Positions 1 through 64,000 of a stretch of 64,000 nt of DNA are shown here, piece by piece. The translations under genes and the position numbers were made by a program. This DNA is from a virus. The stretch lies in the IMG/VR virus record IMGVR_UViG_3300020472_000012, positions 1 to 64,000 of that record. The stretch is one strand, 5' to 3'. Numbering within the stretch: the first letter of the stretch is position 1; each line of letters begins with the position of its first letter. The notes under the pieces are model-generated. The model saw nothing but the letters and a program-made list of their open reading frames with translations. It made no database searches and was not told the origin of the DNA.

Positions 1-1227
1 AATGTAGGAAACTTTACAACAGAAGATATTAAGAACACTGCATTATCCACAACATACTTTACTGCAACTAAAGTAGAGTCACATCATCCATTTGAAGAAG
101 AATCAAAAGAACAAATACAAACAGAACCAGTTACAGCAGTAAGTGGTAAGACTGCAACAGAAGGTGGTGCAGAACCTTATGACCATACTACAAAAGTAAA
201 TGGATTTATAGGTAGAGGTAGAGTATTAGTATCAGATGACCCTAACGAGTTCTATGATACTGTAATGAAGAACAGAACTAAGAATGTTATCGTAACTCAA
301 ACCTTTGCAAGTGCAGCCACTAAGAGTGGTAAGACACTTGCAGTAGTACCTTCTAGTAAAGAAGATGCAAACCAACAAGGAACAAGAACAGACCAATCAA
401 CTAGCACAACAACAACTCTAAGAATAACTGGTGGTTTAGATTGGGGTGATACAATACAAAGTGCAAATAGAGATTCAATATTAAATAACCTTGCAACAGG
501 AAGAGAAGAACATAAAGTCCCATCCGACTCAAAACGATTTAACTCAGTTAGAATTTCAGACCATGAACAAATGATAACCGAAGATGGTTATAGCTTGGTT
601 GCAGAACCAGACCATGGCCACCTAATGTTAGAACCTAAGTGGGAAGAATATAATGCAAGTGAGTCTGTTGATGGAAAACAATATTACACTAATGGTTGGG
701 TAGTAGACCCAACAGAAGAATTAATACTAGAGGATGGTGGTAAGTTACGAATAGAAGATGCAACAGATATAGAAGTTGCAGTTAAGTTAGTAACTGAAAG
801 AACACCAAACTTTGGAAGTATGTACCTCAGACACGAAGAACATGGAAGAATAATCTTCGAGGACGATAGTGCATTAGTACAAGAGATGTCATCAAGTATA
901 CTACCAACTCCTACAATAGCAGTTGGGCCAACACTGGGTGATTTATCTAGAATAGGATTCTCTTCAAATTTAGAATTTGAAGAAAGAATGAGACAAGAGT
1001 CTGGAAATGCAGCCAACAATGTTGATGGCATTAATACTGAAACTGGTAAAGGGGATTTAATCCTTATGGAAAGTGGATGGAAACTCTTGGAAGAGGCACC
1101 TTACGAGGGTGTCAAAATTAGTGATATAAGTACCTTATATGGAAATATACCTATATCAGAATTGGAAATTAATGAAGGTATGAGAACAAGTCTAACTTTT
1201 TCTGCATCAGTTCAATCTGGTGCATAA
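1..1227 (+). CDS. Baseplate wedge protein, gp7-like, 5'-truncated
   Basis: Frame +1 is open from base 1 to the stop at 1227; recurrent (L/I)xxEDG motifs; lies directly upstream of gp8. The call rests mostly on synteny. Confidence 0.55.
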   Translation, partial: NVGNFTTEDIKNTALSTTYFTATKVESHHPFEEESKEQIQTEPVTAVSGKTATEGGAEPYDHTTKVNGFIGRGRVLVSDDPNEFYDTVMKNRTKNVIVTQTFASAATKSGKTLAVVPSSKEDANQQGTRTDQSTSTTTTLRITGGLDWGDTIQSANRDSILNNLATGREEHKVPSDSKRFNSVRISDHEQMITEDGYSLVAEPDHGHLMLEPKWEEYNASESVDGKQYYTNGWVVDPTEELILEDGGKLRIEDATDIEVAVKLVTERTPNFGSMYLRHEEHGRIIFEDDSALVQEMSSSILPTPTIAVGPTLGDLSRIGFSSNLEFEERMRQESGNAANNVDGINTETGKGDLILMESGWKLLEEAPYEGVKISDISTLYGNIPISELEINEGMRTSLTFSASVQSGA

Positions 1228-1233
1228 AAGTTG

Positions 1234-1241
1234 TATAAATA
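1234..1241 (+). promoter_or_regulatory. T4-type late promoter TATAAATA
   Basis: Exact gp55 consensus, intergenic, upstream of gp8. Confidence 0.8.
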
Positions 1242-1290
1242 CCTATTAGAATTAAAATTTATTTTTTTAAATTAGAGGAAGGAAAAACAA

Positions 1291-2715
1291 ATGGCAGCGA
1301 TTATAACAGAAAAATTTCGTTTGCACAATGCAAAGCAATTTCGTGAAGTTGCTTCGGAGTCTGGAAATGACATGTATATGTTTATTGGTAGACCATCTGC
1401 ATGGTCAGACGATTCTAATCCACCAACTCCAGTAGACTCTTTGAATGATGAGTATGATGCATACGCAAACATGGTTGCACTTAAGAAAGTTGCAACTACC
1501 GATGTTAGTCATGCCATTGTAAGACGAGACTGGACAAGTGGAACAGCATACGATGAGTATAGACATAATTATACATCATCTAACACATCAACAAGTGGTG
1601 CATCCACACTATGGGCATCTACATTCTATGTAATGACAGATGACTATAATGTGTACAAATGTATAGAAAATAACAGTGGTGCAAACTCTACTGTTAAACC
1701 AGACCACACTACTGTTGCAATACCAACCGAATCAGATGGATACAGATGGAAATATATGTATTCAATATCTGCATCAGATGTAATCAAATTCGTAACATCA
1801 GACTTTATACCAGTGAAGACACTTGGTGCAAAGGCTGCTGTAGAAGGTGATTCTGGTGCATTAGGAACTGCAGCTTCTGACGATGCATCTGCACAATGGG
1901 ATGTAGAGAATGGTGCAGTCGATGGAACAATCGAACACATAAGAGTAACAGCAGCTGGTTCTGGATATACAGATGGGACTTATACAGTTGCAATCGCAGG
2001 GGATGGTTCTTCTGCAACTGCAAGTATAACAGTATCATCTGGAGCAGTTTCTGCTGCAACAATAAATGCAGTAGGTTCTGGATATTCAGTAGCAAGTATT
2101 AACAGTGCAACTTTTATTGCATCTGCTGGTTCTGGTTCAAGTGCAACATTTGATGTTATAGTAAGTCCTAAGGCTGGACATGGTTCAGACCCAGTTGAAG
2201 AACTAGGTGGAAACTATGTTATCGTTAACTCAAGACTTGAGTATGCAGAAGGAAGTGGAGACTTCCCAACTGATAACGATTTCAGACAAATAGGTCTTAT
2301 TGTAAACCCAACAAACATAGGAACAAACACTCTATCAAGTGCAAGTACATTAAGTGCATCTAATGCCTTTACAATGGCATCTGGTGCTACTATGCCTTCA
2401 GTTGACGACAAGATTAGAAATGCTTCTACTCTTGCAGCTGGAAGTGCAGCGGGTATCGTAGTTTCAGTAGACTCAACAAATAGGATTATATCTTATTTAC
2501 CATCTACTGGTTCAACAGACCTATACAATGACTTTAGTGCAAGTGATACAGTATACAGTTCTGCTGGGGCAAGTCTTGGTACAATCTCTAGTGTAGATTC
2601 AACAAGACCAGAAGTTCAAAGAAACTCTGGTGACATTGTATACATAGAAAATAGGGGTGCAGTTGCAAGGGCAGCTGACCAGATTGAGGACATCAAATTA
2701 ATCATAGAAATGTAG
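1291..2715 (+). CDS. gp8: Baseplate wedge subunit gp8
   Basis: MAAIITEKFR start; YMFIGRP..W; FYVMTDDYNVYKC; DGYRWKYMY; NDFRQIGLI; C-terminal QIEDIKLIIE. Confidence 0.9.
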   Translation: MAAIITEKFRLHNAKQFREVASESGNDMYMFIGRPSAWSDDSNPPTPVDSLNDEYDAYANMVALKKVATTDVSHAIVRRDWTSGTAYDEYRHNYTSSNTSTSGASTLWASTFYVMTDDYNVYKCIENNSGANSTVKPDHTTVAIPTESDGYRWKYMYSISASDVIKFVTSDFIPVKTLGAKAAVEGDSGALGTAASDDASAQWDVENGAVDGTIEHIRVTAAGSGYTDGTYTVAIAGDGSSATASITVSSGAVSAATINAVGSGYSVASINSATFIASAGSGSSATFDVIVSPKAGHGSDPVEELGGNYVIVNSRLEYAEGSGDFPTDNDFRQIGLIVNPTNIGTNTLSSASTLSASNAFTMASGATMPSVDDKIRNASTLAAGSAAGIVVSVDSTNRIISYLPSTGSTDLYNDFSASDTVYSSAGASLGTISSVDSTRPEVQRNSGDIVYIENRGAVARAADQIEDIKLIIEM

Positions 2716-2726
2716 GATAACTAACA

Positions 2727-5700
2727 GTGGCTCAAAAAACAGACCTTAATGTTAGTCCTTATTATGATGATTACTCAGACTCGAAGAATTTTCATCGAGT
2801 TCTGTTTAAACCATCAGTTGCTATACAGGCAAGGGAACTAACACAATTACAATCTATACTGCAAAACCAGATAGAAAGATTTGGTAACCATGTCTTTAAA
2901 GAAGGTTCCATCATCACTGGTGCAAGAACAACTTATGATGATAAGTTCTTTGCAGTAAAGGTTAATGATACCAATCCAAATGGAAGTGGAACTTCTGCAA
3001 CTGAATCATTCAGAGCAGATTCTTTAGATAAAATATTTCAAGGTGAAACAACTGGTGTTGTCGCAAAGGTCGTAGATACTGCTGCCAAAACAACTTCTGA
3101 CCCACTAACACTATTTGTAAAATATCTTAGAACTGGAAACTCTGGTACTACATTCTATAATGAGTTCCAAGACGCAGAAGAAATCTCAAGGGTAACTGCA
3201 AATGCCACAACTGGTGCGTATACATCTGCATCAGACAATAACGAATTTAAAGTATTCTCACAATCTGGATTAACAGATGTTGGTTCAGTTCAAGGTAGTG
3301 CAGTAAGTATTGCCGAAGGTATTATGTATGTTCGTGGTAATTTTGTCAAGGTAAGTAAACAAACTTTAATCCTAGAAAAATATTCTGCAACTCCATCCTA
3401 CAAGATAGGTCTTGATGTTGCAGAAACTTTAGTAGATTCTACAACAGACACATCTCTATTAGATAATGCAATTGGTTCAACAAACGAAAATGCTCCAGGC
3501 GCAAATAGACTTAAAATCTCTTTAACTCTTGCAAAGAAATCTTTAACTGCAACAGACTCAACTAACTTCATCGAATTGATGAGAGTTGAAAGTGGTATCG
3601 TAACAAGAAAAACTCAAATGACAGAGTATGCAAGATTACAAGACTCTCTTGCACAAAGAACTTATGATGAGAGTGGAGATTATACACTACAACCTTTCTC
3701 AGTTTCATTTAGAGAACATTACAATAACCAAACAAACAATGGTGTCTATACTTCAACAGACACACCAGCTGGGGACAAAACTAAATTTATTGCAAATGTA
3801 TCTGCTGGTAGAGCATATGTTAAAGGATACCAAGTTAATAAATCATCTCAATCGTTTGTCACGATGGAGAAAGCAAGAACTACAACTAGTAAGACTGGTG
3901 TAGAATCACCATTTAGACTTGGGAACTATATTAAAGTAGAAAACATATATGGTTCACCAGACATTGGTAATGAAGGTACATTAAATCCAATGAATGAAGT
4001 TCTATTATATGATACTGCATTAGGTTCCTCTGGTTCTGGAAATGGTGGTGGTAGTGCAATTGGTGTTGCAAGAGTAAGAAACATAGACAACGATGGTACA
4101 AACTATAGAGTGTATCTATTTGATGTCCAGATGTTTACTAAGATTACAAACACTGGTACAGTAGCAATGACTGGTGGTTCAAAGATTAAAGGTAGTTCAA
4201 GTAATGCAATAGGAACTGTATACAGTCAATCTGGTGCAGTAGTAAATTGTATTAATGTTACTGGTATATTCCAAGCAGGCGAAACAATAACAAGACAAGA
4301 TGACGATACTGTTACTGCAACAGTTAGTTCAACAACTCCAAGAAACTATGGAATTCAAAGAGCAAGAAGGATACACCAGACTGCTGGTAATCAAGGTGGT
4401 GCAGCTGCATTTGGTGGAGACTTAGTATTAGATGATAATGTTTCTTTAACTGGAACTGCATATATTGGTTCTGGTGACTTGGATGCATTAGTTGGTGTTG
4501 GTTCTAAATTCACAAACCAATTAGAAGAAGGTGATAAGATTTTATTCCCAGATGGTCAAACTGGAATTGTAAACTCAATCGCATCAGACACTTCTGTTGA
4601 TTTAATAGCAGATTTAACTGGTGCAATCGATGGTACAATTATAAGAACTAGACCAAAATTATACAAAGCAAATCAAACAGTCGCAATCTCTGGACTACCA
4701 CAAGATGGTGTTAGTAACTGTACTACAACTAGAGAAGTAGTAAGACGACAAGAATTAGTTACAGTTGCATTAAGTAAACTTACACTTAGTGCTAATAGTG
4801 GTGAAACATTCACTGCAAAATCTGTAGAAGATTATGTAATAACAAACGAAAGTACAGGTGCAGCGGTTTCTGTTAGTGGAACAACATTCTCTGGTGCTGG
4901 AACAGCAGGATTAGAAATTAGTAGTGGGGATGTACCAGCAAATGGTGTTGTATGTAAAGTTTTATATACAGTAGTAAGAGACAACTCTGTAGCTGCAGAA
5001 GCATCAAAGACTATGAAGAGGTCTACAGTAATAAATGTTAATACTGCTGACCCATCAATTTTTGGAGTAGGATATCAACATGAAGATATCTCTTTAGGTA
5101 TAACAGATTTATATAAAGTTAGAGCCATTTATCAAGGTGGTTCTACTGTGTCGTATGGTTCAACTCCAACCGAATCGACAGAAGCACTTCCACCTTCATT
5201 CGTATATACTGCTGATGAAGGAAATAGTGTTGCAATTTCAGCTGCTGGTACTCTACTAAAAGGTAGTGTTTCTGGTGCAAGGGGTATATTAATAGAGAAC
5301 TCTGGTGGTACATGTTTCTTCTATTACATAACAGATAAAAGATTTCAAAACTCAGAAGAAATTACAACAGAATTAGGTTCTGTTGGAACATGTGCAAGTG
5401 TTAGCGTAGGTTCACCAGAAATTAAAAATAGTTTCTTGGTCGATGATGGTCAAAGAGATGGATACTATGGACTTGCAAGTATAACTAGAAAACAACAAGC
5501 ACCAACACCAGCAGGTAAATTAAAGATTATTGTAGATTACTTTGTACATGGTTCTGGTAACTACTTTACTCATAACTCATATACAGATATGATGTTTGAA
5601 GAAATGCCACATTATGTTGCAGATAGGATTGACCCTAATGCAACCTTTGAACCAAGTGGTACATTCAGATTAAGAGATGCGATAGATTATCGTCCAGCAG

Positions 5701-8700
5701 TTGCACCAGAATTAACAGTATCTAGTACAACATACAATGCTGTAATAAGTGCAACACCACCAGATGTATCTGCATTAGGTAATTATCCTTTTGCATATTC
5801 AACACAAGCTTTTGATAGTAATTCTCATACTGTTGACCTTCATAAGATTGGTGCAAACACTACATCTAATGTAACTAATTATCTAAACAGAATAGATAAA
5901 CTTTTCTTAACTTCTAAAGGTGACTTTATAGTTTCTAAAGGTGAGTCTTCACTATCACCAGTTGCTGGTGGAGATATAGAAGATGCAATTCTTATTGGAA
6001 CAGTAAAGGTTCCAGCATACACAACACATGCAGAAGATGTATCAATTAAATTAAAGAATCATAGACGATACACAATGAGAGACATTGATAGAATGTCTAA
6101 GAGATTGACAATTCTTGAAAATGCAGTAACAATGTCTATGTTAGAAACAACAACTGATAGTTTACAAGTTTTAGATGATGATGGGTTTGATAAGTTTAAA
6201 TCTGGATTCATCGTAGATGCATTTAAAGGTCATGGTGTAGGTAACCCTTCACATCCAGACTATCAAGTTGCAATGGATGGTGCAATGAATGTTGCAAGAC
6301 CTACTGGATATACTGGAAGAGTTGGTCTATCTGCTAATACAGATAAATCAAACAACATTGTAATTAATGATAACATTGTAACATTGAAGTTTGATTCTGA
6401 TGCATACTTACAAGCAACGAAAGCTTCAACCGAATTAAATGTAAACCCATTCAACATTGCAAACTTTATTGGTAACTTAACCTTAGACCCAGATGCAGAC
6501 CAATGGCATGAAAGAACACAAATGCCAGATGTACTTACAAGTGTAGAAGGTAACTTTGATGCAATACAATCTGTTGCTGGTGTGGGTACAGTTTGGAATG
6601 AGTGGCAAGAAACATCACAAGGTATCCCAGTAACAACTCAAGAAAATGTTGTAACTGAAACCTTACCTATAGAAACTATAGAAAGAATGGGTGGCCGAAG
6701 AGGTGGTAGATGGATTGGTGCAATGCAAGCCAACCAGTTAATGGGATTTGAATTCCAACCTCGTTGGGATGAAGTAGATTTCATTGCAGACAACTGGGAT
6801 GGTGGTGGAAGAATTAACAGTGAAGGTACTGCTGGAACAAGAACAACATTTACAGAAGTAACAACTACACCAACAGTAGAACAAAGAAGTGGTGTAAACA
6901 CACAGGTAGTTGAAGATATAGTAAGAACAGAAAACGATAGACTTGTCAAGATGGATGCAATTCCATTTATGAGAAGTATCGATATAACTGCAACAGCAGA
7001 AAACATGAAACCTAACAGTAAGTTAAATGTATACTTTGATGGTATTCAAGTTAATTCACATTGTACTCCATCATCTGCAACTTATGGTGTTGGTGGTGCA
7101 ACTACAAAAGGAACACAAATTTTAACAGATGGACATGGTAAGGCATTATTTACATTTACTATTCCAAATAACAATCCATCATTTTCAACTGGTACAAGAA
7201 CAATGAAGTTGACAAATGGTGATTCAATCGATGATGCAAAATCTACAACTAGTGCAGAAGCAACATTCTCTGCACAAGGTACAATGGCACATCATCAGAA
7301 GACAATTACTTCAACAAGAAATGCAAGAGTAGTACAAACAAATGTTAGTGAAAGTAGAGATGGTTCAATTGTTACAAGAGAAGACAAACAAACAGAAACA
7401 GAAGGTACTCCAAGAATTGTTTGGATTGACCCACTTGCACAATCCTTCTTGGTTACTGATACAAATGAAGAAGGTGCATTCTTAACTAAGATTGACCTAT
7501 ACTTCTCTACAAGAGATGCAACTGGTTTACCAGTAACAGTAGATATAAGAGAGATGGAAAATGGATATCCAACACAAAGGATAGTTCCAGGCTCAGAAGT
7601 AACTAAGAATCCAGATGATGTTAATGTTAGTTCTAATGGACAAACTGCAACAACATTTGAATTTAAACATCCGATATATGTTCAACCAAATAGAGAATAC
7701 TGTTTTGTTGTAACATCTAACTCTAACGAATACTTCTGTTGGACTGGAGAGATGGGTAAATTTGATGTTCATACACAAGAGCCTATTGACGAACAACCAT
7801 ATGCTGGTGTTCTATTCAAATCTCAAAACAGTTCTACATGGACTACCGAAGAGATGCAAGACCTTAAGTTTACAATTTATCGTGCTAAGTTTGTATCAAG
7901 TGGTACTTTAACATTAGAAAACGACAAGTATGGTGAAGTGGCTGGATATGCTCAGTCATCAACAACTGCAACAGATGAGTCAACATCACAAAACTTCTCA
8001 TCTCAAAAATGGATAAACCCAATAGAAATTGTTGGAACTGGAGATGGAAACAGATTTAAGGTTCACCAATTATCACATGGAATGTATGATACAGATTCTA
8101 ATGTTGTAATAGAAGGTGTGGTTGGTGATAGACTATCTGGATTAACAAATATCTCAATCGCAGCTTATGGTGGTAGTGCAGCTGGAAGTGCAGCGACTTA
8201 CACTGATGTTGCACTTTATGATAATTCAACTGGTGCTGTAACTGATGCAACTGCTGATATCGTAGTAGATTCAGCCTCAACTGCAAGTTCAATAAAAATT
8301 AATAATCCAGGCTCTGGTTTAGCAACAACACAAACATTAAAACTTTTAAACAGTGGAGCTGGTGGTTCTGGTACAGCAACATTCTGTACAATAACAATTA
8401 ATGCAGTAGGTGACACTTTAGGTGGTATGCCTATCAGTCTAATCAATGCAACTCATAATAATGTTGCAAGTTTCGATATGGATTCATACGAAATAGATGT
8501 TAACCTTAACTTAGGTAGTGGAAGTGATAAGTCAGTTGGTGGTATAGAGAATATTAGAGGTGGTGGAACTGCTGTAAGAGCAAGTAGAAACTTATACTAC
8601 GATAGTATACATCCATCTATAAGACACTTAACTATGCCTAAGACTTCAATTACACCGAATCTATTTACTACAAGTGCAAACTCTCCACAAGGAAGTGCAA

Positions 8701-9368
8701 GTGCATATAGTAAAGCAACTGCAAGTGCAGTGGTAGTAATAGATGATAACAACCCAATGGCAAGTCCTAAGATGATTCCTTCATTCATAAATGAGTATGA
8801 GGAAATGGGTAATGTAAGAGGTTGTCAATTAGACCTTAACATGACAAGTTCATCAAACATAACTGGAGAAACAACTTATACATCAAGAGTATCTCCAGTA
8901 GTAGATTTAAACAGTGCTGGTATAATAGGAACAATGAACAGAGTAAACTTTGTTGATAGTGCAAGTGACATTGCAACTAACTCAACATACATTGCACCAG
9001 AAGTCGCAGAAGGTGATAGTAACAATGCAGTGTACATCACTAAGAGAGTTAACTTGGAGAATGCAGCCACAGAACTTAAAATTATGTTCGATGGATATAG
9101 ACCAGTAACTACAGATGGTGATTGTGAGATATTAACATACTACAAAGTACAAAATCAAGATGATAGTACACCATTCTCATCTAAAGGTTGGATACAATTT
9201 GCAACAACAGATGTTCCAGATGCAGATAGTTCTAGATTTAGAACATACGATTACTCTGTATTAAACTTAGATGAGTTCACAGGATTTGCAATTAAGATTG
9301 TATTGAAGAGTAAACAAACAAGTAGGGTTCCAGTAATAAGACAATTTAGAGGACTGGCACTTGCGTAA
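2727..9368 (+). CDS. Large virion structural protein (DUF4815 / VrlC-like)
   Basis: LNVSPYYDDY...QARELTQLQSILQNQIERFG; APGANRLK; RTYDESGDY; DPLAQSF; GVLFKSQNSSTW; GTG start with RBS. Confidence 0.85.
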   Translation: MAQKTDLNVSPYYDDYSDSKNFHRVLFKPSVAIQARELTQLQSILQNQIERFGNHVFKEGSIITGARTTYDDKFFAVKVNDTNPNGSGTSATESFRADSLDKIFQGETTGVVAKVVDTAAKTTSDPLTLFVKYLRTGNSGTTFYNEFQDAEEISRVTANATTGAYTSASDNNEFKVFSQSGLTDVGSVQGSAVSIAEGIMYVRGNFVKVSKQTLILEKYSATPSYKIGLDVAETLVDSTTDTSLLDNAIGSTNENAPGANRLKISLTLAKKSLTATDSTNFIELMRVESGIVTRKTQMTEYARLQDSLAQRTYDESGDYTLQPFSVSFREHYNNQTNNGVYTSTDTPAGDKTKFIANVSAGRAYVKGYQVNKSSQSFVTMEKARTTTSKTGVESPFRLGNYIKVENIYGSPDIGNEGTLNPMNEVLLYDTALGSSGSGNGGGSAIGVARVRNIDNDGTNYRVYLFDVQMFTKITNTGTVAMTGGSKIKGSSSNAIGTVYSQSGAVVNCINVTGIFQAGETITRQDDDTVTATVSSTTPRNYGIQRARRIHQTAGNQGGAAAFGGDLVLDDNVSLTGTAYIGSGDLDALVGVGSKFTNQLEEGDKILFPDGQTGIVNSIASDTSVDLIADLTGAIDGTIIRTRPKLYKANQTVAISGLPQDGVSNCTTTREVVRRQELVTVALSKLTLSANSGETFTAKSVEDYVITNESTGAAVSVSGTTFSGAGTAGLEISSGDVPANGVVCKVLYTVVRDNSVAAEASKTMKRSTVINVNTADPSIFGVGYQHEDISLGITDLYKVRAIYQGGSTVSYGSTPTESTEALPPSFVYTADEGNSVAISAAGTLLKGSVSGARGILIENSGGTCFFYYITDKRFQNSEEITTELGSVGTCASVSVGSPEIKNSFLVDDGQRDGYYGLASITRKQQAPTPAGKLKIIVDYFVHGSGNYFTHNSYTDMMFEEMPHYVADRIDPNATFEPSGTFRLRDAIDYRPAVAPELTVSSTTYNAVISATPPDVSALGNYPFAYSTQAFDSNSHTVDLHKIGANTTSNVTNYLNRIDKLFLTSKGDFIVSKGESSLSPVAGGDIEDAILIGTVKVPAYTTHAEDVSIKLKNHRRYTMRDIDRMSKRLTILENAVTMSMLETTTDSLQVLDDDGFDKFKSGFIVDAFKGHGVGNPSHPDYQVAMDGAMNVARPTGYTGRVGLSANTDKSNNIVINDNIVTLKFDSDAYLQATKASTELNVNPFNIANFIGNLTLDPDADQWHERTQMPDVLTSVEGNFDAIQSVAGVGTVWNEWQETSQGIPVTTQENVVTETLPIETIERMGGRRGGRWIGAMQANQLMGFEFQPRWDEVDFIADNWDGGGRINSEGTAGTRTTFTEVTTTPTVEQRSGVNTQVVEDIVRTENDRLVKMDAIPFMRSIDITATAENMKPNSKLNVYFDGIQVNSHCTPSSATYGVGGATTKGTQILTDGHGKALFTFTIPNNNPSFSTGTRTMKLTNGDSIDDAKSTTSAEATFSAQGTMAHHQKTITSTRNARVVQTNVSESRDGSIVTREDKQTETEGTPRIVWIDPLAQSFLVTDTNEEGAFLTKIDLYFSTRDATGLPVTVDIREMENGYPTQRIVPGSEVTKNPDDVNVSSNGQTATTFEFKHPIYVQPNREYCFVVTSNSNEYFCWTGEMGKFDVHTQEPIDEQPYAGVLFKSQNSSTWTTEEMQDLKFTIYRAKFVSSGTLTLENDKYGEVAGYAQSSTTATDESTSQNFSSQKWINPIEIVGTGDGNRFKVHQLSHGMYDTDSNVVIEGVVGDRLSGLTNISIAAYGGSAAGSAATYTDVALYDNSTGAVTDATADIVVDSASTASSIKINNPGSGLATTQTLKLLNSGAGGSGTATFCTITINAVGDTLGGMPISLINATHNNVASFDMDSYEIDVNLNLGSGSDKSVGGIENIRGGGTAVRASRNLYYDSIHPSIRHLTMPKTSITPNLFTTSANSPQGSASAYSKATASAVVVIDDNNPMASPKMIPSFINEYEEMGNVRGCQLDLNMTSSSNITGETTYTSRVSPVVDLNSAGIIGTMNRVNFVDSASDIATNSTYIAPEVAEGDSNNAVYITKRVNLENAATELKIMFDGYRPVTTDGDCEILTYYKVQNQDDSTPFSSKGWIQFATTDVPDADSSRFRTYDYSVLNLDEFTGFAIKIVLKSKQTSRVPVIRQFRGLALA

Positions 9369-9558
9369 AATAAAAGATAAAGAACATCTTGTTAAAGATG
9401 AAAGTAATGGTGCCATCATAAATACTGATAAGGCAGGATATCTTGCATATAAACAAAGAAAGATTACCATGAAATCAAGACAAGATGAAATAACAGAATT
9501 AAAAACCGAAGTGTTTGAATTAAAAGGTATGATGAAAGAATTAATGGGTAGACTATAA
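9361..9558 (+). CDS. Small conserved protein following the DUF4815 gene
   Basis: LVKDESNGAIINTD motif plus a coiled-coil end; coupled to both neighbours. Confidence 0.7.
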   Translation: MRKIKDKEHLVKDESNGAIINTDKAGYLAYKQRKITMKSRQDEITELKTEVFELKGMMKELMGRL

Positions 9559-11849
9559 TGGCATTAACAGTAAGTAACAGCAATACACTAGAAGATTTAC
9601 GAGTCAGTCATAATGACCTCGTAGATGATGTTGGTGGTATTGGAAGTTTAAGAACATCACAAACAAATTCATTAGTAGATGCAGTCAATAGTATTATTGA
9701 TGAGTATTTCTATTTTAAAGAATTTGAATTTAGTGCATCTGGTGGAACTAACGAAGCGTTCACTGGTGCAGATGCAGCTGGTGAAACTTTAAAATATTCT
9801 GTTAACAGGTTAATGGTATTTAAGAATGGTACACTACTAAGAAATGGTAGTGAGTATTCTGCAGCCAATGGTTCAAGTATTACTATGGTTGGTTCTACAT
9901 CTTCTGGTGATAAGATAAACATTAAATCATTCACTGGTTCATACGAAGGAACTGCAAGTGCAACTGCATCTCAAACAGTTCAGTGGACAAAGACTGGTAC
10001 TGGTTCAATCTATAACATCAATGCTGGTGGTATAGTAATTAACTCAGATGCAGATTCGGTTGTTACATCACCCGCTGCTGGATATGGAATTCAATTAGAA
10101 TCAACTGGTGATGATGTCTTAATAGAAACTGGTTCATCTAATACAACTAAAATTACAGGTGATATAAATGTTGTAGGAGACTACAAGAAAGATGGTTCTG
10201 CACTTAGAATAACTGATTTAGGTTCTTATGCAACTGATGTCAGAGGACAAATCAGTGCATCTGGAGACTTATCTTATAACAGTTCAACTGGAGTAATGTC
10301 ATTTACTGCTGGTGCAAGTTCAGTTGTTGGATTAACTGATACACCTGCTAACTACAATAGTGCAGCTGGTAAATATTTAAAAGTTAACTCTGGTGAAGAT
10401 GGAGTTGAGTTTGATGCATTAACAACTGATGATGTTACAGAAGGAACAAATCAATTCTATACTGCTGAAAGAACAATGGATTATCTTGCTGGTTCAACTA
10501 CAGCTGGTGAGGGTTTAATTGCTGGAACTAATGTTGGTGTTACATATGATGATGTTGCCAATACAATTACAATTAGTTCTACTGGTAAAACACAAGAAGA
10601 AATAGAAGACATCGTAGATGCGATGACTGCTGCTGGTGAAGGATTAGATATAGTTTATGATGACACTAATGGTACTTTAACATTTTCTGGTGAAGATGCA
10701 AGTACATCTAACAAAGGTGTTGCATCGTTTTCATCCGATAACTTCTCAGTAACAAGTGGTGAAGTTACAATTAAAGACAATGGTGTTATATTAGGAACAG
10801 AAACAACTGGTGATTTCATACAGAACCTAGTTGCTGGTACTGGTGTTTCAGTTAGTACAACTTCTGGAGAAGGACATCAACCTACAGTTGCAGTTGCAGC
10901 TAGTGGTGTTACTGCTGGTTCATATGGTTCTGGAAGTGCAATTCCAAGTATTACAGTTGATGCAACTGGTAGGATAACCGCTGCATCTACAAGTTCAGTT
11001 GATACTTATTCTGGTTTTGACTTTGGTATAAGTGGTTCAGATGCAACAGTTGCTGAAACTGAGAATGTATATATCGCAGGTGGTACTGGTATTGATGCAT
11101 CATTTAGTTCAGATGGAACTACACATACAGTAACTATATCTCAAGATGCAAGTGAATTAACAACTTCAACATCTAATGCTGATGGAGACTACTTTGTAGT
11201 TGTAGATACTTCTAATGCTGAAAAGAAACTAACAAAAGCAAATATTGCTTTATCTGGATTCGATAATGATTCTGGATGGACATCTAATGTTGGTACAACT
11301 ACTGCAAGTAATTCACAAACCTTTACTAACAAGGGTGGTAATATATCTCAATGGACAAATGATAGTGGATATGTAACTTCATCTGGAGTAACATCTGTTG
11401 GTGGTTCATCTGGTGTATCTTCATCTGGTGGAACAACACCTTCATTATCATTAGACACTGCTTTTAATGCACAATTTCAAGGAGTTGGTGCAAACACTGC
11501 TGGTGCAACTGGAGAAGTTCGTGCAACTGGTAACATTACTGCATATTACTCTTCTGATATTGCATTAAAAGAAAATCTAAACCCAATAGACAATGCACTT
11601 AACAAGGTTATGTCAATTACTGGTTACAACTTTGACTGGATAGATTCTCACATCGAAGAAAGAGGTGGAGAAGATGGATACTTTGTTAGAAAGAAAGATG
11701 TTGGTATTGTTGCACAAGAAATAGAAAAAATTCTCCCAGAGGCTGTTGCAGACAGAGTTGATGGAACTAAAGGTGTTAAATACGAACAAATCATCCCATT
11801 ATTAGTCGAAGCAATCAAAGACCTCAAATCTCAATTAGATTCTAAGTAA
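9558..11849 (+). CDS. Tail fibre-like protein with C-terminal intramolecular chaperone (Peptidase S74-like)
   Basis: G/S/T-rich shaft; AYYSSDIALKENL...FDW...GIVAQEIEKILPEAV...YEQIIPLLVEAIKDL. Confidence 0.85.
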   Translation: MALTVSNSNTLEDLRVSHNDLVDDVGGIGSLRTSQTNSLVDAVNSIIDEYFYFKEFEFSASGGTNEAFTGADAAGETLKYSVNRLMVFKNGTLLRNGSEYSAANGSSITMVGSTSSGDKINIKSFTGSYEGTASATASQTVQWTKTGTGSIYNINAGGIVINSDADSVVTSPAAGYGIQLESTGDDVLIETGSSNTTKITGDINVVGDYKKDGSALRITDLGSYATDVRGQISASGDLSYNSSTGVMSFTAGASSVVGLTDTPANYNSAAGKYLKVNSGEDGVEFDALTTDDVTEGTNQFYTAERTMDYLAGSTTAGEGLIAGTNVGVTYDDVANTITISSTGKTQEEIEDIVDAMTAAGEGLDIVYDDTNGTLTFSGEDASTSNKGVASFSSDNFSVTSGEVTIKDNGVILGTETTGDFIQNLVAGTGVSVSTTSGEGHQPTVAVAASGVTAGSYGSGSAIPSITVDATGRITAASTSSVDTYSGFDFGISGSDATVAETENVYIAGGTGIDASFSSDGTTHTVTISQDASELTTSTSNADGDYFVVVDTSNAEKKLTKANIALSGFDNDSGWTSNVGTTTASNSQTFTNKGGNISQWTNDSGYVTSSGVTSVGGSSGVSSSGGTTPSLSLDTAFNAQFQGVGANTAGATGEVRATGNITAYYSSDIALKENLNPIDNALNKVMSITGYNFDWIDSHIEERGGEDGYFVRKKDVGIVAQEIEKILPEAVADRVDGTKGVKYEQIIPLLVEAIKDLKSQLDSK

Positions 11850-11876
11850 AAACTTTCGTTTCAAAATTCTAATCAG

Positions 11877-11884
11877 TATAAATA
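11877..11884 (+). promoter_or_regulatory. Late promoter TATAAATA
   Basis: Exact consensus, intergenic. Confidence 0.75.
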
Positions 11885-11917
11885 CTACTGAAAACATTTA
11901 AAAGGTAGTAATTATAC

Positions 11918-12253
11918 ATGTCAGCAATAAGCAATTTATACATCGACCAAGGCTCAGATTTTTCTGTAACTGTAGGTATGACTGATGCAACATCAGCTGC
12001 ATTAGACCTAACTGGTGCAACATTTCTGGCTCAAATAAGGAAAACCCATTCTAGTTCTACTGTAACTGCAACTTTTGGTAGTTCACATGATAGTACAGGT
12101 GGGAATTTGACTTTGACTTTGGCTGATACAGTAACGGCAGGAATAACTTCTGGTCGTTATGTATATGATGTACTAATGACTAATTCTTCTGCTGAGAAGA
12201 CAAGAGTTTTAGAGGGACAAGCTATAATTACACCTAGCGTGAGTAGGAGTTAG
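11918..12253 (+). CDS. Small fibre-attachment/adaptor structural protein
   Basis: NLYIDQGSDF...DLTG...AQIRK...GRYVYDV...RVLEG...P.V pattern seen in T4-like fibre clusters. Confidence 0.7.
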   Translation: MSAISNLYIDQGSDFSVTVGMTDATSAALDLTGATFLAQIRKTHSSSTVTATFGSSHDSTGGNLTLTLADTVTAGITSGRYVYDVLMTNSSAEKTRVLEGQAIITPSVSRS

Positions 12254-12255
12254 AA

Positions 12256-12492
12256 ATGACCCAAGTTAAGGTTAATCAGTCACCATCTGTAAGTGTAAGT
12301 ATTGCAAATGCAGCTGGGAAACAAGTTAAACAGGTTTCGGTTGGTAAGTTGGATGGTTCAACTACACCAATAAACAGTTTACAAGATGTGGACACTACAA
12401 CAGCGACACTACAAAGTGGTACAACGCTGATATATGATTCAACAACGAACAATTTTGAGGCTACCAACAGTATTGATGGTGGGACATACTGA
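12256..12492 (+). CDS. Short fibre-associated protein
   Basis: LQDVD...LIYD motif; ends IDGGTY like the next gene. Confidence 0.6.
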   Translation: MTQVKVNQSPSVSVSIANAAGKQVKQVSVGKLDGSTTPINSLQDVDTTTATLQSGTTLIYDSTTNNFEATNSIDGGTY

Positions 12493-12522
12493 GAATTGAG
12501 AAATTAATGGAGAGAGAATAAT

Positions 12523-13974
12523 ATGTCAACAGTAATTCAGATTAAAAGAAGCACTGGTGTTTCTGCCCCTACTACATCTGACTTAGCACAAGGTGAATTA
12601 GCATACTCGATGGATGCTTCCAATGATGGAAGTGGTGCAATTCTTTATGTAGAGTCCCAGAACAATAGTGGTAGTGCAGTAATACAGAAACTAGGTGGTA
12701 AATATTATACTGATGTCTTAGATGGTACTACACCAACTCCAGCACCTTTTAAAGTAGGGAATGGTGCAACAAGTGGTGGTAGTATAAGATTATACGAAGA
12801 TACAGATAATGGAACTAACTATACTGCAATTAAGGCTGCAGACACAATCGCATCCGATGTAACCTATACACTTCCAAGTGCAGATGGTTCAAATGGACAA
12901 TTTTTAAAAACAGATGGTAGTGGCGGACTAAGTTTTGGTACTGTAGTATCAACACTATCTCTTGCAGCGGATACTGGGTCAAATGATTCACTATCTACTG
13001 GAGAGACAATTACATTTACTGGTGGAGAAGGAATAGACACAACAGTAAGTGATAATGAAATAACTATTGCTGGAGAAGATGCAAGTACATCTAATAAGGG
13101 TGTTGCATCTTTTAATTCATCACACTTTGATGTATCAAGTGGTGATGTAAGTGTTGCAGCTGCCTTCATGGTAACAGAATCCGAAGGTATAGGTTCAAAC
13201 GATAACGATACCACTGTTCCAACATCAGCTGCAGTCAAGGACTATGTAGATACAAATGTAACTGCACAGGACTTAGATGGTGCTGGAGACAGTGGCACAT
13301 TTGCAGTAGATTTAGATTCACAATCTCTAACAATTGCTGGTACAGCAAACGAGATTGAGACTTCTGCAAGTGGTCAAACATTAACAGTTGGACTACCATC
13401 TAATGTAACAGTAGGGAACAACCTTACAGTTACAGGTAACTTAACAGTTAATGGTACACAAACACAAGTAAATAGTACAACAGTAACAATTGATGACCCA
13501 ATCTTTGTTGTAGGTGGAGATTCTGCTCCTGGCTCAGACGATAATCTAGATAGAGGTATTGAGTTTAGGTGGCACAATGGTACAGCTGCAAAAATGGGGT
13601 TCTTCGGTTTTGATGATAGTACAGGTAAATTTACTTTCGTTCCAGATGCAACAGATACATCTTCTGTAATTTCTGGAACAAAAGGAAACCTCGACATTGG
13701 TGGATTAGACCTTGCTGGTTCAATCACAAGTGTTGATGGTTCAGCCCCAACTGCTGGTCAGTTGTTAATAGGTCATGGTTCTAATGGAGACATGGCACTT
13801 GCAACATTGACTGCTGGTGAGGGTATGGATGTCACTAATGCAGATGGTTCTATTACCATTGCTGGTGAAGATGCAAGTACAAGTAATAAAGGTATTGCAT
13901 CATTTAACTCAAGTGAGTTTACAGTTTCATCTGGTGCAGTTTCTATAACTGCAATTGATGGTGGAACTTATTAA
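12523..13974 (+). CDS. Tail fibre-like protein
   Basis: IQIKRS...P...LAQGELA N-terminal module; VGNNLTVTGNLTVNG; GEDASTSNKG repeats. Confidence 0.8.
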   Translation: MSTVIQIKRSTGVSAPTTSDLAQGELAYSMDASNDGSGAILYVESQNNSGSAVIQKLGGKYYTDVLDGTTPTPAPFKVGNGATSGGSIRLYEDTDNGTNYTAIKAADTIASDVTYTLPSADGSNGQFLKTDGSGGLSFGTVVSTLSLAADTGSNDSLSTGETITFTGGEGIDTTVSDNEITIAGEDASTSNKGVASFNSSHFDVSSGDVSVAAAFMVTESEGIGSNDNDTTVPTSAAVKDYVDTNVTAQDLDGAGDSGTFAVDLDSQSLTIAGTANEIETSASGQTLTVGLPSNVTVGNNLTVTGNLTVNGTQTQVNSTTVTIDDPIFVVGGDSAPGSDDNLDRGIEFRWHNGTAAKMGFFGFDDSTGKFTFVPDATDTSSVISGTKGNLDIGGLDLAGSITSVDGSAPTAGQLLIGHGSNGDMALATLTAGEGMDVTNADGSITIAGEDASTSNKGIASFNSSEFTVSSGAVSITAIDGGTY

Positions 13975-13989
13975 TAGAGGAAGTTTATA

Positions 13990-14412
13990 ATGGCATATTA
14001 TGATGGTGAAATTTTAACACCTGCTGATTCTGAAAAGAATTCTGCAAGAGATTTAGCATTACAGATTCCGCCTAAAGTTTTAGATGCATTATATATGCAA
14101 GACGAATCTGAATACTGGGTCGGTCAAACTAGTGGTGAAGTAAGAGTAGAAATACAAGACACTTCTGGTTACTCTAAGATTAAATCAAGAATGAGATATG
14201 ATACTTCTCCTTTTGAAAAAGAAGGTGGAAGAAGTCGATGGGATTTCGACACCTCTAAAGCAGAGGAAACATATGTGTATCAAGGTAATGTTCTCCGAGT
14301 AGGAGAAACTATAATTGATGCATTGGGGATAAATTCCTCAGAAACTAACAATGTCAGATGGACAGTAGATACTGATAACTGGCGTTGTGTATTAACAAAA
14401 GTAGTTAAATAA
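13990..14412 (+). CDS. Hypothetical protein
   Basis: GAGG RBS, coding-like codon use, no motif recognised. Confidence 0.6.
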   Translation: MAYYDGEILTPADSEKNSARDLALQIPPKVLDALYMQDESEYWVGQTSGEVRVEIQDTSGYSKIKSRMRYDTSPFEKEGGRSRWDFDTSKAEETYVYQGNVLRVGETIIDALGINSSETNNVRWTVDTDNWRCVLTKVVK

Positions 14413-14458
14413 CTAAAAGATTTTGGGTATATACCCAATGTATAAGGTGAGTTAAAAA

Positions 14459-15775
14459 ATGGCACAAACAGTTCAACTCAAAAGGAGTGCAACTGAGGGA
14501 GCCCAACCGAACACAAGTGACTTGTCACTTGGTGAGTTGGCTATTAATACCTATGATGGTAAGGTTTTCATCAAGAAGAGTGTTGGTGGAACTGAATCTG
14601 TCGTTGAGGTAGGTAAAACTTCTAATCAGTTCACTACTTATCAACATACCATATTCAGTAATGCTGGTGGAACACTATCGAATGGACAGACTTCATTTTC
14701 TGGTTCAGATGATAATGGTGATTCATTAAGTTATACTGCTGGAAATATCATTGTTGCATTAAATGGTGTGGTATTAGACCCACACGATTTTACTGCATCC
14801 AATGGAACAGCAGTAGTATTAGCAGCTGCAGTAAAGACATCCGATGTATTGGAAGTAATATCATTAGGAAAAGCATCTGGTTCTGCACTCACAAGTGTTG
14901 TAGTCTATGAATACGAAGCAACAGCAAACCAAACTGGATTTAGTGGTGCAGACCATAATAGTGCAACTCTATCTTATGACTTAGGAGAAGAATTAGTATT
15001 CGTTAATGGAATACTATTTGACCCAAGAGTTGGTAAAGATTACACACGAACAAATACAACTACAATAACAATGAACAGTGGGTTGCAAGAGGACGATGTT
15101 GTAGTAATCTATGTTTATGGTGGTGGTAATCCTTTTAAAAGATATCAGTTCGATTTAACATCTGGTTCAACAACTCAAGTAACTGGAACAGATGCAAATG
15201 GAGTAACATTAAGTTTCCATCCAGATTATACAGAAGTATATGCTAATGGTGTATTAATGCAGAAAGGTCAATGGACAGGTGGAGATGGAAAGACAATTAC
15301 CTTCACTGATGCATTTGTAGACCCAAACTATGTAATAGATATTATAGACTACAAGATAGATGCACCAAAGGTTAGACTATTTAGAGACTCATCACCATTC
15401 TTAGGTGGTAACTTAAATGTTGGTACATATAGTATCACATCATCAAGTGGTCAAGATATTAAATTCCAACCATCTTCTGGACAAGCAGTTCAGATTGATG
15501 ATGCACACTTACAACTAGACATTCTTGCAAGTGACCCTTCAACTGAAGCTGATAAGGTCGCAATATATGCTAAAGATGTATCTGCAAGTGCAGAGATGTT
15601 TGTAAGAGACGAGGCAGGTAATGTAACACAAATTTCTCCACACAATAGCAATGGAGAATGGATATATTATTCTGAAAACACAATAACAGGCAAACGATTT
15701 AAAGTGAATATGGAGAAGATGATTAGAAAACTCCAACAAATCACTGGAGAAACATTCATTGAAATTGATGAATAA
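14459..15775 (+). CDS. Fibre/virion structural protein
   Basis: VQLKRS...LSLGELAINTYDGK N-terminal module; three V(F/Y/A)xNG beta-sandwich-like repeats. Confidence 0.75.
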   Translation: MAQTVQLKRSATEGAQPNTSDLSLGELAINTYDGKVFIKKSVGGTESVVEVGKTSNQFTTYQHTIFSNAGGTLSNGQTSFSGSDDNGDSLSYTAGNIIVALNGVVLDPHDFTASNGTAVVLAAAVKTSDVLEVISLGKASGSALTSVVVYEYEATANQTGFSGADHNSATLSYDLGEELVFVNGILFDPRVGKDYTRTNTTTITMNSGLQEDDVVVIYVYGGGNPFKRYQFDLTSGSTTQVTGTDANGVTLSFHPDYTEVYANGVLMQKGQWTGGDGKTITFTDAFVDPNYVIDIIDYKIDAPKVRLFRDSSPFLGGNLNVGTYSITSSSGQDIKFQPSSGQAVQIDDAHLQLDILASDPSTEADKVAIYAKDVSASAEMFVRDEAGNVTQISPHNSNGEWIYYSENTITGKRFKVNMEKMIRKLQQITGETFIEIDE

Positions 15776-15783
15776 CATAAATA
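15776..15783 (+). promoter_or_regulatory. Late promoter variant CATAAATA
   Basis: One mismatch to consensus, intergenic. CTAAATA variants also lie at about 19757, 25669, 25953 and 31240. Confidence 0.6.
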
Positions 15784-15809
15784 CTTATTTTAAGAGGGAG
15801 AATTAGACA

Positions 15810-18800
15810 ATGCCAACAAAAGCAAGATATCTTGCAGACTTATTAAATGCATCTGGGGAGTTAGACTCTACTGGTGCAGTTGAGAGTATTCAAGATAATA
15901 TATCAACACTATTCAGTGCTGGAACTCATACAGGTATATCATTTACCTATGATGATTCCAATGCAACATTCAGTGCAGCCGTTAATCAAGACGCAGTTGC
16001 AGCTGGATTTTATCACAAAATCGCAGTAACAGTTTCAAGTAGCAAGTATTACTTGGATGGAACACAACAAGCAACAGCGATACTGTCTCCCTCAGTATTG
16101 TATAGATTTGACTTGTCTGATTCATCTAACGCTAATCATCCTCTAAGATTCTCTACTACTTCTGATGGAACACATAACTCTGGTGCAGAAATATCAGCAG
16201 GGTATACAACATATTCTAAACAAGGAACGCCAGGTTCATCTGGTGCATACACAGAAGTATGTTTTGAACAAGACCAAACAAACCCACTTTATTACTATTG
16301 TTCTGCACATAGTGGTATGGGTGGTACTGCATTGTTAGGTATTATGCCTAACTCAGATTTTTTAACAGAAGGTTCAACTAACCTTTACTATACAGACGAG
16401 AAAGTTCAAGATGTGGTTGGTGCTCAAATAGCAACCAATGGTTCACATACTGGATTAACTGCCACCTATGATGATGCTGGTGATGGTGCAATAGATATAG
16501 CACTATCCAGTGAATATGTACAAGACTTAGTAGGTGCAATGGTATCATCTAATACTGAGAGCGGTATTAGTGTAACATACGAAGATGGAGATGGTACTTT
16601 AGACTTCAATGTTAATGACCCAACAATTACCCTTGCTGGTGATGTTACTGGTTCTGCAACAATGACAGATTTAGGTAATGTATCTATTACCACAACCATT
16701 GCAGCTGATAGTATTGCATTAGGAACAGACACAACTGGAAACTATGTACAAACAATAACTGGAACTACAAACGAAATAGAAATATCTGGTTCTGGTTCAG
16801 AAAGTGCAGATGTAACAATAGGTTTACCGAATGATGTAACGATTGGAAATGATTTAACAGTTACAGGAGACTTAACTGTCTCTGGAACTACAACTACTGT
16901 ATCGTCATCAACAGTTGCAATTGCAGATGTAAACATGAAGGTTGCAAAAGATAACGCTGCAAATGCAGTAGACTTTGGAATATATGGTGCATACAATGAT
17001 GGTTCTGGAAAATTTGCTGGACTTAACTGGGATGCATCTGAGTCAGATAAGTTTAGACTCTTTCATGGAACTGCAACAGAACCAACTACTGTAGTAAATA
17101 CTGGTGCAAGTGGTTGGACAAAAGGAACATTAATTGCAGACTTAGAAGGTAACGCTTCTACTGCAACTGCATTAGAAACTTCAAGAACACTTGCATTAGC
17201 AGGTGATGTTACTGGTTCTGCATCTTTTGATGGAAGTGGAAATGCAACAATAACTGCAACTATATCTGCTGACTCTGTTGCATTAGGAACAGACACAACA
17301 GGAAATTATGTTGCAGATGTCGCTGGTGGAACTGGTATTACAGTTACACATAGTGCTGGTGAAGCATCAACACCTAGTGTTGCAGCCGACCTTGCAACAA
17401 CAAGTGCAGTTGGTGTTGCATCATTTAACTCTACAGACTTTACAGTAACTTCTGGTAATGTTGAGTTGGTTGATGAAGCAATTCAAGATGTGGCAGGTGC
17501 TCAATTAGCAACTAATGGTTCACATACTGGTATCACTGCAACATATGATGATGCTGGTGATGGGGCAATTGACCTTGCACTAATAACAGAAAATGTAGAA
17601 GATATAACTGGTGCTCAATTAGCAACCAATGGTTCCCATACAGGAATAACTGCAACTTACGATGATGCTGGAGATGGTGCAATAGACCTTGCATTAGTAA
17701 CAGAGAATGTACAAGACATTGCTGGAGCTCAACTTGCAACTAATGGTTCACATACTGGTATCTCATTTACATATGATGATGCTGGTGATGGTGCTATAGA
17801 TGCAGTAGTAAGTGGTGCAGCTGCAACTATCATATCAGATTTTGGTGAAGCAGTTGCCGACACAGTAGGGGCAATGTTCAGTGGAAACACAGAAACAAAC
17901 ATAACAGCAACATATGTTGATGATGATAATACTATTGACTTAGCCGTTTCTGGTAATATGTCTAGTATCGTATCAGATTATCAAGAAGCAATCGAAGATG
18001 TTGTAGGTGCAATGGTAGGTTCTAATACCGAAAGTGGTATTGCTGTAACATACGATGACACAAATGGTAAGTTAGACTTTGATGTATCAGACCCAACGAT
18101 TACTCTTGCTGGAGATTTAGGTGGTTCTGCAACAATAACTAACTTAGGAAATGCAACCTTAACTGCAACAATACAAGCTGGTTCTGTAGAAAACAGTATG
18201 TTAGCAGGTTCAATTGCAAACAGTAATCTTGCAAATTCAACAATAACAGTTTCCGATGGTTCTAACACAACTGCAACTGCATTGGGTGGAACAATAACAT
18301 TTGCTGGTACTTCAAACGAAGTAGATGTTGCAGAGAGTTCTGGAACAATTACATATGGACTACCATCTGATGTAACAATATCAAACGACTTAACAGTTAG
18401 TGGAGACTTAACAGTTACAGGGTCAACAACTCAAACTGGTGCTGTAGTAACAGACAATAACTTTACAGGGTTAACAAATGCAAACTCTGGAAACTCAACA
18501 GACTTTGGTTTCTATGGTAAGTATGTAGAATCTTCAACCACAAAATATGCTGGTTTATTCTACGATGCATCAACTGATAATACATTCAGACTCTTTAGAG
18601 ATACAGAAACAGTACCTTCAACAACAGTAAATACTTCTGCATCTGGTTATGGTGTTGCAACTCTAGTTGCAAATATTACAGGTGATGTTAGTGGTTCATC
18701 TGGAAGTACAACAGGTAACGCTGCTACTGCAACAGCACTTGCAAGTGCAAGAACTATTAGTGGTGTAAGTTTTGATGGTACTGCAAACATAACTTTAGAT

Positions 18801-19760
18801 ACAGACGACATTGGTGAAGGTTCAAGTAACCTCTATCATACAAGTGAAAGAGTACAAGATGTTGCTGGTGCTCAATTAGCAACTAATGGTTCACATACTG
18901 GTGTTTCAGTTGCATATGACGATGCTGGAGATGGTGCAATTGATATAACAGTTGCAAACTCAGACTTTGCATTGACTGGTGATGTAACTGGTACTGTAAC
19001 ACAGACTGCAAAAGGTAATGTATCAATTGCAACTACGATTGCAGCTGACTCAGTTGCATTAGGAACTGATACTACTGGTAATTATGTTGCTGGAGTAAGT
19101 GGTGGAACTGGTGTTTCAGTTAGTGGTTCTGGTTCAGAGAATGCAACTGCAACAGTTTCAATTGGACAAGCAGTAGCAACAACTAGTGATGTAACCTTTG
19201 CAGATATAGCTGCAACTGGTGATGTAACAATTACTGGTGACTTAACAATAAATGGTACAACAACTACTGCATCATCTACTAACACTGTAATTGCAGATAG
19301 ATTAATAGAATTAGGAAATGGAACTACTGGAACTCCAGCCAATGATATGGGTATTGTTCTTGAAAGAGGTTCATCCGATAATGTGTTTATTGGTTGGGAC
19401 GAAAGTGCAGATGTAGTTACAGTAGGAACTGGTTCATTTACAGGTGCATCAACTGGTGACTTAACAATAACAGCAGCTGCTTTAACAGCTGGAGAGTTCA
19501 CTGGTACTGGTGGTACATTTGGTAATGTTCAAGTAGGTGTAACAGGAGATGGAGAGATTGATACAAGTTCTGGTAACTTAACAATCGATTCTGCTGGTGG
19601 TACAACTACAATAGATGATACTGTATCAATAAGTGGAGCTGCAACAACAGACTATACAACAATTGGAAGTAGTGCAAAATCATTCAGAAATGTGTTCATT
19701 CACGACTCTGCACCGAGTGGTTCAGATGGTGCTGTGGGTGACATCTGGGTAACCTACTAA
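15810..19760 (+). CDS. Long tail fibre-like protein
   Basis: 1316 aa, G/T/D/S/A-rich, several repeat families, C-terminal SAPSGSDGAVGDIWVTY. Confidence 0.85.
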   Translation: MPTKARYLADLLNASGELDSTGAVESIQDNISTLFSAGTHTGISFTYDDSNATFSAAVNQDAVAAGFYHKIAVTVSSSKYYLDGTQQATAILSPSVLYRFDLSDSSNANHPLRFSTTSDGTHNSGAEISAGYTTYSKQGTPGSSGAYTEVCFEQDQTNPLYYYCSAHSGMGGTALLGIMPNSDFLTEGSTNLYYTDEKVQDVVGAQIATNGSHTGLTATYDDAGDGAIDIALSSEYVQDLVGAMVSSNTESGISVTYEDGDGTLDFNVNDPTITLAGDVTGSATMTDLGNVSITTTIAADSIALGTDTTGNYVQTITGTTNEIEISGSGSESADVTIGLPNDVTIGNDLTVTGDLTVSGTTTTVSSSTVAIADVNMKVAKDNAANAVDFGIYGAYNDGSGKFAGLNWDASESDKFRLFHGTATEPTTVVNTGASGWTKGTLIADLEGNASTATALETSRTLALAGDVTGSASFDGSGNATITATISADSVALGTDTTGNYVADVAGGTGITVTHSAGEASTPSVAADLATTSAVGVASFNSTDFTVTSGNVELVDEAIQDVAGAQLATNGSHTGITATYDDAGDGAIDLALITENVEDITGAQLATNGSHTGITATYDDAGDGAIDLALVTENVQDIAGAQLATNGSHTGISFTYDDAGDGAIDAVVSGAAATIISDFGEAVADTVGAMFSGNTETNITATYVDDDNTIDLAVSGNMSSIVSDYQEAIEDVVGAMVGSNTESGIAVTYDDTNGKLDFDVSDPTITLAGDLGGSATITNLGNATLTATIQAGSVENSMLAGSIANSNLANSTITVSDGSNTTATALGGTITFAGTSNEVDVAESSGTITYGLPSDVTISNDLTVSGDLTVTGSTTQTGAVVTDNNFTGLTNANSGNSTDFGFYGKYVESSTTKYAGLFYDASTDNTFRLFRDTETVPSTTVNTSASGYGVATLVANITGDVSGSSGSTTGNAATATALASARTISGVSFDGTANITLDTDDIGEGSSNLYHTSERVQDVAGAQLATNGSHTGVSVAYDDAGDGAIDITVANSDFALTGDVTGTVTQTAKGNVSIATTIAADSVALGTDTTGNYVAGVSGGTGVSVSGSGSENATATVSIGQAVATTSDVTFADIAATGDVTITGDLTINGTTTTASSTNTVIADRLIELGNGTTGTPANDMGIVLERGSSDNVFIGWDESADVVTVGTGSFTGASTGDLTITAAALTAGEFTGTGGTFGNVQVGVTGDGEIDTSSGNLTIDSAGGTTTIDDTVSISGAATTDYTTIGSSAKSFRNVFIHDSAPSGSDGAVGDIWVTY
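17470..17810 (+). repeat. Three tandem 38-aa (114-nt) fibre repeats
   Basis: ExxxDxxGAQLATNGSHTGIxxTYDDAGDGAID x3; further copies near 16400 and 18850. Confidence 0.85.
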
Positions 19761-19798
19761 ATACAGTAGTAGATAATGAATAGGAGTGAAGTCAGATA

Positions 19799-21373
19799 AT
19801 GGCATCAAAGATAAAGACAGGCCCAACAACTTGGACAGATACCTATGGTATGAGGGTAAAGACGCCTGGTGGGTGGAATAAGGTAGTTGATGTTAAGAGG
19901 AAAACTCCTACTGGGTGGCAGTTTGTTACTGGTACAATACAGGTAACTCAACCTTATCAACAGACTTATCAACAACCATATCAGCAACCCTTTCAACAAC
20001 CTTATCAACAACCATATCAGCAACAGAATAGTAGACCTTCTACTTATGAAGTAACTATACCTCGACCTGCTAACTACGAACAGACTATACCTAGACCGAA
20101 TCAATACGAACAAACGATTCCTAGACCTGCTAACTACGAACAGACTATACCTAGACCTTCTAGTTATGAACAAACTATACCTAGACCTTCTAGTTATGAA
20201 CAAACTATACCTAGACCAAATAGTTACGAACAGACAATACCAAGACCTACTACCTATCAGACACAAGGTACTAGGCCTGCATTCTATCAGTCTCAAGGTA
20301 CTAGACCTGCTTCATATGAGCAGACGATACCAAGACCTGCTTCATATGAACAGACGATACCAAGACCTGCTAACTACGAACAAACAATTCCTAGACCAGC
20401 TTTTTATCAGACACAGGGTACACACTTTTATCAAACCCAACATTTGCATCACTTCTATCAGACACAAGGGTCTCACTTTTATCAGACACAGGGTACATCA
20501 TTTCACCAGCACCAAAATGCTGGGTTCCACCAAATACAGAACTCTAGACCAACTACTTATCAGATACAAAATGCAAGACCTACTTTCTATCAAACTCAGA
20601 TAGCTGGATTCTTCCAGCCTGGGCCAGGTTTTAAAAATGGTGGTGGTACATGGTATCCACCTTCACAGCATCAGAATGCAAGACCTACTTTCTATCAAAC
20701 ACAAGGTAGTAGACCAGCATTCTACCAGACACAAGGTACACACTTTTATCAGACACAGCATTTACATCACTTCTATCAGATTCAGAATCAAGGATTCCAT
20801 CAGATACAGAATGCATCATTTCACCAACACCAGAATGCTGGATTCCATCAAGTGCAAAATTCTAGACCTACTTCTTATGAGGTTACTATTCCAAGACCTA
20901 CTTCTTATGAGGTAACAATATCTAGGCCTACAAGTTATGAGGTAACTATACCAAGACCGACTACTTATCAGATACAAAATGCAAGACCTACAACTTATCA
21001 GATACAAAACTCTAGGCCATCTTCATACGAGGTTACAATATCTAGACCTACTTCTTATGAAGTGACTATACCTAGACCTACTTCTTATGAAGTAACAATA
21101 CCTAGACCAACAAGTTATGAGGTAACAATACCTAGACCAACAAGTTATGAGGTAACAATACCGAGACCTACATCATATGAGGTTACTATTCCAAGACCTA
21201 CTTCATATGAACAGACGATAAGTAGACCAACTACTTATCAAGTTACTGCACCTAGACCAGCAACTCGTCCAACAACGAGACCTGCTACTAGACCAAGTAC
21301 AAGACCATCAACAAGACCAGTCTCTACATGGGATGGAGACCTTGCTAAGCCTTGGGATGGTTCATCAGATTAA
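19799..21373 (+). CDS. Mirror-symmetric repeat protein, putative fibre-tip hairpin adhesin
   Basis: Trp/Lys N-terminal domain; 4-, 10- and 8/9-aa repeat blocks mirrored around GFFQPGPGFKNGGGTWYPP; AGGAG RBS. Confidence 0.75.
   Translation: MASKIKTGPTTWTDTYGMRVKTPGGWNKVVDVKRKTPTGWQFVTGTIQVTQPYQQTYQQPYQQPFQQPYQQPYQQQNSRPSTYEVTIPRPANYEQTIPRPNQYEQTIPRPANYEQTIPRPSSYEQTIPRPSSYEQTIPRPNSYEQTIPRPTTYQTQGTRPAFYQSQGTRPASYEQTIPRPASYEQTIPRPANYEQTIPRPAFYQTQGTHFYQTQHLHHFYQTQGSHFYQTQGTSFHQHQNAGFHQIQNSRPTTYQIQNARPTFYQTQIAGFFQPGPGFKNGGGTWYPPSQHQNARPTFYQTQGSRPAFYQTQGTHFYQTQHLHHFYQIQNQGFHQIQNASFHQHQNAGFHQVQNSRPTSYEVTIPRPTSYEVTISRPTSYEVTIPRPTTYQIQNARPTTYQIQNSRPSSYEVTISRPTSYEVTIPRPTSYEVTIPRPTSYEVTIPRPTSYEVTIPRPTSYEVTIPRPTSYEQTISRPTTYQVTAPRPATRPTTRPATRPSTRPSTRPVSTWDGDLAKPWDGSSD
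19948..21325 (+). repeat. Coding tandem repeats (12-, 30- and 24/27-nt units)
   Basis: RPxxY(E/Q)xxxx decamers with synonymous third-position variation. Confidence 0.9.
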
Positions 21374-21426
21374 TGATTTGAAAGGGTAACTATATACCCT
21401 TATAAACTTTATATTATGGAGAAATT

Positions 21427-22062
21427 ATGTTATTAGTATATGACGACAACAATACTCTTCACCTAAGAAATGAAAGAGGACTACGATGGAGTTATGAGAG
21501 AACAGACCGACCAGAGTTGGGGTTCGATTTTGACTACCTATTCTATAACCCACCAGAAGATGAATTCTATGAACTCAATGGTGAGGCACAACCCTTAAGT
21601 CAAGAACAACTTGACCAAGTAAAAGAGTATATCTCTTTATCAGAACCGCCTGATGTAATCACCTTACAAGACCAACATATAGGTGATTTAAAAGACCATA
21701 TCAATCAACAACTAGATGGAATCCTAGATGATTTAGGATATCATGGTTGGGTTGAAGTAATGTTAGTTGGTAGAGAGGGTTCACAAGACCCATATCGTGC
21801 AGAATCAAGACGAGTTCTTGAGTTTAGAGACTGGATATTTCAGACTTTTTATAGACTTGAAGAAGAAATTCGTTTAACTGTAGATGCAGATTTACTATCT
21901 TTGGATGCTTATATCCAGAAATTACCAACTATTCCAAGAGCAGAATGGTTCTCTAGAGGGGATAGACCTATTGCAGAAAGACTTAAACTTCTTGCAGATA
22001 GTGACACTTTAGATGTAAATGAAGGTGAGTCAGCACTAGGGGAAGATAAGAGAGCAGTCTAA
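21427..22062 (+). CDS. Tail fibre assembly/chaperone-like protein
   Basis: LDDLGY...DPYRAESRRVLEFRDWIF resembles the GYD...F.AEA....WRD.VW pattern of fibre assembly proteins; position after the fibre genes. Confidence 0.55.
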   Translation: MLLVYDDNNTLHLRNERGLRWSYERTDRPELGFDFDYLFYNPPEDEFYELNGEAQPLSQEQLDQVKEYISLSEPPDVITLQDQHIGDLKDHINQQLDGILDDLGYHGWVEVMLVGREGSQDPYRAESRRVLEFRDWIFQTFYRLEEEIRLTVDADLLSLDAYIQKLPTIPRAEWFSRGDRPIAERLKLLADSDTLDVNEGESALGEDKRAV

Positions 22063-22907
22063 TGTCCGATAGAGATTTATTCTCTTGGATAGACGAACCT
22101 CTTAAAATAGTTCACCTAGAGAAATCACAACCATTAAAACAACTTCCACATAAAGAATGTTGGATAATTGATAATTGGTTACCAGATTCCATCTTCCAAT
22201 CTTGGATAGATTGGAGAAGTCAATCAGTCAATTGGGGATTATCTAATAGAGTAATAAGGGATGGAGAGAAACAACACCTATATTGGGGTGAGTCTTTCTA
22301 TACTTCTTTACGAGAAATTAAAGCTTATCATGGTGGAGATAAGTTAAGAATTCAACCTTTATCAAAAAGAAGATGGAGTAATGTCTCTCCAGATTGGAGA
22401 AAAACAGTCATTAATACTAATGAATCTGGATATTGTCATCCACTTGTTGATAATATTATATGGAGATTGCAACAAGAATTTAGATTTGACTGGGTTAGAT
22501 TTCAATATTGTGGAATGAATGGACAGATAACTGGACAGGATGGAACACTTCATGAGGACACTCATAAGGGTGAGGATGGTATTAATAACCTAACATTTCT
22601 CTTTTATGACCAACCTTACTGGGAAGATGACTGGGGTGGTGATTTAATCTTCTATGATAGTAGGTGTCATGATGAACAATTTGGTAAAGGTATATTAGAA
22701 AACGAAGAAGAATATGAGATTGGTCGTGTTCAATATAAACCTAATAGACTAGTTGTGGTTAATGGAATGATTACACACAGACATCCAGGCCCAACTGCAC
22801 CATATGAGAAACCACATTTTCCTTTTAGAACTTCTTTAGTTTGTCGTGGGGATGAAATAAAGTTGTGGGACAAAGGAGTATATAAACATAAAGAATATGA
22901 ATACTAA
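22062..22907 (+). CDS. 2OG-Fe(II) oxygenase (prolyl-hydroxylase-like)
   Basis: HED...WEDDWGGDLIF...PNRLVV...ITHR...RTS. Confidence 0.85.
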   Translation: MSDRDLFSWIDEPLKIVHLEKSQPLKQLPHKECWIIDNWLPDSIFQSWIDWRSQSVNWGLSNRVIRDGEKQHLYWGESFYTSLREIKAYHGGDKLRIQPLSKRRWSNVSPDWRKTVINTNESGYCHPLVDNIIWRLQQEFRFDWVRFQYCGMNGQITGQDGTLHEDTHKGEDGINNLTFLFYDQPYWEDDWGGDLIFYDSRCHDEQFGKGILENEEEYEIGRVQYKPNRLVVVNGMITHRHPGPTAPYEKPHFPFRTSLVCRGDEIKLWDKGVYKHKEYEY

Positions 22908-23685
22908 AATAATTTTAATAATGGGATTGCCAGGCTCTGGTAAAACCACTCTTGCAAAACATCTATTAGACTACATTGATGCAGAACATTATGAAGCAGA
23001 TGTTATTAGACAGATAGAAAACGACTGGGACTTCTCCGAAGAAGGGAGAATGAGACAAGTATATCGAATGAGAGAACTTGCACAAACAACTAAAAGACCA
23101 TATGCAATATGTGATTTTGTTTGTCCTTTAGTAGAAGGTAGAGAAATTTTACAACCAGATATAGTTATCTGGATGAATACTATTGAGAAAGGAAGGTTTG
23201 AAGACACCAATCAAGTGTTTGTAGAACCAGAAAAAGTCGATTATCTGGTTACAGATTACAATGCAGAACTACATTCAGAGGTCATTTCTAGAACAATTCT
23301 AGAAACTTCTGCAATTTCTTTTGACCCTAAACTACCAACTACACAGATGTTGGGCAGATATCAACCATTTCATGATGGTCATCTTGCATTATTTGAGAGG
23401 TGTCATGAACAAACTGGTCAAGTAGTTATCATGGTAAGGGATATGCCAGCAGATATAAAGAACCCTTTTGACTTTAAAACCATTAAACAAAACATTAAAT
23501 TATATCTTCTAGGGGAAGGATACGAAGAAAATCATGATTATGTTATCATCAAAGTACCTAATATTGTAGATATTAGTTATGGTAGAGATGTAGGATATAG
23601 TATAACCGAACATAAATTTGATAAAGATGTAGAGGAAATTAGTGCAACAGAGATAAGGAGACAGATTGGCATCAAGGAAAATTAG
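22897..23685 (+). CDS. APS-kinase-like P-loop domain fused to an HxGH nucleotidyltransferase
   Basis: GLPGSGKTT, ADVIR...DFSEEGR, DFVCP; then GRYQPFHDGH and ISATEIR. Confidence 0.8.
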   Translation: MNTKIILIMGLPGSGKTTLAKHLLDYIDAEHYEADVIRQIENDWDFSEEGRMRQVYRMRELAQTTKRPYAICDFVCPLVEGREILQPDIVIWMNTIEKGRFEDTNQVFVEPEKVDYLVTDYNAELHSEVISRTILETSAISFDPKLPTTQMLGRYQPFHDGHLALFERCHEQTGQVVIMVRDMPADIKNPFDFKTIKQNIKLYLLGEGYEENHDYVIIKVPNIVDISYGRDVGYSITEHKFDKDVEEISATEIRRQIGIKEN

Positions 23686-23911
23686 TCTTATAAAGAGTGT
23701 CAGTTATAGAGTTTTAGCAATTTCTATCACTGGTCTTACTGGTTACTTCGTAACTGGGAGTCTAATTTTTGCAGCCACGATAGTCTACATAGATACTTTA
23801 TTGAAGATAGTATTCTATTATTGGCATGAAAGAGTATGGGAAAGAATACAAAAGAAGATGAAAAAGAATAAAGATTGGAGAATTGGAACAGTATGGGAAA
23901 AGAGGAAGTAG
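23666..23911 (+). CDS. DUF2061-like small membrane protein
   Basis: SLIKSVSYR...KIVFYYWHERVW; TTG start with AAGGAG. Confidence 0.8.
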   Translation: MASRKISLIKSVSYRVLAISITGLTGYFVTGSLIFAATIVYIDTLLKIVFYYWHERVWERIQKKMKKNKDWRIGTVWEKRK

Positions 23912-24936
23912 GTAAATGTCCTATAGACCACTCTAAACCAAAGAAGTCTATAAGAGCATCTGGAACATTTGATAGGAGTGAGACTCATACTATCAAGTTT
24001 ACTACGCCTTGGGATGATGCATTTGATGTATTCCAACCAGTTCCGATGTCCGAAGCACAACCAGATTGGTGGAATAAACTATCAATATATGTCCATGATG
24101 ACAAGTTTACTAAACAACAAACTGGTAAAGGATGTCCATCTATGCATGATATTATGAATACTGGGTACATTATTAGAACCCACAAGACTATATTAGTTGT
24201 TCAAATACCAGATTGTGAAGACAAAGAAGAACCATATAGTGACCCAGAGTTTCAATGTACTTGGTGTGATGAGACATGTGACCCAGAATCAGAAGTAGGA
24301 AAGAGACATAGAAGGTTACACAACCACGACCAAGGCGGTACTGCATATGTAATTAAAGATGAATATGTAGAAGATATGACTCAATATATGAGAGAATGTA
24401 TCGAAAATGATGTAGGTAGAAGAGATATGTATTTCGATTTACTCAATGAAGAACATCAATCAAACAAATGGATTGACTGGAGATATGAAATAACAGGTGG
24501 TCACAATGGCGGTCAACTGTTAGGTTCAGATTTTGACCATAGGTTGTCTATAAAATTCAGACAGCCTTGGACAATTTCTACTCCAGAAGGTACATCGTGT
24601 TATTGGTTAGACCCATTTCTAAAGATGAATGACAACTGGACAGCAATGCAAGGTGTCATTGATACTGATGGGTTTAACCAAATTGATACGAATTGTATAA
24701 CAATTATACATCCATTAACTAATGAAAACTTTATTATACCGAAAGGAACACCAATTGTCCAGATAGTTCCCTTTGTTAGAACTAAGTGGAAACACGAATT
24801 GGAATTAAATATGGACATAAAACAAGACTTCATGCATACACCAGAGATGAAAGAGTTGGGAGAAAAGGGTGAGAGTGGTGATGGTAAAAAGAATGTTTAC
24901 AGAAAAAACTTCTGGGAAGTAAAGGAGTTTAAGTAA
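23893..24936 (+). CDS. DUF6065-like protein (dUTPase-like beta-clip C-terminus)
   Basis: QPDWW, GCPSMHD...GY, PW.I.TPEG.S, GVIDTD, IPKGTPIVQIVPF; alternative TTG start at 23875. Confidence 0.65.
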   Translation: MGKEEVGKCPIDHSKPKKSIRASGTFDRSETHTIKFTTPWDDAFDVFQPVPMSEAQPDWWNKLSIYVHDDKFTKQQTGKGCPSMHDIMNTGYIIRTHKTILVVQIPDCEDKEEPYSDPEFQCTWCDETCDPESEVGKRHRRLHNHDQGGTAYVIKDEYVEDMTQYMRECIENDVGRRDMYFDLLNEEHQSNKWIDWRYEITGGHNGGQLLGSDFDHRLSIKFRQPWTISTPEGTSCYWLDPFLKMNDNWTAMQGVIDTDGFNQIDTNCITIIHPLTNENFIIPKGTPIVQIVPFVRTKWKHELELNMDIKQDFMHTPEMKELGEKGESGDGKKNVYRKNFWEVKEFK

Positions 24937-25676
24937 TGTTACATCAATTATTTCCAACTAATGTATTCACTTTTAACATGATAGGGGATGACCCATACTA
25001 TCAGATGTCAGAAAAGAACTGGGATAAGTTAATTAAAGAGTCTTATACCATGAGAAAGAAAGACCCAGTAGGAAGATTTAGGTCAAATGATGAGAGTGGA
25101 TGGCAGTCTAACGATGGTGTAGAGAACAATGCAGTCTTCCAACCCATGCTTAATAGAATGAATAGGTTCTTTGACAAGGAAGTATTTCCTTTCTATGGTG
25201 CAACTGATAACGAATTAAAACTACAACATGGTAATTATTGGGTTAATATAAATGGATTAGGTGGTCATAATCATGCACATACACATCCAGGCTGTTGGTA
25301 TTCTGGAGTAATATACCTACAAGTACCTAAAGGAATGGATAGAGGTGGACTACAAATCATAGACCAGAACATAAAACACATGTCTCAGTTCCCTTTAATG
25401 TCTAACAGAAGTGATATGTGGTGGAGAGTTCAACCAGAAAAAGGATTATTAATATTATTTCCTTCTGGAATATATCATTTCGTAGAACCTAACGATGCAG
25501 ATGGAGATAGAATTTCTATTGCATTTAATAATTCTTTTGTTGATAGACAAGTTATTGCAAACCATTACGATGAACTTCCTTATGGAATGGTTAACACACA
25601 TCCAGAACAAACACCAAAAAGATATGATGATAGTATAGTAGTGCAACCAGATGGCACTTTAGAATTCCCTAAATAG
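24936..25676 (+). CDS. 2OG-Fe(II) oxygenase, TIGR02466-like
   Basis: GWQS; WVNIN...HTHPGCWYSGVIY; LILFPS.IYH.V.PN; RISIAFN. Confidence 0.88.
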   Translation: MLHQLFPTNVFTFNMIGDDPYYQMSEKNWDKLIKESYTMRKKDPVGRFRSNDESGWQSNDGVENNAVFQPMLNRMNRFFDKEVFPFYGATDNELKLQHGNYWVNINGLGGHNHAHTHPGCWYSGVIYLQVPKGMDRGGLQIIDQNIKHMSQFPLMSNRSDMWWRVQPEKGLLILFPSGIYHFVEPNDADGDRISIAFNNSFVDRQVIANHYDELPYGMVNTHPEQTPKRYDDSIVVQPDGTLEFPK

Positions 25677-25699
25677 TAAGATAAACACGAGGATTCTCA

Positions 25700-25951
25700 A
25701 TGGACAACGAAATGACACACTTAATCTGGAACTTTGTATTGACTGCCGGAGCAGCGGGAGTTGGTTGGTGGGTCATTAATATGCACAACGAATTGAAACG
25801 AGTAGAGATTTTGTTGAACAGGACTAGGGAAGAAGTAGCGAGAGACTACATTCAGAAAGATGATTTGGAAAGAGCAATGAGACCAATTGTAGAATCCATA
25901 GAGAAAATTGACTCTAAATTAGACGATTTTCTAATCTCAAATCAAAAATAA
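25700..25951 (+). CDS. Small membrane-anchored coiled-coil protein (possibly holin-like)
   Basis: N-terminal TM segment, LNRTREEVARDY, coiled coil. Confidence 0.55.
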   Translation: MDNEMTHLIWNFVLTAGAAGVGWWVINMHNELKRVEILLNRTREEVARDYIQKDDLERAMRPIVESIEKIDSKLDDFLISNQK

Positions 25952-25999
25952 CCTAAATACTGTTAGAACAAAATTTTTAATTCTAATGGAAAATAGGTT

Positions 26000-26815
26000 A
26001 TGGCATCACCAAACAGTAAATCAACACTAAAAGAATATGCATTAAGACAACTGGGGAAACCAGTTATAGAGGTTAATGTTGATGACGACCAAGTAGATGA
26101 CATCATAGATGATTGTCTACAGTATTATAAAGAGTACCATTATGATGGTACAATGAGAACATATCTCAAACATCAAATTAATTCTACTGATTTAACAAAC
26201 CAAAGACTAGATGCATCAATGACGCAGTCATCAACTGGGTCACACATATCAAGTACAATGTCCTTTAAAGAGGGACAAGGATATGTGGTTATGCCAGAAT
26301 CAGTTATGTCTGTTCTTAGAATCTTTCCATTCACCGATAAATCTGGACTCAATATGTTTGATATGAGATATCAGTTAAGGTTACATGACCTTTATGACTT
26401 ATCTTCTACATCTATATTGCAGTATGAGATGGTACAGAACCATGTCCAGTTACTAGATGAACTATTAGTTGGTGAGGTTCCAGTAAGATATAACAAAGTA
26501 CAGAATAGATTATATCTTGATTTGGATTGGACAAATGCAGTTGCAAACACAGACTGGATTATTATAGATTGCTATCGTGCAATTGACCCAACTACATTTA
26601 CAGATGTTTACAATGACATATGGTTAAAGAGATATGTCACTGCAAAGATTAAAGGTCAGTGGGGAAGGAACATGTCTAAGTTTGAAGGTATTCAATTGCC
26701 AGGCGGAGTTACACTAAACACTCGACAAATGATAGAAGATTCAAACGAGGAAATAACTAGATTAGAAGAAGAGAGTAACTTACAACAGACTGAATCTGCT
26801 ATTATGTTGGGGTAA
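26000..26815 (+). CDS. gp13: Neck protein gp13
   Basis: LRQLGKPVIEVNVDDDQ; WLKRYVTA..K.QWG.N.SKF.G.QLPGGV. Confidence 0.93.
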   Translation: MASPNSKSTLKEYALRQLGKPVIEVNVDDDQVDDIIDDCLQYYKEYHYDGTMRTYLKHQINSTDLTNQRLDASMTQSSTGSHISSTMSFKEGQGYVVMPESVMSVLRIFPFTDKSGLNMFDMRYQLRLHDLYDLSSTSILQYEMVQNHVQLLDELLVGEVPVRYNKVQNRLYLDLDWTNAVANTDWIIIDCYRAIDPTTFTDVYNDIWLKRYVTAKIKGQWGRNMSKFEGIQLPGGVTLNTRQMIEDSNEEITRLEEESNLQQTESAIMLG

Positions 26816-26818
26816 ATT

Positions 26819-27733
26819 ATGCCTACTAATGTATTTTTTAATCATGCAGTCGATTCTGAACAGAACTTAGTTGAAGACTTAGTAGTTGAATCGTTAAGAC
26901 TTTATGGTCATGAAGTTTATTATATGCCACGAAAAATCGTGGATGAGGATTCTCTTTTAGGAGAAGACCCTTCAAGTAAATTTGATGATGCATATCAAGT
27001 TGAAATGTATATCGAAAACACCGAAGGGTTTGAAGGTGAAGGTGACCTATTAACTAAATTTGGTGTTGAGTTAAGAGACCAATGTACTTTTGTTCTTGCA
27101 AAAAGAACATGGGATAGATTCATATCCTTAGATTCAAACCTAGTAACAACATTCAGACCACAAGAAGGAGACTTAGTTTACTTCCCAATGGGAAACCAAG
27201 TCTTTGAAATAAGATTTGTAGAACATGAGAATCCATTCTATCAACTAGGTAAAATATTTGTATTCAAACTTTCATGTGAAACATTTGATTACTCACACGA
27301 AGAATTCGATACTGGAGTGGCTGCACTTGATAACATTGAAGACCAACACTCTTATCAAATATCAATGGTTCTTGGAACAGGTGGTTCTGGAACCTTCACT
27401 GTTGGTGAGACAGTAACACAAACAGTTAATACTGGTTATACTGTATCTGGTAATGTAGTTAATTGGGATGCAAGTACAAGGACATTGTATGTTAATAACA
27501 TAACATTCTCTGATACTGGAGTACCAACACAATACAATATGTTTGTATTAAGTTCTAATGCAAATGCTGGAAACATTGTTGGTGCAACAAGTAGTGCAAG
27601 TTGGGAAGTAACCACTGCACCTAATACGATTGCAATAATACAAGACCCAACAGCAGATAACCAAGACTTTGAAACAGCAGGTGATAATATAATAGACTTT
27701 AGTGAGTCAAACCCATTTGGGAGTGTAACATAA
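26819..27733 (+). CDS. gp14: Neck protein gp14
   Basis: EQNLVEDLVVESL; RPQEGDLVYFP; PFYQLGK; DFSESNPFG. Confidence 0.93.
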   Translation: MPTNVFFNHAVDSEQNLVEDLVVESLRLYGHEVYYMPRKIVDEDSLLGEDPSSKFDDAYQVEMYIENTEGFEGEGDLLTKFGVELRDQCTFVLAKRTWDRFISLDSNLVTTFRPQEGDLVYFPMGNQVFEIRFVEHENPFYQLGKIFVFKLSCETFDYSHEEFDTGVAALDNIEDQHSYQISMVLGTGGSGTFTVGETVTQTVNTGYTVSGNVVNWDASTRTLYVNNITFSDTGVPTQYNMFVLSSNANAGNIVGATSSASWEVTTAPNTIAIIQDPTADNQDFETAGDNIIDFSESNPFGSVT

Positions 27734-27734
27734 G

Positions 27735-28556
27735 ATGTTAGGTAAGGCACATTTCTACCATGAAGCAATAAAGAGGTCAGTATCAGTATTTGGTACTGTC
27801 TTTAATGATATTGAGATTTCAAGAACTAAAGGTTCATCAACTCAATTCATGAAAGTTCCTATTGCATATGGCCCGAAACAGAAATGGATACAAAGACTAG
27901 ATGCAATGCCCAACTTAGGTGCAGATGATTCATCAAGAGTTGCAGTAGTATTACCTAGACTTGCATTTGAAATAACAGGATTAACTTACGATTCCCAAAG
28001 AAAATTGGGGAAACTTAAACAATATAAACTTAAAGAAACTGGAGACAATACTGTTCTTAGAACACAATTTGCACCAGTACCATACAATATTACTTTTGAT
28101 TTAACTGCAATGGCAAAGAATACTGAGGACTGTTTACAAATAGTAGAACAGATTCTACCATTCTTTACACCAGACTTTACTGTAACTATAACAACTGTTC
28201 CTAATACTTCTGAGAAAAGAGATGTTCCTATAGTCTTAGAGTCAGTTGCTTATAATGATGAGTACGAAGGTGACTTCCAAACTAGACGAGTAGTCACATG
28301 GACTTTAGGATTTACAATGAAAACTTACCTATATGGAAATATAACTCAATCAGAAGTTATCAGAGATGTTCGTGCAAGAACCTATATATCTGATGATGGT
28401 AAAGCAGATGTTGCTGCTGGAAGGTCTAGTGAAGTGAAAGTAGTACCTAATCCTACTAGTGCAGATGTAGATGTTGCACCAGTAAGTTATACTGAGACCT
28501 TAAACTTCTTTGATGGAGATGATTTCACATATGGTGACGATGATACAACAATTTAA
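27735..28556 (+). CDS. gp15: Tail sheath stabiliser gp15
   Basis: FGTVFN; VPIAYGPKQK; LPRLAFE; QIVEQILPFFTP. Confidence 0.93.
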   Translation: MLGKAHFYHEAIKRSVSVFGTVFNDIEISRTKGSSTQFMKVPIAYGPKQKWIQRLDAMPNLGADDSSRVAVVLPRLAFEITGLTYDSQRKLGKLKQYKLKETGDNTVLRTQFAPVPYNITFDLTAMAKNTEDCLQIVEQILPFFTPDFTVTITTVPNTSEKRDVPIVLESVAYNDEYEGDFQTRRVVTWTLGFTMKTYLYGNITQSEVIRDVRARTYISDDGKADVAAGRSSEVKVVPNPTSADVDVAPVSYTETLNFFDGDDFTYGDDDTTI

Positions 28557-28558
28557 TT

Positions 28559-28987
28559 ATGAACAATATAGACCAAAAACTAGATGACCTTCTAGACATC
28601 AATAACGAAGCTTCCAAGGCATTAGTCGATGGAAGAATAGAAAAGAAACCAATAGTCGTTAACGACTCAGACACCAGACATGAAGATAGAGGTGTCGATT
28701 ACAAATATACTAGAAACACATTATACAATCTTGTTGAGAGAGGACAAGATGCAATAGAGGGTATTCTTGACCTTGCAAAAGAGTCAGAACATCCTAGAAC
28801 CTATGAAGTCGCAGGACAATTAATAAAGACTGTTGCAGATACCTCTGAAAAACTCTTACAGATTCAAAAACAAATGCAAGATTTAGAGGGGTCAAGACCT
28901 CAAGCACAGAAGACAACTAATCAACTCTTCGTAGGTTCTACAGCAGAATTACAGAAACTATTGAAGAAGAACAATGACTCAAGTTAA
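28559..28987 (+). CDS. gp16: Terminase small subunit gp16
   Basis: DYKYTR; EHPRTYEV; LFVGSTAELQK. Confidence 0.93.
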   Translation: MNNIDQKLDDLLDINNEASKALVDGRIEKKPIVVNDSDTRHEDRGVDYKYTRNTLYNLVERGQDAIEGILDLAKESEHPRTYEVAGQLIKTVADTSEKLLQIQKQMQDLEGSRPQAQKTTNQLFVGSTAELQKLLKKNNDSS

Positions 28988-30584
28988 AAACGAAGGTTAC
29001 TTAGGTAATATAAATGTCAAACGAGCTGGTGTCGAACAAGGTTGGACACAAGACCAAGTTGATGAGTATATTAAATGTTCAGAAAACCCAAACCATTTTA
29101 TAGAAAATTATGTTAAAATTATCTCACTTGACGAGGGGCTTGTCAACTTTAGGTTGTATGATTATCAAGAGCGTCTTATTGACCACTTTCATGATAATCG
29201 TTTTAGTGTCTGCTTGGCTTGTAGACAGAGTGGAAAGTCGATTACAGTATGTGCATACCTACTCTGGTATGTCTGTTTCCATCCAGAACAAACAGTGGCC
29301 GTACTTGCCAACAAGGGGTCTACTGCAAGAGAGATGTTGGCCAGAATCACTACAATGCTTGAACACATTCCCTTCTTCTTACAGCCAGGCACAAAGGTAC
29401 TCAATAAGGGTTCCATTAATTTTGAAAACAACTCAAGAATAATTGCAAGTGCTACATCTGCAGCTTCTATTCGTGGACTGTCTGTTAATTTACTATACTT
29501 AGATGAGTTTGCATTCGTAGAAAATGCAGAAGTATTCTATACTGGTACATATCCAGTAATCACATCTGGTAAAAATTCTAAGGTTATTGTTACCTCTACT
29601 GCAAATGGTGTAGGTAATATGTTCCATAAGATATGGGAAGGTGCAATAACTGGGTCAAGTCAATATAAACATTTCCAAGTTGACTGGAGTGATGTTCCAG
29701 GCCGTGATAAGAAATGGAAAGAAGAGACCATTGCAAATACATCACAGATGCAGTTTGAACAAGAATTTGGTAATTCTTTCTTAGGAACTGGTAGAACTCT
29801 TATCCAAGCAGATACATTATTGGGAATGCATGGTGCAAATGCACAAGAATTATATGGGGCAATTAAGGTATATCATAGACCAAAAGAGAACCATACTTAC
29901 ATAATGACAGTGGATGTTGCAGAAGGTAAGGGATTAGATTATTCTGCATGGAGTATTATAGACATAACAAAGGGTAATGAGTGGCATCAAGTATGTACAT
30001 TTAGAGACAATATGATATCACCATTGTTACTTCCAGACCTAATTAATAAGTGGGGAATTGCATATAACAATGCAATGGTGATTGTAGAGAACAATGGACA
30101 GGGTGCAATGGTATGTAATGAGATGCATTATAACTTAGAATACGATAATATGTTCATGTCTAACACAATAAAATCAGATGGAATAGGTCTTAGGATGACC
30201 AGAAAGACAAAAGCAATAGGATGTGCAACCCTAAAAGAAGTCTTAGAAGAGAATAAACTACATATTCCAGACAGTCATACCATACAAGAGTTAACTACAT
30301 TTGTAAGTAAAGGACAATCATGGGAGGCAGATGGTGGTAATCATGATGACATGGTAATGACTTTAGTTCTATTTGGGTGGTTTGTTTCCACTCCATTGTT
30401 CACTGATATGACAGATGAACAACTTAAAATGTTATTATTTGCAGAAAGACAGAGAGAGATAGAGGAAGATGTCCTACCTTTTGGTATAATAAATAGTTAC
30501 AATGAAGAAGAAGAAGAGAGTTTTGTAGATGGAGAAGGTGATGTTTGGACTACTGATAGAAGATTTCCAAACAAATTTTGGTAG
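28974..30584 (+). CDS. gp17: Terminase large subunit gp17
   Basis: RQSGKS Walker A; LDEFAF; STANG; DVAEG; HDDMVM. Confidence 0.96.
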   Translation: MTQVKNEGYLGNINVKRAGVEQGWTQDQVDEYIKCSENPNHFIENYVKIISLDEGLVNFRLYDYQERLIDHFHDNRFSVCLACRQSGKSITVCAYLLWYVCFHPEQTVAVLANKGSTAREMLARITTMLEHIPFFLQPGTKVLNKGSINFENNSRIIASATSAASIRGLSVNLLYLDEFAFVENAEVFYTGTYPVITSGKNSKVIVTSTANGVGNMFHKIWEGAITGSSQYKHFQVDWSDVPGRDKKWKEETIANTSQMQFEQEFGNSFLGTGRTLIQADTLLGMHGANAQELYGAIKVYHRPKENHTYIMTVDVAEGKGLDYSAWSIIDITKGNEWHQVCTFRDNMISPLLLPDLINKWGIAYNNAMVIVENNGQGAMVCNEMHYNLEYDNMFMSNTIKSDGIGLRMTRKTKAIGCATLKEVLEENKLHIPDSHTIQELTTFVSKGQSWEADGGNHDDMVMTLVLFGWFVSTPLFTDMTDEQLKMLLFAERQREIEEDVLPFGIINSYNEEEEESFVDGEGDVWTTDRRFPNKFW

Positions 30585-31220
30585 ATGAAAGTTAAAAGAA
30601 ATAAATATAAACTCGCAGAAGGTACAGAACACGAAAGAGATTATGGAGTTATTGTTCCATTTGGCCCTTTAGAATTTGATATTGAAGAGATGAAAGACTA
30701 TATTCTTAGTGATGAAGGTCGAAAAGTTATAGAAAGAGAACATTGGGTAGACCCTAACATACCATATAACTGGGCAAAACTACCAAGAAAGTGTTTCTTT
30801 GATGCATATTATAATGTAAAAGAGACTTTCTATAACAATGTTACATCTCTGGGAATCGACACTGGAGTCCCACATATGTTTCATGGGTGGATAAACATAT
30901 TTGAGAAAGGGGATAGAATACACTGGCATTCCCATACTCAGACAGAAGAAAAGAATTTTTATCATGGTGTTATCTGTATAACCGATGGTGGTGGGTCATA
31001 TACAGAGTATAGACATCATGAAACTAAGGAAGAATTGTATCAAATACCATCCCAAGTAGGGTATGGACACTTTATAGCAGACATGTTAACAGAACATAGG
31101 TCATCTATTAATGAATCTGATGAACCTAGAATAACAATTGCATTTGATATTATACCACATTATGACTATATTGGTCAATGGGATTGTGCTAATGCAAAAC
31201 ACTTTATTCCATTCTGTTAA
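30585..31220 (+). CDS. 2OG-Fe(II) oxygenase-like protein (HxH type)
   Basis: GWINI...WHSH...YHG...EH.S...PRITIAFD. Confidence 0.75.
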   Translation: MKVKRNKYKLAEGTEHERDYGVIVPFGPLEFDIEEMKDYILSDEGRKVIEREHWVDPNIPYNWAKLPRKCFFDAYYNVKETFYNNVTSLGIDTGVPHMFHGWINIFEKGDRIHWHSHTQTEEKNFYHGVICITDGGGSYTEYRHHETKEELYQIPSQVGYGHFIADMLTEHRSSINESDEPRITIAFDIIPHYDYIGQWDCANAKHFIPFC

Positions 31221-31325
31221 AGTGTAAATGACAAGAATACTAAATAGATTATGACGAATTAATAAAACATATTTGATTCGGCAAAGTAAAATAAATGTTA
31301 ATTATCATTATAGGGGAAAACTAAC

Positions 31326-33332
31326 ATGGCATTTCAAGTATCACCTGGCGTACAGGTAAAAGAAATAGATGTTACTAATGTAGTTCCAGCTGTATCATCA
31401 AGTATTGGTGGATATGCTGGTATGTTTAGTTGGGGCCCAATTGATGAAGTAAGAAACATTGTTTCTGAGAAGCAATTAGTAGATACCTTTGGGGAACCTA
31501 CTGATACCAATATCGGAAGAGAACACTTTTACAGTGTTGCAACATTCTTGAGATATGCAAATGTGATTAAGGTCGTAAGGGCATTAAACTCAAGTTCATT
31601 GAATGCAACATCTGGTGGTTCTTCTGGTTTACTCGTTAAAAACAAGACTCACTATACAGAATCTTTTGAAGATGGTAGTGGTACTGTTGGAGACTGGGGT
31701 GCAAAATATGCTGGTGCTTTAGGAAATAGTTTGAAAGTTTCAATGTGCTCTGGTAGTGCAGCTTTCAGTGATAGTAATGTAACCACACTAGATGCTGACC
31801 CAGCATTAGGTGCAACCTCTTTAGGAGTTGCAGCTGCTGAGAAGTTTGTAGTTGGTGATAGAATTACTGTTGCTGGAGATACTAATAAGTATGCTGTTAC
31901 TGCAATCGCATTTGACTCTGGTTCCTCTGGTGCTGGAGATATAACTATTCATCTTGCTTCTGATAAGACAAAAGGATTACAAGTTGATGTTGCAAGTGGT
32001 GTGAATGTTTCCAGAGAATGGGAATTCGCAACTTACTTCGACACAGCTCCAGGCACTTCACCAAATGCAACCGATAAGGGTGCATCTAACGATGAAATGC
32101 ATGTGGTAGTTGTAGACGAAGATGGGGATATCACTGGACAAGTTGGAGAAATCTTAGAGACTTTCTCTAATGTATCCAAAGCAACTGATGCAAAAGATTC
32201 TTTTGGTGCTTCAAACTATTACAAGAATGTAGTCAGAGACCAATCTGGTTACCTTTGGTGGTTAGACCACAACTCTAACTTAACTACAGTTGGTGTAACA
32301 TTACAAAATGCTGGTACAGGTCGTACTTTCAGTACATACAGTCTACCAGTAACAAATAGTTTATCTAATGGTGCTGATGGAGAACAACCTACTTCTGCTC
32401 AGAAAAATACTGGTTACTCAACTTACTTGGGTGATGCAGAAACAGTAGATGTAGACTTCCTAATTGCAGGGCCAAACTCTGCTGACAATGGAAGTGGAAC
32501 CGAAGTCGCAACAGTTGCCGAAGCTACAACACATATCAACAATCTAATCACAATTGCCGAGTCAAGGAAAGATTGCGTGGTAGTTTGTAGCCCAAGACGA
32601 GCAGATGTTGTTAACAATGTAGGTTCTGAACAGAGTTCAGTCACAACATTAGCAGACACACTTACATCAAGTTCATATGCAGTTATGGATAGTAACTGGT
32701 TGTACATGTACGATAAGTACAACGACCAATACTGTTATGTACCTGCTTGTGGTTCTACAGCTGGTCTTATGGCAAGAACAGATTTAGTAAGAGACGCATG
32801 GTATTCACCTGCTGGTTTCAATAGAGGTCAGTATCTTGGTGTAACCAAACTTGCATTCAATCCTAATCAAGCAGAAAGGGATGAACTTTACAAGAAGAGA
32901 GTTAACCCAGTAGTAACTTTCCCAGGCGAGGGAACAATACTATTTGGAGATAAAACTCTATTAAGTAATCCAAGTGCATTTGATAGAATCAATGTACGAA
33001 GATTATTCATCGTATTAGAGAAAGCAATATCAACTGCTGCTAAGTTCCAACTCTTTGAATTCAATGATGCATTCACAAGAGCAAACTTTAGAGCAACAGT
33101 AGAACCTTTCTTAAGGGCGGTGCAAGGAAGACGAGGTATCGTAGATTTCCAAGTTATTTGTGACGAAACAAATAACCCACAGGCAGTCGTAGATGCTAAC
33201 CAATTCCAAGCATCAATTTTCGTTAAACCTAATAAGAGTATCAACTTTATCACTCTTAACTTCGTGGCTGCAAGGTCTGGAGTTGAATTTGAAGAAGTAT
33301 ATGGTGCTACTAACACACTAGCTGGAAGTTAA
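31326..33332 (+). CDS. gp18: Tail sheath gp18
   Basis: SPGVQVKEID; WYSPAGFNRG; FDRINVRRLF; FEFND. Confidence 0.96.
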   Translation: MAFQVSPGVQVKEIDVTNVVPAVSSSIGGYAGMFSWGPIDEVRNIVSEKQLVDTFGEPTDTNIGREHFYSVATFLRYANVIKVVRALNSSSLNATSGGSSGLLVKNKTHYTESFEDGSGTVGDWGAKYAGALGNSLKVSMCSGSAAFSDSNVTTLDADPALGATSLGVAAAEKFVVGDRITVAGDTNKYAVTAIAFDSGSSGAGDITIHLASDKTKGLQVDVASGVNVSREWEFATYFDTAPGTSPNATDKGASNDEMHVVVVDEDGDITGQVGEILETFSNVSKATDAKDSFGASNYYKNVVRDQSGYLWWLDHNSNLTTVGVTLQNAGTGRTFSTYSLPVTNSLSNGADGEQPTSAQKNTGYSTYLGDAETVDVDFLIAGPNSADNGSGTEVATVAEATTHINNLITIAESRKDCVVVCSPRRADVVNNVGSEQSSVTTLADTLTSSSYAVMDSNWLYMYDKYNDQYCYVPACGSTAGLMARTDLVRDAWYSPAGFNRGQYLGVTKLAFNPNQAERDELYKKRVNPVVTFPGEGTILFGDKTLLSNPSAFDRINVRRLFIVLEKAISTAAKFQLFEFNDAFTRANFRATVEPFLRAVQGRRGIVDFQVICDETNNPQAVVDANQFQASIFVKPNKSINFITLNFVAARSGVEFEEVYGATNTLAGS

Positions 33333-33342
33333 GGAGTAAAAA

Positions 33343-33840
33343 ATGGCAACAATAGACCAATTTAAAGCACAATTAACATCTGGTGGTGTTCGTTCAAACA
33401 GGTTTCAAGTTTTCATTCCAAGAGCGGGTGAAAGAGTTGAATTTTTAGTTAAAGCTGCACAGATTCCTGCCGAAACTTTCGGTGGGCCTATCGAAGTAAA
33501 CTTTAGGGGTGCAAAACTAAAACTTCCAGGCGAAAGAACTTATGAAGATTGGACAGTTACAGTTCTAAACGATGTTGATTTTAGTATCAGAACAGGAATG
33601 GAAAATTGGATGGGTGAAATACAAGAAAGGGATAGTGGCGTTGGTGCAACTGACCTAGACTATCTTGTATCTCGTGCTTTTGTATCTCAGTTGCATAGGG
33701 ACGAATCAGTTCTAGCAACTTATGAGTTCTTTAACATGTATCCTTCATCTATAGGGTCAATCTCTTTAGATATGGATACCGAAGAAGTACAAACATACGA
33801 CATCACATTCACATACAGTCACTTTGAAAGAACAGTCTAA
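33343..33840 (+). CDS. gp19: Tail tube gp19
   Basis: GGVRSNRF; FRGAKLKLPGERTYEDWTVTV.ND; synteny. Confidence 0.93.
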   Translation: MATIDQFKAQLTSGGVRSNRFQVFIPRAGERVEFLVKAAQIPAETFGGPIEVNFRGAKLKLPGERTYEDWTVTVLNDVDFSIRTGMENWMGEIQERDSGVGATDLDYLVSRAFVSQLHRDESVLATYEFFNMYPSSIGSISLDMDTEEVQTYDITFTYSHFERTV

Positions 33841-33864
33841 TTAAGACTGTTACTTTCTTAGTGC

Positions 33865-33872
33865 TATAAATA
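33865..33872 (+). promoter_or_regulatory. Late promoter TATAAATA
   Basis: Exact consensus 9 nt before the portal ATG. Confidence 0.75.
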
Positions 33873-33881
33873 TATTTTATT

Positions 33882-35429
33882 ATGGAATTATTTGGATTTG
33901 AAATAAATCGAAAGAAGAGGGAAGCAGAACAAAGGAATGCACCATCCTTTGTTGCACCTGTAAATGACGATGGGGCTCAAGTTATTGAGTCCTCACCTAT
34001 GGGGTCGAATTTTGCTGGTGGACAATACCTCTCTTCTTATATTGATATGGAAGGTGCTATCAAGAGTGAGATTGACCTCATTCAAAGATATCGTTCCATG
34101 TCATTGATACCAGAGTGTGATGCAGCTGTTGACGATATCGTACAGGAAGCAATTGCAACCAACGATTTAGACAACACAGTAAGTATCAATTTGGATGGAA
34201 TCAAAAATGGTGACTTATCTGATAATATCAAAGATACAGTCAGAAAAGAATTTGAACACATCCTATCTCTGTTAAGATTTAGAAATACAGGCCCAGACTT
34301 ATTCAGAAAATGGTATATAGATGGTCGTGCATACTTCCACCTATTAACCGAAAAGGGTTCTCCTAAGAAGGGAATTCAAGGGTTAAGATATATTGACCCT
34401 ATGAAAATCAAGAAGATTAGGGAAATCCATAAGAAGAAAGATGAGAAGACTGGTGTTGAGGTAATTGATAGGATTGAAGAATACTATCATTTCTCAGATG
34501 CTGGATTTGATAAAACTGGTACAAACAACAGTGGTCAAGTCCTAAAAATAAGTCCAGATGCAGTTATAATGGCATCGTCTGGAATGATGGATGCAACTAG
34601 AACTCAAGTAATAGGTTACCTACATAAAGCATTAAAAGCTGGTAATCAATTACGAATGATGGAAGATGCACTTGTAATTTATAGGATTGCAAGAGCCCCA
34701 GAGAGAAGAATTTTCTATATAGATGTAGGAAACCTTCCAAAAGTGAAGGCAGAACAGTATCTTGCAGATACGATGACTAGATATAAAAATAAACTAGTCT
34801 ATAATGCTGACACTGGAGAAATCAGAGACGACAGAAGACATATGTCAATGTTGGAAGATTTCTGGTTACCAAGAAGAGAAGGTGGTAGAGGAACAGAAAT
34901 AACTACTCTGCCAGGCGGACAGAACTTAGGTGAGATAGAAGATATAATCTATTTCCAAAAGAAACTGTATAAGGCACTTAATGTACCTATCAGTAGATTG
35001 GAAGCAGATGCACAATTCTCACTAGGTCGTGCAAGTGAAATTACAAGGGATGAGGTTAAGTTCTCACGATTTGTAGATAAACTAAGACATAAGTTTTCAG
35101 TTCTCTTCTTAGATTTGTTGAAGACTCAACTTATCTTAAAAGGTACGATGTCTGCCGAAGAGTTTGATAAAGCTCGAGAGTATATAACTTTCGACTTTCA
35201 AAAGGACTCACACTTTGTAGAAATGAAGGAAGCTGAAATCTACAGAGAAAGAGTTAACACACTCAGAGAAATGGATGAGTTTGTAGGTAAATACTACTCT
35301 CAGAACTGGGTAAGAAAGAACATCTTGCGTCAATCAGAAGATGAAATCGAAATTATTGATGGTGAGATTGAAAAAGATAAAGACAGTGGTGATGGGGAAG
35401 GAGAGGATGACTCTTTTGACCAATATTAA
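33882..35429 (+). CDS. gp20: Portal gp20
   Basis: YRIARAPERRIFYIDVGNLPK; EDFWLPRREGGRGTEITTLPGG. Confidence 0.97.
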   Translation: MELFGFEINRKKREAEQRNAPSFVAPVNDDGAQVIESSPMGSNFAGGQYLSSYIDMEGAIKSEIDLIQRYRSMSLIPECDAAVDDIVQEAIATNDLDNTVSINLDGIKNGDLSDNIKDTVRKEFEHILSLLRFRNTGPDLFRKWYIDGRAYFHLLTEKGSPKKGIQGLRYIDPMKIKKIREIHKKKDEKTGVEVIDRIEEYYHFSDAGFDKTGTNNSGQVLKISPDAVIMASSGMMDATRTQVIGYLHKALKAGNQLRMMEDALVIYRIARAPERRIFYIDVGNLPKVKAEQYLADTMTRYKNKLVYNADTGEIRDDRRHMSMLEDFWLPRREGGRGTEITTLPGGQNLGEIEDIIYFQKKLYKALNVPISRLEADAQFSLGRASEITRDEVKFSRFVDKLRHKFSVLFLDLLKTQLILKGTMSAEEFDKAREYITFDFQKDSHFVEMKEAEIYRERVNTLREMDEFVGKYYSQNWVRKNILRQSEDEIEIIDGEIEKDKDSGDGEGEDDSFDQY

Positions 35430-35438
35430 GAGGAATAA

Positions 35439-35627
35439 ATGATGAGTAAAGAAAATATCAAAGACTTAGTTAATGCAATCGAGACTGGAGATAATGTCAA
35501 GGCAACTGATGCATTTCAGGCTGCAATGATAAATAAACAGGCAGATGCAATTGACTCTAAGAGACTTGATGTTCAGATGAATTGGATGGAAAAGGAATCT
35601 GGAGAATCAGAGAGTGAAGAAGTTTAA
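35439..35627 (+). CDS. Prohead core protein, gp67-like
   Basis: Small acidic protein between gp20 and gp21 (synteny). Confidence 0.6.
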   Translation: MMSKENIKDLVNAIETGDNVKATDAFQAAMINKQADAIDSKRLDVQMNWMEKESGESESEEV

Positions 35628-35970
35628 AGAACTAGTAAAAGACTTAAACGAAAAGAAGTTTAAACTACCTCGTGGAGAACAAGAGGTGGATTCATACTTC
35701 GAGAAAGGTCAAAGAGGCAAGAAAGTTGCCGTTATCATTGCAAAGAAGTCAAATAAATTTAAAGTTTATGTTGATGGACAAGAACTTGCTATCTATAAGA
35801 GTGAAAAGGAAGCAAGAAAGAATGCAAAACAATTAATTGCATTATTGGGTGAAGACTTAGATGACTTCATCGAACAGTTTTCAATTGAGGATTCATTTGG
35901 ATTCTCAGATGGATTGGTGGGAAATCAATCCTATAGTGAACAAGAAGAAAAGGTTCACGAAATAAAATAA
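35614..35970 (+). CDS. Prohead core protein, gp68-like position
   Basis: Synteny; GTG start. Confidence 0.5.
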   Translation: MKKFKELVKDLNEKKFKLPRGEQEVDSYFEKGQRGKKVAVIIAKKSNKFKVYVDGQELAIYKSEKEARKNAKQLIALLGEDLDDFIEQFSIEDSFGFSDGLVGNQSYSEQEEKVHEIK

Positions 35971-35983
35971 AGGAAAGAGAGAC

Positions 35984-36634
35984 ATGTTTTTAATATCAGA
36001 ACAAATATCAGATAATGTGAATTTGATAACAGAAACCAATAAAGATGGTAAGAAAGAACAATATATTGAAGGTGTCTTTCTTCAAGCAGGAATAAAGAAC
36101 AGAAATGGTCGTATTTACCCAATCGAAACGATGAAAAAAGAGGTAAATCGATACATCAAGGAATTCGTAAATAAGAAGCGTGCATATGGGGAACTGGGTC
36201 ATCCAGAAGGCCCTACCATTAACTTAGAGAGGGTATCACACTTGATAACTGATTTAAGGGAAGATGGAAAGAATTTTATAGGTAAAGCTAAAATTCTCAG
36301 CACTCCAATGGGTAATATAGTTAAAGGACTGTTAAATGATGGTGCTAAACTAGGCGTGTCCAGTAGGGGTATGGGTTCAGTAGAACAAAGAGGAAATGCA
36401 CAATATGTCCAAGACGATTTCATGCTAGCAACCGCTGCTGATATCGTTGCAGACCCTTCTGCACCAGATGCTTTCGTTGAAGGTATCATGGAAGGTGTAG
36501 AATGGGTTCAAGAGGGTGGAATCTTCAAAGCGAAAGAGATTGAATCTTGGAAAAGTCAGATTCAACAAACCAAACAACGCCATTTAGAAGAGAAGAAGTT
36601 AGAAATCATGAAAAACTTCTTCTCAAAATTATAA
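35984..36634 (+). CDS. gp21: Prohead protease gp21
   Basis: NRNGRIYP; GELGHP; GVSSRGMGS; DIVADPSAPDA. Confidence 0.96.
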   Translation: MFLISEQISDNVNLITETNKDGKKEQYIEGVFLQAGIKNRNGRIYPIETMKKEVNRYIKEFVNKKRAYGELGHPEGPTINLERVSHLITDLREDGKNFIGKAKILSTPMGNIVKGLLNDGAKLGVSSRGMGSVEQRGNAQYVQDDFMLATAADIVADPSAPDAFVEGIMEGVEWVQEGGIFKAKEIESWKSQIQQTKQRHLEEKKLEIMKNFFSKL

Positions 36635-36638
36635 AATT

Positions 36639-36646
36639 TATAAATA
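36639..36646 (+). promoter_or_regulatory. Late promoter TATAAATA
   Basis: Exact consensus upstream of gp22. Confidence 0.75.
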
Positions 36647-36714
36647 CTACACAGAGAAACAATTATGTTCTCGTTTTTTAATTAGTAAGTATTTAAAACT
36701 AGGGGATAAGTAAA

Positions 36715-38040
36715 ATGTCTGAACAAGATATACAAAACCAAGAAACCGAAGTAGTCGAAGGTGCAGCTGTACCACAGGCGAAAGGTGCCGTTACCCCAGA
36801 CCCAGATGCTCCTAAGAAAGCAGTTGCTGCAGTTGATAAAGCCGGAGATGCCACTAAACCTTCTAAAAAAAGGAAAGGTGACCAAGAAGGTGGAGACAAA
36901 GCAGCTCCTAAGCAGGAAGAGGTAGAGTCTGATAGTGATGAAGTCGTTGTAGAAGATTTGACCAAAATGGAAGCTCTTCGTGCAATTATTGAAGAACTAA
37001 AGGGTTTGGAAAAAGACGAAATTAAATCCCTCTATGCTGAAATGGTTAAGAAAGAAGAAGATGAAGATGATGAAGACGAAGATGACGATGAAGAAGTCGA
37101 TGAGTCTACAAAAGCTGACCTTCTTAGAAAAATTGCTGAACATTTCAAGACAGAGGACGAAGATACTGTAAAAGAAGCATACGCTGCTATTACAGAGAAG
37201 AAAGAAGAAGTCGAAGATGACGAAGACGATTCAGAAGATGACGATGAGTCAGATGATGATGAAGATGAAGTCAAAGAGAAAACTAAGAAAGAAGAAGTAG
37301 AAATTGATATGTCTGATGACATTGAAGCTTTAATTTCTGGTGAAGACGAACTTTCAGAAGAATTCCAAAACAAAGCAAAAGTAGTTTTTGAAGCTGCTGT
37401 ATCTGCAAAAGTAAACCAAATTCGAGAAGAACTTGAAAAAGAATCTCTTGAAAGAGTTGTTGAAACAACTGGTGAAATCAAAGAAGAACTTGTTACTAAA
37501 GTTGATTCTTTCCTTTCATATGTTGCAGAAGAGTGGGTTAAAGATAACGAACTTGCAATCGAGAGAGGACTTAAGTCCGAACTCACAGAGAATTTTATAA
37601 CAGGTCTTAAAGACTTGTTTGAAGACCATTATGTTGAAGTTCCATCTGACAAACTAGATGTTGTCGATGAACTTGCTGGTAAAGTTGAAGAAGTTGAACA
37701 GAGACTTAACGAAGAAGTTTCTAAGAACATTGATTTAACTGCTTCCAATGAAGAACTAGTTAAAGACAAAGTGGTTCGAGAAGTTTCACAAGACTTAACT
37801 GAACAAGAAGTTGAGAAACTTGGTAAATTAATCGAAGACATAGATTTTAACGATGAGTTTGAATCAAATGTCAAAACCATCAAAGAGTCTTATTTTGACA
37901 ACTCTGCTAAAGAGACTGTCCAATTAGACGAACAGATGGTGGCAAGTGAAGGAGAAGAAAGTGGTTCGACTGACGACAAAATCGTTGACCCAACCATGGC
38001 TGCCTACTCTGCCGCAATAAAGAGGGTTAACCCACTATAA
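36715..38040 (+). CDS. gp22: Prohead scaffold gp22
   Basis: LSEEFQNKAKVVFEAAV; YVAEEW..N.LAIE.G; very acidic. Confidence 0.93.
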   Translation: MSEQDIQNQETEVVEGAAVPQAKGAVTPDPDAPKKAVAAVDKAGDATKPSKKRKGDQEGGDKAAPKQEEVESDSDEVVVEDLTKMEALRAIIEELKGLEKDEIKSLYAEMVKKEEDEDDEDEDDDEEVDESTKADLLRKIAEHFKTEDEDTVKEAYAAITEKKEEVEDDEDDSEDDDESDDDEDEVKEKTKKEEVEIDMSDDIEALISGEDELSEEFQNKAKVVFEAAVSAKVNQIREELEKESLERVVETTGEIKEELVTKVDSFLSYVAEEWVKDNELAIERGLKSELTENFITGLKDLFEDHYVEVPSDKLDVVDELAGKVEEVEQRLNEEVSKNIDLTASNEELVKDKVVREVSQDLTEQEVEKLGKLIEDIDFNDEFESNVKTIKESYFDNSAKETVQLDEQMVASEGEESGSTDDKIVDPTMAAYSAAIKRVNPL

Positions 38041-38102
38041 TGAATGGTGGTGTTAATTTAATATTAACTTTTCATTAGTAAAAATTTAAGGGGAAAACTA
38101 TT

Positions 38103-39410
38103 ATGTTTATGTCAGAATCTTTACAAGAAAAGTGGCAGCCGGTATTAGAACATCCTGATTTGCCTAAAATCGATGATTCATACAAAAGAGCAGTCACTTC
38201 TGTAGTTCTTGAAAACCAAGAAAGAGCCTTAAACGAAGACAGAGGAATGATATCTGAAGCATCACCAGTTAACGCTGCTGTTGGTTCCGATGGGTCTGGT
38301 ATCTCAAACTGGGATCCAATCCTAATTTCTTTGGTTCGTAGGTCTCTACCTAACTTGGTTGCATACGACATTTGTGGTGTCCAACCTATGACTGGCCCAA
38401 CTGGGTTAGTATTTGCAATGAAAGCTCGTTATAACGATAACACTTCAAGGTTAGCAATGACCGAGGCGTTATTTGACGAAGCAGATTCAGATTTCGCTGG
38501 TGCGGGAACACAAGCTGGAACAGACCCATTTGGGGATGCAGCCACTTATGCTTCTGGTACTGGTATGACTACTGCAGCAGGGGAGGCATTGGGTGACAGT
38601 GCTTCAAATCCTTTTGCTAGTATGGCTTTCACAATTGAGAAAGCAACTGTAACTGCAAAAACTAGAGCTCTCAAAGCAGAATACACTATTGAACTTGCAC
38701 AAGACCTTAAAGCAATTCATGGTCTTGACGCAGAAACAGAACTTGCAAACATATTGTCTGCTGAAATCCTTGCGGAAATCAACAGAGAAGTTGTAAGAAC
38801 TGTTAATGTTCAAGCTAAAACTGGTGCTCAGTCTGGTACTGCTAATGCTGGTCGATTTGACCTAGATGTTGATTCATCTGGTCGTTGGTCAGTTGAGAAA
38901 TTTAAAGGCATGCTCTTCCATGTAGAAAGAGAAGCTAACACAATTGCAAGAGAATCAAGACGAGGAAAGGGTAACTTTATCCTTTGTTCTTCTGATGTAG
39001 CATCTGCACTAGCTATGGCTGGTGTACTTGACTACGCTCCTGCTCTCTCAACTAACCTAAATGTTGACGATGCTGGTAATACTTTTGCTGGTGTTCTTAA
39101 TGGTAAGTATAAAGTCTATATTGACCCATACTACACATTAGACCCAGTAAGTGGTCACAGTAACGAAGGTTACATGACTGTTGGATATAGAGGTTCCAAT
39201 CCTTATGATGCTGGTATATTCTACTGCCCATATGTTCCATTACAAATGGTTCGTGCGGTTGGTGAAAATACTTTCCAACCAAAAATTGGTTTCAAAACTC
39301 GATATGGAATGATTTCAAATCCATTCGTAGGTTCGTCTCCAAGTGATGGTCTTGCATCAGCAGGAAGTAACTTCTACTACAGAAAGGTCGAAGTAGAAAA
39401 TATTCTATAA
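38103..39410 (+). CDS. gp23: Major capsid protein gp23
   Basis: GVQPMTGPTGLVFA; ELAQDLKAIHGLDAE; FQPKIGFKTRYG. Confidence 0.98.
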   Translation: MFMSESLQEKWQPVLEHPDLPKIDDSYKRAVTSVVLENQERALNEDRGMISEASPVNAAVGSDGSGISNWDPILISLVRRSLPNLVAYDICGVQPMTGPTGLVFAMKARYNDNTSRLAMTEALFDEADSDFAGAGTQAGTDPFGDAATYASGTGMTTAAGEALGDSASNPFASMAFTIEKATVTAKTRALKAEYTIELAQDLKAIHGLDAETELANILSAEILAEINREVVRTVNVQAKTGAQSGTANAGRFDLDVDSSGRWSVEKFKGMLFHVEREANTIARESRRGKGNFILCSSDVASALAMAGVLDYAPALSTNLNVDDAGNTFAGVLNGKYKVYIDPYYTLDPVSGHSNEGYMTVGYRGSNPYDAGIFYCPYVPLQMVRAVGENTFQPKIGFKTRYGMISNPFVGSSPSDGLASAGSNFYYRKVEVENIL

Positions 39411-39433
39411 GAACTTTTCAAGTCAGAACGATT

Positions 39434-39461
39434 AAAGGGTCTCTTCGGAGACCCTTTTTTT
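39434..39461 (+). terminator. Intrinsic terminator with cUUCGg loop
   Basis: AAAGGGTCTC-TTCG-GAGACCCTTT followed by a T run, after gp23. Confidence 0.92.
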
Positions 39462-39482
39462 ATATACCTGCTTTTTTAATCT

Positions 39483-39490
39483 TATAAATA
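39483..39490 (+). promoter_or_regulatory. Late promoter TATAAATA
   Basis: Exact consensus just after the gp23 terminator. Confidence 0.75.
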
Positions 39491-39499
39491 ATAGTGTAT

Positions 39500-39667
39500 A
39501 TGATGAAATGGTTAGATAAAATAATAACAAAAAGAAGTGGTGGGAAGACCGAAGAAGATATCTACAAAGCTAGATGGGTCTGGTATCATACAATACTTGC
39601 ATTCGAGATATTCTTAACGAATATATTACTCATTGCAATCCTACTTGCCATTTTATTAAAGGGGTAA
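39500..39667 (+). CDS. 55-aa membrane protein (not in ORF track)
   Basis: MMKWLDKII...TILAFEIFLTNILLIAILLAILLKG; fills the gap after the late promoter. Confidence 0.65.
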   Translation: MMKWLDKIITKRSGGKTEEDIYKARWVWYHTILAFEIFLTNILLIAILLAILLKG

Positions 39668-39673
39668 TTAATT

Positions 39674-39979
39674 ATGATTAAAGAAATAATCAAAGGTGCC
39701 GTGTACATGATAAGTGGTGCAGTTATACTTGCAGCTATTTGGAGTGCAGACACTATGAGTGAAAGGAAAGCTCATTTTGATTCTAAGATGCAAGGTAAAC
39801 AGAATATTAGAATCAATATTGGAGACGATGTTAAACATGGTTTACTGCAACACCATTTACATGGTGAAGATGGTAAGATAATCTGGCAGAAACAAGCCGA
39901 CACTATATCTCTACCAGTAATTCCACAAGAAGAAATCGAAGTGGAAGTACCAGAAGCTATAGAAGAAGTTAGAGGATAA
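39674..39979 (+). CDS. Hypothetical protein with N-terminal TM/signal segment
   Basis: Hydrophobic N-terminus; AAGGGG RBS. Confidence 0.6.
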
Positions 39980-39981
39980 TA

Positions 39982-40206
39982 ATGTCACAAGTAAAAGATT
40001 TGGTCATTAAGATAGTAAATGACCACCTTGATGTAGATTCTAAACTAGAATCTAACTTTATGGATGATTTAGGTTCAGATTCATTAGATACTGTTGAACT
40101 AGTTTTACAGTTTGAAGAAGAATTTGAAATAGATATTCCAGATGAAGACGCAGAGAATTTAACAACTGTAGGTGCTGTTGTTGAATATATAGAAAACAAT
40201 GGATAG
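39982..40206 (+). CDS. acpP: Acyl carrier protein
   Basis: [26 protein letters not shown]...TVG; phosphopantetheine Ser intact. Confidence 0.93.
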
Positions 40207-40333
40207 GGACACATACAAATATGTGGAATCTAAAATTCCTTTATCAGAACATAAGTATAGGGGGTGGTTTTATCACTATCCAACTAAGAAGTTCTATAGA
40301 TGGAATGATATCCCATATGAGGGAAGTAAATGA
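40199..40333 (+). CDS. 44-aa aromatic-rich hypothetical protein (not in ORF track)
   Basis: [12 protein letters not shown]...[25 protein letters not shown]; overlaps both neighbours. Confidence 0.6.
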
Positions 40334-40908
40334 CAACTAGAAGTATAGATGTAGCAACTTGGGCTGGTGATTTACCAGATAATCTTTCATACTTATCACC
40401 TACACAATTTGAGTTGGTAATTGCAAAGTTACCCTCAACAAAGTATTTTGCAACTGGTGCGAATATACCATCAGTTAGTTTAAATGCACTTGCACAGTCA
40501 ACTAGGTTAGGAATACAACCACAGATGCCTGGCGATAGAGTTGCATTTTCAGAGTTCAATGTTAATTTCATCGTAGATGAAAACCTTGAAAACTGGAGAG
40601 AACTATACACTTGGATGATTCAAATAGCTCCTGGCTATGATTCCAATGAGTATAGAAAATTAATAGGGGCAAACGATAGAGTTGGACAAAAGTTCGATGA
40701 TTCTGGAGACCCTAAGAAAATGTATTCCGATATGACAATGGTAGTAACAACTGCAGCCAATAATCCTAATCGTTATGTTAGAATATATGATTGTTTTCCG
40801 ACAACACTTGCAGAGGTTACTATGGATACAACAACAACAGACAATCCTTATGTAGTTTGTAATGCTACTTTTGCATTTACCTACTTTGAGATTGCTACAA
40901 CATCTTAA
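40330..40908 (+). CDS. gp3: Tail tube terminator gp3
   Basis: NLSYLSPTQF; ANIPSV; FIVDENLENW.E...W; DCFPT.L. Confidence 0.85.
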   Translation: MTTRSIDVATWAGDLPDNLSYLSPTQFELVIAKLPSTKYFATGANIPSVSLNALAQSTRLGIQPQMPGDRVAFSEFNVNFIVDENLENWRELYTWMIQIAPGYDSNEYRKLIGANDRVGQKFDDSGDPKKMYSDMTMVVTTAANNPNRYVRIYDCFPTTLAEVTMDTTTTDNPYVVCNATFAFTYFEIATTS

Positions 40909-40916
40909 TATGAACA

Positions 40917-41030
40917 GTGAAAGAATATTGGAAAGAAGTGTGGGAGTTTTGCAAAGCTGAACCAGTTTGGGCAGCGGTCTTTTTCTTTTGTGGATATCTA
41001 ATAGGTATAGTGATAACTAACCCTTTTTAG
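40917..41030 (+). CDS. 37-aa membrane microprotein (GTG start; not in ORF track)
   Basis: MKEYWKEVWEFCKAEPVWAAVFFFCGYLIGIVITNPF. Confidence 0.45.
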   Translation: MKEYWKEVWEFCKAEPVWAAVFFFCGYLIGIVITNPF

Positions 41031-41031
41031 G

Positions 41032-41059
41032 TAGACAAATTACCATTTTGTGGTATAAT
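41032..41059 (+). promoter_or_regulatory. Sigma70-like promoter, 16-bp spacer
   Basis: TAGACA-N16-TATAAT, with the uvsY ATG 7 nt downstream. Confidence 0.7.
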
Positions 41060-41065
41060 TATAGT

Positions 41066-41512
41066 ATGAATTTAGAAAAAATCCGAGAAGAGTGGGCAAA
41101 AGATAGTGTCATCGATAAGATAGACATGGATAAAGTCTCGCTTGAAACTCCAAAATTACACTCAAAATACTTAGATGAACTCTCATCTAAAAGACTCAAC
41201 TATAAAAAATACGAAGTAGAATATAACATTCTTCTCAAGAAGAAGTGGTTGTGGTATACTGATAAGTTATCTAAAGAAGAAATAGATGAACTGGGATGGT
41301 CTTATGACCCATTTGAAGGACATAAGGTCTTAAAGGCAGATTATAACTACTATTTCAATGCAGATAAAGACTTAACAGACCTTAAACTTAAGTTGGAATA
41401 TCTTACTGAGTGTATTGATGTTTTGAAAGACATACTAAATATCCTTACATGGAGACATCAATCTATTAAAAATGCAATTGACTGGTTAAAATTCACTAAC
41501 CCAGCAGGATAA
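41066..41512 (+). CDS. uvsY: Recombination mediator UvsY
   Basis: W.KDS.ID...PKLHSKYL...IKNAIDWLKF; ATG at 41066. Confidence 0.9.
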   Translation: MNLEKIREEWAKDSVIDKIDMDKVSLETPKLHSKYLDELSSKRLNYKKYEVEYNILLKKKWLWYTDKLSKEEIDELGWSYDPFEGHKVLKADYNYYFNADKDLTDLKLKLEYLTECIDVLKDILNILTWRHQSIKNAIDWLKFTNPAG

Positions 41513-41515
41513 ATT

Positions 41516-42178
41516 ATGCCATCTTTTTTACGAGAACCCTTAGTTATTATAGAAGACGCACTTTCAGTTGATGTGTGTGAAGAACTAAAGTATATTGGAA
41601 CCCATTCAGAAAACCAGTATGGACAAATTGGTGATGGTGGTGAACATGTTGATATACGAAAATCTGGGGTTTCGTGGTTACCTAGAGATATGAAAATAGG
41701 TGATGGTAGGGAACTACAGAAAGATATCATTTGGCCGATGATAGTTAAAACTAATGAAGAATGGTTTGGGTTTGATTTAAACTACCATGAAGCAAGTCAA
41801 TTCACTACTTACAAAGCACCAGATGAACACTATAACTGGCATGCAGATGGTGGGCCAGACTTATATCAGAATATAAGTGAAGAAGAACCACTATTTACAA
41901 ACGATGAACTTCAAGTGGGTACATATCGTAAACTATCATATGTTATACAATTATGTCATCCAGATGAATATGATGGTGGGAAATTCCAATATATAGACCC
42001 TACAAGGAATATTGCACAGACAGATTGGGGTTTAATTGAAGAGACGATACCATTTAGAGCAATGGAACAAGGAAGTGCAATCTTTTTTAGTTCTATATTA
42101 CATCATAGAGTTATGCCTGTTACCAAAGGTATAAGACATTCACTAGTAGGTTGGGTATGCGGGCCACCATTCAAATAG
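41516..42178 (+). CDS. 2OG-Fe(II) oxygenase (P4H/PKHD-like)
   Basis: YNWHAD; RKLS; EYDGG; HHRVMPVTKGIRHSLVGW. Confidence 0.9.
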   Translation: MPSFLREPLVIIEDALSVDVCEELKYIGTHSENQYGQIGDGGEHVDIRKSGVSWLPRDMKIGDGRELQKDIIWPMIVKTNEEWFGFDLNYHEASQFTTYKAPDEHYNWHADGGPDLYQNISEEEPLFTNDELQVGTYRKLSYVIQLCHPDEYDGGKFQYIDPTRNIAQTDWGLIEETIPFRAMEQGSAIFFSSILHHRVMPVTKGIRHSLVGWVCGPPFK

Positions 42179-43578
42179 ACAAAATTGATGAAACTCATAT
42201 AAGAGTTACATCAGACGAGTCAGTTCAAAGAGAAATTTCAGAATATTTTACATTTCCAGTGCCGGGGGCAAAGTTTATGCCTTCTGTTAGGAACAGGTAT
42301 TGGGATGGTAATATTCGTTTATACAATAATGAGAAACTATATACAGGATTGTATTATGCATTATATCAATTTGCTAAGGATAGGGAATATGACATTGAAG
42401 GATATAATTGGGAAACTGATGTTCAAGAAGCGGGATTTATTGAAAACTTACAACTACCCTTCGAGGTTCGAGATTATCAAAGTGAAGCTATATCGCATGC
42501 TATTAAGTACAGACGCTCTCTTTTGGTGTCACCTACTGCTAGCGGTAAGTCTCTTATTATCTATTGCATCGCACGACATTTCTTAAAAGTTCACAAGAAA
42601 CCAGTATTAGTTATAGTACCCACAACCTCTCTGGTAGAACAGATGGCAACTGATTTCGAGGGATATGGGTATAATAAACCTATCGATAAAATGTATGGTG
42701 GTAATAAGGTAGGTGATACTGAGATAGTAGTTACTACTTGGCAGACCCTTAGCAGGATGCCTAGGGCCTTCTACAGCCATTTTGGATGTGTGTTTGGTGA
42801 TGAGGCACATTTATTCAAAGCAAAGGTACTTACAGGTATCTTAGAGAAGATGAAAGACATCACACATAGATATGGAACAACAGGTACATTAGATGATTCA
42901 CAAACACATAAACTCGTTCTTGAAGGACTATTCGGGCCCACTCGTTATGTTACTACTTCTAGTGACCTTATCGATGATGGAGTTCTTGCAGACTTAAATG
43001 TCCAATGTTTGGTACTTCAATACCCAAAAACTACATCCAAAGAGGTAGTTCAGATGGATTATCAACGAGAAATGGAATTTTTGGTAGATAATAACAAAAG
43101 AAATCGTTTTATTCGTAATTTAGTACAAGATAGGGGTGGCAATACCCTTATTCTCTTCCAATATGTAGAAAAACATGGAAAGGGGTTATATAATGACTTC
43201 CTACAACTAGGTGGTAACTTATTCTTCATATATGGTAAGACTGACACTATTGCACGAGAAGAGGCCAGAGCAATAGTAGAGAAGTCAGATAATGCCATTA
43301 TTATTGCATCATATGGTACTTTCTCTACTGGAATTAATATAGAAAACCTAGATAATATAGTATTTGCAAGTCCTTCTAAGTCAAAAATAAGGATTTTACA
43401 GTCAATTGGAAGAGTTTTAAGGAAAGGAAAGACTGGAAAAGCAACTGTATATGATATTGCAGACGATTTATCTTTTGGAAAAAAAGAAAATTATACTCTA
43501 AAACACTTTAAAGAAAGGATAAATACTTACAATAGGGAGAAATTCCCATACACAATACACAACATTAAATTCAAATGA
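42157..43578 (+). CDS. uvsW: UvsW helicase
   Basis: SPTASGKS; DEAH; TGT; QSIGRVLR. Confidence 0.95.
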   Translation: MRATIQIDKIDETHIRVTSDESVQREISEYFTFPVPGAKFMPSVRNRYWDGNIRLYNNEKLYTGLYYALYQFAKDREYDIEGYNWETDVQEAGFIENLQLPFEVRDYQSEAISHAIKYRRSLLVSPTASGKSLIIYCIARHFLKVHKKPVLVIVPTTSLVEQMATDFEGYGYNKPIDKMYGGNKVGDTEIVVTTWQTLSRMPRAFYSHFGCVFGDEAHLFKAKVLTGILEKMKDITHRYGTTGTLDDSQTHKLVLEGLFGPTRYVTTSSDLIDDGVLADLNVQCLVLQYPKTTSKEVVQMDYQREMEFLVDNNKRNRFIRNLVQDRGGNTLILFQYVEKHGKGLYNDFLQLGGNLFFIYGKTDTIAREEARAIVEKSDNAIIIASYGTFSTGINIENLDNIVFASPSKSKIRILQSIGRVLRKGKTGKATVYDIADDLSFGKKENYTLKHFKERINTYNREKFPYTIHNIKFK

Positions 43579-44045
43579 ATTACAAATATCTAAGATTAAA
43601 CACTGGTGAACACATCATTTCTGTTGTGGAACCAATTAAAGCAAACCAAGAGGTGAAGTTAATCATGCCTATGATTGCAGATATTGTTCCTTCCATGTTA
43701 GGACAAGGAACAATAATGAAACTATCACCTTTAATACCATATACAAGTGAAGACCACATTATAATGAGACTGACAGACATATCCTACTTTAGTAGTATTA
43801 CACAACAATTTGTGGATTTTTATAAGAAAGGGGTAGATGACTGGGTACAGATACGAGACCATGTGGGTCTACAGGTAAGAACACCAAAGGAAGAACTTGC
43901 AGAAGGAAAGGCATTTCGCAGACTTATGGAACAACAAGTCAAACAATATGTCGATAACGAACTAGGGGATGTCCAGTTTGATATAGAAGAAGAACTGCAA
44001 GATATGATAATAGATGATGAAGACAATAAAAGGACTATTCATTAA
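43575..44045 (+). CDS. Conserved Sm-like-fold protein downstream of uvsW
   Basis: YLRLNTGEHII...P...L.P.IPY; synteny between uvsW and gp55. Confidence 0.6.
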   Translation: MNYKYLRLNTGEHIISVVEPIKANQEVKLIMPMIADIVPSMLGQGTIMKLSPLIPYTSEDHIIMRLTDISYFSSITQQFVDFYKKGVDDWVQIRDHVGLQVRTPKEELAEGKAFRRLMEQQVKQYVDNELGDVQFDIEEELQDMIIDDEDNKRTIH

Positions 44046-44088
44046 CATCCCTTTATAGTAATATATCCTTCCCTTTGGGACACAATTT

Positions 44089-44117
44089 ATTTTATCATCG
44101 AACTTAAAAGCTGTCAA
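44089..44117 (-). promoter_or_regulatory. Antisense sigma70-like promoter
   Basis: Reverse strand TTGACA-N17-TAAAAT. Confidence 0.5.
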
Positions 44118-44150
44118 GTCTTTTTTTCTACTATTAGATGAAAATAACTA

Positions 44151-44178
44151 TTGACAGATATGCATTATGGAGTATAAT
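44151..44178 (+). promoter_or_regulatory. Sigma70-like promoter, 16-bp spacer
   Basis: TTGACA-N16-TATAAT upstream of gp55. Confidence 0.8.
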
Positions 44179-44186
44179 AGATACAT

Positions 44187-44741
44187 ATGGCACAAAAAGC
44201 AAAACCAGAACACTATGTAAATAACAAAGAGTTCACAGCAGCGATTACAGAACATAACCTTGCAGTTAGGAAAGCAGTCAAAGATGGAAAGGAACCACCT
44301 AGAGTTTCCGAGTATATTGGTGAGTGCATTTATAAAATTGCAACAAGGTTATCGACTAAACCAAATTTTATCAACTATTCTTATAGGGATGAAATGATTT
44401 GTGATGGAATTGAAAACTGTTTACAATATATAAACAACTTCAACCCAGAGAAATCTCAAAATGCGTTCGCATATATCACACAAATTATTTACTATGCATT
44501 CCTAAGAAGAATCCAGAAAGAAAAGAAACAGTCTGCAATTAAACAGAAGGCAATTATGAATTCTGGAATATTAACAGACATGGTAGACACTATGGATGGT
44601 GACACCAATCAGTATTCAAATTCGTATGTTGAGTTTTTACAAGACAATATGAATGAAATAACCTATAAACCTAGAGGTAAAAAGAAAAAAACCCAATCTA
44701 ATAAAGGCGTTGAAAACTTTTATCAGTCCACAAAAAAATAA
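44187..44741 (+). CDS. gp55: Late sigma factor gp55
   Basis: HYVNNKEF; YIGEC..KIA; MICDGIENC; FAYITQI.YYAFLRRIQKEK. Confidence 0.96.
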   Translation: MAQKAKPEHYVNNKEFTAAITEHNLAVRKAVKDGKEPPRVSEYIGECIYKIATRLSTKPNFINYSYRDEMICDGIENCLQYINNFNPEKSQNAFAYITQIIYYAFLRRIQKEKKQSAIKQKAIMNSGILTDMVDTMDGDTNQYSNSYVEFLQDNMNEITYKPRGKKKKTQSNKGVENFYQSTKK

Positions 44742-45802
44742 TGAAGTTTGCTATTCTTAACGACACACATTGTGGTGTTCGTAACGATAACATACAATTT
44801 CACGAACTACAAAGAAAGTTTTATGAAGATGTATTTTTCCCTTATCTGTTAGAACACGACATCAAACATATAGTTCATCTTGGTGATTACTTTGACAAGA
44901 GAACTGGTATTAATTTCTTATCATTACAGAAAAACAAAGAACACTTTGTTGACCATCTTGATGAGTATGGTATTACTATGGATTTAATTCTTGGTAATCA
45001 TGACTTGTATTATAAGAATACATCCGAAGTCAATTCACCACAAGCACTATTAAACCATCCTAATATAAAAATCTATGGTGATGTAATTACTAAAGATTAT
45101 GATGGGTGTAAAGTATGTTTAGTGCCTTGGATTCATAGAACAAACATCGATGACACAGTAGAACACCTAGACACAACCAATGCTACTATTGCAATGGGTC
45201 ATCTAGAAATCGAAGGTGCAATGATGATGCCAGGCTATTATTCAACTCATGGTTTGAGTCTGGATACCTTCAAAAGATTTGATAAAGTTTATAGTGGACA
45301 TTTCCACACCAAATCAGAAATGAACAACCTAAGATATTTGGGTTCTCAAATGGAATTCACTTGGTCAGATTATGGAGATAAAAAATATTTTCATATATTT
45401 GATACAGAAACAAGAGAGGTACTTCCAGTTGCAAACCCTATTAGGATGTTTGAAAAAGTATTCTATGATGATTCCAAAGAAACAATGGAGTCAATTCAAG
45501 AAAAAGATTTCTCACATTTAAAAGATATGTTTGTCAAAGTGGTTGTTATGAGTAAAGACCAACCATATTGGTTTGACATGTTTATTGAAAAGATTACAAA
45601 AGCAGATGTAATCGACTTTAAAGTTGTAGAAGACCACGGCAACCTCGATATGATGGATGACGATGATGCACTATCAGATGCAGAAGATACACTTACAATT
45701 TTAACTAAACATATAGAAGGGATGGAAATCTCTGGAGAAAAATCTAAACTAGAACATTTGATGAGGTCTCTTTATTCAGAGGCTCTGGATGTTAATATTT
45801 GA
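44741..45802 (+). CDS. gp47: Recombination nuclease gp47 (SbcD/Mre11-like)
   Basis: DTH.G; LGD.FD; GNHD; SGHFH. Confidence 0.95.
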   Translation: MKFAILNDTHCGVRNDNIQFHELQRKFYEDVFFPYLLEHDIKHIVHLGDYFDKRTGINFLSLQKNKEHFVDHLDEYGITMDLILGNHDLYYKNTSEVNSPQALLNHPNIKIYGDVITKDYDGCKVCLVPWIHRTNIDDTVEHLDTTNATIAMGHLEIEGAMMMPGYYSTHGLSLDTFKRFDKVYSGHFHTKSEMNNLRYLGSQMEFTWSDYGDKKYFHIFDTETREVLPVANPIRMFEKVFYDDSKETMESIQEKDFSHLKDMFVKVVVMSKDQPYWFDMFIEKITKADVIDFKVVEDHGNLDMMDDDDALSDAEDTLTILTKHIEGMEISGEKSKLEHLMRSLYSEALDVNI

Positions 45803-46035
45803 AACGAGTAATATATAATATGAATGGAATAGTATACAGTGGTTCCTATACATGTGAAGGACATACAGTACATTTTAGAATCTTAGAAGATGATGTAGTA
45901 GACATCACTGAGGTAACTCAAATGCACAGTGCTCCAATAGGTAGAACATACACATCAACAAAAACAGTTGAATTAGATGAAGCAATCAAGATACAATCTG
46001 AATTTATAAAGTTGGGATATGATAAGATTTCATAG
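45799..46035 (+). CDS. Hypothetical protein
   Basis: Overlaps the gp47 stop and gp46 start. Confidence 0.55.
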   Translation: MKRVIYNMNGIVYSGSYTCEGHTVHFRILEDDVVDITEVTQMHSAPIGRTYTSTKTVELDEAIKIQSEFIKLGYDKIS

Positions 46036-47731
46036 TGTAAAGTACAAAAACTTTCTTTCCACAGGCAACAAATTTACAGAAGTTTTTCTAGACAAAAGAA
46101 AAGCCTGTCTAGTTGTGGGTGAGAATGGAAGTGGTAAATCTACAATGTTAGATGCATTATGCTTTGGACTATTTGGAAAAGGATTTAGAAAAGTTTCAAA
46201 AAACATGTTAGTTAATACTATTAATGGTAGGCACATGGTAGTTGAGATTGAATTCTCAGTTGGACAGAAGAGATACAAAGTTGTTCGTGGTGCAAAACCA
46301 AATATCTTTGAAGTGTATCTACATGGTAAGTTACTTAATCAAGATGCAAACATGAGAGACTATCAAGAGTATCTCGAAAAACAAATTCTAAAATTAAACT
46401 ACAAGGCATTTACTCAAGTAGTAATACTTGGTAGTTCAACCTTTACACCTTTCATGCAAATGGGTACTAATGATAGACGAGGTATTATTGAGGATATACT
46501 TGATATCAACATATTCTCTATTATGAATGATATCTTAAAGATTAGACAAGGTGCAATGAAGACTGAGTTACAAGAGATTGAATATGATATTAAATTATCA
46601 CAAGATAGAATTGATACATACAAAGGTCATATTAAAGCATTAGGTGAAAATCGTAGACAAAAGGTTGCAGACTTTAGAGATAGTATTGCAAATTCTGAAT
46701 CCCATGTAGAAGACCTACAAGTAGAAATAGATTCTTTTTTACAAGAAGTAGAAGATAATCTAAACCCTAAGATAAAAGATTTTGAAAAGTTAAAAGATAG
46801 ACTACAACATACAGTAGAAATTGAAAGGAAACTACACGATGCATTTACTAAAGGTGAGGAACAACTAGACTTTTATGAGCATACAAAGACTTGTCCCACA
46901 TGTAAACATGACTTGGAAGACGACTTCAAGGAAAAGAAACTCGAAGAGATTGCAGGCACGAACACAGAAATCACGAGGGGAATCAAAGAACTCGAACAGA
47001 AGGTTGCATCACTCGAAAAACAACTCGAAGATATCCAAGAGGTGCAAGAACAAATCAATGATATCAACAGAAAGGTATCTAAGAAACAGAATGAGATTAG
47101 TGCATCGCAACAATATATCACGAAAATCAACAAAGAGATTGATAAACTTGTATCAGAAAAACAGTCTGATGATTCCAAGAAGTTGGGAATAGAAACAAAA
47201 GCTTTAAAGAAACACGACACTAGAAAAGAAGAACTTGTAGATAAGAGACATTATTATGACCTTGCAGCTTTCTTATTGAAGGATAGTGGTATTAAGACCA
47301 AAATTGTTAAACAATATCTTCCAGTAATGAATAAGTTGATTAATAAATATCTTGCTTCAATGGACTTCTTTGTTCAGTTTGAGTTAGATGAGAACTTTAA
47401 TGAGAATATAAAGTCTAGATATAGAGACGATTTTTCTTATGCAAACTTTAGTGAAGGGGAGAAAATGAGAATTGACCTTGCATTGTTATTCACTTGGAGA
47501 GCAATTGCAAAGTTAAAGAATAGTGTGAATACAAACCTATTGATGTTAGATGAAGTCTTTGACAGTTCACTGGATGAGGGTGGTACTGATGAGTTCATGA
47601 AAATACTAACAACATTAGGAAACGATACCAATGTCTTTATTATTTCACACAAAGGGGACATTCTAAATGAGAAGTTTAGACATGTCATGAAATTTGAGAA
47701 GGTTAAAAACTTTAGTAGGATAGCAGAATAA
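46019..47731 (+). CDS. gp46: Recombination ATPase gp46 (SbcC/Rad50-like)
   Basis: GENGSGKS; CPTC hook; FSEGEK; LDEVFD; ISH. Confidence 0.96.
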   Translation: MIRFHSVKYKNFLSTGNKFTEVFLDKRKACLVVGENGSGKSTMLDALCFGLFGKGFRKVSKNMLVNTINGRHMVVEIEFSVGQKRYKVVRGAKPNIFEVYLHGKLLNQDANMRDYQEYLEKQILKLNYKAFTQVVILGSSTFTPFMQMGTNDRRGIIEDILDINIFSIMNDILKIRQGAMKTELQEIEYDIKLSQDRIDTYKGHIKALGENRRQKVADFRDSIANSESHVEDLQVEIDSFLQEVEDNLNPKIKDFEKLKDRLQHTVEIERKLHDAFTKGEEQLDFYEHTKTCPTCKHDLEDDFKEKKLEEIAGTNTEITRGIKELEQKVASLEKQLEDIQEVQEQINDINRKVSKKQNEISASQQYITKINKEIDKLVSEKQSDDSKKLGIETKALKKHDTRKEELVDKRHYYDLAAFLLKDSGIKTKIVKQYLPVMNKLINKYLASMDFFVQFELDENFNENIKSRYRDDFSYANFSEGEKMRIDLALLFTWRAIAKLKNSVNTNLLMLDEVFDSSLDEGGTDEFMKILTTLGNDTNVFIISHKGDILNEKFRHVMKFEKVKNFSRIAE

Positions 47732-48675
47732 TGGGTGAACTTTGGGATGTAGGAAAGAGTACCAAGAAGGGAATTATTCTTAATAGTCATGCAAGAACTG
47801 GATTGTATAAGTCATGGCAAATAATTGTGGATAATTATATTAAACAAGATAAATCATGGAATGATTATAGAAAATCTAGTGGTCTTTCTCAAGACCCTAG
47901 GCCTTGGCAAGGATATAAGGATGCAGTTGAAGAACAAATAATTTCAGTAATGTCAACTGGAGAGGGTGTAGAGGATTCACCATATTTTAAACATATAAGA
48001 AATCCAATAGAACCATTTGTTGGAATTGCATTAGATGTGTATGGAATGCCACATCCATTTGGTGGAGACTCAGAAAAGATATACAAAGAGTTAATGTTTG
48101 TAAGAAACGAACTTAATGAACTACCACCTTTTGGTGTCTTTGGTGCATGGAATGAATGGAGAACAGATTTATTACATTGGAAAACTTTAAAGAAGATGGG
48201 GTATAAGATAGTTAATCTTCATAGAAGAGAACTTAAAGATTGGTTTATATCATGTACCATTGCTATGATTGGTGGTGCAGAGGTAAACAAAAATGGTTTT
48301 CATGCATGGAACAAAGAGAGTGCAGACTACATACTAGGGGTTAGAAAGAAACTAAAAGGTAATCTTGAAATTTCTAAAACACAAGTATTACTCTTCCTAG
48401 AGTCTGTTAATCGATATCTTCAAGCATCACAAGAAATATGTACAGATGCATATTGTGTTTACGAATCATTAGAGGATGCTCCAGAAGTATTCATGAAGGA
48501 ATGTGAATTAGATTTAACTCAAGACCAATGCAAAGATTGGTTTACTGAGATAGTTCCACATCCAGTAGAAGATATGAAAGAGTATATTAAGGATGAAGGT
48601 GCATTTGAAGATATGTGGAATAAATTACAAACAACAGATTTTAAGGAAGAATATAAAATTGATATAGTACAATGA
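47731..48675 (+). CDS. Divergent sulfotransferase-fold protein
   Basis: IILNSHARTG (5'-PS-loop-like); KIVNLHRR...WFIS (3'-phosphate-like); VYESL. Confidence 0.5.
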   Translation: MGELWDVGKSTKKGIILNSHARTGLYKSWQIIVDNYIKQDKSWNDYRKSSGLSQDPRPWQGYKDAVEEQIISVMSTGEGVEDSPYFKHIRNPIEPFVGIALDVYGMPHPFGGDSEKIYKELMFVRNELNELPPFGVFGAWNEWRTDLLHWKTLKKMGYKIVNLHRRELKDWFISCTIAMIGGAEVNKNGFHAWNKESADYILGVRKKLKGNLEISKTQVLLFLESVNRYLQASQEICTDAYCVYESLEDAPEVFMKECELDLTQDQCKDWFTEIVPHPVEDMKEYIKDEGAFEDMWNKLQTTDFKEEYKIDIVQ

Positions 48676-49334
48676 TAGAACCAAAACGCATAGATTTTAT
48701 TGATTCAGAAGGTATATTACTATATGAGAATGTAGTTTCTAATGACCAGTTGTTTGATTGGTTTAATAAGATGAATAGTCATGCATACTTTAGACAATGT
48801 GCATCTTCTGAAAAGACAACAGATGGTAAAGTTATTGAACAAGCAAAAGCATGGCAAGCCAACTTTAATAAACCAGATGTTATAGAACAGATAAATGCAG
48901 ACCCAAATATAAGTTCTAAGATTTCAGATGTAGATAATCAATCACCATTAGGATTTGACTTAATGGAAGAGATTTGGAATACTATTAATGACCAGTGTGG
49001 GTTTCATCATTTAGAACCAATACAACAATACATAAATGCATTTAATCATGGTGATAATACATGGGGTCATACTGATTGGTATGATTATACAATAATAGTT
49101 TATATCAATCCAGAATGGGATAACCAAATAATGGGTGGAGAAACTTTGTTCTTTGATGACGACTATCAGTTCATTAGATGTGCAGTTGCATGTACGCCAG
49201 GAAATGTAGTATGTTTTAAAGGACAAATACCACATAAAGGTGGTTTAGTGTCAAGAGATACTACTGTAGCAAGATACTCAGTGGTATTTCAATGTAAAGA
49301 GTTTGGTAGTGAAACAGGTCTAGAGGGAAAATGA
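48672..49334 (+). CDS. 2OG-Fe(II) oxygenase
   Basis: HTD; YINPEW...GGETLF; IPHKG; RYSVVF. Confidence 0.88.
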   Translation: MIEPKRIDFIDSEGILLYENVVSNDQLFDWFNKMNSHAYFRQCASSEKTTDGKVIEQAKAWQANFNKPDVIEQINADPNISSKISDVDNQSPLGFDLMEEIWNTINDQCGFHHLEPIQQYINAFNHGDNTWGHTDWYDYTIIVYINPEWDNQIMGGETLFFDDDYQFIRCAVACTPGNVVCFKGQIPHKGGLVSRDTTVARYSVVFQCKEFGSETGLEGK

Positions 49335-49948
49335 AATTAGTAGCAAAAAATGAAAAAGTCCTTAGAGAAAAGGCAAAAGTATACGACTTTGAGAATCCAC
49401 CTATGGATACAATGGAACTCAAAGATAAGTTAATCAATACCATGATGGAAGAAAATGGTATAGGGTTGGCTGCACCACAAGTTGGTGTTCCTTACAGAGT
49501 GTTCGTGATGAGAGGTAAGGATAAGGACGAGTGCATGTTTATTGCAAACCCAGAGATAATAGAGTTCTCTGAGGAAACTGTTGTGATAGAAGAAGGATGC
49601 CTCACTGGTGGACTGGAAGGTATTTTCTGTCACTTAACTCGTCCTGCAGCCATAACTGCTAGGTGGCAAAATGAAGATGGTGATGTTAGAGAACTAATGT
49701 TTGATGGTTATAGTGCAAGATGTTTTCAACATGAACTTGACCATTTAGATGGTGTTCTCTTTATTGACCACGCAAGTCAAATAAAATTAGAAAGAGCAGT
49801 TAAGAAAAAGAATAAAAGAATTAAACAATATGAACGATTCAAAAAACAAATTAGGGAACTTGAATCCAGAGGTTATTTTAATACACAGTTGTCTGACTCC
49901 GAAGGAGTGCAACCTACTGATAAAGTACCACAAAGCAAATCAGAATAA
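49331..49948 (+). CDS. def: Peptide deformylase
   Basis: GIGLAAPQVG; EGCL; QHELDHLDG. Confidence 0.95.
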   Translation: MKLVAKNEKVLREKAKVYDFENPPMDTMELKDKLINTMMEENGIGLAAPQVGVPYRVFVMRGKDKDECMFIANPEIIEFSEETVVIEEGCLTGGLEGIFCHLTRPAAITARWQNEDGDVRELMFDGYSARCFQHELDHLDGVLFIDHASQIKLERAVKKKNKRIKQYERFKKQIRELESRGYFNTQLSDSEGVQPTDKVPQSKSE

Positions 49949-50534
49949 AGTAACACATTCAGACCCTACAACTGTATATAATGGCAGAAGAATACCTTAT
50001 GAGTTTATAAATAACTTAGAGGTTAAAAGAACAATTGCAAAATATCAATACGATGTTGTTGCAAAAGTCTGGTCTCATTTCAATAAAAGTTGTTATCCAG
50101 AACAGACTGAAATCATGAGGTGGCCGATAGGTGTTCCACAGGAAACACATATTGACACTATGGGTTCAGATAAAGAAGATGAAATGTGTATAATCCCATT
50201 TACAGATTATGCATCCATCCTTTATTTGAACGATGACTTTGACGATGGGTTAACCATATTCGAGGGCGGGTACGAAATAAAACCCAAACAAGGAATGGTT
50301 GCCATTTTTGAAGGAATGAAGTATTGGCATGAGGTAAGTGCATGTAAAGGTAAAGACCGATACACCTTACCATGTTGGTACACTACAGAATGGAGAAACA
50401 TGGAACTTCAATCTCAAGGTGGTGAAGGAAGAGCGGGACTCTATAGAGGAACCCTTCCAGCATCTGGAGATAGTGAGAAGGACATGGAAACTCTTCGTCA
50501 TTGGTGGAAAGAGACCTACTTTCCACAAAGTTAG
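49830..50534 (+). CDS. 2OG-Fe(II) oxygenase (P4H-like)
   Basis: LTPKEC; HID; ILYLNDDF; WHEV; RYTL..W. Confidence 0.88.
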   Translation: MNDSKNKLGNLNPEVILIHSCLTPKECNLLIKYHKANQNKVTHSDPTTVYNGRRIPYEFINNLEVKRTIAKYQYDVVAKVWSHFNKSCYPEQTEIMRWPIGVPQETHIDTMGSDKEDEMCIIPFTDYASILYLNDDFDDGLTIFEGGYEIKPKQGMVAIFEGMKYWHEVSACKGKDRYTLPCWYTTEWRNMELQSQGGEGRAGLYRGTLPASGDSEKDMETLRHWWKETYFPQS

Positions 50535-50562
50535 TAACTAATTAGGTCATGGAGAAACTTTT

Positions 50563-51168
50563 ATGAGAAAGTTATTATTAATACTATTAATGAGTATGAC
50601 ACCATTCGTTTGGAGTGATGTTAGTGGCTCAGTTGGTATAAGTTCCGACTACATTTGGAGAGGTGTATCACAATCAGCTGGTAATCCCTCATACAACCTA
50701 AATCTTGAAGCAAATTCAAAAGGATTTTATGGTGGAGTATGGGCTGGACAAGTTGATTTTGATAACGAAGCCGATTGGGAATACGATTTATATGGTGGAT
50801 ATGCAATAGCATTATCTGAAAATATAAATGTAGATGTTGGATTTGTACAATACCGATATGATGAAGTTATCGACACATCAGAAGAAATCTATGTGAAAGC
50901 AACTGTAGGTGATTTTGGTATTAAATATTTTAGAGATACAGAAGACAGTGGGAACCAATTTATTGTTGGAACCTACGATGCTTGGTTTGTACCAGTAGTT
51001 GATGTAAATCTAGAATATGGTAGGATAGACAGTAACAACGATTACAAAGCATTAAACATAACATATTTGTTTAATAACAATGTATCAGTTGGGGCTCATG
51101 TTTTATCAAGTGCATTCAGAGGTGAAGCATTAGATAACATATCTGTATCATTAGGTTATAACTTTTAA
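50563..51168 (+). CDS. Outer-membrane beta-barrel, TorF/TIGR02001-like porin
   Basis: Signal peptide; SDYIWRGVSQ; GFYGGVW; EYDLYGGY; C-terminal LGYNF. Confidence 0.85.
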   Translation: MRKLLLILLMSMTPFVWSDVSGSVGISSDYIWRGVSQSAGNPSYNLNLEANSKGFYGGVWAGQVDFDNEADWEYDLYGGYAIALSENINVDVGFVQYRYDEVIDTSEEIYVKATVGDFGIKYFRDTEDSGNQFIVGTYDAWFVPVVDVNLEYGRIDSNNDYKALNITYLFNNNVSVGAHVLSSAFRGEALDNISVSLGYNF

Positions 51169-51185
51169 TTAAGTAATTACATGGA

Positions 51186-51216
51186 GTGTGGGGATGAAAG
51201 TCCCCGCACCACTTTT
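51186..51216 (+). terminator. GNRA hairpin terminator
   Basis: GTGTGGGGAT-GAAA-GTCCCCGCAC followed by CACTTTT. Confidence 0.65.
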
Positions 51217-51348
51217 ATGGAAACATTCTGGTTTATAATAGAAATGCCTTTTCTATTCTTTAAGTGGGGACTAATTTTCTCAGCGTGGGTAACGCTTTTA
51301 TGGATGATTGGGAACATTTGGGAAAATAGAAAGGATGATATATCTTAA
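51217..51348 (+). CDS. 43-aa membrane microprotein (not in ORF track)
   Basis: METFWFIIEMPFLFFKWGLIFSAWVTLLWMIGNIWENRKDDIS. Confidence 0.5.
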   Translation: METFWFIIEMPFLFFKWGLIFSAWVTLLWMIGNIWENRKDDIS

Positions 51349-52024
51349 GAGAGTAAAACCCTTAAGGGGCATTAAAGCACTCTTACAACTTGCCAAATCT
51401 AAGCAGAACATTCAGTCTTATTTGGATGTGAATCATGCGTTCAATGGAAACTCTCCAGACAATACTATTTCTAAGTGGGCATCAAGTTCACAAGGTATTA
51501 GATATTCTAGAGGCGAACGATTACCTTTATTAAAAGAATATCCAAAGAACTCTGTTGGTTGGCATTTAAACAAAATGCAACTTGACCCTAAGTATGCAGA
51601 TTTCAATTTTCTACAATCAAACAAATACATTAACCCACAAAAAGCATTCTCAAACTGGATAGTTGATACTCATGATATTGGACATATTGTGAGTGGATAT
51701 GGTGATGATGGTTTTGGAGAACTTCTCAGAGTTGAATATGAGATAGGTGGAACTTACATGCAAGGATGGAAGGTTATATCTCTAATGTTCCAATCTAAAG
51801 TATTTTTGTTGAATCCTATGTTGTATTTTAAACTAAGACCAATGATTAAAGAAGCATCCCAGAGAGGAAAAGATTCTAATCCATATGTTATGGTAGATTG
51901 GTTTGAATATCTTGACCAACCATTAAATTTTGTGCGAGAGAGAATATTGAGACTTCAACCTACCACCTTATATCAGTATAAAGACCCTCGTTGGCATTCA
52001 TTCGTAGAAAGTAATTTTAATTAG
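51335..52024 (+). CDS. Coq4-like protein
   Basis: YPKNSVG; THDIGHIVSGYGDDGFGE (HDxxH...GE); RGK...VDWFEYLDQPL..VR. Confidence 0.75.
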   Translation: MIYLKRVKPLRGIKALLQLAKSKQNIQSYLDVNHAFNGNSPDNTISKWASSSQGIRYSRGERLPLLKEYPKNSVGWHLNKMQLDPKYADFNFLQSNKYINPQKAFSNWIVDTHDIGHIVSGYGDDGFGELLRVEYEIGGTYMQGWKVISLMFQSKVFLLNPMLYFKLRPMIKEASQRGKDSNPYVMVDWFEYLDQPLNFVRERILRLQPTTLYQYKDPRWHSFVESNFN

Positions 52025-52166
52025 ACGCTTGTTTTAATTGTTTATCTAGTGGATGTACATGTTTTTCATATGTCATAACACCCGCTGCTCTTGCAACCTT
52101 ATGTAACCTTCCAGATTTCATCAACTTATGAAATCTATTTATTTTCTTTTTCAATTCCTTTTTCAT
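52017..52166 (-). CDS. 49-aa basic protein (not in ORF track)
   Basis: MKKELKKKINRFHKLMKSGRLHKVARAAGVMTYEKHVHPLDKQLKQASN. Confidence 0.55.
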   Translation of the reverse strand: MKKELKKKINRFHKLMKSGRLHKVARAAGVMTYEKHVHPLDKQLKQASN

Positions 52167-52184
52167 ACTATTATATATGCACAG

Positions 52185-52213
52185 TTGTCACAGTATTGTC
52201 ACAAAACTGTAAT
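52185..52213 (+). promoter_or_regulatory. Pho-box-like tandem repeat
   Basis: TTGTCAC-agta-TTGTCAC-aaaa-CTGTAAT, 11-bp period. Confidence 0.65.
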
Positions 52214-52234
52214 ATTTCCATTATCTCTCCAGAA

Positions 52235-52264
52235 TTGACACAGGGGTGCCCTTTTTAGTATAAT
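52235..52264 (+). promoter_or_regulatory. Early-type promoter, 18-bp spacer
   Basis: TTGACA-N18-TATAAT before the tRNA. Confidence 0.8.
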
Positions 52265-52272
52265 AGCTAAAT

Positions 52273-52347
52273 GGTCTGTTAGTTCATCGGTAAGAATACT
52301 GCCCTGTCACGGCAGAGAGAAGGGTTCGATTCCCTTACAGACCGCCA
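52273..52347 (+). tRNA. tRNA-Asp(GTC)
   Basis: Acceptor GGTCTGT/ACAGACC; anticodon arm CTGCC-CTGTCAC-GGCAG; TTCGATT T-loop; encoded CCA. Confidence 0.95.
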
Positions 52348-52355
52348 GATAACAA

Positions 52356-52385
52356 TTGACACATGGGTGCATAATTTTGTATAAT
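52356..52385 (+). promoter_or_regulatory. Early-type promoter, 18-bp spacer
   Basis: TTGACA-catgggtgc...-TATAAT; ATG 7 nt downstream. Confidence 0.8.
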
Positions 52386-52391
52386 AGCAGT

Positions 52392-54746
52392 ATGGAAATG
52401 GGAAATTTTACAAGACATCAAAAAGACTCTTTGGCAAGATTACTTGCTACTGAGGATTTAGTTATAGAACATAGGAAAACACCTACTGCATATTTTGACC
52501 TTAAAGCAAGGAAATTAGTATGCCCAATTCTTAAAGATGATATGTCTGCAAATCTTTATGACCTCTTTATGGGTCATGAAGTATCACATGCATTACATAC
52601 TCCAGAAGAAGGATGGCACGATGCAATATTTGATAATGGTACATACAAAGGTGCAAAATTTAAAGGTTATCTTAATGTCCTAGAAGATGTTAGGATTGAA
52701 AAAGCAATCAAAGAAAAATATGCTGGATTAAGAAGAGCATTCTTTGATGCATATAAAGAATTACACAATGACCTTGATTTCTTTGGGGTCTCAAAAAAGG
52801 ATGTAAATAAACTTGCATTCATCGATAGAATCAATCTTTACTTTAAAGTAGGTCATACTTTAATGATTGATTTCTCAGATAAAGAATTAAAAATCATCAC
52901 TGCAATTAATACCAAGATGGATACTTGGGATAAAGTTGTTAAGATGGCAGAATACCTATTTGAACTTTCTAAGGATGAAGTGGTAGAACCACAAGAAGAC
53001 CCTAGTCAACAATTGGTTCCACAATTTAAAGATGAAGATGGTCTAGAAGATATTGGTGATGAAGATAGTTCATCTTCAATGGATATGGAAAGTGATGAAG
53101 AAGCAGAAGAAGAAATGGATTCTTTTGGTTCACCAGTTTCCGATGATATTTTCAATGAAGAAGAAAAAGAAACTAAAGAAGAAAATGAAACTGATGGTTC
53201 TAGTGATGAAGGTGAAAAAGAAGAATCAGAAAAAGAAAAAGAAATAAAAACAGAACAAGATTTAGGTGGAAGTGGTGCTGGTGAATACAGTGAATCAATG
53301 ACTGATAAAGTTTCAAGACAAAATGAAGAACACTTCCTTCATGATGATAATGAAGAAAAAGAATGGCACAATAAAGACAATTCTTATGTTTCATTACAAA
53401 CTAAAGATATTAAATTTGATGATTATAGAATCACTTACAAAAAAGTTCTTGAGGAATTAAAAGAAGGTCAAGAGAAAAATTTTGGTAAAGAAACTTGGGA
53501 TAATGCCAAAGATGAATATGTTACATGTGACAACTACGATGATGTTTGGAGATATGTCAATGAGTTTTTAGACCATAACAAAAACATCGTCAACTACATG
53601 GCAAAAGAATTTGATATGAGAAAGGCTGCATCAAACTACAAAAAAGCAATGACTGCTAAAAGTGGTGAGATTGATATGCAGAAAATCCAAAACTACCTAA
53701 TCAAAGATGATATCTTTAAAAAGGTTACAGTTGTGCCAGATGGTAAAAATCATGGTCTACTTATGTTAGTAGACTGGAGTGGTTCAATGGCTGATTGTAT
53801 TGCAGAGACTTTAGAACAATGTATAGTTCTTACAATGTTTGCCAGAAGAGTTGGTATCCCTCATAGAGTATATGCATTCTCTGATGGTTACAGAGCAGAT
53901 GATGAATCAAACTACGAAGAAGAAAGAGAAAAAACTCAAGGAGCCATTGATAGGAAAGAAGTTTACATTGGTAAAATTAAATTATTTGAGTTCTTCTCAG
54001 ATAAAATGAATCAAAGAGATTTCAAAGAAATGGTAATGAGACTTATGATTCAAGTTGATTCAATGTTTTACTGGAGAGCAAGTTCTGATAAATTTAATAA
54101 TCCTTGTTATGGTGCTCAGAACTATAACTTAAGTGGTACACCACTTGATGAGTCTTTAGTAATCATGAGAGACTACATTATAGATTTCAAAAATAACTAC
54201 AACATTGATAAACTACAATTTGTTACTTTAACAGATGGTGAAAGTTTCCAGTGTAATGGTCTTAGACAAGGTTATGCTAGAAAACAATTTTTCCACGATA
54301 GAAAAACTTTAGGTACTTTCGAGTATGCTGGAAGAAATTATGAACAAAGTGGAACTGATACTCTATTAAAGTGGTTGGAAAAAACTACTGGAGTTGATAC
54401 TGTTGGGTTCTTCCTATGCAAACAAGGTCATAGAGCTTTTGATAATGCAGTAAGTCAGTTTGGAAAATCTGAACTTGGTTACTACGACCAAAGTGTAAAG
54501 AACAAAGAAGATTATAAAGTATTCAGAAAAGATGGTGGATTCAAAGTTCCTTGCTCAGACAAGTCTGGCTACAAAGAATTCTACCTTCTAAACATCAAAA
54601 AGATGCAGATTGTATCAGAAGATGATACTTTAGATGTAGATGCTGGTGCAAGTAAACAAGCATTGAAGGGTGCAATGAAGAGAATGGGAAATAACAAACT
54701 ATCTCAGAGAAAAATCCTTCAACATTTCATCAAAAAGGTTGCATAA
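52392..54746 (+). CDS. HExxH metallopeptidase-like / acidic linker / VWA protein (CobT-like)
   Basis: GHEVSH; NVLEDVRIE; acidic linker; MIDAS DWSGSM; GTPL; LTDGE. Confidence 0.85.
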   Translation: MEMGNFTRHQKDSLARLLATEDLVIEHRKTPTAYFDLKARKLVCPILKDDMSANLYDLFMGHEVSHALHTPEEGWHDAIFDNGTYKGAKFKGYLNVLEDVRIEKAIKEKYAGLRRAFFDAYKELHNDLDFFGVSKKDVNKLAFIDRINLYFKVGHTLMIDFSDKELKIITAINTKMDTWDKVVKMAEYLFELSKDEVVEPQEDPSQQLVPQFKDEDGLEDIGDEDSSSSMDMESDEEAEEEMDSFGSPVSDDIFNEEEKETKEENETDGSSDEGEKEESEKEKEIKTEQDLGGSGAGEYSESMTDKVSRQNEEHFLHDDNEEKEWHNKDNSYVSLQTKDIKFDDYRITYKKVLEELKEGQEKNFGKETWDNAKDEYVTCDNYDDVWRYVNEFLDHNKNIVNYMAKEFDMRKAASNYKKAMTAKSGEIDMQKIQNYLIKDDIFKKVTVVPDGKNHGLLMLVDWSGSMADCIAETLEQCIVLTMFARRVGIPHRVYAFSDGYRADDESNYEEEREKTQGAIDRKEVYIGKIKLFEFFSDKMNQRDFKEMVMRLMIQVDSMFYWRASSDKFNNPCYGAQNYNLSGTPLDESLVIMRDYIIDFKNNYNIDKLQFVTLTDGESFQCNGLRQGYARKQFFHDRKTLGTFEYAGRNYEQSGTDTLLKWLEKTTGVDTVGFFLCKQGHRAFDNAVSQFGKSELGYYDQSVKNKEDYKVFRKDGGFKVPCSDKSGYKEFYLLNIKKMQIVSEDDTLDVDAGASKQALKGAMKRMGNNKLSQRKILQHFIKKVA

Positions 54747-54748
54747 AG

Positions 54749-54778
54749 TTGACACATGGGTACACTTTTTAGTATAAT
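54749..54778 (+). promoter_or_regulatory. Early-type promoter, 18-bp spacer
   Basis: TTGACA-catgggtac...-TATAAT. Confidence 0.8.
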
Positions 54779-54908
54779 AGCTACATGATAAAGAGATTAA
54801 ACATAACACCACTGATAGAGATTCCGATAGGTTTCAGAATTTATCAATCTTTGGTTTTGGGATTAATAACAATCCCAGTAATATTTGGAATTTTATAGGA
54901 GAGAAAAT

Positions 54909-56075
54909 ATGAATTTGAATGCAAATCATTATAGGTTTTTGGATGCTTGCTCAGAGCAGTTTCCAGGCCAAGTCGAGTTTTCAAAATCGACAGTAAGGAA
55001 AGTTTGTGATACAGCAAATATTCCTTTCCCATCGTGGTTAATTAGAAAACCACAATTTAAAGCTGGATATGGAACTTATTCAATTGAGTCCATAGTGCCA
55101 GAGAATTATGGTGCAGTTGCTGAAGTAGCAAATACACCATCTGTTGAAGTAGTTAACATTCCTTCAACTGGAGTTGGTATGAATGTACTGGACGATAATG
55201 TTTCAGTGATTCCTTCTCAGATTGAGAACTATGTTCCTTTTGGTCACTTTACTGACCTTAAGAAAATTCTTCAATCTGGCATTTTCTTTCCAGTGTTCAT
55301 AACTGGATTGAGTGGTAATGGTAAAACCTTAATGGTGGAACAGATTTGTGCCAAACTTAAAAAAGAATTATTTAGAGTTAACATCACAATTGAAACTGAT
55401 GAAGATGATTTAATTGGTTCCAACACTTTAGTGAATGGAAACATCATGTTCAGAGAAGGCCCTGTCCTTAAAGCAATGAGGAAAGGTGCTGTTCTTTTGA
55501 TTGATGAAGTTGACCTTGCATCAAACAAGATTATGTGTCTACAATCCATCTTGGAAGGTAAAGGATACTTAATCAAGAAAACTGGTGAGTATGTAGAACC
55601 AGCAGATGGTTTCACAATTTGTGCCACTGCAAATACAAAAGGTAAAGGTTCTGAGGATGGAAGGTTCATAGGAACTAACATCTTGAATGAAGCATTCCTT
55701 GAAAGGTTTGCAATTACTTTGGAACAAAGTTATCCACCAGTGAGAACTGAACAAAAAATCATCAAGAAAGATTTTGAACTTCTTGGAGTCAGTGATGATG
55801 AGTTTGCAGAGAAACTAGTTGACTGGGCTGATGTTATCAGAAAGTCCTTCTACGAAGGTGCAGTTGATGAAGTGATTTCAACTAGAAGGTTGGTTCACAT
55901 TGCAAAAGCATTCTCAATGTTCACTGATAAGTTGAAGTCTATCGAGGTTTGTCTTGCAAGGTTCGATGATGATACAAAAGCAGCCTTCCTTGACCTCTAC
56001 ACTAAAGTTGATGAAGGTGTGTTAGGTCAAGAAGAAGAGATTGAGGAATCAGAGGAAAATGACATCCCAATATAA
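54909..56075 (+). CDS. MoxR/CobS-like AAA+ ATPase
   Basis: GLSGNGKT; ETDEDDLIG; LLIDE; TANTKG; AFLERF; ISTRRL; AGGAGA RBS. Confidence 0.9.
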   Translation: MNLNANHYRFLDACSEQFPGQVEFSKSTVRKVCDTANIPFPSWLIRKPQFKAGYGTYSIESIVPENYGAVAEVANTPSVEVVNIPSTGVGMNVLDDNVSVIPSQIENYVPFGHFTDLKKILQSGIFFPVFITGLSGNGKTLMVEQICAKLKKELFRVNITIETDEDDLIGSNTLVNGNIMFREGPVLKAMRKGAVLLIDEVDLASNKIMCLQSILEGKGYLIKKTGEYVEPADGFTICATANTKGKGSEDGRFIGTNILNEAFLERFAITLEQSYPPVRTEQKIIKKDFELLGVSDDEFAEKLVDWADVIRKSFYEGAVDEVISTRRLVHIAKAFSMFTDKLKSIEVCLARFDDDTKAAFLDLYTKVDEGVLGQEEEIEESEENDIPI

Positions 56076-56286
56076 AAAGAACTCTCCTAAAGGAAAGGGG
56101 CAAGGGTTAAACCTTGCCCTAATTTCCGAAATGAACATAAAACAATTGATTGTATATGTTTATGGTGAAGATAAAGGATGGAAGATTACATCGAATGGTG
56201 CAACTTCCCATTATGGAGTTGAAGTATCTAAGGATAGATTACTCAACATGGCAGTAACAAAACTTAACAATCCTTACGCAGAATGA
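56059..56286 (+). CDS. Hypothetical protein
   Basis: ATG at 56059 with GAGG RBS. Confidence 0.55.
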   Translation: MTSQYKKNSPKGKGQGLNLALISEMNIKQLIVYVYGEDKGWKITSNGATSHYGVEVSKDRLLNMAVTKLNNPYAE

Positions 56287-56378
56287 AATGGATAACAAAA
56301 TTGTTTTTAGACCCAGTGTGGTTATATGTATTTTTCCTTGCAACAGTTTTAGTAAAGGATATAAGGAATAACTTTTGA
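56283..56378 (+). CDS. 31-aa membrane microprotein (not in ORF track)
   Basis: MKWITKLFLDPVWLYVFFLATVLVKDIRNNF; ATGA overlap with the upstream gene. Confidence 0.45.
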   Translation: MKWITKLFLDPVWLYVFFLATVLVKDIRNNF

Positions 56379-56626
56379 ATACAATGACAGAATTTTCAGA
56401 TGTGGTACAAAACCAAATAGAACTCTTAAAAGCAGAAGAGTGGGGCAAACAAGTTAAAATGATTATTGGTGAAGGTGGATATGTAGTCTACCATTTCAAT
56501 AATGGAGATAAACAGATTATAGAATCCAAGACAGGTAAATCCACTTGGGAATATGCTAGTGAAGAGAAAAAACTAAGCATGTTGGAAAGGTTTCAGCGTT
56601 GGAGAGCAGACAACAATGATTCCTAG
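56375..56626 (+). CDS. Hypothetical protein
   Basis: Coding-like; start at 56375 (TTG) or 56384 (ATG). Confidence 0.6.
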   Translation: MNTMTEFSDVVQNQIELLKAEEWGKQVKMIIGEGGYVVYHFNNGDKQIIESKTGKSTWEYASEEKKLSMLERFQRWRADNNDS

Positions 56627-56654
56627 TTATTTAATAATAGGGGCGTTAAGCTCG

Positions 56655-56737
56655 GGCAGGGACAGGGAACTGACCATATACAAAGAGGACACTTATAATA
56701 CTAGCTCTTGTAGTATTGACGAGTTCCCATCCCGCCA
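56655..56737 (+). ncRNA. Candidate structured RNA (long interrupted hairpin ending in CCA)
   Basis: GGCAGGGACAGGGAACT pairs with AGTTCCCATCCCGCC; inner TACAAAGAG/CTCTTGTA; GC-rich intergenic island. Confidence 0.45.
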
Positions 56738-56758
56738 GATTTTATTTATGAATATACC

Positions 56759-58009
56759 ATGTCTATAGAAGCAAAATTATATAAGATAACAATTGATAAA
56801 CCAGAGCCACCTTTCTATTATGTAGGATGGACAGCACAAGTTGGTAAAGGTGATAGTTATCTACACTCATCGTTGAATAAACAACTTAAAGAAGATATGA
56901 GTAGGTATCCATATGACCATGAAGAAATGGAAGTTGGAACTAAAGAAGACATGGCAACACAAGAATATAGAATACTACATTCAGTAGATGCAATTAATAA
57001 TGACGATTGGTACAACAATAATAATGGTGGTGGAAAGTATGTAAGGAAACATGGTAACTTAGATGCAATGGATTCCTTCACTGAGAAACTAAGGAATAAA
57101 GAATTCCTACTTGGAGATAGTATCTTGCTTGCAGATGTTGAGAAGATGAGAAGATTCCAAGTTAGACATAAAGTTATAAACAGGAAACACAAATTAAAAC
57201 TTCAAGATAATATCAATACCAATAAAGGTGATATGAGAAATTGGGAACCAATTATCGTTCTTGAAGATTTCGATGGTGAAGGTGAACATCTTCTTTTTCA
57301 AGGTAATCACACAACCCAAGCTTCAATAGACTCTGGAAAAGTTCATGAACTTCCACACCAGTTAGTTCCTAAAGAAGAGTGGAGTAAACTTACTGATGAT
57401 GAATTAGAGACAGTTTGTAGAAGATTAAACCCACAACACGAGAAACCAAGTTTACCAACAGATGATGATGAAGCAATTGCATGGATTGTTGATAAACATT
57501 TTGAGAAAAATATCTCACCTAGTTCAGATATTATCTACGAAGAAATGGAAAAATGGGGATATCAGAAATCCTATGTTCAGAGAAGTCTTGTCTATCATGC
57601 AGAGAAAAAGATTAAGTCACAAAAAGGTATTCCATCTGGGCATATAATAATAGATTATACTCAAGGTTCAGATAAAAATAGATTAGAGAAAAAACTAAGA
57701 AAAGCAAGAACCGATAATTCTGATGCATATTCTATCAGTAGTGGTTATTTTAAGTTAGATAACTTTCTTGACGATTTCTTAGATAATGCAGACCAAAAGA
57801 AAAAAGATAGATTAGAATTGATTAAGATTTTTGTATATCATGTAGATTATGCAAAGAAAGAAGAGTGGGATAATAAGTATTATCCAATTGTGAAAACTTG
57901 GATTGATGGACTAAATAAAATCAGTCAAGAAGAATATCGAGTTCAAGTAGAATTTGAGGTTCTACCTTTTACTCGACCAAACCCAATAAAACAGACTAAG
58001 GAGTCTTAA
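56759..58009 (+). CDS. GIY-YIG(Seg)-like N-terminal domain fused to a ParB/Srx-like domain
   Basis: LYKIT...YYVG...SY..SS...E...L...WYN...GG; then QVR...EPIIV...LFQGNHT..A. Confidence 0.55.
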   Translation: MSIEAKLYKITIDKPEPPFYYVGWTAQVGKGDSYLHSSLNKQLKEDMSRYPYDHEEMEVGTKEDMATQEYRILHSVDAINNDDWYNNNNGGGKYVRKHGNLDAMDSFTEKLRNKEFLLGDSILLADVEKMRRFQVRHKVINRKHKLKLQDNINTNKGDMRNWEPIIVLEDFDGEGEHLLFQGNHTTQASIDSGKVHELPHQLVPKEEWSKLTDDELETVCRRLNPQHEKPSLPTDDDEAIAWIVDKHFEKNISPSSDIIYEEMEKWGYQKSYVQRSLVYHAEKKIKSQKGIPSGHIIIDYTQGSDKNRLEKKLRKARTDNSDAYSISSGYFKLDNFLDDFLDNADQKKKDRLELIKIFVYHVDYAKKEEWDNKYYPIVKTWIDGLNKISQEEYRVQVEFEVLPFTRPNPIKQTKES

Positions 58010-58011
58010 AC

Positions 58012-58155
58012 ATGGCACAACCACAATCTCAACAAGACCTATTGAAGTTTCAAGGTAAGAGAATTAAAGACCAATCAGAATCAATTGCAGAACAAAGCAA
58101 GAAGATTGCTGAATGGATTACACAACAACAAGACCCAAGACATAACCAAGAGTGA
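58012..58155 (+). CDS. 47-aa Gln-rich protein (not in ORF track)
   Basis: AAGGAG RBS; MAQPQSQQDLLKFQGKR...DPRHNQE. Confidence 0.6.
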   Translation: MAQPQSQQDLLKFQGKRIKDQSESIAEQSKKIAEWITQQQDPRHNQE

Positions 58156-58368
58156 ATGAATAGAAAACAACACAAAGCACTTAAAGAAACATTCGTTACA
58201 GTCTTTACTGGATTGGTCATTAATTGGCCAATCAGTTTAGGATTGTTATACTTATGTTGGGATGTAATTGGACTTAACACTCTTGAGACTTCTATCGTTA
58301 TGACATTAGGTATGACTTTAGTTGCTCTCTTGAGGGTCTTTACTATTAGGATGTATTACGAAGAATGA
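58156..58368 (+). CDS. Small two-TM membrane protein
   Basis: Two hydrophobic segments. Confidence 0.65.
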   Translation: MNRKQHKALKETFVTVFTGLVINWPISLGLLYLCWDVIGLNTLETSIVMTLGMTLVALLRVFTIRMYYEE

Positions 58369-58691
58369 ATAAACAATTAGAATTAGACTTCCAGTTAAGT
58401 AAACCTATTCCTAGAGGTCAAATAGACCAACAGGAATATGCAAGGGTATTGAATTCTGTAGGAGTCTTTGTGGACTATGTTCATGGGACTTATGAAGAAG
58501 TAGAAAATTACTGTGACATCAACAATTATTGGGTAGATAGGTATCTAGACCATGTTGACCCTATGACAGTACAAAGACATTTTAAATATATTGGTTCTGG
58601 GCAGAATCCATGTTCAGTTGCTAGACCAATTTACCAGTACGATAAGGATGGTAAGTTTATTGGTTACACTGAATTTAAAGAGAAATGGTAA
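58365..58691 (+). CDS. Hypothetical protein
   Basis: ATGA coupling; coding-like. Confidence 0.6.
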   Translation: MNKQLELDFQLSKPIPRGQIDQQEYARVLNSVGVFVDYVHGTYEEVENYCDINNYWVDRYLDHVDPMTVQRHFKYIGSGQNPCSVARPIYQYDKDGKFIGYTEFKEKW

Positions 58692-58692
58692 C

Positions 58693-58720
58693 TTGACAAA
58701 TCCAGAATCTATGAGATAAT
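58693..58720 (+). promoter_or_regulatory. Sigma70-like promoter, 16-bp spacer
   Basis: TTGACA-N16-GATAAT; ATG 7 nt downstream. Confidence 0.65.
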
Positions 58721-58726
58721 AATTAT

Positions 58727-59023
58727 ATGAGTGATATAAAGTATAAATTTAACGAACCCAAACTATTGAAAGAAATAGCAGATTATGTAACTACTACCTA
58801 TGAACAACATTATGGTGGTGGTAAATATCAGGCAACTGATATGATAATTGACTCTGGACATGGTGAGGGTTTTTCAGTAGGTAATATTATGAAGTATGCA
58901 ATGAGATATGGTAAGAAAGGTGGTAAGAATCGTCAAGACTTGCTTAAGATTGTACATTATTCTCTTATTGCTTTATATAATCATGATGAAACATCAAGTA
59001 GTGAGGTAAAAAATGAATCTTAG
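58727..59023 (+). CDS. DUF3310-like protein
   Basis: TYEQHY...GF..GNIMKYA.RYGKK...DLLKI.HY. Confidence 0.8.
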   Translation: MSDIKYKFNEPKLLKEIADYVTTTYEQHYGGGKYQATDMIIDSGHGEGFSVGNIMKYAMRYGKKGGKNRQDLLKIVHYSLIALYNHDETSSSEVKNES

Positions 59024-59681
59024 TGATGATACTCTTGAAGTCCTAGACAATTTTTCAGATATTAACTCTGGAATTACTGTTAGGGTGGGGCAAGAGTTAA
59101 AAACAATTTCCCCAATGAAAAACATTTTTGGTACAGCCAAAATATCTGAGAACTTTGATAAAGAGTTTTCGATATATGACTTATCAGAATTTCTTGCAAC
59201 TTTATCGTTGTTCGATGCACCAACTTATGAGTTTGGTGAGAAAGAAGTTGTAGTTAGTGAAGGTGGTAATAAAGCAAGGTATGTGTATGCAGACCCTTCA
59301 ATGATTATTACTCCAGAGAAAGATATAACAATGCCTAATCCAGAGATTGTATTTGAATTAGATAGTAATACTCTAAGTAAAGTACAAAAGGCTGCAAATG
59401 TTCTATCGTTGCCAGACTTAGTTTTGGAATCAGATGGTACAATTGTTCTTCTTGCAGTAAGAGATAGGAAACTAACTGACTCAAGTAATGAGTTTGGTGA
59501 GAAGATTGCAGATGGTGATGGTAGTGTCTATTCAATGAACTTCAAGATAGAGAACTTGAAAGTATTGGATGATGATTATACAGTGTATGTATCATCAAAA
59601 GGTATTTCACACTTTGTTTCAAAGAATAAAGGTGTAGAATATTTCATTGCATTAGAACCAGATTCAAAATATGGGGCATAA
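59013..59681 (+). CDS. gp45: Sliding clamp gp45
   Basis: L.NFS.IN; F.IYDL.EFL; YFIALEPDS. Confidence 0.93.
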   Translation: MNLSDDTLEVLDNFSDINSGITVRVGQELKTISPMKNIFGTAKISENFDKEFSIYDLSEFLATLSLFDAPTYEFGEKEVVVSEGGNKARYVYADPSMIITPEKDITMPNPEIVFELDSNTLSKVQKAANVLSLPDLVLESDGTIVLLAVRDRKLTDSSNEFGEKIADGDGSVYSMNFKIENLKVLDDDYTVYVSSKGISHFVSKNKGVEYFIALEPDSKYGA

Positions 59682-59685
59682 CTCA

Positions 59686-59693
59686 TATAAATA
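59686..59693 (+). promoter_or_regulatory. Late promoter TATAAATA
   Basis: Exact consensus between gp45 and gp44. Confidence 0.6.
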
Positions 59694-59809
59694 ATGAATG
59701 TAGATACTAAGACATTGGTATTAAGGGCTGCAAGACCAACTCTCTCATCTAGGGGTTTTGTTCAGTTTGATAAGGTGGGTTATCAGACTTCTTTAATTCG
59801 AGATATATT

Positions 59810-60742
59810 ATGACAGAAGAATTTTTATGGGTAGAGAAGTATCGTCCAAAAACTATTGAGGATTGTGTACTTCCATCACAAATCAAACAAACCTTTTTTG
59901 ACTTAAAAGGTGAAATTCCAAATATGATTCTTAGTGGTTCTGCTGGAACTGGTAAGACTACTGTTGCACGAGCATTGTGTGAACAAGTTGGTGCAGATTG
60001 GATTATCATTAATGGTTCAGAAGAGAGTGGTATTGATGTTCTTAGAACAAAGATTAAAAACTTTGCTTCTACTGTGTCGTTGGGTGGTGGAAACAAAGTT
60101 GTTATTCTCGATGAAGCAGATTATCTAAATCCACAATCAACCCAACCAGCATTGAGAGGATTCATCGAAGAGTTCCATAAGAACTGTAGATTTATCCTAA
60201 CATGCAACTTCAAGAACAGAATAATACAACCTTTGCATTCAAGATGCACTGTAATAGACTTTAGAATACCAGCTAATGAAAGACCAAGACTCGCATCTGT
60301 ATTCATGGCAAGATTAATGACAATCTTAACTGAGGAAGGTGTGAAGTGGAATACAGAAGTATTACAAGAACTGGTAATGAAATACTTTCCAGACTTTAGA
60401 AGAACTATAAATGAACTACAGAGATATGGAACTAGTGGTGAGATTGATGTAGGTATCTTAACTAATGTCCAAGAAGAAAGTTTAAAAGAACTAATGTCTC
60501 ATCTTAAAACCAAAAGGTTTACTGATATGAGACGATGGGTTGCAATGAATGTTGATAACGACCCAGTAATGCTATATAGAAAGTTGTATGATAGTTTATA
60601 TGAAACTGTCGATAAATCAACAATCCCACAAGCAGTTTTAATTATTGCAGATTATAGTTATAAGTCTGCATTTGTAGCCGACCAAGAAATTAACTTGGTT
60701 GCATGTTTAACCGAACTAATGATGGAGTGTAAATTTTCATGA
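59810..60742 (+). CDS. gp44: Clamp loader large subunit gp44
   Basis: LWVEKYRP; GSAGTGKTT; LDEAD; SRC; FPDFRR. Confidence 0.96.
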   Translation: MTEEFLWVEKYRPKTIEDCVLPSQIKQTFFDLKGEIPNMILSGSAGTGKTTVARALCEQVGADWIIINGSEESGIDVLRTKIKNFASTVSLGGGNKVVILDEADYLNPQSTQPALRGFIEEFHKNCRFILTCNFKNRIIQPLHSRCTVIDFRIPANERPRLASVFMARLMTILTEEGVKWNTEVLQELVMKYFPDFRRTINELQRYGTSGEIDVGILTNVQEESLKELMSHLKTKRFTDMRRWVAMNVDNDPVMLYRKLYDSLYETVDKSTIPQAVLIIADYSYKSAFVADQEINLVACLTELMMECKFS

Positions 60743-60906
60743 AACAATTTAAAGAATGGATAAACAGGGACAACAACAAATTTACTTTTGTTGGTGCCTT
60801 CTGTCTATTGGGTATGACAGTTACATGGGGTGATGGTATGGCTGAGTTTGCAACATTTTCAGCAATATTTGTTTTTTGTGTAATTAGAAAAGTGCTAAAT
60901 ATATAA
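60739..60906 (+). CDS. 55-aa two-TM protein (not in ORF track)
   Basis: MKQFKEWINRDNNKFTFVGAFCLLG...FSAIFVFCVIRKVLNI; ATGA overlap with gp44. Confidence 0.55.
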   Translation: MKQFKEWINRDNNKFTFVGAFCLLGMTVTWGDGMAEFATFSAIFVFCVIRKVLNI

Positions 60907-60907
60907 T

Positions 60908-61102
60908 ATGGAATACGAACTAGTACATTATATACTTTTAGGTCTCCTTGTTGGACTCGCATATTGGCATGGTCATAAGACTGGAGTCAATGCTGGTGCA
61001 GAAGGAATGTATGAACATTTATATAATAGTGGGACAAGAAAAGAAGATAAGGTTATTGTTGCATTAGAATATGAAGATAGACATTATAAAAAGGATTTTT
61101 AA
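60908..61102 (+). CDS. Small protein with N-terminal TM segment
   Basis: YILLGLLVGLAYW.G...G. Confidence 0.6.
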   Translation: MEYELVHYILLGLLVGLAYWHGHKTGVNAGAEGMYEHLYNSGTRKEDKVIVALEYEDRHYKKDF

Positions 61103-61866
61103 TGGAACAACCAACACTATCAAAAGATTTATTTAGAATCAAACTCAATGTTGGGTTAGACTATAGATTTATTGCTGATTGGTGTATAGAACATGAACAT
61201 CATCCATACTTCTCACATGATGAAGATGGGGTTGCAACACCAAATCAATTTAGTGATAATCTAAGGTCATATGTTAGAGGTTCCAAAGAAGGTATAGATT
61301 TTGGTGAAGATGGTGTAGCAGATTTAGAAGAGAAGACTAAAGACATAGAATATTATCATACCTATAATCCATTTTCATTTGGATTAAGACCATTTGCAGA
61401 TTTATACTGGAAGTTAAATGAGTTCTTCTATTCAGACCCACAAGTTAACGAGGCTGGTGAACCATATTACATTCATGGATGGTTTAATGTATATACAAAG
61501 AAAGATGAAGACAATAAAGGGTATGACCACATCCCTTGGCACAAACATATGGAAGTTTATCATCCACATATCTATCATGGATTTTATTGTGCAAATGTAC
61601 AACCTTCTCAAACTTGGTACAGAGAGGGCCCAGAATCTACAGAGGAATCGTGGTTAAAACATACAGACTATGATGATATGATAATATATTCACCATCATC
61701 ATTTGAACATGCATCAACGCCATGGCTTGAAGACAAACCTAGAGTGACGATTGCATTTGACATTATTCCAGAGAGTGTTTATCTCTCAGAACATAATATT
61801 GGTAACTATCAATGGGGATTAGAACCAAGACAATATCAATCAATACCATTTCCTAAATGCATATGA
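61102..61866 (+). CDS. 2OG-Fe(II) oxygenase-like protein (HxH type; paralogue of 30585-31220)
   Basis: HGWFNV; WHKH; YHG; EH; PRVTIAFDIIP; IPF. Confidence 0.75.
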   Translation: MEQPTLSKDLFRIKLNVGLDYRFIADWCIEHEHHPYFSHDEDGVATPNQFSDNLRSYVRGSKEGIDFGEDGVADLEEKTKDIEYYHTYNPFSFGLRPFADLYWKLNEFFYSDPQVNEAGEPYYIHGWFNVYTKKDEDNKGYDHIPWHKHMEVYHPHIYHGFYCANVQPSQTWYREGPESTEESWLKHTDYDDMIIYSPSSFEHASTPWLEDKPRVTIAFDIIPESVYLSEHNIGNYQWGLEPRQYQSIPFPKCI

Positions 61867-63128
61867 ACTATTTTCAATACACATTAAATGATTTAGAACA
61901 CAATTCTGCAAAGAAAGAATTCAATTACATTACCTTCTTTGCTGGTGGTGGTGGAAGTTCTTGTGCATATAAACTTGCTGGTGGTGATGTAAGATACATG
62001 AATGAGTTTCAACAGATTCATGTAGATACTTACCTTGCAAACTTTCCTAATACAGTTCATGAATGTAAAGATATAAAACAAGTCACTGGTAAAGATATTT
62101 TAGAAATGACAGGATTACAAAAAGGTGAACTTGATATTATGGATGGTTCTCCACCATGTCCACCATTCTCTATGGCTGGAAAGAAAAGAGAAGGTTGGGG
62201 TAAAGAGAAAGTTGCATATGGAATGAAACAACAGAACATAGAAGACCTTACTTGGGAAATGATTAGAATCGCAGAGGAAGTCATGCCCAAAGTTATAGTA
62301 TGTGAAAATGTGAAAGGTCTTTCTATGGACTATGCAAGAGACCATCTTATTAAGATGATAACAGATTTTGAAAAACTTGGGTATTCAGTTACATGGAAAA
62401 TCATGAAGGGTCATGAACATGGAGTACCACAAAAAAGAGAAAGAGTATTCTTAGTTGGTGTTCGTGATGATGTATTAGATGCAATAGGAATGCCATTTAT
62501 GTGTTTAAGTGGATTGTTTCCAGAGACAACTCCAGAAAGAATATCGATTGGAGAAGCAATTGATGACTTAATAGATGATGAAGAGAATAAGAAGGATGCA
62601 GAATATCTAGTTAATTCAATGAATAATTCATCAAAGTCACATTGGATTAATGGATTTGAGACACATCCAGACCCAGACTATGCACACTGTGGCCCATGTA
62701 AAGGGTTAGATGGTGTTGCAGATATGATGGGAAATCGTCCTTACATATCAATAGGTGATGATATTGTTGGGCCTTGGTTTGAAGAACAAATAGAAAATGG
62801 ACACTTAAAAGAAGAGGATGCAAAACATTCTTATTATATGTCAAGAATTGTTCCAAAACATCTTCCAGCACATTCACTAACTGAACAAGGATGTCAAGAA
62901 AAATTTATGGGTGGTAATCACTTCCACTATAGTGGTAAGAGGATATACACACCAAAAGAAATGGTCAGACTTATGACATTACCAAATGATTATAAGATGA
63001 CTGGGGACTATAACGATAAAGGTGCAAGAATAGGTTTAATGGTTGCACCACTATGTTTGTACTACTTAGTAGAACAAATAAAGGAACAGGTATTAAAGCC
63101 ATGGAATTCACTGCACCAAAAGACTTAG
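61857..63128 (+). CDS. DNA cytosine-C5 methyltransferase
   Basis: Motif I FAGGGG; IV GSPPC; VI ENVKG; VIII PQKRER; IX RLMTLP; X IGLMV.P. Confidence 0.93.
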   Translation: MHMNYFQYTLNDLEHNSAKKEFNYITFFAGGGGSSCAYKLAGGDVRYMNEFQQIHVDTYLANFPNTVHECKDIKQVTGKDILEMTGLQKGELDIMDGSPPCPPFSMAGKKREGWGKEKVAYGMKQQNIEDLTWEMIRIAEEVMPKVIVCENVKGLSMDYARDHLIKMITDFEKLGYSVTWKIMKGHEHGVPQKRERVFLVGVRDDVLDAIGMPFMCLSGLFPETTPERISIGEAIDDLIDDEENKKDAEYLVNSMNNSSKSHWINGFETHPDPDYAHCGPCKGLDGVADMMGNRPYISIGDDIVGPWFEEQIENGHLKEEDAKHSYYMSRIVPKHLPAHSLTEQGCQEKFMGGNHFHYSGKRIYTPKEMVRLMTLPNDYKMTGDYNDKGARIGLMVAPLCLYYLVEQIKEQVLKPWNSLHQKT

Positions 63129-64000
63129 GTTTTGACGAAACCTTTGAACGATTTAATGGGAAGTTCCTAGATGAAACTTCTTATGATACTGTTGTATCTT
63201 CTATTGGAGTAGAAGAAGATATTATCAAAATCTACAAACCAACTGGTTCATTGTTTGATAAACCATTACTTGCATGTATAGTAAAGAATACCTATCAAGG
63301 TGACACTTACCATCAAGTTAAAGACACTTTGTATTCTATAGATGATACTTCTACCATGAGAGCAAACGCTGCCGGCCCTATCGACCACGAAGAAATGAAA
63401 GCAAAAGGATTGATAGAAGGTAAAGATTATGTTCTAAGAACACCAAATTCATATTATCCATTAAAGAAGAATGGTGAATTCAATCGTATTGCAGAAGCAA
63501 ATGCAATTCATTCTGTCTTTGCTGGATATAAGAGAGGTAGATTTACTGGTATGATAGGATTATCAAACTGGTGTGAAAAGAAATCTAATATAGATAAATG
63601 GAATACAATGAAAAAGATTGCAGTTGTTAACGAACAAGCACTTAAGAAAGGTTGTCCAGATATCTGGAAACTACAAAGAACATATGCAGATGAATGTATA
63701 GAAGAGAAGTATCATTTAGGTGGTGCTCCAATTACTACATTATCTGCAAACAAATATACCAGTGAAGGGACTGCAAAGATGTCTGCACATATTGATGGTA
63801 AAGACCTAGAGTTTGGTATGACTACAATGTGTGTATTCAGATTAGGTAACTTTGGTGGTGCATATCTAACATTCCCAAGATATGGAATTGCAATTGAGGC
63901 TGATGATGGGGATGTATTGATTGCAGATTCAAACGAATTACATGGAGTCACCAAGATAGAAGGTGATGGAATAAGATTATCGTGTGTTGCATACTGTTCA
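63101..64000 (+). CDS. TET/JBP-family 2OG-Fe(II) dioxygenase, 3'-truncated (missing from ORF track)
   Basis: Open for 300 codons from ATG 63101: TTLSAN...SAHIDGKD..G...GGAYLTFPRY...GDVLIAD...LHGVT...RLSCVAY. Confidence 0.88.
   Translation, partial: MEFTAPKDLGFDETFERFNGKFLDETSYDTVVSSIGVEEDIIKIYKPTGSLFDKPLLACIVKNTYQGDTYHQVKDTLYSIDDTSTMRANAAGPIDHEEMKAKGLIEGKDYVLRTPNSYYPLKKNGEFNRIAEANAIHSVFAGYKRGRFTGMIGLSNWCEKKSNIDKWNTMKKIAVVNEQALKKGCPDIWKLQRTYADECIEEKYHLGGAPITTLSANKYTSEGTAKMSAHIDGKDLEFGMTTMCVFRLGNFGGAYLTFPRYGIAIEADDGDVLIADSNELHGVTKIEGDGIRLSCVAYCS

Follow-up and report, generated by a model that had tools for sequence, protein, structure and literature searches.

Why would a phage genome keep CCWGG and CCGG only where they overlap a GpC dinucleotide? 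The question is raised by a marine T4-like phage, represented by a 114-kb contig that is only ~63% complete; we analyzed 64,000 nucleotides of it (IMGVR_UViG_3300020472_000012, positions 1..64000), here called the window. An earlier note on this DNA had proposed that such sites are tolerated only at the phage's own modified GpC cytosines, so that codon choice reveals both the specificity of the phage methyltransferase and the restriction motifs of the host. We consider it likely that the phage retains those nuclease sites that it cannot avoid, most of them at Pro-Gly codon pairs, only if a glycosylated 5-hydroxymethylcytosine (5hmC) at GpC can mask them.

Surviving sites overlap GpC

Motif counts in the window were compared with 300 within-gene synonymous-codon shuffles, a null in which dinucleotides spanning two codons are not conserved. 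Relative to these shuffles, a footprint without strand preference covered positions 1..64000: about 15 short nuclease-type motifs were almost wiped out, and the few survivors nearly always overlapped a GpC. The 24 surviving CCWGG sites (3495, 7587, 8307, 13528, 16230, 19865, 20618, 20624, 22785, 22930, 25287, 26699, 29385, 29697, 31344, 32049, 32922, 33526, 34911, 40528, 40630, 45230, 49197, and 54963; span 3495..54967) were inspected for flanking bases and codon pairs, and every one was GCCWGG or CCWGGC. When the counts were split by GpC overlap, as the earlier note had suggested, nonoverlapping CCWGG was absent (26.6±3.4 expected; shuffle minimum of 18), as was nonoverlapping CCGG (19.6 expected). 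Overlapping forms were enriched rather than just spared, with a dose effect: CCWGG with one-sided overlap reached 18 copies versus 7.1 expected, and two-sided overlap, the most strongly enriched, reached 6 versus 0.7. The five remaining CCGG sites (25746, 36842, 38139, 42262, and 63372; span 25746..63375) were all GCCGG, just as had been noted by eye.

The whole contig gave the same picture, with GpC overlap in 35/35 CCWGG and 7/7 CCGG sites and no nonoverlapping copy of either (38 and 31 expected). Given a null overlap fraction of ~0.30, the probability of 35/35 CCWGG is ~1e-19. GCCWGG, counted on both strands, occurred 42 times versus 17 expected, and the GpC-overlapping forms were enriched 2.4- to 3.3-fold in this contig and its relatives. 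Motifs that are unable to overlap a GpC (GATC, ACGT, GGWCC, AGTACT, TTCGAA, and GGTACC) were cut to 0 or 1. GGWCC was absent from the window (26.4 expected) and the contig (50 expected), ACGT was absent from the window (108 expected), and GATC remained only at 38313..38316 (1 versus 177 expected), the single copy that the earlier note had found.

Purging extended to ACGG, CCTCC, CCTGA, CTGAAG, CGWCG, and GTGCAC. Survivors on the contig were GpC flanked in 15/15 ACGG, 5/5 CCTCC, 7/9 CCTGA, and 6/7 CTGAAG sites, the last motif reaching 21/23 in three pooled genomes. Counts on the contig differed with the flanking base: HCCGT was found 0 times versus 170 expected and GCCGT 15 versus 19, HCCTCC 0 versus 90 and GCCTCC 5 versus 8, and HCCTGA 2 versus 143 and GCCTGA 7 versus 14. 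Those CC-starting 5-mers that are scarce behind A, C, or T totaled, when pooled, 15 versus 563 expected in that context and 63 versus 69 after G. Asymmetric motifs were purged in both orientations, so it is the DNA, rather than its translation, that is constrained. A rule that sites are kept only with a GpC cytosine inside or abutting them is supported by at least 8 different purged motifs. All statements of the earlier note that could be checked were true, and the effect is stronger and reaches more motifs than it described.

Codon choice at Pro-Gly and Gly-Pro pairs

All 24 CCWGG sites of the window were in-frame Pro-Gly pairs. Since CCN-GGN must form CCWGG or CCGG, codon choice is bent to make a GpC. 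Glycine was GGC in 19 of the 25 Pro-Gly pairs in the window, while GGC makes up 4% of all Gly codons, and the other 6 pairs were preceded by a G-ending codon, including the Thr codon ACG at 16230, 19865, and 49197. The GpC would be made by the rare GGC after Pro or by a rare G-ending codon before it. Gly-Pro must form GGWCC or GGSCC, and here too codon choice is bent, with GGC or GGG before Pro (19/19 pairs). Asp before a C-starting codon was GAC 133 times and GAT once. Each of these habits (GGC after Pro, the switch of Thr to ACG where Gly is not GGC, GGC or GGG before Pro, and GAC before C) had been anticipated from a reading of the sequence. The constraint extends to the protein level: Pro-Gly pairs occurred at ~40% of expectation in this phage and at 0.39 to 0.63 of expectation in the genomes with the footprint, versus ~1.0 to 1.1 in controls.

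Apparent dependence of shielding on the base after GpC

Some GpC-containing motifs were nevertheless reduced, namely, GCGC (1 versus 17 expected on the contig; the sole window copy is at 3499..3502, unstranded), GTGCAC (0), TAGCTA (0.21 of expectation), and AGCT (0.53). This implies that shielding is not universal and that either selectivity for the +1 base or nucleases blind to the mark are needed. GTGCAC, which holds a GCA context, was found 0 times versus 60 expected in pooled genomes. GCG shields in this contig but not in Methylophilales phage Melnitz, and CGWCG and CGCG were not rescued by a GCG context. Shielding is given by GCC, GCT, and GCG but, it seems, not by GCA. According to PMC8256090, phage C5-methyltransferases associated with TET enzymes methylate GpC, clade I at GpC[C/T/G] and not GpCA, and clade II at GpC[C/T]. 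Our context rule matches the published GpC[C/T/G] specificity of the clade to which this methyltransferase may belong, and the footprint even recovers the +1 preference of this enzyme family.

A methyltransferase, TET, and glycosyltransferase island

The clamp-loader large subunit gene gp44 (59810..60742, + strand; Pfam AAA and Gp44_lid) marks the left border of a hypervariable island with modification genes, the content of which differs among relatives; relatives even have an alpha-glucosyltransferase of the T4 type (PF11440 in L015). Whether or not the methyltransferase is present, the island opens in all relatives with a conserved 254-amino-acid open reading frame (ORF; 61102..61866, + strand; 58 to 81% identity across island variants). 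This ORF probably encodes a cyanophage-family 2OG-Fe(II) oxygenase rather than a nuclease; it matches PHROG phrog_81 with a weak score, and Atlas neighbors carry PF13759.

A C5 cytosine DNA methyltransferase follows (61857..63128, + strand; PF00145, E 5e-49, residues 22 to 409), with the catalytic Pro-Cys motif aligned as GSPPCPPFS. Aligned with its Melnitz counterpart, it shows 53% identity and an additional 22-amino-acid insert in the target-recognition region; among solved structures, CmoX (8yf3; E 3e-70), which is GC specific, comes closest. Based on the footprint and on GC-specific characterized relatives (PMC8256090; PMC12783734), we predict that it is specific for GpC and is the writer of the shielding mark. 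The next gene encodes a TET/JBP 5-methylcytosine dioxygenase (63053..64000, + strand, continuing to contig position 64102; PF12851, E 5e-13; C terminus GSLDSFL), and a TET-associated glycosyltransferase (TAGT) lies at contig positions 64264-65058 (PF20691). The trio sits in this order between gp44 and gp62. Farther along the contig are HSP20 (76865-77347) and redoxin (77429-78013) genes.

In the model that we favor, the phage DNA would be marked after replication, with the methyltransferase converting GpC cytosines to 5-methylcytosine (5mC), the adjoining TET dioxygenase oxidizing 5mC to 5hmC, and the adjoining TAGT adding a sugar to 5hmC. A GpC at the edge of a motif would place the bulky modified cytosine in or against the site and so may block recognition. 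Because only GpC cytosines would be covered, the genome is also purged of ~15 nuclease motifs.

The rule follows the gene pair across relatives

The rule holds in every relative with the C5-methyltransferase/TET pair, namely, Melnitz, two 146-kb genomes (G001 and G002), and 80 environmental loci. In Melnitz, G001, and G002, all of which have both genes, HCCWGGD was absent (43, 49, and 65 expected), as was GGWCC (40, 58, and 69 expected). At the 80 loci with methyltransferase homologues (868 kb), 139/144 CCWGG sites overlapped a GpC. As a control, we used the complete genome of Pelagibacter phage Mosig, in which neither a C5-methyltransferase nor TET was found, and both HCCWGGD (69 versus 71 expected) and GGWCC (54 versus 55) stood at expectation. 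Similarly, 45 loci lacking the methyltransferase held 214 CCWGG sites without GpC overlap and 84 with it. Four close relatives keep the footprint while the methyltransferase and TET genes are missing from their islands; these records are fragments, so the pair may sit elsewhere in the genome.

We do not think it credible that modification plays no part and that the avoided targets are just longer motifs (e.g., HCCWGGD) or reflect codon-pair or dinucleotide bias: our null does ignore dinucleotides across codon borders, and methyltransferase-less Mosig shows flank dependence for CCGCA (1 versus 22 after A, C, or T; 11 versus 8 after G) and likewise for CTGGG, but at least 8 unrelated motifs obey one rule (a leading C is preceded by G or a trailing G is followed by C), the purged forms have vanished entirely (0 versus 38 to 170 expected) with G-flanked forms at or above expectation, the rule tracks the methyltransferase-TET genes, both strands are equally affected, and the GC dinucleotide itself is only mildly low (0.91 of expectation).

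Who encodes the nucleases?

Under the favored model, we infer that the nucleases are mainly those of hosts. This part of the earlier proposal fared less well than the tolerance of sites at GpC: the core purge (CCWGG, CCGG, GGWCC, CCTCC, CCTGA, and GTGCAC) was identical in the four methyltransferase-TET genomes and missing in relatives lacking the methyltransferase, while other purges differed; G002, for instance, keeps ACGT (412 versus 421 expected) and CTGAAG (112 versus 105). In addition, a sister contig (G003, L088; 95 to 97% protein identity in gp44, gp62, and regA) carries in the same island a type II restriction enzyme of the Tsp45I family (PF06300, E 2e-66). GTSAC is absent from G003 (34 expected), whereas the other genomes have normal counts and no such gene, and no cognate methylase for this enzyme was found in the G003 fragment. 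The 2023 preprint 10.1101/2023.12.21.572611 also notes many restriction nucleases inside such gene clusters.

Taken together, these data make phage-borne nucleases a live, if rather unlikely, alternative, in which phage-encoded enzymes degrade the DNA of the host or of rival phages and drive at least the core purge, the footprint and GpC shielding being real and serving to spare self. The core purge would then be a self/nonself system carried by the phage, a possibility to which we give a minor share of our belief, with self protected by deleting sites and hypermodifying GpC at those that cannot be deleted, instead of by a cognate methylase. Its visible example would be the solitary Tsp45I-type enzyme of the sister phage, from which GTSAC is missing. 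However, no type II restriction-enzyme family was matched by Pfam among ~85 contig ORFs, in which the only nuclease-like matches were an HNH_3 homing-type endonuclease and an SNase-like protein. This absence is weak evidence, as the contig is incomplete and restriction enzymes are often missed by profile searches. Five or six distinct specificities would require several nucleases, and the shared core could also come from a shared host ecology.

Far less probable is that what the phage evades is marking and not cleavage. Sites of common host methylases, orphan or belonging to restriction-modification systems (Dcm-like CCWGG and HpaII-like CCGG), would be purged lest plain 5mC expose progeny to methyl-dependent (type IV) nucleases when they infect again, and an adjacent glycosylated GpC would keep the host methylase from acting. 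The core motifs are indeed classic 5mC methylase sites, and TET and the glycosyltransferase would take the phage's own marks past 5mC, which fits a danger posed by plain 5mC. However, this leaves the purges of GATC, ACGT, AGTACT, TTCGAA, and the asymmetric motifs unexplained, and the phage TET might oxidize host-made 5mC regardless.

Comparison with known systems

Masking of nuclease sites by modified GpC, the model we prefer, has partial precedents. As in classical restriction-site avoidance, short, mostly palindromic motifs were strongly underrepresented relative to a codon-preserving null, symmetrically on both strands. Unlike in the classical case, avoidance here depends on the flanks, a site being allowed if it overlaps a GpC, and reaches the protein level. 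T4 is likewise protected by sugar-decorated 5hmC, the mark in our T4-like phage being deduced from genes and footprint. In T4, all cytosines are exchanged ahead of replication by way of the nucleotide pool, so no purging of sites is needed; this phage would modify only GpC, after replication, and compensate by editing its sequence. M.CviPI of chlorella viruses, likened here by description only, is also a viral C5-methyltransferase for GpC; it acts on any GpC and leaves plain 5mC, whereas our footprint suggests that GCA is uncovered and that the mark is processed further.

The closest solved homologue, SpCmoX of Synechococcus phage S-B43 (PDB 8YF3; PMC12783734), is GC specific and also provides a handle for hypermodification. 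The group that SpCmoX transfers is a carboxymethyl, for which Arg350 is required (PMC12783734). The phage methyltransferase retains the SPPC motif, has TET adjoining, and has Leu in place of Arg350 (ARIGLMVAP versus ERVGRMVPP); lack of this residue, which binds the carboxymethyl group of Cx-SAM, speaks against a CmoX carboxymethyltransferase. In the S-B43 genome, where GC modification is proven, only CCGG was purged, with almost no rescue by GpC (GCCGG, 2 versus 23 expected), which weighs against the masking model.

The phage C5-methyltransferase/TET (5mYOX)/glycosyltransferase clusters (Burke et al. 2021, PMC8256090; preprint 10.1101/2023.12.21.572611) share the gene trio, its order, and the postreplicative, GpC-limited modification that we propose here. 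This contig may fit clade I/A, judging from its HSP20 and redoxin neighbors, the footprint, and the target-recognition insert, which was seen relative to Melnitz; in Melnitz, a polymerase gene lies upstream, the arrangement known from clade II. These studies characterize the enzymes in E. coli, explicitly doubt that GpC-limited marks protect a genome, and do not settle if it is phage DNA that is modified. The searched text of both describes no footprint of this kind, and we found no published description of one. The footprint is genomic evidence that the predicted sparse GpC modification protects phage DNA, and the phage genome itself would show that sequence and modification have coevolved.

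Purged sites in the window survive with GpC overlap

The contig, whose first 64 kb are the window, derives from a marine T4-like myovirus. It spans 114,373 bp at 36% G+C, bears nearly all of its genes on the + strand, and represents a virus record with a CheckV completeness of ~63%. Its portal protein is 54-55% identical to the counterparts in Pelagibacter phage Mosig and Methylophilales phage Melnitz. At least six studies contributed the 20 public marine runs in which near-identical sequence is present (among 24 runs listed, all kept as assembled contigs).

An earlier note claimed that CCWGG and CCGG survive in the window only where they overlap a GpC. On recount, the numbers it gave were all correct. 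All 24 CCWGG sites read GCCWGG or CCWGGC, the five CCGG sites are all GCCGG, there is no GGWCC, and GATC and GCGC are each present as a single copy. Every CCWGG is an in-frame Pro-Gly (24 of 24), because CCN-GGN forces CCWGG or CCGG; GGN-CCN (Gly-Pro) forces GGWCC or GGSCC. The codon choices described in the note were likewise borne out. Pro-Gly uses GGC, which makes up 4% of Gly codons overall, in 19 of 25 pairs, with a G-ending codon preceding the remaining 6. Gly-Pro uses GGC or GGG in 19 of 19 pairs, and Asp ahead of C-starting codons is written GAC in 133 cases and GAT in one.

We then ran the codon-shuffle check proposed in the note, splitting sites by GpC overlap. Synonymous codons were shuffled within each gene of the window 300 times, keeping proteins and per-gene codon usage. 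CCWGG without GpC overlap was observed 0 times against 26.6±3.4 in the null, while one-sided and two-sided overlapping forms were observed 18 and 6 times against 7.1 and 0.7. Nonoverlapping CCGG (0 versus 19.6), GGWCC (0 versus 26.4), GATC (1 versus 177), and ACGT (0 versus 108) were similarly lost. On the whole contig, 35/35 CCWGG and 7/7 CCGG sites overlap a GpC. The overlapping forms exceed the null, beyond mere sparing; sites have been converted to the GpC-overlapping form in addition to being filtered out.

The same rule extends to further motifs

A screen of all k-mers added ACGT, ACGG, CCTCC, CCTGA, CGWCG, CTGAAG, AGTACT, TTCGAA, GGTACC, and GTGCAC to the purged set. Wherever geometry permits GpC overlap, surviving copies show it. 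All 15 surviving ACGG copies are ACGGC (HCCGT, 0 versus 170 expected; GCCGT, 15 versus 19), the 5 CCTCC survivors are all GCCTCC, 7 of 9 CCTGA survivors are GCCTGA, and 6 of 7 CTGAAG survivors have a GpC flank. The motifs unable to overlap GpC (GATC, ACGT, GGWCC, AGTACT, TTCGAA, and GGTACC) are each found 0 or 1 times. Three GpC-containing motifs, GCGC, TAGCTA, and AGCT, are nonetheless depleted.

Asymmetric motifs are lost in both orientations on the coding strand (GGAGG, 4 versus 84.5; CCTCC, 1 versus 13.2), and the constrained level is therefore DNA. A translation-level cause for the loss of GGAGG was ruled out, as CCTCC is equally purged on that strand. The GGAGG copies surviving on the contig are GGAGGC only. 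Given this near-absence, full Shine-Dalgarno cores are essentially unavailable to the phage.

A predicted modification island lies between gp44 and gp62

The clamp-loader genes gp44 and gp62 flank four genes: a 2OG-oxygenase-like open reading frame (ORF) (61102-61866), a C5 methyltransferase (61857-63128), a TET/JBP dioxygenase (63053-64102), and a TET-associated glycosyltransferase (64264-65058). The adjacent methyltransferase and TET genes form a predicted GpC-modifying pair (MT-TET). The closest solved structure to the methyltransferase is that of the GC-specific carboxymethyltransferase CmoX. The diagnostic Arg350 of CmoX is replaced by Leu in the contig enzyme, which we therefore read as a methyltransferase.

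The gp44-gp62 gap (window 60743-64000, continuing on the contig to 65241; compared in loci L008-L157) is a hypervariable island with a constant opening gene, the 254-aa oxygenase-like ORF upstream of the methylase. We considered this ORF as a nuclease and rejected it, since it resembles a 2OG-Fe(II) oxygenase and is found in all island variants. One variant carries MT-TET-glycosyltransferase, joined in one locus (L015) by a T4-type alpha-glucosyltransferase. Others carry different glycosyltransferases, a DruA-like protein, an FkbM methyltransferase, or an N6/N4 methylase (L106), and the island is empty in more distant kin.

A second DNA methyltransferase of the contig, a permuted N6_N4_Mtase, lies outside the window (84814-85800). 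It was not found in Melnitz, Mosig, or the environmental relatives G001, G002, and G003, and no GANTC depletion was found on the contig. The C-terminal peptides are GSLDSFL for TET, STITDFMV for the glycosyltransferase, SSLEDFF for the N6/N4 methylase, and SSLEEFFG for the DNA polymerase. Such clamp-binding-like tails on the putative modifying enzymes would fit modification at the replication fork.

The footprint recurs in MT-TET relatives

Cultured Melnitz, with an MTase 53% and a TET 51% identical to those of the contig, has the same footprint, as do the 146-kb environmental genomes G001 and G002 (MTases 87% and 78% identical). Across these three, HCCWGGD (CCWGG without GpC overlap) numbers 0 versus 43-65 expected and GGWCC 0 versus 40-69. 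GCCWGG stands 2.4- to 3.3-fold above expectation in MT-TET genomes. Of the 144 CCWGG sites in 80 loci that carry MTase homologues (868 kb), 139 show the GpC overlap.

Neither a C5-MTase nor a TET was found in the complete Mosig genome, in which CCWGG, GGWCC, and CCTGA are at expectation, overlapping or not. The 45 relatives with gp44 abutting gp62 resemble Mosig, with 214 nonoverlapping CCWGG sites and 84 overlapping ones. The footprint is retained in four island variants that lack MT and TET, all known from fragmentary records.

Mosig (L006 and L007) presents a mirror image of its own: GGSCC 0 versus 14, CASTG 5 versus 64, and GGA or GGT in 46 of 46 Gly-Pro pairs. It also purges GATC, ACGT, CGCG, CGWCG, AGTACT, and TTCGAA, despite the streamlined genome of its SAR11 host. 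TGCA (1130 versus 758) and TTGCAA (597 versus 340, pooled) are strongly overrepresented in the MT-TET phages (contig, G001, G002, and Melnitz); Mosig has no excess of either.

Synechococcus phage S-B43, whose GC modification is experimentally proven, was tried as a test case and set aside, as its rescue of GCCGG is negligible (2 versus 23). CCGG (2 versus 73 expected, both survivors GCCGG) is the one motif purged there. The footprint is therefore no general property of GC-modifying phages. S-B43 (L158 and L159) is also depleted in GGCC (25 versus 72) and AGCT (103 versus 276), although both contain the GC modified by its CmoX.

Rescue contexts point to methyltransferase specificity

According to Burke et al. 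2021 (PMC8256090), phage methyltransferases of this kind write 5mC at GpC and TETs oxidize it; clade I enzymes act on GpC[C/T/G], not GpCA, and clade II on GpC[C/T]. GCC rescues sites in every MT-TET genome, and GCT rescues CTGAAG (GpC flank in 21 of 23 survivors, three genomes). GCG rescues CGGG-type motifs in the contig, while no motif is rescued by GCG in Melnitz. GTGCAC, a GCA context, numbers 0 versus 60 pooled, and a G ahead of CAGG brings no rescue; GCA seems to give no protection. These contexts match the published clade I/II difference. By neighbor and insert proxies alone, the contig would be clade I (HSP20 and redoxin neighbors, an insert in the target-recognition region) and Melnitz clade II (polymerase upstream).

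The constraint reaches the proteins

In the MT-TET phages (contig, G001, G002, and Melnitz), the ratio of observed to expected Pro-Gly is 0.39-0.63; for Mosig it is 1.14 and for S-B43 1.01. Amino acid pairs have been removed from proteins by a constraint at the DNA level, one with a strength such that over half of the expected Pro-Gly dipeptides can be gone from the proteome.

The source of the nucleases

CCWGG, CCGG, GGWCC, CCTCC, CCTGA, and GTGCAC form a core purge set constant over all MT-TET lineages; ACGT, ACGG, CTGAAG, AGTACT, and TTCGAA vary by lineage. We consider the nucleases behind the purge to be probably, though far from certainly, host encoded in the main.

That they are instead phage-borne has a precedent in the closest relative, G003, where a solitary Tsp45I-family type II restriction enzyme replaces MT and TET in the island (L088:12046-12813). 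GTSAC is absent from 47.8 kb of G003 (L160-L162) versus 34 expected and normal in all sister genomes. The search for methylases in the G003 fragment revealed none of the C5, N6/N4, or D12 type. Phage-borne nucleases with purging of their own sites therefore exist in this group. Pfam scans of ~85 ORFs of the contig, which is incomplete, returned no restriction enzyme, a class hard to detect. The genes common to MT-TET genomes and missing from Mosig make a long list, confounded by partial sequence, with no clear candidate. A phage origin of the purge-driving nucleases is improbable in our judgment, and mainly host-encoded nucleases remain our preferred reading. Locus L098 has GTWAC 0 times in 10.3 kb and GTSAC 9 times, the opposite of L088, and may carry a different lineage-specific purge.

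A genome probably shaped around its own predicted mark

In its 2023 preprint (10.1101/2023.12.21.572611), the discovering group considered sparse GpC-limited marks unlikely to protect genome-wide and left their target, phage DNA or that of the host, unsettled. We found no description of conditional, overlap-dependent avoidance in term searches of that preprint and Burke 2021, in the Melnitz paper, or in a literature search on site avoidance. From the sequences compared here, the phage genome appears to be shaped around its own predicted GpC mark. It would follow that the mark has phage DNA as its target and masks nuclease sites there, and sparse modification and site purging would be a single combined strategy. 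Codon usage can reveal the specificity of an uncharacterized phage methyltransferase, its +1 base preference included, and can likewise list the nucleases that an uncultured phage lineage meets or encodes. Since Melnitz is cultured and has the same footprint, direct testing is possible.

Follow-up and report, generated by a model that had tools for sequence, protein, structure and literature searches.

In the receptor-binding needle of T4 gp37, reportedly described by Bartual et al. in 2010 (PDB 2XGF), domain D11 is said to be inserted in the collar domain D10. D10 consists of residues 811-881 plus 1010-1026 and D11, the insertion, of residues 882-1009, and His motifs bind seven iron ions along the needle's length (PMC6957217). 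The gp37 chain reaches the distal tip and returns, with its N- and C-terminal parts lying side by side. In SMC, Rad50 and SbcC proteins, the chain likewise doubles back at a hinge or tip, its two halves pairing in antiparallel orientation over tens of nanometres; the termini share a head, and the length of one arm is tied to that of the other. Stems built as very long antiparallel two-stranded hairpins also occur in pore-forming toxins and podophage tail proteins. In the T2/S16-type protein gp38 the N-terminal part is conserved and the distal loop is rich in Gly; its gene comes after the distal fibre gene. Host recognition by phages depends chiefly on fibrous proteins, a class in which few folds are known well enough for engineering.

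The gene analysed here is part of a T4-like structural module, in its tail-fibre block, and lies within a window of 64,000 nucleotides (positions 1 to 64,000 of the IMG/VR virus record IMGVR_UViG_3300020472_000012). Its product contains two repetitive arms, whose units are mirrored about a short central tip and are complementary to their mirror partners. The open reading frame is a real gene, with a GGAG 12 nt 5' of the ATG; a scan for promoters and terminators around it gave nothing decisive. The gene, its parts and its neighbours are, in window coordinates:

15810..19760, + strand: 1316-residue repeat-rich fibre-like protein with PHROG tail-fibre and minor-tail matches, immediately 5' of the gene
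19799..21373, + strand: the whole gene, protein P0001, 524 codons plus stop
19799..19948, + strand: N-cap, residues 1-50, with (K/R)xKTPxGW three times in tandem; columns of the family alignment are ~90% identical
19949..20032, + strand: residues 51-78, six aromatic QP[YF]Q-type tetramers together with the outermost Q-type core (tokenised protein)
20033..20605, + strand: N-arm, residues 79-269, 20 units (tokenised protein)
20438..20449, + strand: N-arm HLHH, residues 214-217, facing HQH at 342-344 (tokenised protein, mirror alignment)
20504..20512, + strand: N-arm HQH, residues 236-238, facing HLH at 320-322 (tokenised protein, mirror alignment)
20606..20662, + strand: tip, residues 270-288, a Gly/Pro-rich 19-residue turn (tokenised protein)
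20663..21253, + strand: C-arm, residues 289-485, 21 units, N-arm order mirrored with complementary types (tokenised protein)
20756..20767, + strand: C-arm HLHH, residues 320-323 (tokenised protein)
20822..20830, + strand: C-arm HQH, residues 342-344 (tokenised protein)
21254..21325, + strand: six RPx(T/S) tetramers, residues 486-509, mirror partners of the N-side tetramers at 19949..20032
21326..21370, + strand: C-cap, residues 510-524 (TWDGD..KPW), with almost no variation among family members
21427..22062, + strand: acidic protein of 211 residues outside any known family, always the gene that follows next downstream
22062..22907, + strand: 2OG-Fe(II) oxygenase-like gene of a prolyl-4-hydroxylase-type Pfam family (PF13640, just sub-threshold: E 2.2e-5, 25.8 bits against a cut-off of 27)

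From the N-terminus to the tip, the blocks comprise six tetramers, seven TIP units, two Q units, three TIP units, five short (xF) linkers and two long (RPxx) linkers; the C-side repeats this series in reverse and ends in six RPxT tetramers. These mirrored block counts had been noticed in a sequence-only reading of the window, and tokenising the protein reproduced them, with the best match when linkers rather than units are tallied. Counted in units, the N-arm holds 7 TIP, 2 Q and 3 TIP units, followed by Q/His units joined by one long linker, five short ones and two further long ones. An additional Q-type pair consists of residues 199-208 and 348-355, and YQQQNS with YQVTAP forms the outermost mirror pair. 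The partner rules proposed in the same reading hold as well: YEQTI faces YEVTI in 10/10 cases, the single swapped pair included, TQG faces IQN (7/7), HLH faces HQH (2/2), linker HF faces GF or SF (5/5), and six QP(Y/F)Q-type tetramers on the N-side match six of the RPxT type on the C-side.

Overall, 19/20 mirror pairs are complementary, meaning that the partners belong to the same unit family and have opposite residues at core position 3 (polar Q/T versus hydrophobic V/I). When the C-arm units were shuffled, the mean was 5.7 complementary pairs and the maximum 14, and 0/20,000 shuffles reached 19. Shifting the register by one or two units leaves 6-10 complementary pairs, and a parallel alignment of the window protein leaves 4. 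The cumulative residue length of the arms differs by at most 1 at each unit boundary. This confirms that the mirror pattern is far beyond chance.

Selection acts on the protein, as had been claimed from the letters alone. The N-cap shows 18 synonymous versus 1 non-synonymous differences from that of homologue L001, and the caps are under strong purifying selection. Identical peptide units are coded by differing DNA; for the EQ-type unit, 9/9 versions are distinct. The absence of a DNA inverted repeat, also part of the earlier claim, was borne out, as the gene contains just two weak pairs of 13-18 nt, none of them meaningful. A DNA or RNA palindrome as the cause of the mirror pattern is thus ruled out. 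A collagen-like fibre was also rejected, since Gly does not occur at every third residue and the sequence periods are 12, 24 and 30 nt, that is 4, 8 and 10 residues.

IMG/VR yielded 23 full-length homologues with identical gene order. Together with the window they represent 24 independent contigs, all in-frame and with the same caps. For homologues fetched by their caps, the sequence-only reading had predicted arms of equal unit count, unit types that covary and a tip that varies, and all three are observed. The arms are balanced in all homologues but one (an imperfect tip boundary in the parsing leaves one spurious unpaired unit in each of L018 and L030). Most have 20/20 units, three (L024-L026) have 21/21 at unchanged residue length, and L003 has 24/24 plus the outermost pair, which is four units more in each arm. 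The single unbalanced homologue, L004, carries one extra unit, an exact 30-nt tandem copy of the neighbouring unit. Among the homologues, arm register is kept within 0-2 residues at all boundaries.

Unit order varies within the family and unit types differ at all 20 mirror positions, yet the partners stay complementary as the types change. Complementary mirror pairs amount to 19/20, 19/20 and 24/24 in homologues of subgroup 1. In subgroup 2, 356 complementary pairs stand against 45 non-complementary ones, and shuffles average 3-7 of 20. Pooled over the first 11 full-length proteins, with L004 excluded, the pairs are EQ/EV (95), TQG/IQN (79), short a/b (27), HxH/HQHQN (9), EQ/EQ (4) and EV/EV (2), and like-with-like pairs are confined to the last two classes. 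About 10% of pairs are polar/polar, in violation of a strict rule. Swaps are offset by changes in the partner arm. In L001, a lone EV unit in the N-arm stands opposite a lone EQ unit in the C-arm, and the polarity of the Q block is reversed relative to that of the window protein. A joint E-to-Q change in both partners gives YQVTI/YQQTI. In L011, a rare unit is doubled and its partner is doubled at the mirror position. Across 17 distinct architectures, unit-level mutual information is highest, or tied for highest, with the mirror partner for 16/20 units. Its mean is 1.27 bits on the mirror diagonal, 0.53 off the diagonal and 0.52 within one arm. The tetramer count is constant throughout the family.

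The tip has the same length of 19 residues in L001-L003. In the other subgroup it is replaced by inserts of 29-72 residues around an NPKFG-type motif (PK[FY]G), most of which add GPW. HxH and HQHQN occupy mirror positions in 9/9 cases in the window protein and L001-L003 and are present in L027 too; subgroup 2 mostly lacks HxH. An HxH facing HQH at two levels near the tip suggests that this region may bind metal, by analogy with the T4 gp37 needle.

We consider it probable that the chain folds back within itself to form a long antiparallel two-stranded beta-ribbon rod, specified by a pairing code and belonging to a fibrous virion appendage. The chain would run out for ~220 residues, turn at the short Gly/Pro tip and return in antiparallel orientation, so that each N-arm unit would pack against its mirror unit in the C-arm. 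A unit would comprise a beta-core of 4-8 residues (e.g. Y-E-x-T-I) plus a Pro-rich linker. Partners would need to share family and length (E-type, Q-type, short type or His type), with V/I/L at core position 3 on one strand and Q/T/S on the other. The irregular order of the families would then act as a barcode, in which a slip of one unit would destroy most complementary pairs. The rod would be roughly 65-75 nm long. The conserved N-cap and C-cap would meet at its base, which is the likely docking end, perhaps on the upstream fibre gene product, and the variable tip, proposed in the sequence-only reading as a candidate receptor contact, would lie at the far end. We infer that the protein is probably a virion fibre component.

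The hairpin with a register barcode, as put forward in the sequence-only reading, is supported by the covariation, by the balanced arms and by a low-confidence AF2 model of the tip. An antiparallel hairpin had been anticipated for the predicted monomer. For a 178-residue tip segment of L028, modelled with 16 homologues, AF2 gave such a hairpin at low confidence (mean pLDDT 48.5), whereas the full-length protein, predicted from an 11-sequence alignment, remained unfolded (mean pLDDT 30.8). Each arm of the tip model has five strands, and the strand boundaries add up to 180 in every case. It points, with low confidence, to an antiparallel register with position 3 opposite position 3, a pairing deduced from the strand boundaries and the type of structural neighbours. 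In the modelled register, Tyr/Ile/Val lie on one face of the ribbon and Glu/Thr on the other. Since one face is hydrophobic, the ribbons probably bundle with these faces inward. Phage fibres are usually trimeric, and a trimeric bundle is a candidate oligomeric state. The arm units contain two Pro per 10 residues, which is unusual for a continuous beta-ladder and counts against the hairpin.

Mirror covariation and balanced arms would look identical if the chain did not fold back and the N-arm instead paired with the C-arm of another chain, in a head-to-tail antiparallel homodimer or higher bundle. This arrangement, which we regard as unlikely, fits the covariation equally and would still bring the N- and C-caps together. 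However, the centre of the protein is rich in Gly, Pro and Asn, as is typical of a turn, and in subgroup 2 it is an asymmetric insert with loops of variable length. The AF2 monomer of the tip segment folds back, albeit with low confidence, and so short a turn favours intramolecular pairing kinetically. A head-to-tail dimer would give a rod of two-fold symmetry and roughly double the length, capped at either end and with the 'tip' at its centre.

The full-length AF2 result and the Pro/Gln/Thr-rich composition could also be read as signs of an extended, largely unstructured Pro-rich spacer or modification substrate, e.g. for the 2OG-Fe(II) oxygenase, with the halves binding next to each other on a two-fold symmetric or antiparallel partner instead of pairing mutually. 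The conservation of a prolyl-hydroxylase-type gene nearby would suit this explanation, to which we give little weight. A symmetric third party could hardly produce complementarity of unlike with unlike, a length register is held within 0-2 residues over ~200 residues, and no candidate for the partner is known. A low AF2 score is, moreover, expected for a new repetitive family with few sequences.

Repeats of 8-10 residues with a 5-residue strand are known from triple beta-helices, of which the octapeptide repeat of T4 gp5 is an example (PMC3004832). A parallel beta-solenoid or triple beta-helix fibre of the T4 gp5/gp12 type, with the two halves as successive repeat arrays, is nevertheless very improbable. 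It predicts no relation or a direct relation between the halves, whereas the mutual information falls on the mirror diagonal and, out of 20 pairs, 0-4 are complementary when the halves are aligned in parallel versus 19-20 for the mirror alignment, so that parallel stacking was rejected. We give almost no credence to an artefact, in which a repeat would have been wrongly assembled or a low-complexity stretch would not code for protein. Assemblies do break at repeats, the N-cap is fused to an M16 peptidase in one chimeric ENA contig, and large protein libraries contain only fragments of the family. However, full-length in-frame genes that share their caps and gene order are present on 24 independent contigs, the excess of synonymous differences in the caps indicates a real gene, and collapse or expansion during assembly would destroy the mirror balance rather than make it.

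For the proposed fold-back rod, the T4 gp37 needle is the closest analogue and a real conceptual precedent. Both chains would go out to a distal tip and return with their terminal parts side by side, which in the window protein is indicated by the mirror covariation and the balanced arms. Both genes belong to a T4-like tail-fibre cluster. In gp37, HxH motifs coordinate iron on the trimer axis; the window protein has HxH opposite HQH at two levels near the tip, a putative counterpart. The window protein, in contrast, has no sequence similarity to any PDB chain and no collar domain, and its arms are regular arrays of 8-12-residue units spanning ~200 residues, compared with ~60 irregular residues in gp37. 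To our knowledge, neither a mirror-complementarity code nor a barcode has been described for gp37.

The nearest PDB neighbours of the tip model in Foldseek are non-significant (E at least 0.27, TM at most 0.15) and were used purely to describe its shape. They are long two-stranded beta-hairpin stems from the lysenin, anthrax PA and epsilon-toxin pores and from tail proteins of phi29, P68 and Andhra. Such stems resemble the proposed rod in being very long two-stranded antiparallel hairpins; their residues face alternately inward and outward, and they self-assemble. They differ in being non-repetitive, 30-100 residues long and part of many-stranded membrane barrels, whereas the arms here have ~200 residues each, are punctuated by Pro and are encoded in a fibre gene cluster. 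These weak matches give no evidence of homology. SbcC clusters occur among the weak full-length neighbours of the Atlas model (TM 0.18-0.19, far below any threshold). The SMC/Rad50/SbcC proteins show the same fold-back design principle in alpha-helical form; their arms are coiled coils that follow heptad rules and carry an ATPase head, and there is no homology.

Pfam returned only Keratin_B2 (PF01500/PF13885), at 24 and 18.6 bits and under the cut-offs of 28.7 and 27. Membership was rejected, as these sub-threshold matches are compositional and the family consists of Cys-rich pentapeptides, whereas the window protein has no Cys. Pfam and PDB profile searches with the N-cap gave only a sub-threshold, non-significant likeness to SH3-like or small beta-barrel folds. 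The PHROG fibre families were unmatched by this open reading frame, and the PDB sequence search returned no chain at E <= 1. Among cultured phages, neither this gene nor the 211-residue gene downstream had a relative in blastn and tblastn searches; four Lactobacillus phage matches reflect weak repeat similarity. When 1.8 billion representatives were searched with phmmer, the matches were limited to pieces of the N-cap and to eukaryote-like tandem-repeat proteins that are unrelated; the word-index search returned one ENA contig, the M16 peptidase chimera. In the literature search, the unit motifs appeared in no paper, and the topics of cyanophage fibres and fold-back fibres yielded nothing comparable. 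The earlier impression of an undescribed architecture stands as far as Pfam, PHROGs, PDB sequences, cultured phages and the literature searched are concerned, and the fold-back rod that the chain most likely forms would be of a kind not yet described.

We propose, with about even confidence, a natural 'beta-zipper', in which the arms of one chain would recognise each other unit by unit. Recognition would combine a family match with a one-bit hydrophobic/polar complement, in an aperiodic barcode along a ~70 nm rod with ~200 residues per arm and metal-binding His near the tip. If true, this would be the beta-ribbon counterpart of the heptad rules of coiled coils; the fold would be a new fibrous one, evolving through compensated changes in two gene segments that lie far apart. 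With 20 covarying unit pairs and 24 natural variants, the sequences alone approach a contact map. For a two-stranded beta structure of great length they offer pairing rules that are explicit and testable, and they provide a natural case of a repetitive protein with negative design against slips in register. How long beta-ribbons set their register, and whether the code can be reused for beta-rods of chosen length, can be tested now. Change of length without loss of the fold is also open to testing, given the paired +4/+4 and +1/+1 changes observed.

The fibre-like gene adjoins the 5' side in 10 of 11 loci, those 10 being the loci that reach that far. Downstream, the 211-residue acidic protein is a possible assembly factor, and the oxygenase-like gene is conserved two genes away. 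The position directly after a long fibre gene, together with a conserved N-terminal part and a Gly-rich loop, recalls gp38 adhesins and tail-fibre assembly (Tfa) proteins. The window protein, however, is far longer and has mirror repeats. Identity with a gp38-type adhesin or Tfa was rejected, as a profile match is absent in PHROG and Pfam and the similarity is one of gene position only. The genome belongs to an abundant group of uncultured marine T4-like myophages, which by major capsid gene is closest to the Pelagibacter and OM43 myophages, near the Melnitz/Mosig/HTVC008M clade. The locus marks a conserved, unannotated appendage gene block in these phages.

The mirror-repeat protein (524 residues) is the product of ORF 19799-21373 (+). 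Cutting the sequence at its RP and xF linkers tokenises it into two arms of short units, which lie between two terminal caps and are separated by a tip.

Layout of the mirror-repeat protein, from N- to C-terminus
Residues 1-50 (window 19799-19948): N-cap, a triple (K/R)xKTPxGW motif with copies 14-15 residues apart, ~90% identical between family members
Between N-cap and N-arm: six aromatic tetramers
Residues 79-269: N-arm, 20 units
Residues 270-288 (nt 20606-20662): tip, 19 residues, Gly/Pro
Residues 289-485: C-arm, 21 units
After the C-arm: six RPxT tetramers
Protein end: short, Trp-rich C-cap

With units numbered outward from the tip, complementarity holds in 19 of 20 pairs (YEQTI/YEVTI, TQG/IQN, HLH/HQH), among them the lone swap at the outer end and the swaps by the tip. 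Shuffling the C-arm 20,000 times never gave this number (mean 5.7, maximum 14). Slipping the register by one or two units leaves 6-10 complementary pairs, and a parallel alignment leaves 4. Linker lengths are mirrored too, the arms differing by no more than one residue at every unit boundary. The mirror-symmetric, complementary repeats described in the sequence-only reading are thus borne out, as are its tip coordinates and the persistence of complementarity where partners exchange arms. Its block counts stand if linkers are counted but not as unit counts, and two further pairs exist. In agreement with the same reading, no relevant inverted repeat was found in the DNA of the gene, and units with the same peptide sequence use differing codons.

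Two scans of IMG/VR yielded 24 contigs with homologues, 23 of them with full-length genes. The caps are close to invariant (18 synonymous to 1 non-synonymous difference in the N-cap between the window and contig L001), and the N-cap resembles SH3-like small barrels (RimM, ribosomal L2/L8, Xrn1 D2/D3) at sub-threshold level only. The arms are rebuilt lineage by lineage: among ten proteins, all 20 mirror positions show two to six states. In subgroup 1 (the window protein with L001-L003), the homologues have 19/20, 19/20 and 24/24 complementary pairs. Subgroup 2, which comprises the remaining homologues, was scored by a stricter general rule, in which partners belong to the same unit family and position 3, the third core residue, is hydrophobic in one arm and polar in the other. 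Here, 356 complementary pairs stand against 45 non-complementary ones, while shuffles average 3-7 of 20. Nearly all exceptions are polar/polar; hydrophobic/hydrophobic pairs are limited to the outermost pair and one case beside a tip.

Several changes are compensated across the mirror. L001 carries a YEVTI unit within its N-arm opposite the sole internal YEQTI unit of its C-arm, and whole blocks of TQG/IQN units have opposite polarity in the window and L001. A Glu-to-Gln change occurs in both mirror partners together, and the doubling of a rare unit in L011 is matched by a doubling of its partner at the mirrored site. The 8-residue short types (YQTP-like and QVQNS-like) always pair with each other (27/27 in the first 11 full-length proteins), and an HQHQN/HxH pair occupies mirror positions in L027 of subgroup 2. 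Across 17 distinct architectures, the mirror partner has the highest or tied highest unit-level mutual information for 16 of 20 units. Values average 1.27 bits along the mirror diagonal, compared with 0.53 off the diagonal and 0.52 within one arm, the level given by shared ancestry alone. Homologues fetched through the caps therefore show the covariation of partner unit types that had been anticipated, and also a variable tip, with inserts of 29-72 residues in subgroup 2.

Equal arms had likewise been expected, and most proteins have 20 units in each. L024-L026 have 21/21 at unchanged residue length (198 and 202), and L003 has four extra units in each arm. The sole unbalanced protein of the family is L004, whose one additional YEVTI unit is an exact 30-nt tandem copy of its neighbour (within L004:4001-5707). 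Because this perfect copy sits within a near-identical repeat run and is missing from the near-identical contig L010, it stems either from very recent slippage or from faulty assembly. Arm length stays near-constant (~196-202 residues) between subgroups of only ~50% identity, suggesting selection on the length of the rod itself.

Full-length AF2 prediction failed to yield a fold (mean pLDDT 30.8). For a 178-residue tip segment of L028, modelled with 16 aligned homologues at low confidence (mean pLDDT 48.5), five strands per arm are predicted, with paired boundaries that each sum to 180 (6-12/168-174; 16-22/158-164; 26-34/146-154; 38-46/134-142; 50-57/123-130). Judged from these strand boundaries, the tip-segment model is compatible with the antiparallel register expected of the monomer. 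In an antiparallel ladder of this register, the two position-3 residues, which carry the V/Q or I/T complement, would face each other; Tyr at position 1 would face position 5 (Ile; Gly/Asn in TQG/IQN units), and positions 2 and 4 would be partners (Glu/Thr, or Gln/Gln). Tyr, Ile and Val would then line one face of the ribbon, and Glu and Thr the other. The Foldseek neighbours of the tip model, all weak, are proteins with very long two-stranded hairpin stems rather than meander sheets, and SbcC-type fold-back rods are among the weak neighbours of the Atlas full-protein model. These are hints, not proof, of a fold-back rod.

Taken together, self-pairing of the two arms is strongly supported by natural covariation among homologues; the hairpin fold, the oligomeric state, any binding of metal and a role in the virion are inferred. 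The irregular unit order would act as a barcode that fixes the register, an explanation supported by the steep loss of complementary pairs upon slipping (from 20 to 4-5 in L009).

The nearest precedent in kind for such a fold-back chain is the T4 gp37 needle. SMC/Rad50 arms are an alpha-helical counterpart. In the needle, an elongated tip domain is inserted in the collar domain, so that the chain runs out and back, and His residues bind seven irons (PMC6957217). Unlike the window protein, neither system is known to have a repeat-by-repeat complementarity code. The features tested reject membership of the gp37, triple-beta-helix, collagen-like and gp38 families. No Pfam family exceeded threshold for the window protein, the sole PHROGs match is weak (E 1.2e-4, a family of unknown function), and neither a PDB sequence match nor a cultured-phage homologue was found. 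Within the libraries covered, the architecture is new; the sequence-only reading had likewise not recognised it from a described family.

The window holds a T4-like myophage structural module (baseplate wedge, several fibre-like giants, terminase, sheath, portal, scaffold and major capsid) and forms the first 64 kb of a 114-kb IMG/VR record estimated to be 63% complete. By the major capsid gene (38103-39407), the nearest cultured relatives are Melnitz (OM43/Methylophilales) and the Pelagibacter myophages Mosig and HTVC008M (~69-72% nt identity), with cyanophages ranking below, which makes a small marine heterotroph a likelier host than a cyanobacterium. The mirror-repeat gene starts 38 nt past a fibre-like gene, with GGAG 12 nt before its ATG. 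In all of the first 11 IMG/VR loci, the order is fibre gene, mirror-repeat gene, the three genes listed below and two more.

Genes flanking the mirror-repeat gene
Window 15810-19760: upstream fibre-like protein, 1316 residues, several copies of a ~35-residue motif around ATNGSHTG..YDDAGDGAID and repeated GTDTTGNYV segments; the C-terminal 45 residues, beside the repeat gene, are well conserved (76% identity in L009)
Window 21427-23685: 211-residue acidic protein of no family, 2OG-Fe(II) oxygenase-like and kinase/nucleotidyltransferase-like genes, in 11/11 loci (window positions; same in L001-L011)

The position in the fibre block, the strand direction shared with the structural genes, and the conserved caps with a variable tip indicate a virion fibre component. 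It may stand alone as a whisker, serve as a side fibre or form the distal part of the long fibre. In the arrangement that we propose, the rod is anchored to the virion by its joined N- and C-caps and the tip points outward; the triple KTPxGW N-cap might suit a partner with three-fold symmetry, for instance the upstream fibre. The amphipathic ribbon would be expected to bundle, and our preferred guess, by analogy with the gp37 needle, is a trimer of hairpins. In the register described above, with HxH in one arm and HQH in the other, four His would lie on the inner face at two levels (214-217/342-344; 236-238/320-323), compatible with putative metal sites.

The subgroup-2 tip inserts contain an NPKFG-type motif and usually also GPW, with loops of variable length in between. 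An alignment of 16 such tips has a conserved frame, YQVQ.Y..(A/G)NPKFG outbound and YQP.GPW inbound, enclosing loops that differ in both length and sequence, an arrangement that resembles a small distal domain whose loop is hypervariable. In L023 and L034, outside this alignment, the tip is far shorter, at 29 residues.

Directly after the stop codon (21374-21426), a short stem (AAGGGTA..TACCCTT) precedes an AT-rich run; the fibre operon may end here in a weak terminator, and a consensus terminator scan of the stem made no call on it. The oxygenase-like gene matches the prolyl-4-hydroxylase-type Pfam PF13640 slightly below cut-off. Its location beside a Pro-rich repeat protein suggests proline hydroxylation, for which the chlorella virus prolyl-4-hydroxylase is a known example; the link may be chance, since marine T4-like phages carry many such oxygenases. 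In the chimeric protein P0002, from a 1.7-kb ENA contig, the family N-cap and first tetramers are fused directly to M16-peptidase-like sequence, most likely through an assembly break inside the repeats. Breaks of this kind would account for the family being represented in the large protein libraries by little other than N-cap fragments.

Follow-up and report, generated by a model that had tools for sequence, protein, structure and literature searches.

Introduction

The chlorovirus PBCV-1 encodes a prolyl 4-hydroxylase that acts on Pro-rich repeats of the virus itself (Eriksson et al. 1999, as cited in PMC9301287). This enzyme, vCPH (PDB 5c5t), is a 2OG-Fe(II) oxygenase of the P4H fold, encoded in a genome with proline-rich tandem-repeat proteins, a combination that resembles the phage locus described here. 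Virus enzymes also modify their own structural proteins in Mimivirus, where collagen is hydroxylated and glycosylated (L230), and in mycobacteriophages, whose virions are glycosylated by phage-encoded glycosyltransferases. In the Skp1 pathway of Dictyostelium and Toxoplasma, the prolyl hydroxylase PhyA acts first and is followed by glycosyltransferases, including the GT8 glycogenin-like Gat1. A literature search recovered no case in which an oxygenase had been demonstrated to modify a virion protein of a bacteriophage.

We analyzed a block (positions 19,799 to 25,676) of IMG/VR record IMGVR_UViG_3300020472_000012, which derives from an uncultured marine T4-like phage (T4-like myovirus clade). 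The window, i.e., the whole stretch analyzed, comprises positions 1 to 64,000 of that record. The first-pass annotation had seen in the block a candidate cassette for tailoring a filament, a reading that our results support in part. The best single reading is that of a conserved, late-transcribed fibre-tailoring (appendage-maturation) module, to which we assign a probability of roughly 40%; if it is true, the enzymes chemically decorate a virion appendage.

Results

All eight ORFs were present in the window as previously drawn, together with their overlaps, the CTAAATA sequence at 19757 and the 10-residue repeat. The repeat gene is adjoined on its 5′ side by a gene for a 1316-aa fibre-like structural protein (15810..19760, + strand), which has PHROG tail-fibre and minor-tail matches and a conserved C-terminal end, GDGAVGDIWVTY; every related locus has this fibre-like gene 5′ of the repeat gene. 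The late-type promoter-like motif CTAAATA (19757..19763, +) lies 36 nt 5′ of the repeat-gene ATG and would serve as its promoter. The heptamer is not enriched across the window (10 observed vs 16 expected), but at least 13 late genes have xxTAAATA 10-135 nt upstream, and positions 44187-44741 code for a gp55-like late sigma factor. Between 19757 and 25669, a motif scan revealed no late motif placed as a promoter would be. The next late-type motif (25669..25675, +) ends the unit and precedes orf83 (25700-25951, +), which encodes a TM segment plus a coiled coil (dN/dS 0.012); a further late-type motif, at 25953 (+), lies 5′ of gp13 (phrog_211; 26000-26815, +), the gene 3′ of orf83. Within the unit, successive genes overlap by 1 nt (ORF211/2OG oxygenase), 11 nt (2OG oxygenase/kinase-nucleotidyltransferase), 20 nt (kinase-nucleotidyltransferase/DUF2061), 37 nt (DUF2061/DUF6065-like) and 1 nt (DUF6065-like/TIGR02466), and every block gene is under purifying selection (dN/dS 0.08-0.22).

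The first gene of the block (19799..21373, +) codes for a tandem-repeat protein of 524 aa that probably belongs to the virion. Its N-terminal domain consists of three (V)KTPxGW motifs. The protein also has QQP[YF] repeats, 10-residue repeats, RPxxY[EQ]xTI[PNS] / RPxxYQxQ[GN], that form two mirrored halves, and a stretch of (TRPx)n, and it carries the motif WDGDxxKPW at the C-terminus. We counted 36 RP with exact 10-residue spacing, 18 PRP and 40 Y[E/Q], within a composition of 67 Pro, 42 Tyr, 17 His and no Cys, and Tandem Repeats Finder reported periods of 30/60 nt in the gene. Across the clade, each locus carries one to three fast-evolving Pro/Tyr/Thr/Gln/Arg-rich repeat proteins of 250-770 aa, which keep the N-terminal 3× KTPxGW domain (mean identity 87% within the clade) and a C-terminal WDGxxxW end. 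In the relatives Phe often stands in place of Tyr, and N/S/G in place of the second Pro of TIPRP; relative to locus L006 the repeat gene has a dN/dS of 0.17.

Between the repeat gene and ORF211 lies a stem-loop with a 7-bp stem (21382..21401, +). Its folding energy (-10.7 kcal/mol, z -1.9) is weak evidence taken alone; its position is kept in relatives, and L006 shows a compensatory G-C to A-T change. The stem-loop is possibly an attenuator or an mRNA-stability element. ORF211 (21427..22062, +) had no match in Pfam, PHROG or NCBIfam, and carries the conserved motif REGSxxPxRxxxRR. At least 288 relatives were found in IMG/VR, each directly 5′ of the oxygenase gene, and the family weakly resembles tail-fibre-assembly clusters (language-model similarity 0.84-0.88).

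Related loci were reached via three independent handles: the DUF6065-like protein, the repeat N-terminal domain and ORF211. In all of the ∼150 viral loci that cover the region, the repeat protein or proteins lie directly 5′ of a constant core with the order ORF211, PHD-like 2OG oxygenase, DUF6065-like gene and TIGR02466 oxygenase, followed by gp13. The core genes overlap and lack a late promoter of their own. Three accessory states were distinguished, each of which arose once: the largest clade has a GT8-like gene, the window's clade has the kinase/nucleotidyltransferase plus DUF2061 pair, and the third has nothing at this place.

The PHD/P4H-like 2OG-Fe(II) oxygenase (22062..22907, +) has the iron/2OG site H164-x-D166...H239...R256, and this HxD...H...R site is invariant in the three clades. 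The earlier label "P4H-like" was put too firmly: the PF13640 score (25.8 bits) fell under the Pfam cut-off of 27. With the predicted structure (pLDDT 70, pTM 0.78), the top four VIA-align neighbours were protein prolyl hydroxylases (Z 13.1-11.8): PHD2, the Dictyostelium PHD (DdPHD, second best at Z 12.4), the Trichoplax PHD and the P. putida EF-Tu prolyl hydroxylase. The following rows stood at 11.4, AlkB and TET homologues at 10-11.4 and vCPH (5c5t) at 11.0, so that the lead over small-molecule oxygenases and AlkB homologues is below 2 Z units. Foldseek did not discriminate and ranked small-molecule oxygenases first, and a comparison with solved P4Hs gave no match at the sequence level. By VIA-align, the closest folds are protein prolyl hydroxylases, by a narrow margin.

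The second oxygenase (24936..25676, +) belongs to TIGR02466 / 2OG-FeII_Oxy_5 (98 bits vs a cut-off of 62.5); its PDB relatives, 2rg4 and 3bvc, are both uncharacterised. The two enzymes could be ordinary marine-phage auxiliary oxygenases that steer host metabolism and are unrelated to virion structure. TIGR02466/phrog_81 is very common in cyanophage and pelagiphage, and several further 2OG oxygenase paralogues are scattered among the structural genes of the same genome with no repeat substrate nearby. Where PMC11561400 and PMC9301287 deal with phage 2OG oxygenases, these are filed as potential AMGs of unknown role. Against this reading, both genes sit in a late operon, overlap ORF211 and the dUTPase-fold gene, and, within the clade, are never apart from repeat genes. 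AMGs usually belong to the early or middle genes and vary in position, and we consider a host-metabolism role improbable.

The third gene of the overlapping series (22897..23685, +) encodes an APS-kinase-like P-loop kinase (GLPGSGKT) fused to an HxGH/ISxTxxR nucleotidyltransferase (FHDGH, ISATEIR). The fusion protein matches phrog_10255 over its full length, and both APS_kinase and CTP_transf_like exceed the Pfam cut-offs on partial stretches of it. The same combination of domains is found in PAPS synthase, NadR, CoA synthase and HldE, but the phage fusion differs from these in domain order and sizes, and does not reach the equivalog models. The next gene (23666..23911, +) codes for a small DUF2061 membrane protein (Pfam 59.2 bits vs a cut-off of 23). 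On its distribution, the pair appears to be a mobile module and a clade-specific accessory at this locus. The whole fusion gene is missing from two of three clades, and L007/L009 lack its kinase half. At least 461 relatives occur in very diverse viral contigs (GC 29-53%); none of the 80 unrelated loci analyzed carries the repeat protein, ORF211, the PHD-like oxygenase or the DUF6065-like gene. DUF2061 lies directly 3′ of the fusion gene in ∼19 of these 80, and sulfotransferases (7; Pfam 49 bits), IscA-like proteins (10), NifU (6) and carbamoyltransferases (4) recur as neighbours. In Xylella, Stenotrophomonas and Xanthomonas phages the relative lies in early, nucleotide-metabolism regions.

We therefore consider it rather probable that the pair is a self-contained module making an activated small molecule, inserted in the block by chance. 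Candidates are a compact PAPS synthase and a kinase plus adenylyltransferase of NadR, CoA-synthase or HldE type, with a product that would enter sulfur or cofactor metabolism or serve a sulfotransferase from another locus. Against this stand its fixation within the window's clade (65 loci), where it overlaps both neighbours, a sulfotransferase HMM search of the 114-kb record that gave no match, NCBIfam apsK and NMNAT equivalog scores far under the cut-offs, and a transferase domain much smaller than ATP sulfurylase. The sulfation, phosphorylation or nucleotidylation of the filament envisaged by the first-pass annotation found no support, since the pair is clade-limited here and mobile in those contigs elsewhere.

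The DUF6065-like protein (phrog_7084; 23875..24936, +) probably starts at ATG 23893, and the window copy has an extra Cys/His-rich insertion. The family label is thinly based: the window protein has no Pfam match, and 1 of 14 relatives does (E 0.006). The fold is that of a dUTPase/dCTP-deaminase, conserved residues occupy the sites that correspond to motifs I-IV, and a haloarchaeal virus homologue stands alone, adjoining ribonucleotide reductase. The fold marks it as a nucleotide-type protein. To our knowledge, dUTPase-fold proteins and HxGH transferases are nucleotide enzymes with no protein-modification role, which counts against fibre tailoring. It is very improbable that the targets of the cassette are DNA or the dNTP pool, altered ahead of packaging by base hydroxylation, phosphorylation or nucleotide hydrolysis. 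The dUTPase fold, a weak Ploopntkinase3 match (E 0.006) and the AlkB/TET homologues in the fold list agree with such a role; but dUTPase motif V is absent, no TET/JBP- or AlkB-specific sequence match and no glycosylase or transferase of hypermodification-cluster type was found, and the locus is under late control, distant from replication genes.

In 80 loci of the largest sister clade, the GT8-like glycosyltransferase gene fills precisely the position that separates repeat genes from core. Pfam GT8 was matched by 6 of 14 members, the DxD motif is invariant, and the top named Atlas clusters are all GT8. In the window's own clade we found no transferase able to attach anything to a hydroxylated residue, which counts against fibre tailoring.

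The proposal that the cassette travels with homologues of the repeat protein holds for the core in all ∼150 loci and is not supported for the kinase/transferase plus DUF2061 pair. This co-occurrence is synteny inherited vertically in one large clade, not a set of independent events, and gp13 and gp14 co-travel with the repeat protein equally well. It is possible, if on the unlikely side, that inheritance explains everything: the late structural region would be a tolerated insertion site, the arrangement would have been kept from the clade ancestor, and the core enzymes would act late on a non-protein target (nucleotides, nucleotide sugars, or host envelope glycans/LPS). The dUTPase-type motifs, the haloarchaeal homologue, the dispersed 2OG oxygenases and the Foldseek ranking agree with this; moreover, GT8 includes LPS glycosyltransferases, and LpxO and KdoO are 2OG oxygenases that modify LPS. 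Against it, core order and translational coupling are strictly kept in at least 150 loci while neighbouring accessory genes vary, the genes share a late promoter with the repeat gene, and prolyl hydroxylases head the VIA-align list.

Discussion

Under the fibre-tailoring reading, transcription from the promoter at 19757 would run through both the repeat gene and the core, more weakly beyond the stem-loop, and the core enzymes would act on the repeat protein. The PHD-like oxygenase would hydroxylate the RPxxY repeats on Pro or some other residue, and a lineage-specific decoration would come next, glycosylation where GT8 is present. The kinase/transferase plus DUF2061 pair would, as an accessory, do no more than supply an activated donor, perhaps PAPS, and would not itself modify protein. 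This reading is supported by the adjacency of repeat gene and core in all loci reached with the three query genes, by purifying selection together with the invariant HxD...H...R site and the prolyl-hydroxylase structural neighbours, by the position of the GT8-like gene, by the gain and loss of enzymes expected of a tailoring locus, and by the motif-free interval up to 25669. It is weakened by the inherited synteny, with each accessory state arising once, by the narrow Z margin and the Foldseek order, by the Tyr/Phe and Pro/Asn/Ser swaps in the repeats, and by an extra 2OG oxygenase that is flanked by gp17 and gp18 and has no substrate gene close by.

Like RiPP clusters, the locus sets tailoring enzymes that vary by lineage beside a precursor whose N-terminal part is conserved and whose repeated core is hypervariable. 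Unlike them, it has a precursor of 250-770 aa, no protease, leader-removal gene or RiPP recognition element was detected, and conservation of the N-terminus is just as characteristic of fibre attachment domains. The mycobacteriophage and Mimivirus systems differ from the phage cassette in enzymes and chemistry. The sister clade shares with the Skp1 pathway the pairing of a PHD-type hydroxylase with a GT8-like glycosyltransferase, whereas the window's clade lacks the glycosyltransferase; the candidate substrate, a long tandem repeat, contrasts with the single Pro of Skp1, and the dUTPase-fold and TIGR02466 partners have no Skp1-pathway counterpart. PBCV-1, with a hydroxylase that acts on viral Pro-rich repeats, provides a precedent for fibre tailoring. 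It is a virus of a eukaryotic alga, and its enzyme and substrate genes lie in separate places rather than in one operon, whereas the phage oxygenase, of predicted activity, has a constant place in a late operon, next to the repeat gene and together with three further conserved partners.

The window virus and its nearest relatives

The window covers the opening 64 kb of an IMG/VR viral record of 114 kb, itself 63% complete. The virus is a T4-like myovirus, with genes for baseplate and fibre proteins, homologues of gp13 to gp20 and a late sigma factor resembling gp55. The closest named phage is C48C1 (Kyanoviridae), with a TerL identity of only 58% and nothing that corresponds to the block under study in the interval from its fibre genes to gp13. 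A Megablast search of cultured phages with the region gave no match, and tblastn searches of the same phages with the repeat protein and ORF211 returned low-complexity matches or none. The block is kept in hundreds of phage genomes from the environment, and at least 15 metagenome runs of marine plankton contain DNA near-identical to the window, the block included. The single protein-database "homologue" of the repeat protein (P0001) was rejected, because it comes from a chimeric short contig. A scan of genome contigs yielded only the same phage block, in MAGs of five phyla (L219-L223, labelled Flavobacteriales, Sphingobacteriales, Verrucomicrobiales, Synechococcus and Rhodobacterales). The block has probably been mis-binned in these MAGs, so that no host or cellular homologue can be read from their labels.

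The repeat gene and the genes that follow it may form one late unit

All eight ORFs of the first-pass annotation exist as described. The gene overlaps noted there are real; from 22062 onward they amount to 1, 11, 20, 37 and 1 nt. The heptamer CTAAATA indeed lies 36 nt before the repeat gene (19799-21373). This heptamer is not enriched across the whole window; motifs of the xxTAAATA class are found 10-135 nt ahead of at least 13 late genes. A T4-type late unit would have a TATAAATA-like -10 element, for which the CTAAATA 36 nt upstream is a candidate, and a gp55-type sigma factor, to which the gp55-like product (phrog_234, E 2e-59) may correspond. Since the motif class precedes these late genes, and no xxTAAATA was found in promoter position between 19757 and 25669, it is reasonable, if unproven, to consider the repeat gene and the six next genes as a single late unit.

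Between the repeat gene and ORF211 (21427-22062) lies a stem-loop of 7 bp (21382-21401), its loop reading CTATATA. Its position is kept in the window's clade, and the related locus L006 carries a compensatory G-C to A-T change; the structure may act as an attenuator or as a stability element. In metatranscriptome X19, contigs with at least 99% identity fell inside ORF211, the kinase/nucleotidyltransferase fusion gene and the dUTPase-fold gene, and the fibre/repeat junction was bridged in three RNA-labelled runs. These contigs are scattered pieces from which transcript starts and levels are not readable and, since DNA carry-over is possible, they give only a weak hint of block expression. The orf83 gene (25700-25951), which has its own late-type motif, encodes a protein with an N-terminal TM helix and a coiled coil. 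It is extremely conserved, being 96% identical to its counterpart in L006 (dN/dS 0.012), and in every case is flanked by the enzyme core and gp13 (26000-26815).

The repeat protein changes its units and keeps its ends

The 524-aa repeat protein contains 36 RP at exact 10-residue spacing, 40 YE or YQ, 67 Pro, 42 Tyr and no Cys. The repeat units differ wholly between lineages (RPxxYEVTIP in the window; HRSPFTYQ, NAQTPYIA, RPATGTYPAQ and FQQPYGYQQNY in others), but all of them are Pro/Tyr-rich, and the N-terminal domain with three KTPxGW motifs and the C-terminal WDGxxxW end are kept.

The KTPxGW domain and the WDGxxxW end lie on one chain in the window protein, and many sister lineages (L105, L117, L126, L164 and others) place them on two consecutive repeat ORFs. 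Such a split would fit mirrored halves that act as separate interacting arms. The first repeat ORF of some sister lineages ends in a Hint/intein-like domain (Cys ... TxxHP ... HN; Pfam Intein_splicing, E 2e-7; Hint, E 2e-4), as in L131 (8989-11091) and also in L123, L126, L127, L130, L137, L139 and L145. This likeness suggests self-cleavage or ligation of the C-terminus of the repeat protein. In L017 (1950-2615) and L018, an insertion of ~650 nt between the repeat gene and ORF211 carries a host-like gene, whose product has a signal peptide and the look of an outer-membrane beta-barrel.

Two oxygenases and ORF211

ORF211 has no recognisable family, and shows a weak language-model likeness to tail-fibre-assembly clusters. 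In the product of 22062-22907, residues H164, D166, H239 and R256 are invariant among 13 sequences from three clades, and the predicted fold (pLDDT 70) aligns to many DSBH oxygenases with Z of 10-13. The HxD...H triad and the basic 2OG residue, placed on a modelled DSBH, point to a member of the 2OG-Fe(II) oxygenase superfamily. The protein scored 25.8 bits with Pfam PF13640, below the cut-off of 27, and its profile had no match among PDB sequences. The first-pass annotation had called it P4H-like. The top four VIA-align matches are prolyl hydroxylases (PHD2, Z 13.1; Dictyostelium PHD, 12.4; Trichoplax PHD, 12.0; P. putida EF-Tu hydroxylase, 11.8). However, the small-molecule oxygenase WelO5 and ALKBH3 follow at 11.4, and Foldseek ranks the small-molecule enzymes FtmOx1 and PrhA first, so that the label is a lean drawn from the model rather than a finding.

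The assignment of the second oxygenase (24936-25676) to TIGR02466/PF13759 is solid by profile score (NCBIfam, 98.4 against a cut-off of 62.5; Pfam, 80.1 against 27). The genome has more 2OG-oxygenase-like ORFs, at 30585-31220 and at 86103-86399 of G000, with weak candidates at 61639 and 63887. The ORF at 30585-31220 (phrog_81, E 2e-10) lies between gp17 and gp18, and only some relatives have it. Thus, an oxygenase among structural genes is not special to the block.

A dUTPase-fold protein in the enzyme core

The product of 23875-24936 was previously labelled "DUF6065-like". The window protein has no Pfam match, and one of 14 relatives matches Pfam DUF6065, at E 0.006. The model of the window protein has a pLDDT of 62 and is only of moderate quality. 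All of its top Foldseek matches are dUTPases (E 6e-4 to 4e-2), and 21 of the 23 top VIA-align rows belong to dUTPase, to Dcd or to herpesvirus proteins related to dUTPase (Z 7.4-4.7). Two independent structure aligners therefore agree on a predicted dUTPase/dCTP deaminase fold. Residues resembling dUTPase motifs I-IV (CPxMxD, TPxGxS, GxxDxD and GTPxxQ) are invariant. The Gly-rich C-terminal motif V of dUTPases is absent from the alignment, hence the protein is not a canonical dUTPase. A haloarchaeal virus homologue stands alone, adjoining ribonucleotide reductase. The profile of this protein gave only a marginal match, to a phage particle protein (E 0.023), and the fold searches lent it no support.

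A zinc-finger-like, Cys/His-rich insertion (~24220-24330, residues ~116-152, CxWCxxxC ... HxxxHxH) is present in the window protein and its closest relatives, and absent from more distant members. An extra ORF of ~212 aa and of no known family, restricted to one subclade, lies between the dUTPase-fold and TIGR02466 genes in L106 (6102-6740), L177, L186, L190 and L219. The oxygenase ORF of L173, L178 and L191 is longer, at 414 aa.

The kinase/nucleotidyltransferase fusion and DUF2061 form a mobile pair

The P-loop, APS-kinase-like half of the fusion protein (22897-23685) is matched by Pfam APS_kinase over residues 4-84 only (27.8 against a cut-off of 21.1), and the best PDB match is the APS kinase 2yvu (E 9e-7); the apsK equivalog TIGR00455 scored 21.4 bits against a cut-off of 138.7. 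The transferase half, with FHDGH and ISATEIR invariant in the family alignment (A9), carries what by sequence are the HxGH and ISxTxxR signature motifs, and matches Pfam CTP_transf_like (28.4 against 21); scores with the NMNAT equivalog models were far below their cut-offs. Assignment of the next gene (23666-23911) to DUF2061 is solid (Pfam, 59.2 bits against 23.1). No fused form of DUF2061 turned up in a search, weak evidence in itself, and the literature on this family was uninformative.

The first-pass annotation proposed that the cassette hydroxylates the filament and then sulfates, phosphorylates or nucleotidylates it. The distribution of the pair speaks for another role. It is absent in two clades, and the kinase half is lost in L007 and L009. 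At least 461 relatives of the fusion family occur in viral contigs of great diversity, and the repeat protein, ORF211, the PHD-like oxygenase and the dUTPase-fold gene were found in 0 of 80 of these loci. DUF2061 directly follows the fusion gene in about 19 of the same 80 loci, and recurring neighbours (L224-L303) are DUF2061, sulfotransferases, IscA-like and NifU Fe-S assembly proteins and NodU-type carbamoyltransferases, a setting suggestive of a sulfur or activated-donor module common among phages. Phages of Xylella, Xanthomonas and Stenotrophomonas have the fusion gene in early regions. Taken together, these observations favour a self-contained donor or cofactor module, which might supply PAPS, over an enzyme that phosphorylates or AMPylates the filament. 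A sulfotransferase HMM search detected none in the 114-kb record, which is 63% complete. An ORF at 47731 was rejected as a sulfotransferase, having no Pfam or PHROG match and no similarity to a genuine phage sulfotransferase.

Gene order is constant and the accessory enzymes vary by clade

Related loci were collected from IMG/VR with three independent handles, the DUF6065-like alignment (40 loci), the N-terminal domain of the repeat protein (80 kept of 86) and the ORF211 alignment (80 kept of 288). In every locus covering the region the order was identical: fibre, one to three Pro/Tyr-rich repeat ORFs, ORF211, the PHD-like oxygenase, the dUTPase-fold gene, TIGR02466, orf83 and gp13. Purifying selection acts on all genes of the block. 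In a tree built on gp13+gp14 from 77 distinct loci, three monophyletic states were resolved. The window's clade has the pair and no glycosyltransferase, a small clade has neither, and the large sister clade encodes, between the repeat genes and ORF211, a protein of ~520 aa with a GT8-like C-terminal domain.

The first-pass annotation suggested a test of whether the cassette travels with homologues of the repeat protein, and it does so in every covering locus. Old and universal as the association is, it amounts to a single inherited arrangement and is not independent evidence: gp13 and gp14 travel along equally well, and the accessory states each had a single origin.

The GT8-like domain was matched by Pfam PF01501 in 6 of 14 members (best E 1.7e-5; L131, 24.4 against a cut-off of 24.3). 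Its DxD motif is invariant, and the named Atlas neighbours are all GT8, at 0.86; the protein profile had no match among PDB sequences. The ~300 residues ahead of this domain form a conserved domain of their own (residues 1-300 of L131:12636-14183, for example), with invariant YH..K.HW and HPGSxR motifs, and had no Pfam or PDB match.

Discussion

We place the probability that the block is a fibre-tailoring module at about 0.4. Gain and loss of enzymes at this locus is what a tailoring locus would show. In such a pathway the repeat appendage of the phage would be modified by several of its own enzymes, with prolyl (or other) hydroxylation first and a lineage-specific decoration thereafter. For the GT8 clade this would be glycosylation, and for the window's clade some other chemistry. 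The organisation would resemble that of an evolvable biosynthetic cluster. That a phage encodes a multi-enzyme pathway of this kind, which would also give the abundant 2OG-Fe(II) oxygenases of marine phages a structural rather than a metabolic role, is a bolder proposal, and we hold it more tentatively still.

Of the marine phage genes that lack an explanation, those for 2OG-Fe(II) oxygenases and prolyl hydroxylases rank with the most abundant. The block offers a concrete and testable alternative to an AMG role, with four small enzymes and a defined candidate substrate built on a simple 10-residue repeat. If the repeat protein is modified by them, host-recognition structures would bear enzymatic decorations invisible to sequence-based host-range prediction. 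If it is not, the dUTPase-fold protein and the widespread pair would still indicate an undescribed late nucleotide or sulfur pathway.

In the sister clade, the pairing of a PHD-like oxygenase with a GT8-like protein beside a Pro/Tyr/Thr-rich protein recalls two known parallels, hydroxyproline glycosylation and the glycogenin-type glycosylation of Tyr. RiPP systems serve as an analogy only; general Pfam, PHROG and NCBIfam scans of the block recognised no RRE or protease. We found no report in the literature of oxygenase-based modification of a bacteriophage virion protein, and phage 2OG oxygenases have been filed as potential AMGs (PMC11561400). By analogy, the closest precedent is the prolyl 4-hydroxylase of PBCV-1, which, as cited in PMC9301287, acts on that virus's own Pro-rich repeats, and of which the same source says that the role of the viral P4H "remains cryptic".

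Follow-up and report, generated by a model that had tools for sequence, protein, structure and literature searches.

A probable cytosine hypermodification island of methyltransferase, TET dioxygenase and glycosyltransferase genes between gp44 and gp62 of an uncultured marine T4-like phage

Organisation of the gp44–gp62 insertion

The window analysed here is a 64,000-nucleotide stretch (positions 1 to 64,000 of IMG/VR virus record IMGVR_UViG_3300020472_000012), and genes past its end were read from the same genome record, which is 63% complete and of which 114 kb was searched. The phage is an uncultured marine T4-like relative of Melnitz and the pelagimyophages, with Melnitz and Pelagibacter phage Mosig as its closest cultured relatives; a cyanophage identity was considered and rejected, as psbA was not found. 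Among cultured phages, megablast with the DNA of this region returned only a 59-nt match in gp44. The features of the locus are the following.

59810–60742, + strand: gp44, clamp-loader large subunit (phrog_168, E=9e-123; PF21328, Gp44_lid), forming the left border of the insertion
60908–61102, + strand: 64-aa ORF with a hydrophobic N-terminus (tblastn, 44–80% identity, 30+ loci)
61102–61866, + strand: orf254, a 254-aa protein with a predicted 2OG/Fe(II) oxygenase fold (AF2 fold, invariant motifs)
61863–63128, + strand: C5 cytosine DNA methyltransferase, 421 aa (PF00145, TIGR00675); first ATG at 61857
63101–64102 (window part to 64000), + strand: TET/JBP (5mYOX) dioxygenase, 333 aa (PF12851)
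64264–65058, just past the window, + strand: TAGT (TET-associated) glycosyltransferase (PF20691, phrog_842)
65242–65619, beyond the window: gp62, the second clamp-loader gene
65623–66021, beyond the window: regA

The oxygenase, methyltransferase, TET and glycosyltransferase genes are thus four consecutive + strand genes, within a 4.5-kb insertion that separates gp44 (end 60742) from gp62 (start 65242); in sister phages gp62 begins approximately 20 nt past gp44. The original prediction, made from the letters of the window, held that the block takes the usual position of gp62 and regA, but it is instead inserted between gp44 and gp62, with regA following. Its gene calls at 61102–64000 (methyltransferase, TET and neighbouring oxygenase) were upheld, and inspecting the downstream genes, which it had proposed as a check, identified TAGT and then gp62 and regA. 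Its suggestion that genes past 64000 may further modify the base is borne out to the extent that a glycosyltransferase lies there, matching PF20691 with 33.6 bits (cut-off 27.5) and phrog_842 with E=2e-36. The G+C content of the cassette equals that of its flanks, and a scan of the island for promoters and terminators gave nothing exceeding chance. The 64-aa ORF lies directly 5′ of the oxygenase gene in all clade-A relatives, its stop overlapping the oxygenase start (TAATG); family searches with this ORF gave no match.

The methyltransferase–TET pair and the proposed pathway

The methyltransferase matches PF00145 (E=5e-49, 168 bits; cut-off 22) and TIGR00675 (E=2.5e-44), and both its motif IV, GSPPC (DGSPPCPPFS), and a CENVKG motif are conserved. 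Motif X has Leu where the canonical residue is Asn, a point that counts against the pathway proposed below. The target-recognition domain (TRD) of clade-A methyltransferases is longer than that of Melnitz by an insert of 22 aa; in the work of Burke 2021 (PMC8256090), clade I carries such a TRD insert and methylates GC[C/T/G] but not GCA. Overlap of an HxH oxygenase gene with the methyltransferase start had been predicted, and it holds with either start codon, being 10 nt from ATG 61857 and 4 nt, as ATGA, from the homologue-matching ATG 61863. No second C5 methyltransferase was detected in the 114 kb of the record.

The nearest solved relative of this enzyme is SpCmoX of Synechococcus phage S-B43 (PDB 8YF3, E=3e-70; PMC12783734), with which it has the SPPC catalytic motif and a probable GC target in common. 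This raises the question of whether the ‘methyltransferase’ could be a CmoX-type carboxymethyltransferase, making 5-carboxymethylcytosine at GC from carboxy-SAM, a cofactor that could come from the host, as in E. coli. However, the defining Arg350, which binds the carboxymethyl group in SpCmoX, is Leu (..RIGLMVAPL..) in the phage methyltransferase and 12 relatives, as in all TET-linked relatives, and a CmoX R350N mutant is dead (PMC12783734). The partners of SpCmoX are CmoA and CmoY; the cassette has neither, CmoA (TIGR00740) being unmatched in 114 kb of the 63% complete record, and there is no amide ligase domain among the island ORFs. Here the partner is TET, which requires a methyl group. 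Since Leu replaces Arg350 and CmoA was not found in the 114 kb, carboxymethylation was rejected and is regarded as extremely improbable.

The TET/JBP gene runs from an ATG at 63101 and was missing from the ORF list because it crosses the window edge. The original prediction had noted both this omission and the intact HxD, H and RxS motifs, and had raised a break past the window as a case that would count against it; the ORF reads on intact to a stop at 64102, giving 333 aa. The protein matches PF12851 (E=4.5e-13, 49 bits; cut-off 34.9), its H230-I-D232, H281 and R292-L-S294 all fall within the window (nt 63788–63982), and H230, D232, H281 and R292 are invariant in two alignments, of 16 and of 20 homologues. 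Homologues measure 333–334 aa and share the N-terminus MEFTA..., in favour of ATG 63101 as the start over an upstream ATG at 63053. In an AF2 model (pLDDT 82.5), the Foldseek matches listed within the top 25 PDB ranks are all TET-family (E 1e-10 to 3e-8) and include CcTet, CMD1, TET2 and NgTET1; the modelled fold groups with these four, far above other 2OG oxygenases. The last 28 nt of the methyltransferase gene (stop 63128) are also the first of the TET gene, as had been predicted, and the same overlap is found in every clade-A locus with compared coordinates. The C-terminal tail of TET (...GSLDSFL) is common to TET and the glycosyltransferase.

The best cultured comparison is Methylophilales phage Melnitz (MZ577097, genes 5 and 6), whose gp44, TET and methyltransferase are 62%, 51% and 53% identical to those described here. 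Its TET, the closest from any cultured phage, lies downstream of the DNA polymerase and methyltransferase genes, in the layout that Burke 2021 assign to clade II/B, and that study (PMC8256090) showed that methyltransferase–TET pairs of this layout, when expressed in E. coli, produce 5mC and 5hmC at GpC[C/T]. The Melnitz pair also overlaps, by 20 nt, and its methyltransferase likewise has Leu in motif X. It differs in lacking the 22-aa TRD insert, in sitting after the DNA polymerase gene rather than at the gp44–gp62 junction, and in being followed by a 427-aa protein and a P-loop kinase where this phage has TAGT.

We consider it likely that the locus, which sits within the clamp and clamp-loader operon, is an island for post-replicative hypermodification of cytosine, of the methyltransferase/TET (5mYOX)/glycosyltransferase type already published. 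What is observed is the identity of the genes, their coupling and synteny, the catalytic residues and the genomic footprint; by analogy with the published relatives its chemistry would run from 5mC through 5hmC to a sugar-bearing base. The methyltransferase would use SAM to methylate C5 of cytosine at GpC, where GC is followed by C, T or G and not A; TET, translationally coupled to it by the 28-nt overlap, would oxidise 5mC to 5hmC; and TAGT (64264–65058) would add a sugar, of conjectural identity, to the hydroxymethyl group. Marked cytosines would amount to approximately 5%, or 13% if every GpC were used. The C-terminal tails may serve to recruit TET and TAGT to the sliding clamp. With its tight coupling and retained catalytic residues, the methyltransferase–TET part of the original prediction fits, while the part that counted the extra oxygenase as a contributor is not supported.

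An alternative is that TET is a thymine dioxygenase, that the glycosyltransferase decorates 5hmU and that the methyltransferase acts independently. Many phage 5mYOX enzymes are indeed T-dioxygenases (PMC13229309), and most glycosyltransferase-bearing 5mYOX contigs have no methyltransferase. The T-dioxygenase clades (C1/C2), however, have no adjacent C5 methyltransferase (PMC13229309), as against the 28-nt overlap seen here; they often have a ParB partner or thymine-tailoring enzymes (PMC13229309), and ParB was not found among the island ORFs scanned. As the genomic footprint described below is also specific to cytosine at GpC, thymine oxidation is considered highly improbable.

In a T4-like myovirus the end product would probably be glycosylated 5-hydroxymethylcytosine, as in T4 itself, reached by another route. 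T4 uses the gp42 dCMP hydroxymethylase and alpha- and beta-glucosyltransferases, acting on nucleotides, before replication and genome-wide, whereas the cassette would act on DNA, after replication and site-specifically, and has no thymidylate-synthase-type enzyme. A search for a thymidylate-synthase-type hydroxymethylase (PF00303) found no match in the 114 kb of the record (63% complete), and pre-replicative synthesis of hmC or 5-hydroxy-C via a thymidylate-synthase homologue (PMC13326640) was rejected, as that gene was not found.

Compared with the clusters described by Burke 2021 (PMC8256090) and Pyle 2023 (10.1101/2023.12.21.572611), the cassette shows no fundamental difference, and its chemistry is already published. 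Those clusters, which come from marine metaviromes, likewise place the C5 methyltransferase gene next to TET, follow the pair with a glycosyltransferase of GT-A type and have a GpC-centred footprint, as seen here. They also include an epimerase or a P-loop kinase, which relatives of this phage have at the same place, and clamp-loader and gp45 genes have already been named as their neighbours. What goes beyond them is the exact gp44–gp62 insertion point and the hypervariability of the island within one clade; the conserved upstream 2OG oxygenase and the genome-wide shielding of sites are also documented here, neither being mentioned in the cluster accounts consulted.

The genomic footprint at GpC

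The imprint at GpC that had been proposed from the window was confirmed quantitatively against both sister clade B and cultured Melnitz, although not in the form of plain GpC depletion. The latter is real but weak (0.76 vs 0.94) and was discarded as the imprint, the information sitting instead in context-specific and site-shielding statistics. Observed/expected ratios in this genome are 0.51 for GCC, 0.52 for GCT, 0.16 for GCG and 1.46 for GCA, compared with 1.17, 0.71, 0.59 and 1.22, respectively, in sister clade B. All 35 CCWGG sites of the genome have a 5′G or 3′C flank, making GCC, for which the probability by chance is approximately 2e-27; the same is true of 32/32 sites in clade-A loci and 23/23 in Melnitz, as against 86/309 (28%) in clade B, which is without the cassette. 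Such flanking is also found for CCGG (7/7), CTGCAG (15/15) and CCWWGG (25/25). GGWCC and ACGT are absent from the genome, and GGWCC is likewise missing from Melnitz. In 492 kb of pooled clade-A sequence GGWCC occurs 0 times with 343 expected, whereas for GGSCC, a site with GCC inside it, 190 occurrences compare with 122 expected.

Restriction-type sites are retained only if they overlap GCC or GCT. Read from genome composition, which other selection or mutation could also shape, the modified context would be GC[C/T/G] and not GCA. The genome would have adapted to the modification, with restriction-type sites either purged or left in place solely under an overlapping, modifiable GpC.

The same footprint is found in relatives whose island has no methyltransferase and no TET, and so it is not tied to the cassette at the gp44–gp62 junction in every genome. 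It might then stem from another modification system, or from a clade-wide, host-driven bias: two clade-A contigs (47.8 kb and 31.6 kb) keep it without methyltransferase or TET, the 47.8-kb contig covers the DNA polymerase neighbourhood too, and CpG (0.32) is more depleted than GpC, which GpC modification would not predict. Those two contigs, however, are only 18–26% complete. Melnitz, which belongs to another lineage and has its pair at another site, follows the same shielding rule, with CpG less depleted (0.57), and the sparing of GCA agrees with the published specificity of the enzymes (Burke 2021, PMC8256090). A source other than the cassette is considered decidedly unlikely.

A constant oxygenase gene beside a variable island

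Comparison of approximately 30 relatives identified the gp44–gp62 junction as a gene-swapping hot spot behind a constant oxygenase gene. The genes swapped there comprise one or two TAGTs, an epimerase, a T4-type alpha-glucosyltransferase (in relative L016; PF11440, E=6e-74), GT8, a P-loop kinase and nucleases. The islands of relatives thus differ in content while orf254 stays fixed at the 5′ edge.

hmmscan of the orf254 protein found no family match. Against PF13759 it scores 15.1 bits (cut-off 27; E=0.002) in its C-terminal part only, and hhalign against the genome's own PF13759 paralogue gives E=4e-4. Two ordinary PF13759 members are encoded elsewhere in the genome. The AF2 model of orf254 (pLDDT 74.6, pTM 0.79) has only 2OG oxygenases among its top-50 VIA matches, the best being 2rg4 (Z 13.8). 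Residues H147-x-H149, H154-P-H156, H203 and R214 are invariant, and the last two align with ...YH...R-I-S-I-A-F of the paralogue. As modelled, orf254 has a double-stranded beta-helix 2OG-oxygenase fold and is a divergent relative of PF13759 (2OG-FeII_Oxy_5; marine phages and bacteria; 2rg4, 3bvc), sharing the HxH...H...R-x-S/T-I-A-F motifs of that family but adding an extra N-terminal region of approximately 80 aa and scoring under its cut-off. In a set of 1.8 billion proteins it falls into one narrow cluster only, for which there is a single full-length representative at 50% identity; no homologue was found in Melnitz or any other cultured phage.

The original prediction suggested that this extra oxygenase may yield a further-modified base. 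If it served the pathway as a fourth enzyme, orf254 might oxidise 5hmC further or hydroxylate base or sugar, leaving a final base unlike those published. Its 2OG-oxygenase fold and intact His/His/His/Arg motifs would suit such a role, its stop codon and the methyltransferase start share an ATGA in each of the compared loci that carry the methyltransferase, and it is the constant 5′ edge of the clade-A modification island. Yet at least 7 loci have orf254 beside an island without methyltransferase and TET, and there it couples to whichever gene follows, in these cases a nuclease resembling Tsp45I or an N6/N4 methyltransferase, while Melnitz has the pair without orf254. The base-modification role is on these grounds unsupported. 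Moreover, published methyltransferase and TET (with or without glycosyltransferase) sets function without such a partner, the locus of one distant relative has unrelated neighbour genes, and orf254 is without the C-terminal tail common to TET and the glycosyltransferase. Membership of the pathway is accordingly considered unlikely, and orf254 is most likely a separate clade-core enzyme outside the cassette pathway, bordering the variable island on its 5′ side whatever that island contains.

A more specific suggestion is that orf254 itself helps to write or elaborate the GpC mark, alongside the methylase–TET pair. It is the only enzyme common to all clade-A islands, and these include relatives that combine glycosyltransferases with the full GpC-shielding footprint although up to 48 kb of their sequence contains neither methylase nor TET. 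We regard this as very unlikely; if true, DNA would be modified here by a 2OG oxygenase that does not belong to TET/JBP.

On the preferred reading, with orf254 standing apart, the cassette would be a further natural case of post-replicative conversion of 5mC to 5hmC and glycosyl-5hmC in abundant ocean phages. The genome would then offer a readout, from sequence only, both of the specificity of the modification and of the restriction enzymes of the hosts, since sites that GpC could not cover have been erased and the remaining sites survive only under GpC overlap. The same shielding rule operates in cultured Melnitz, and the rule therefore lends itself to bench testing.

Cassette layout and the TET/JBP gene

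The IMG/VR virus record runs to 114,373 bp (estimated 63% complete), and the analysis was extended beyond position 64000.

Genes around the cassette (coordinates, strand, description)
59013-59681, +, gp45 clamp
59810-60742, +, gp44 clamp-loader
60739-60906, +, small ORF of 55 aa, no family match
60908-61102, +, small ORF of 64 aa, no family match
61102-61866, +, orf254, 254 aa, 2OG/Fe(II) oxygenase fold in the predicted model
61857/61863-63128, +, C5 cytosine methyltransferase (PF00145, E=5e-49)
63101-64102, +, TET/JBP dioxygenase, 333 aa (PF12851, 49 bits against a cut-off of 34.9)
64264-65058, +, TET-associated glycosyltransferase, TAGT (PF20691 above cut-off; phrog_842, E=2e-36)
65066-65245, +, small ORF of 59 aa, no family match
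65242-65619, +, gp62
65623-66021, +, regA
66018-66887, +, class-3 lipase (PF01764, E=3e-25)

The original prediction of a cassette built on a C5 methyltransferase and a TET enzyme was confirmed as an observation, and its interpretation proved mostly right. The block had been placed in the usual gp62/regA position; instead, it is a 4.5-kb insertion with gp44 on one side and gp62 on the other, with gp62 and regA retained downstream, and its G+C equals that of the flanks. Unusual cargo adjoins the replication genes 3′ of regA (genome 66018-69346; 6018-9346 of the fetched locus L002), comprising the class-3 lipase, a Coq4-like gene (PF05019, E=8e-14) and a HesB-type Fe-S assembly gene (PF01521, E=3e-16).

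The TET/JBP gene starting at 63101 was, as predicted, missing from the ORF track, because it extends past the window end; it is intact, with its stop at 64102. The HxD, H and RxS residues reported as intact (H230-I-D232, H281 and R292-L-S294) are all encoded before nt 64000, and are invariant in 16 relatives, including the cultured Methylophilales phage Melnitz, and in 20 more diverse homologues. Homologues are 333–334 aa long with the N-terminus MEFTA..., which supports the start at 63101 over an upstream ATG at 63053, and AAGGA lies 15 nt 5′ of this start. The predicted 28-nt overlap with the methyltransferase is present and recurs in the clade-A relatives (grouped below by gp44 identity) with compared coordinates; in Melnitz it is 20 nt. 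The TET structure predicted by AlphaFold (pLDDT 82.5) matches CcTet, CMD1, human TET2 and NgTET1 at E values of 1e-10 to 3e-8; every match listed in the top 25 ranks is a TET-family protein, and other 2OG oxygenases appear from E 1e-6. The family is abundant in ocean metagenomes, with >400 clusters at 90% identity.

The C-terminal tail of the TET reads ...GSLDSFL, with G-S/T-L-E/D-S/A-F-L in most complete relatives and ..NLNDFLGE in Melnitz, and the TAGT ends in ...STITDFMV. Both tails resemble the C-terminus of the DNA polymerase (genome 79544-82033), ...SSLEEFFG; a comparable tail is absent from the methyltransferase and orf254 sequences.

The gp44–gp62 junction in related phages

The loci of 80 gp44 relatives, each with 10-kb flanks, were examined for matches to the cassette proteins. 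They fall into clade A (33 loci, gp44 identity of 79% or more) and clade B (47 loci, 66–69%). Every clade-A locus extending beyond gp44 carries the 64-aa ORF and orf254. In about 20 of these loci the methyltransferase and TET come next, and the tailoring genes behind them vary: a single TAGT; a pair of TAGTs with a cytidylyltransferase; an epimerase and TAGT; a TAGT and a T4-type alpha-glucosyltransferase (PF11440, E=6e-74); a GT8 and TAGT; or, as in Melnitz, a 330–420-aa protein of unknown function and a P-loop kinase. At least seven clade-A loci lack the methyltransferase and TET in the island, and the four of these that were annotated (L006, L019, L034 and L035) hold varying sets of GT1-like transferases, TAGT, a DruA-like protein, an FkbM methyltransferase, a cupin, a cytidylyltransferase, a Tsp45I-like nuclease and an N6/N4 methyltransferase. 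In clade B gp62 lies next to gp44, with at most a short spacer in between, and orf254, methyltransferase and TET were found in none of the 47 loci. Because orf254 is fixed while the genes behind it shift between loci, the junction is, on this comparison of clades A and B, a putative DNA-modification island, hypervariable behind a constant 5′ gene.

Two individual islands deserve mention. The T4-type DNA alpha-glucosyltransferase (PF11440, E=6e-74) lies at 15433-16602 of L016, whose island also has a TAGT and a cytidylyltransferase, a gene content that suggests two-sugar decoration. In L006, a Tsp45I-like restriction nuclease gene (12046-12813, equal to L003 6756-7523; PF06300, E=1.7e-66) lies directly 3′ of orf254, and GTSAC sites number 0 in its 20.9 kb against 15–22 in relatives; this carrier seems to protect itself by site erasure.

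The genomic footprint at GpC

All surviving restriction-type sites tested overlap a GpC. CCWGG carries a 5′ G or 3′ C at 35/35 sites in this genome (17% expected from its own background; P(35/35) ~2e-27), at 32/32 in clade-A loci and 23/23 in Melnitz, compared with 86/309 in clade B, and the same rule is obeyed by CCGG (7/7), CTGCAG (15/15) and CCWWGG (25/25). Words that a GpC mark cannot cover are purged from clade A, pooled over 492 kb: observed against expected counts are 0 and 343 for GGWCC, 1 and 467 for ACGT, 0 and 171 for ACSGT, and 116 and 1804 for GATC (a single site in the 114 kb of this genome). Two further restriction-type words, GGTACC (0 and 40) and GTGCAC (0 and 53), are likewise missing. 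GGSCC, which contains GCC, is found 190 times against 122 expected, and clade B retains most of the words purged in clade A.

Symmetrised odds ratios (observed/expected from base composition; this genome, clade B)
CpG: 0.32, 0.59
GpC: 0.76, 0.94
TpG: 1.25, 1.11
GCC: 0.51, 1.17
GCT: 0.52, 0.71
GCG: 0.16, 0.59
GCA: 1.46, 1.22

The GpC shortage is context-dependent, with GCA spared; if marking is limited to GC[C/T/G], about 5% of cytosines would be modified. GCA is also the sole enriched GpC context, and TGCA in clade A reaches 2.6 times the count expected under a first-order Markov model, compared with 0.88 in clade B. CpG is at 0.32 here with TpG/CpA at 1.25, and at 0.57 in Melnitz and 0.59 in clade B.

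Shielding, purging, context bias and flank-like G+C all fit the active, long-resident system that the GpC imprint had first suggested. This fit is qualified because purged CpG-containing sites account only partly for the extreme CpG depletion, and because the footprint is kept in two clade-A contigs (47.8 kb, including the DNA polymerase region, and 31.6 kb; 18–26% complete) without any methyltransferase or TET.

The methyltransferase, orf254 and the closest known systems

For the methyltransferase the most likely start is 61863 (MNYFQY, matching homologues), from which the predicted overlap with the oxygenase takes the form of an ATGA on the orf254 stop. Its closest solved structure is 8YF3 (E=3e-70), SpCmoX, the GC-targeting cytosine C5-carboxymethyltransferase of Synechococcus phage S-B43 (PMC12783734). 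CmoX is defined by an SPPC motif and by Arg350, the residue that binds carboxy-SAM at its carboxymethyl group, R350N being inactive (PMC12783734). The enzyme here also has SPPC, but carries Leu (..RIGLMVAPL..) at the Arg350 position, as do 12 TET-linked relatives, the Melnitz enzyme among them. Because of this replacement, and because no CmoA, thymidylate-synthase homologue or second C5 methyltransferase was found in the 114 kb, it is interpreted as a sister enzyme of CmoX that methylates with SAM.

Pfam returned no match for orf254, and phrog_81 a weak one, but its AlphaFold model (pLDDT 74.6, pTM 0.79) has a 2OG/Fe(II) oxygenase fold. In a Foldseek-independent structure search the top 50 matches were all 2OG/Fe(II) oxygenases, led by 2rg4 (Z 13.8), with prolyl hydroxylases at Z 12–13 and AlkB, FTO and NgTET1 near Z 10; H154-P-H156, H203 and R214 are invariant. 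Against PF13759 the C-terminal half scores below cut-off (E=0.002), and a language-model search led to the same family. Two ordinary PF13759 genes lie elsewhere (window 24936-25676, E=3e-24; genome 85800-86444, E=6e-11), one of which aligns with orf254 (E=4e-4); orf254 would thus add a third, divergent member to a family that the phage already uses. In a set of 1.8 billion proteins its subfamily forms a single full-length cluster at 50% identity, followed by a gap and then ~200-aa proteins at E 1e-19, and was not found in cultured phages. The proposal that this extra oxygenase may yield a further-modified base gained no support: orf254 is found in loci that lack the methyltransferase and TET, and this pair is found where orf254 is missing, so that orf254 is treated as a clade-core enzyme, and its participation in the modification pathway is improbable.

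Burke et al., showed in E. coli that metavirome C5 methyltransferase/TET pairs produce 5mC and then 5hmC (2021, PMC8256090). Their clades I and II target GpC[C/T]; clade I also methylates GCG, not GCA, and is marked by an additional insert in the target-recognition domain (PMC8256090). GCA is likewise the context spared in this genome, and the clade-A methyltransferases carry such an insert in their target-recognition region (window 62650-62720, residues about 265–290): it is 22 aa long, includes a conserved HCGPC and is lacking in Melnitz. Clade II/B lies downstream of a gene for DNA polymerase; TET is followed by genes for a glycosyltransferase, an epimerase or a P-loop kinase, and a ‘clamp loader A subunit’ is among the neighbours (PMC8256090). 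Pyle et al., reconstituted the glycosyltransferase step and list gp45/clamp genes as neighbours (2023, bioRxiv 10.1101/2023.12.21.572611). Phage thymine dioxygenases belong to other clades, without an adjacent methyltransferase (PMC13229309).

By gp44, the nearest cultured phages are Melnitz (62%) and Pelagibacter phage Mosig (61%); psbA was not found in this phage. Among cultured phages, the TET most similar to this one (51% identity) is encoded by a Melnitz gene that carries no annotation, within the series DNA polymerase, methyltransferase, TET, 427-aa protein of unknown function and P-loop kinase; the Melnitz paper mentions the methylase alone. The system described here is a further member of the published methyltransferase/TET/glycosyltransferase kind.
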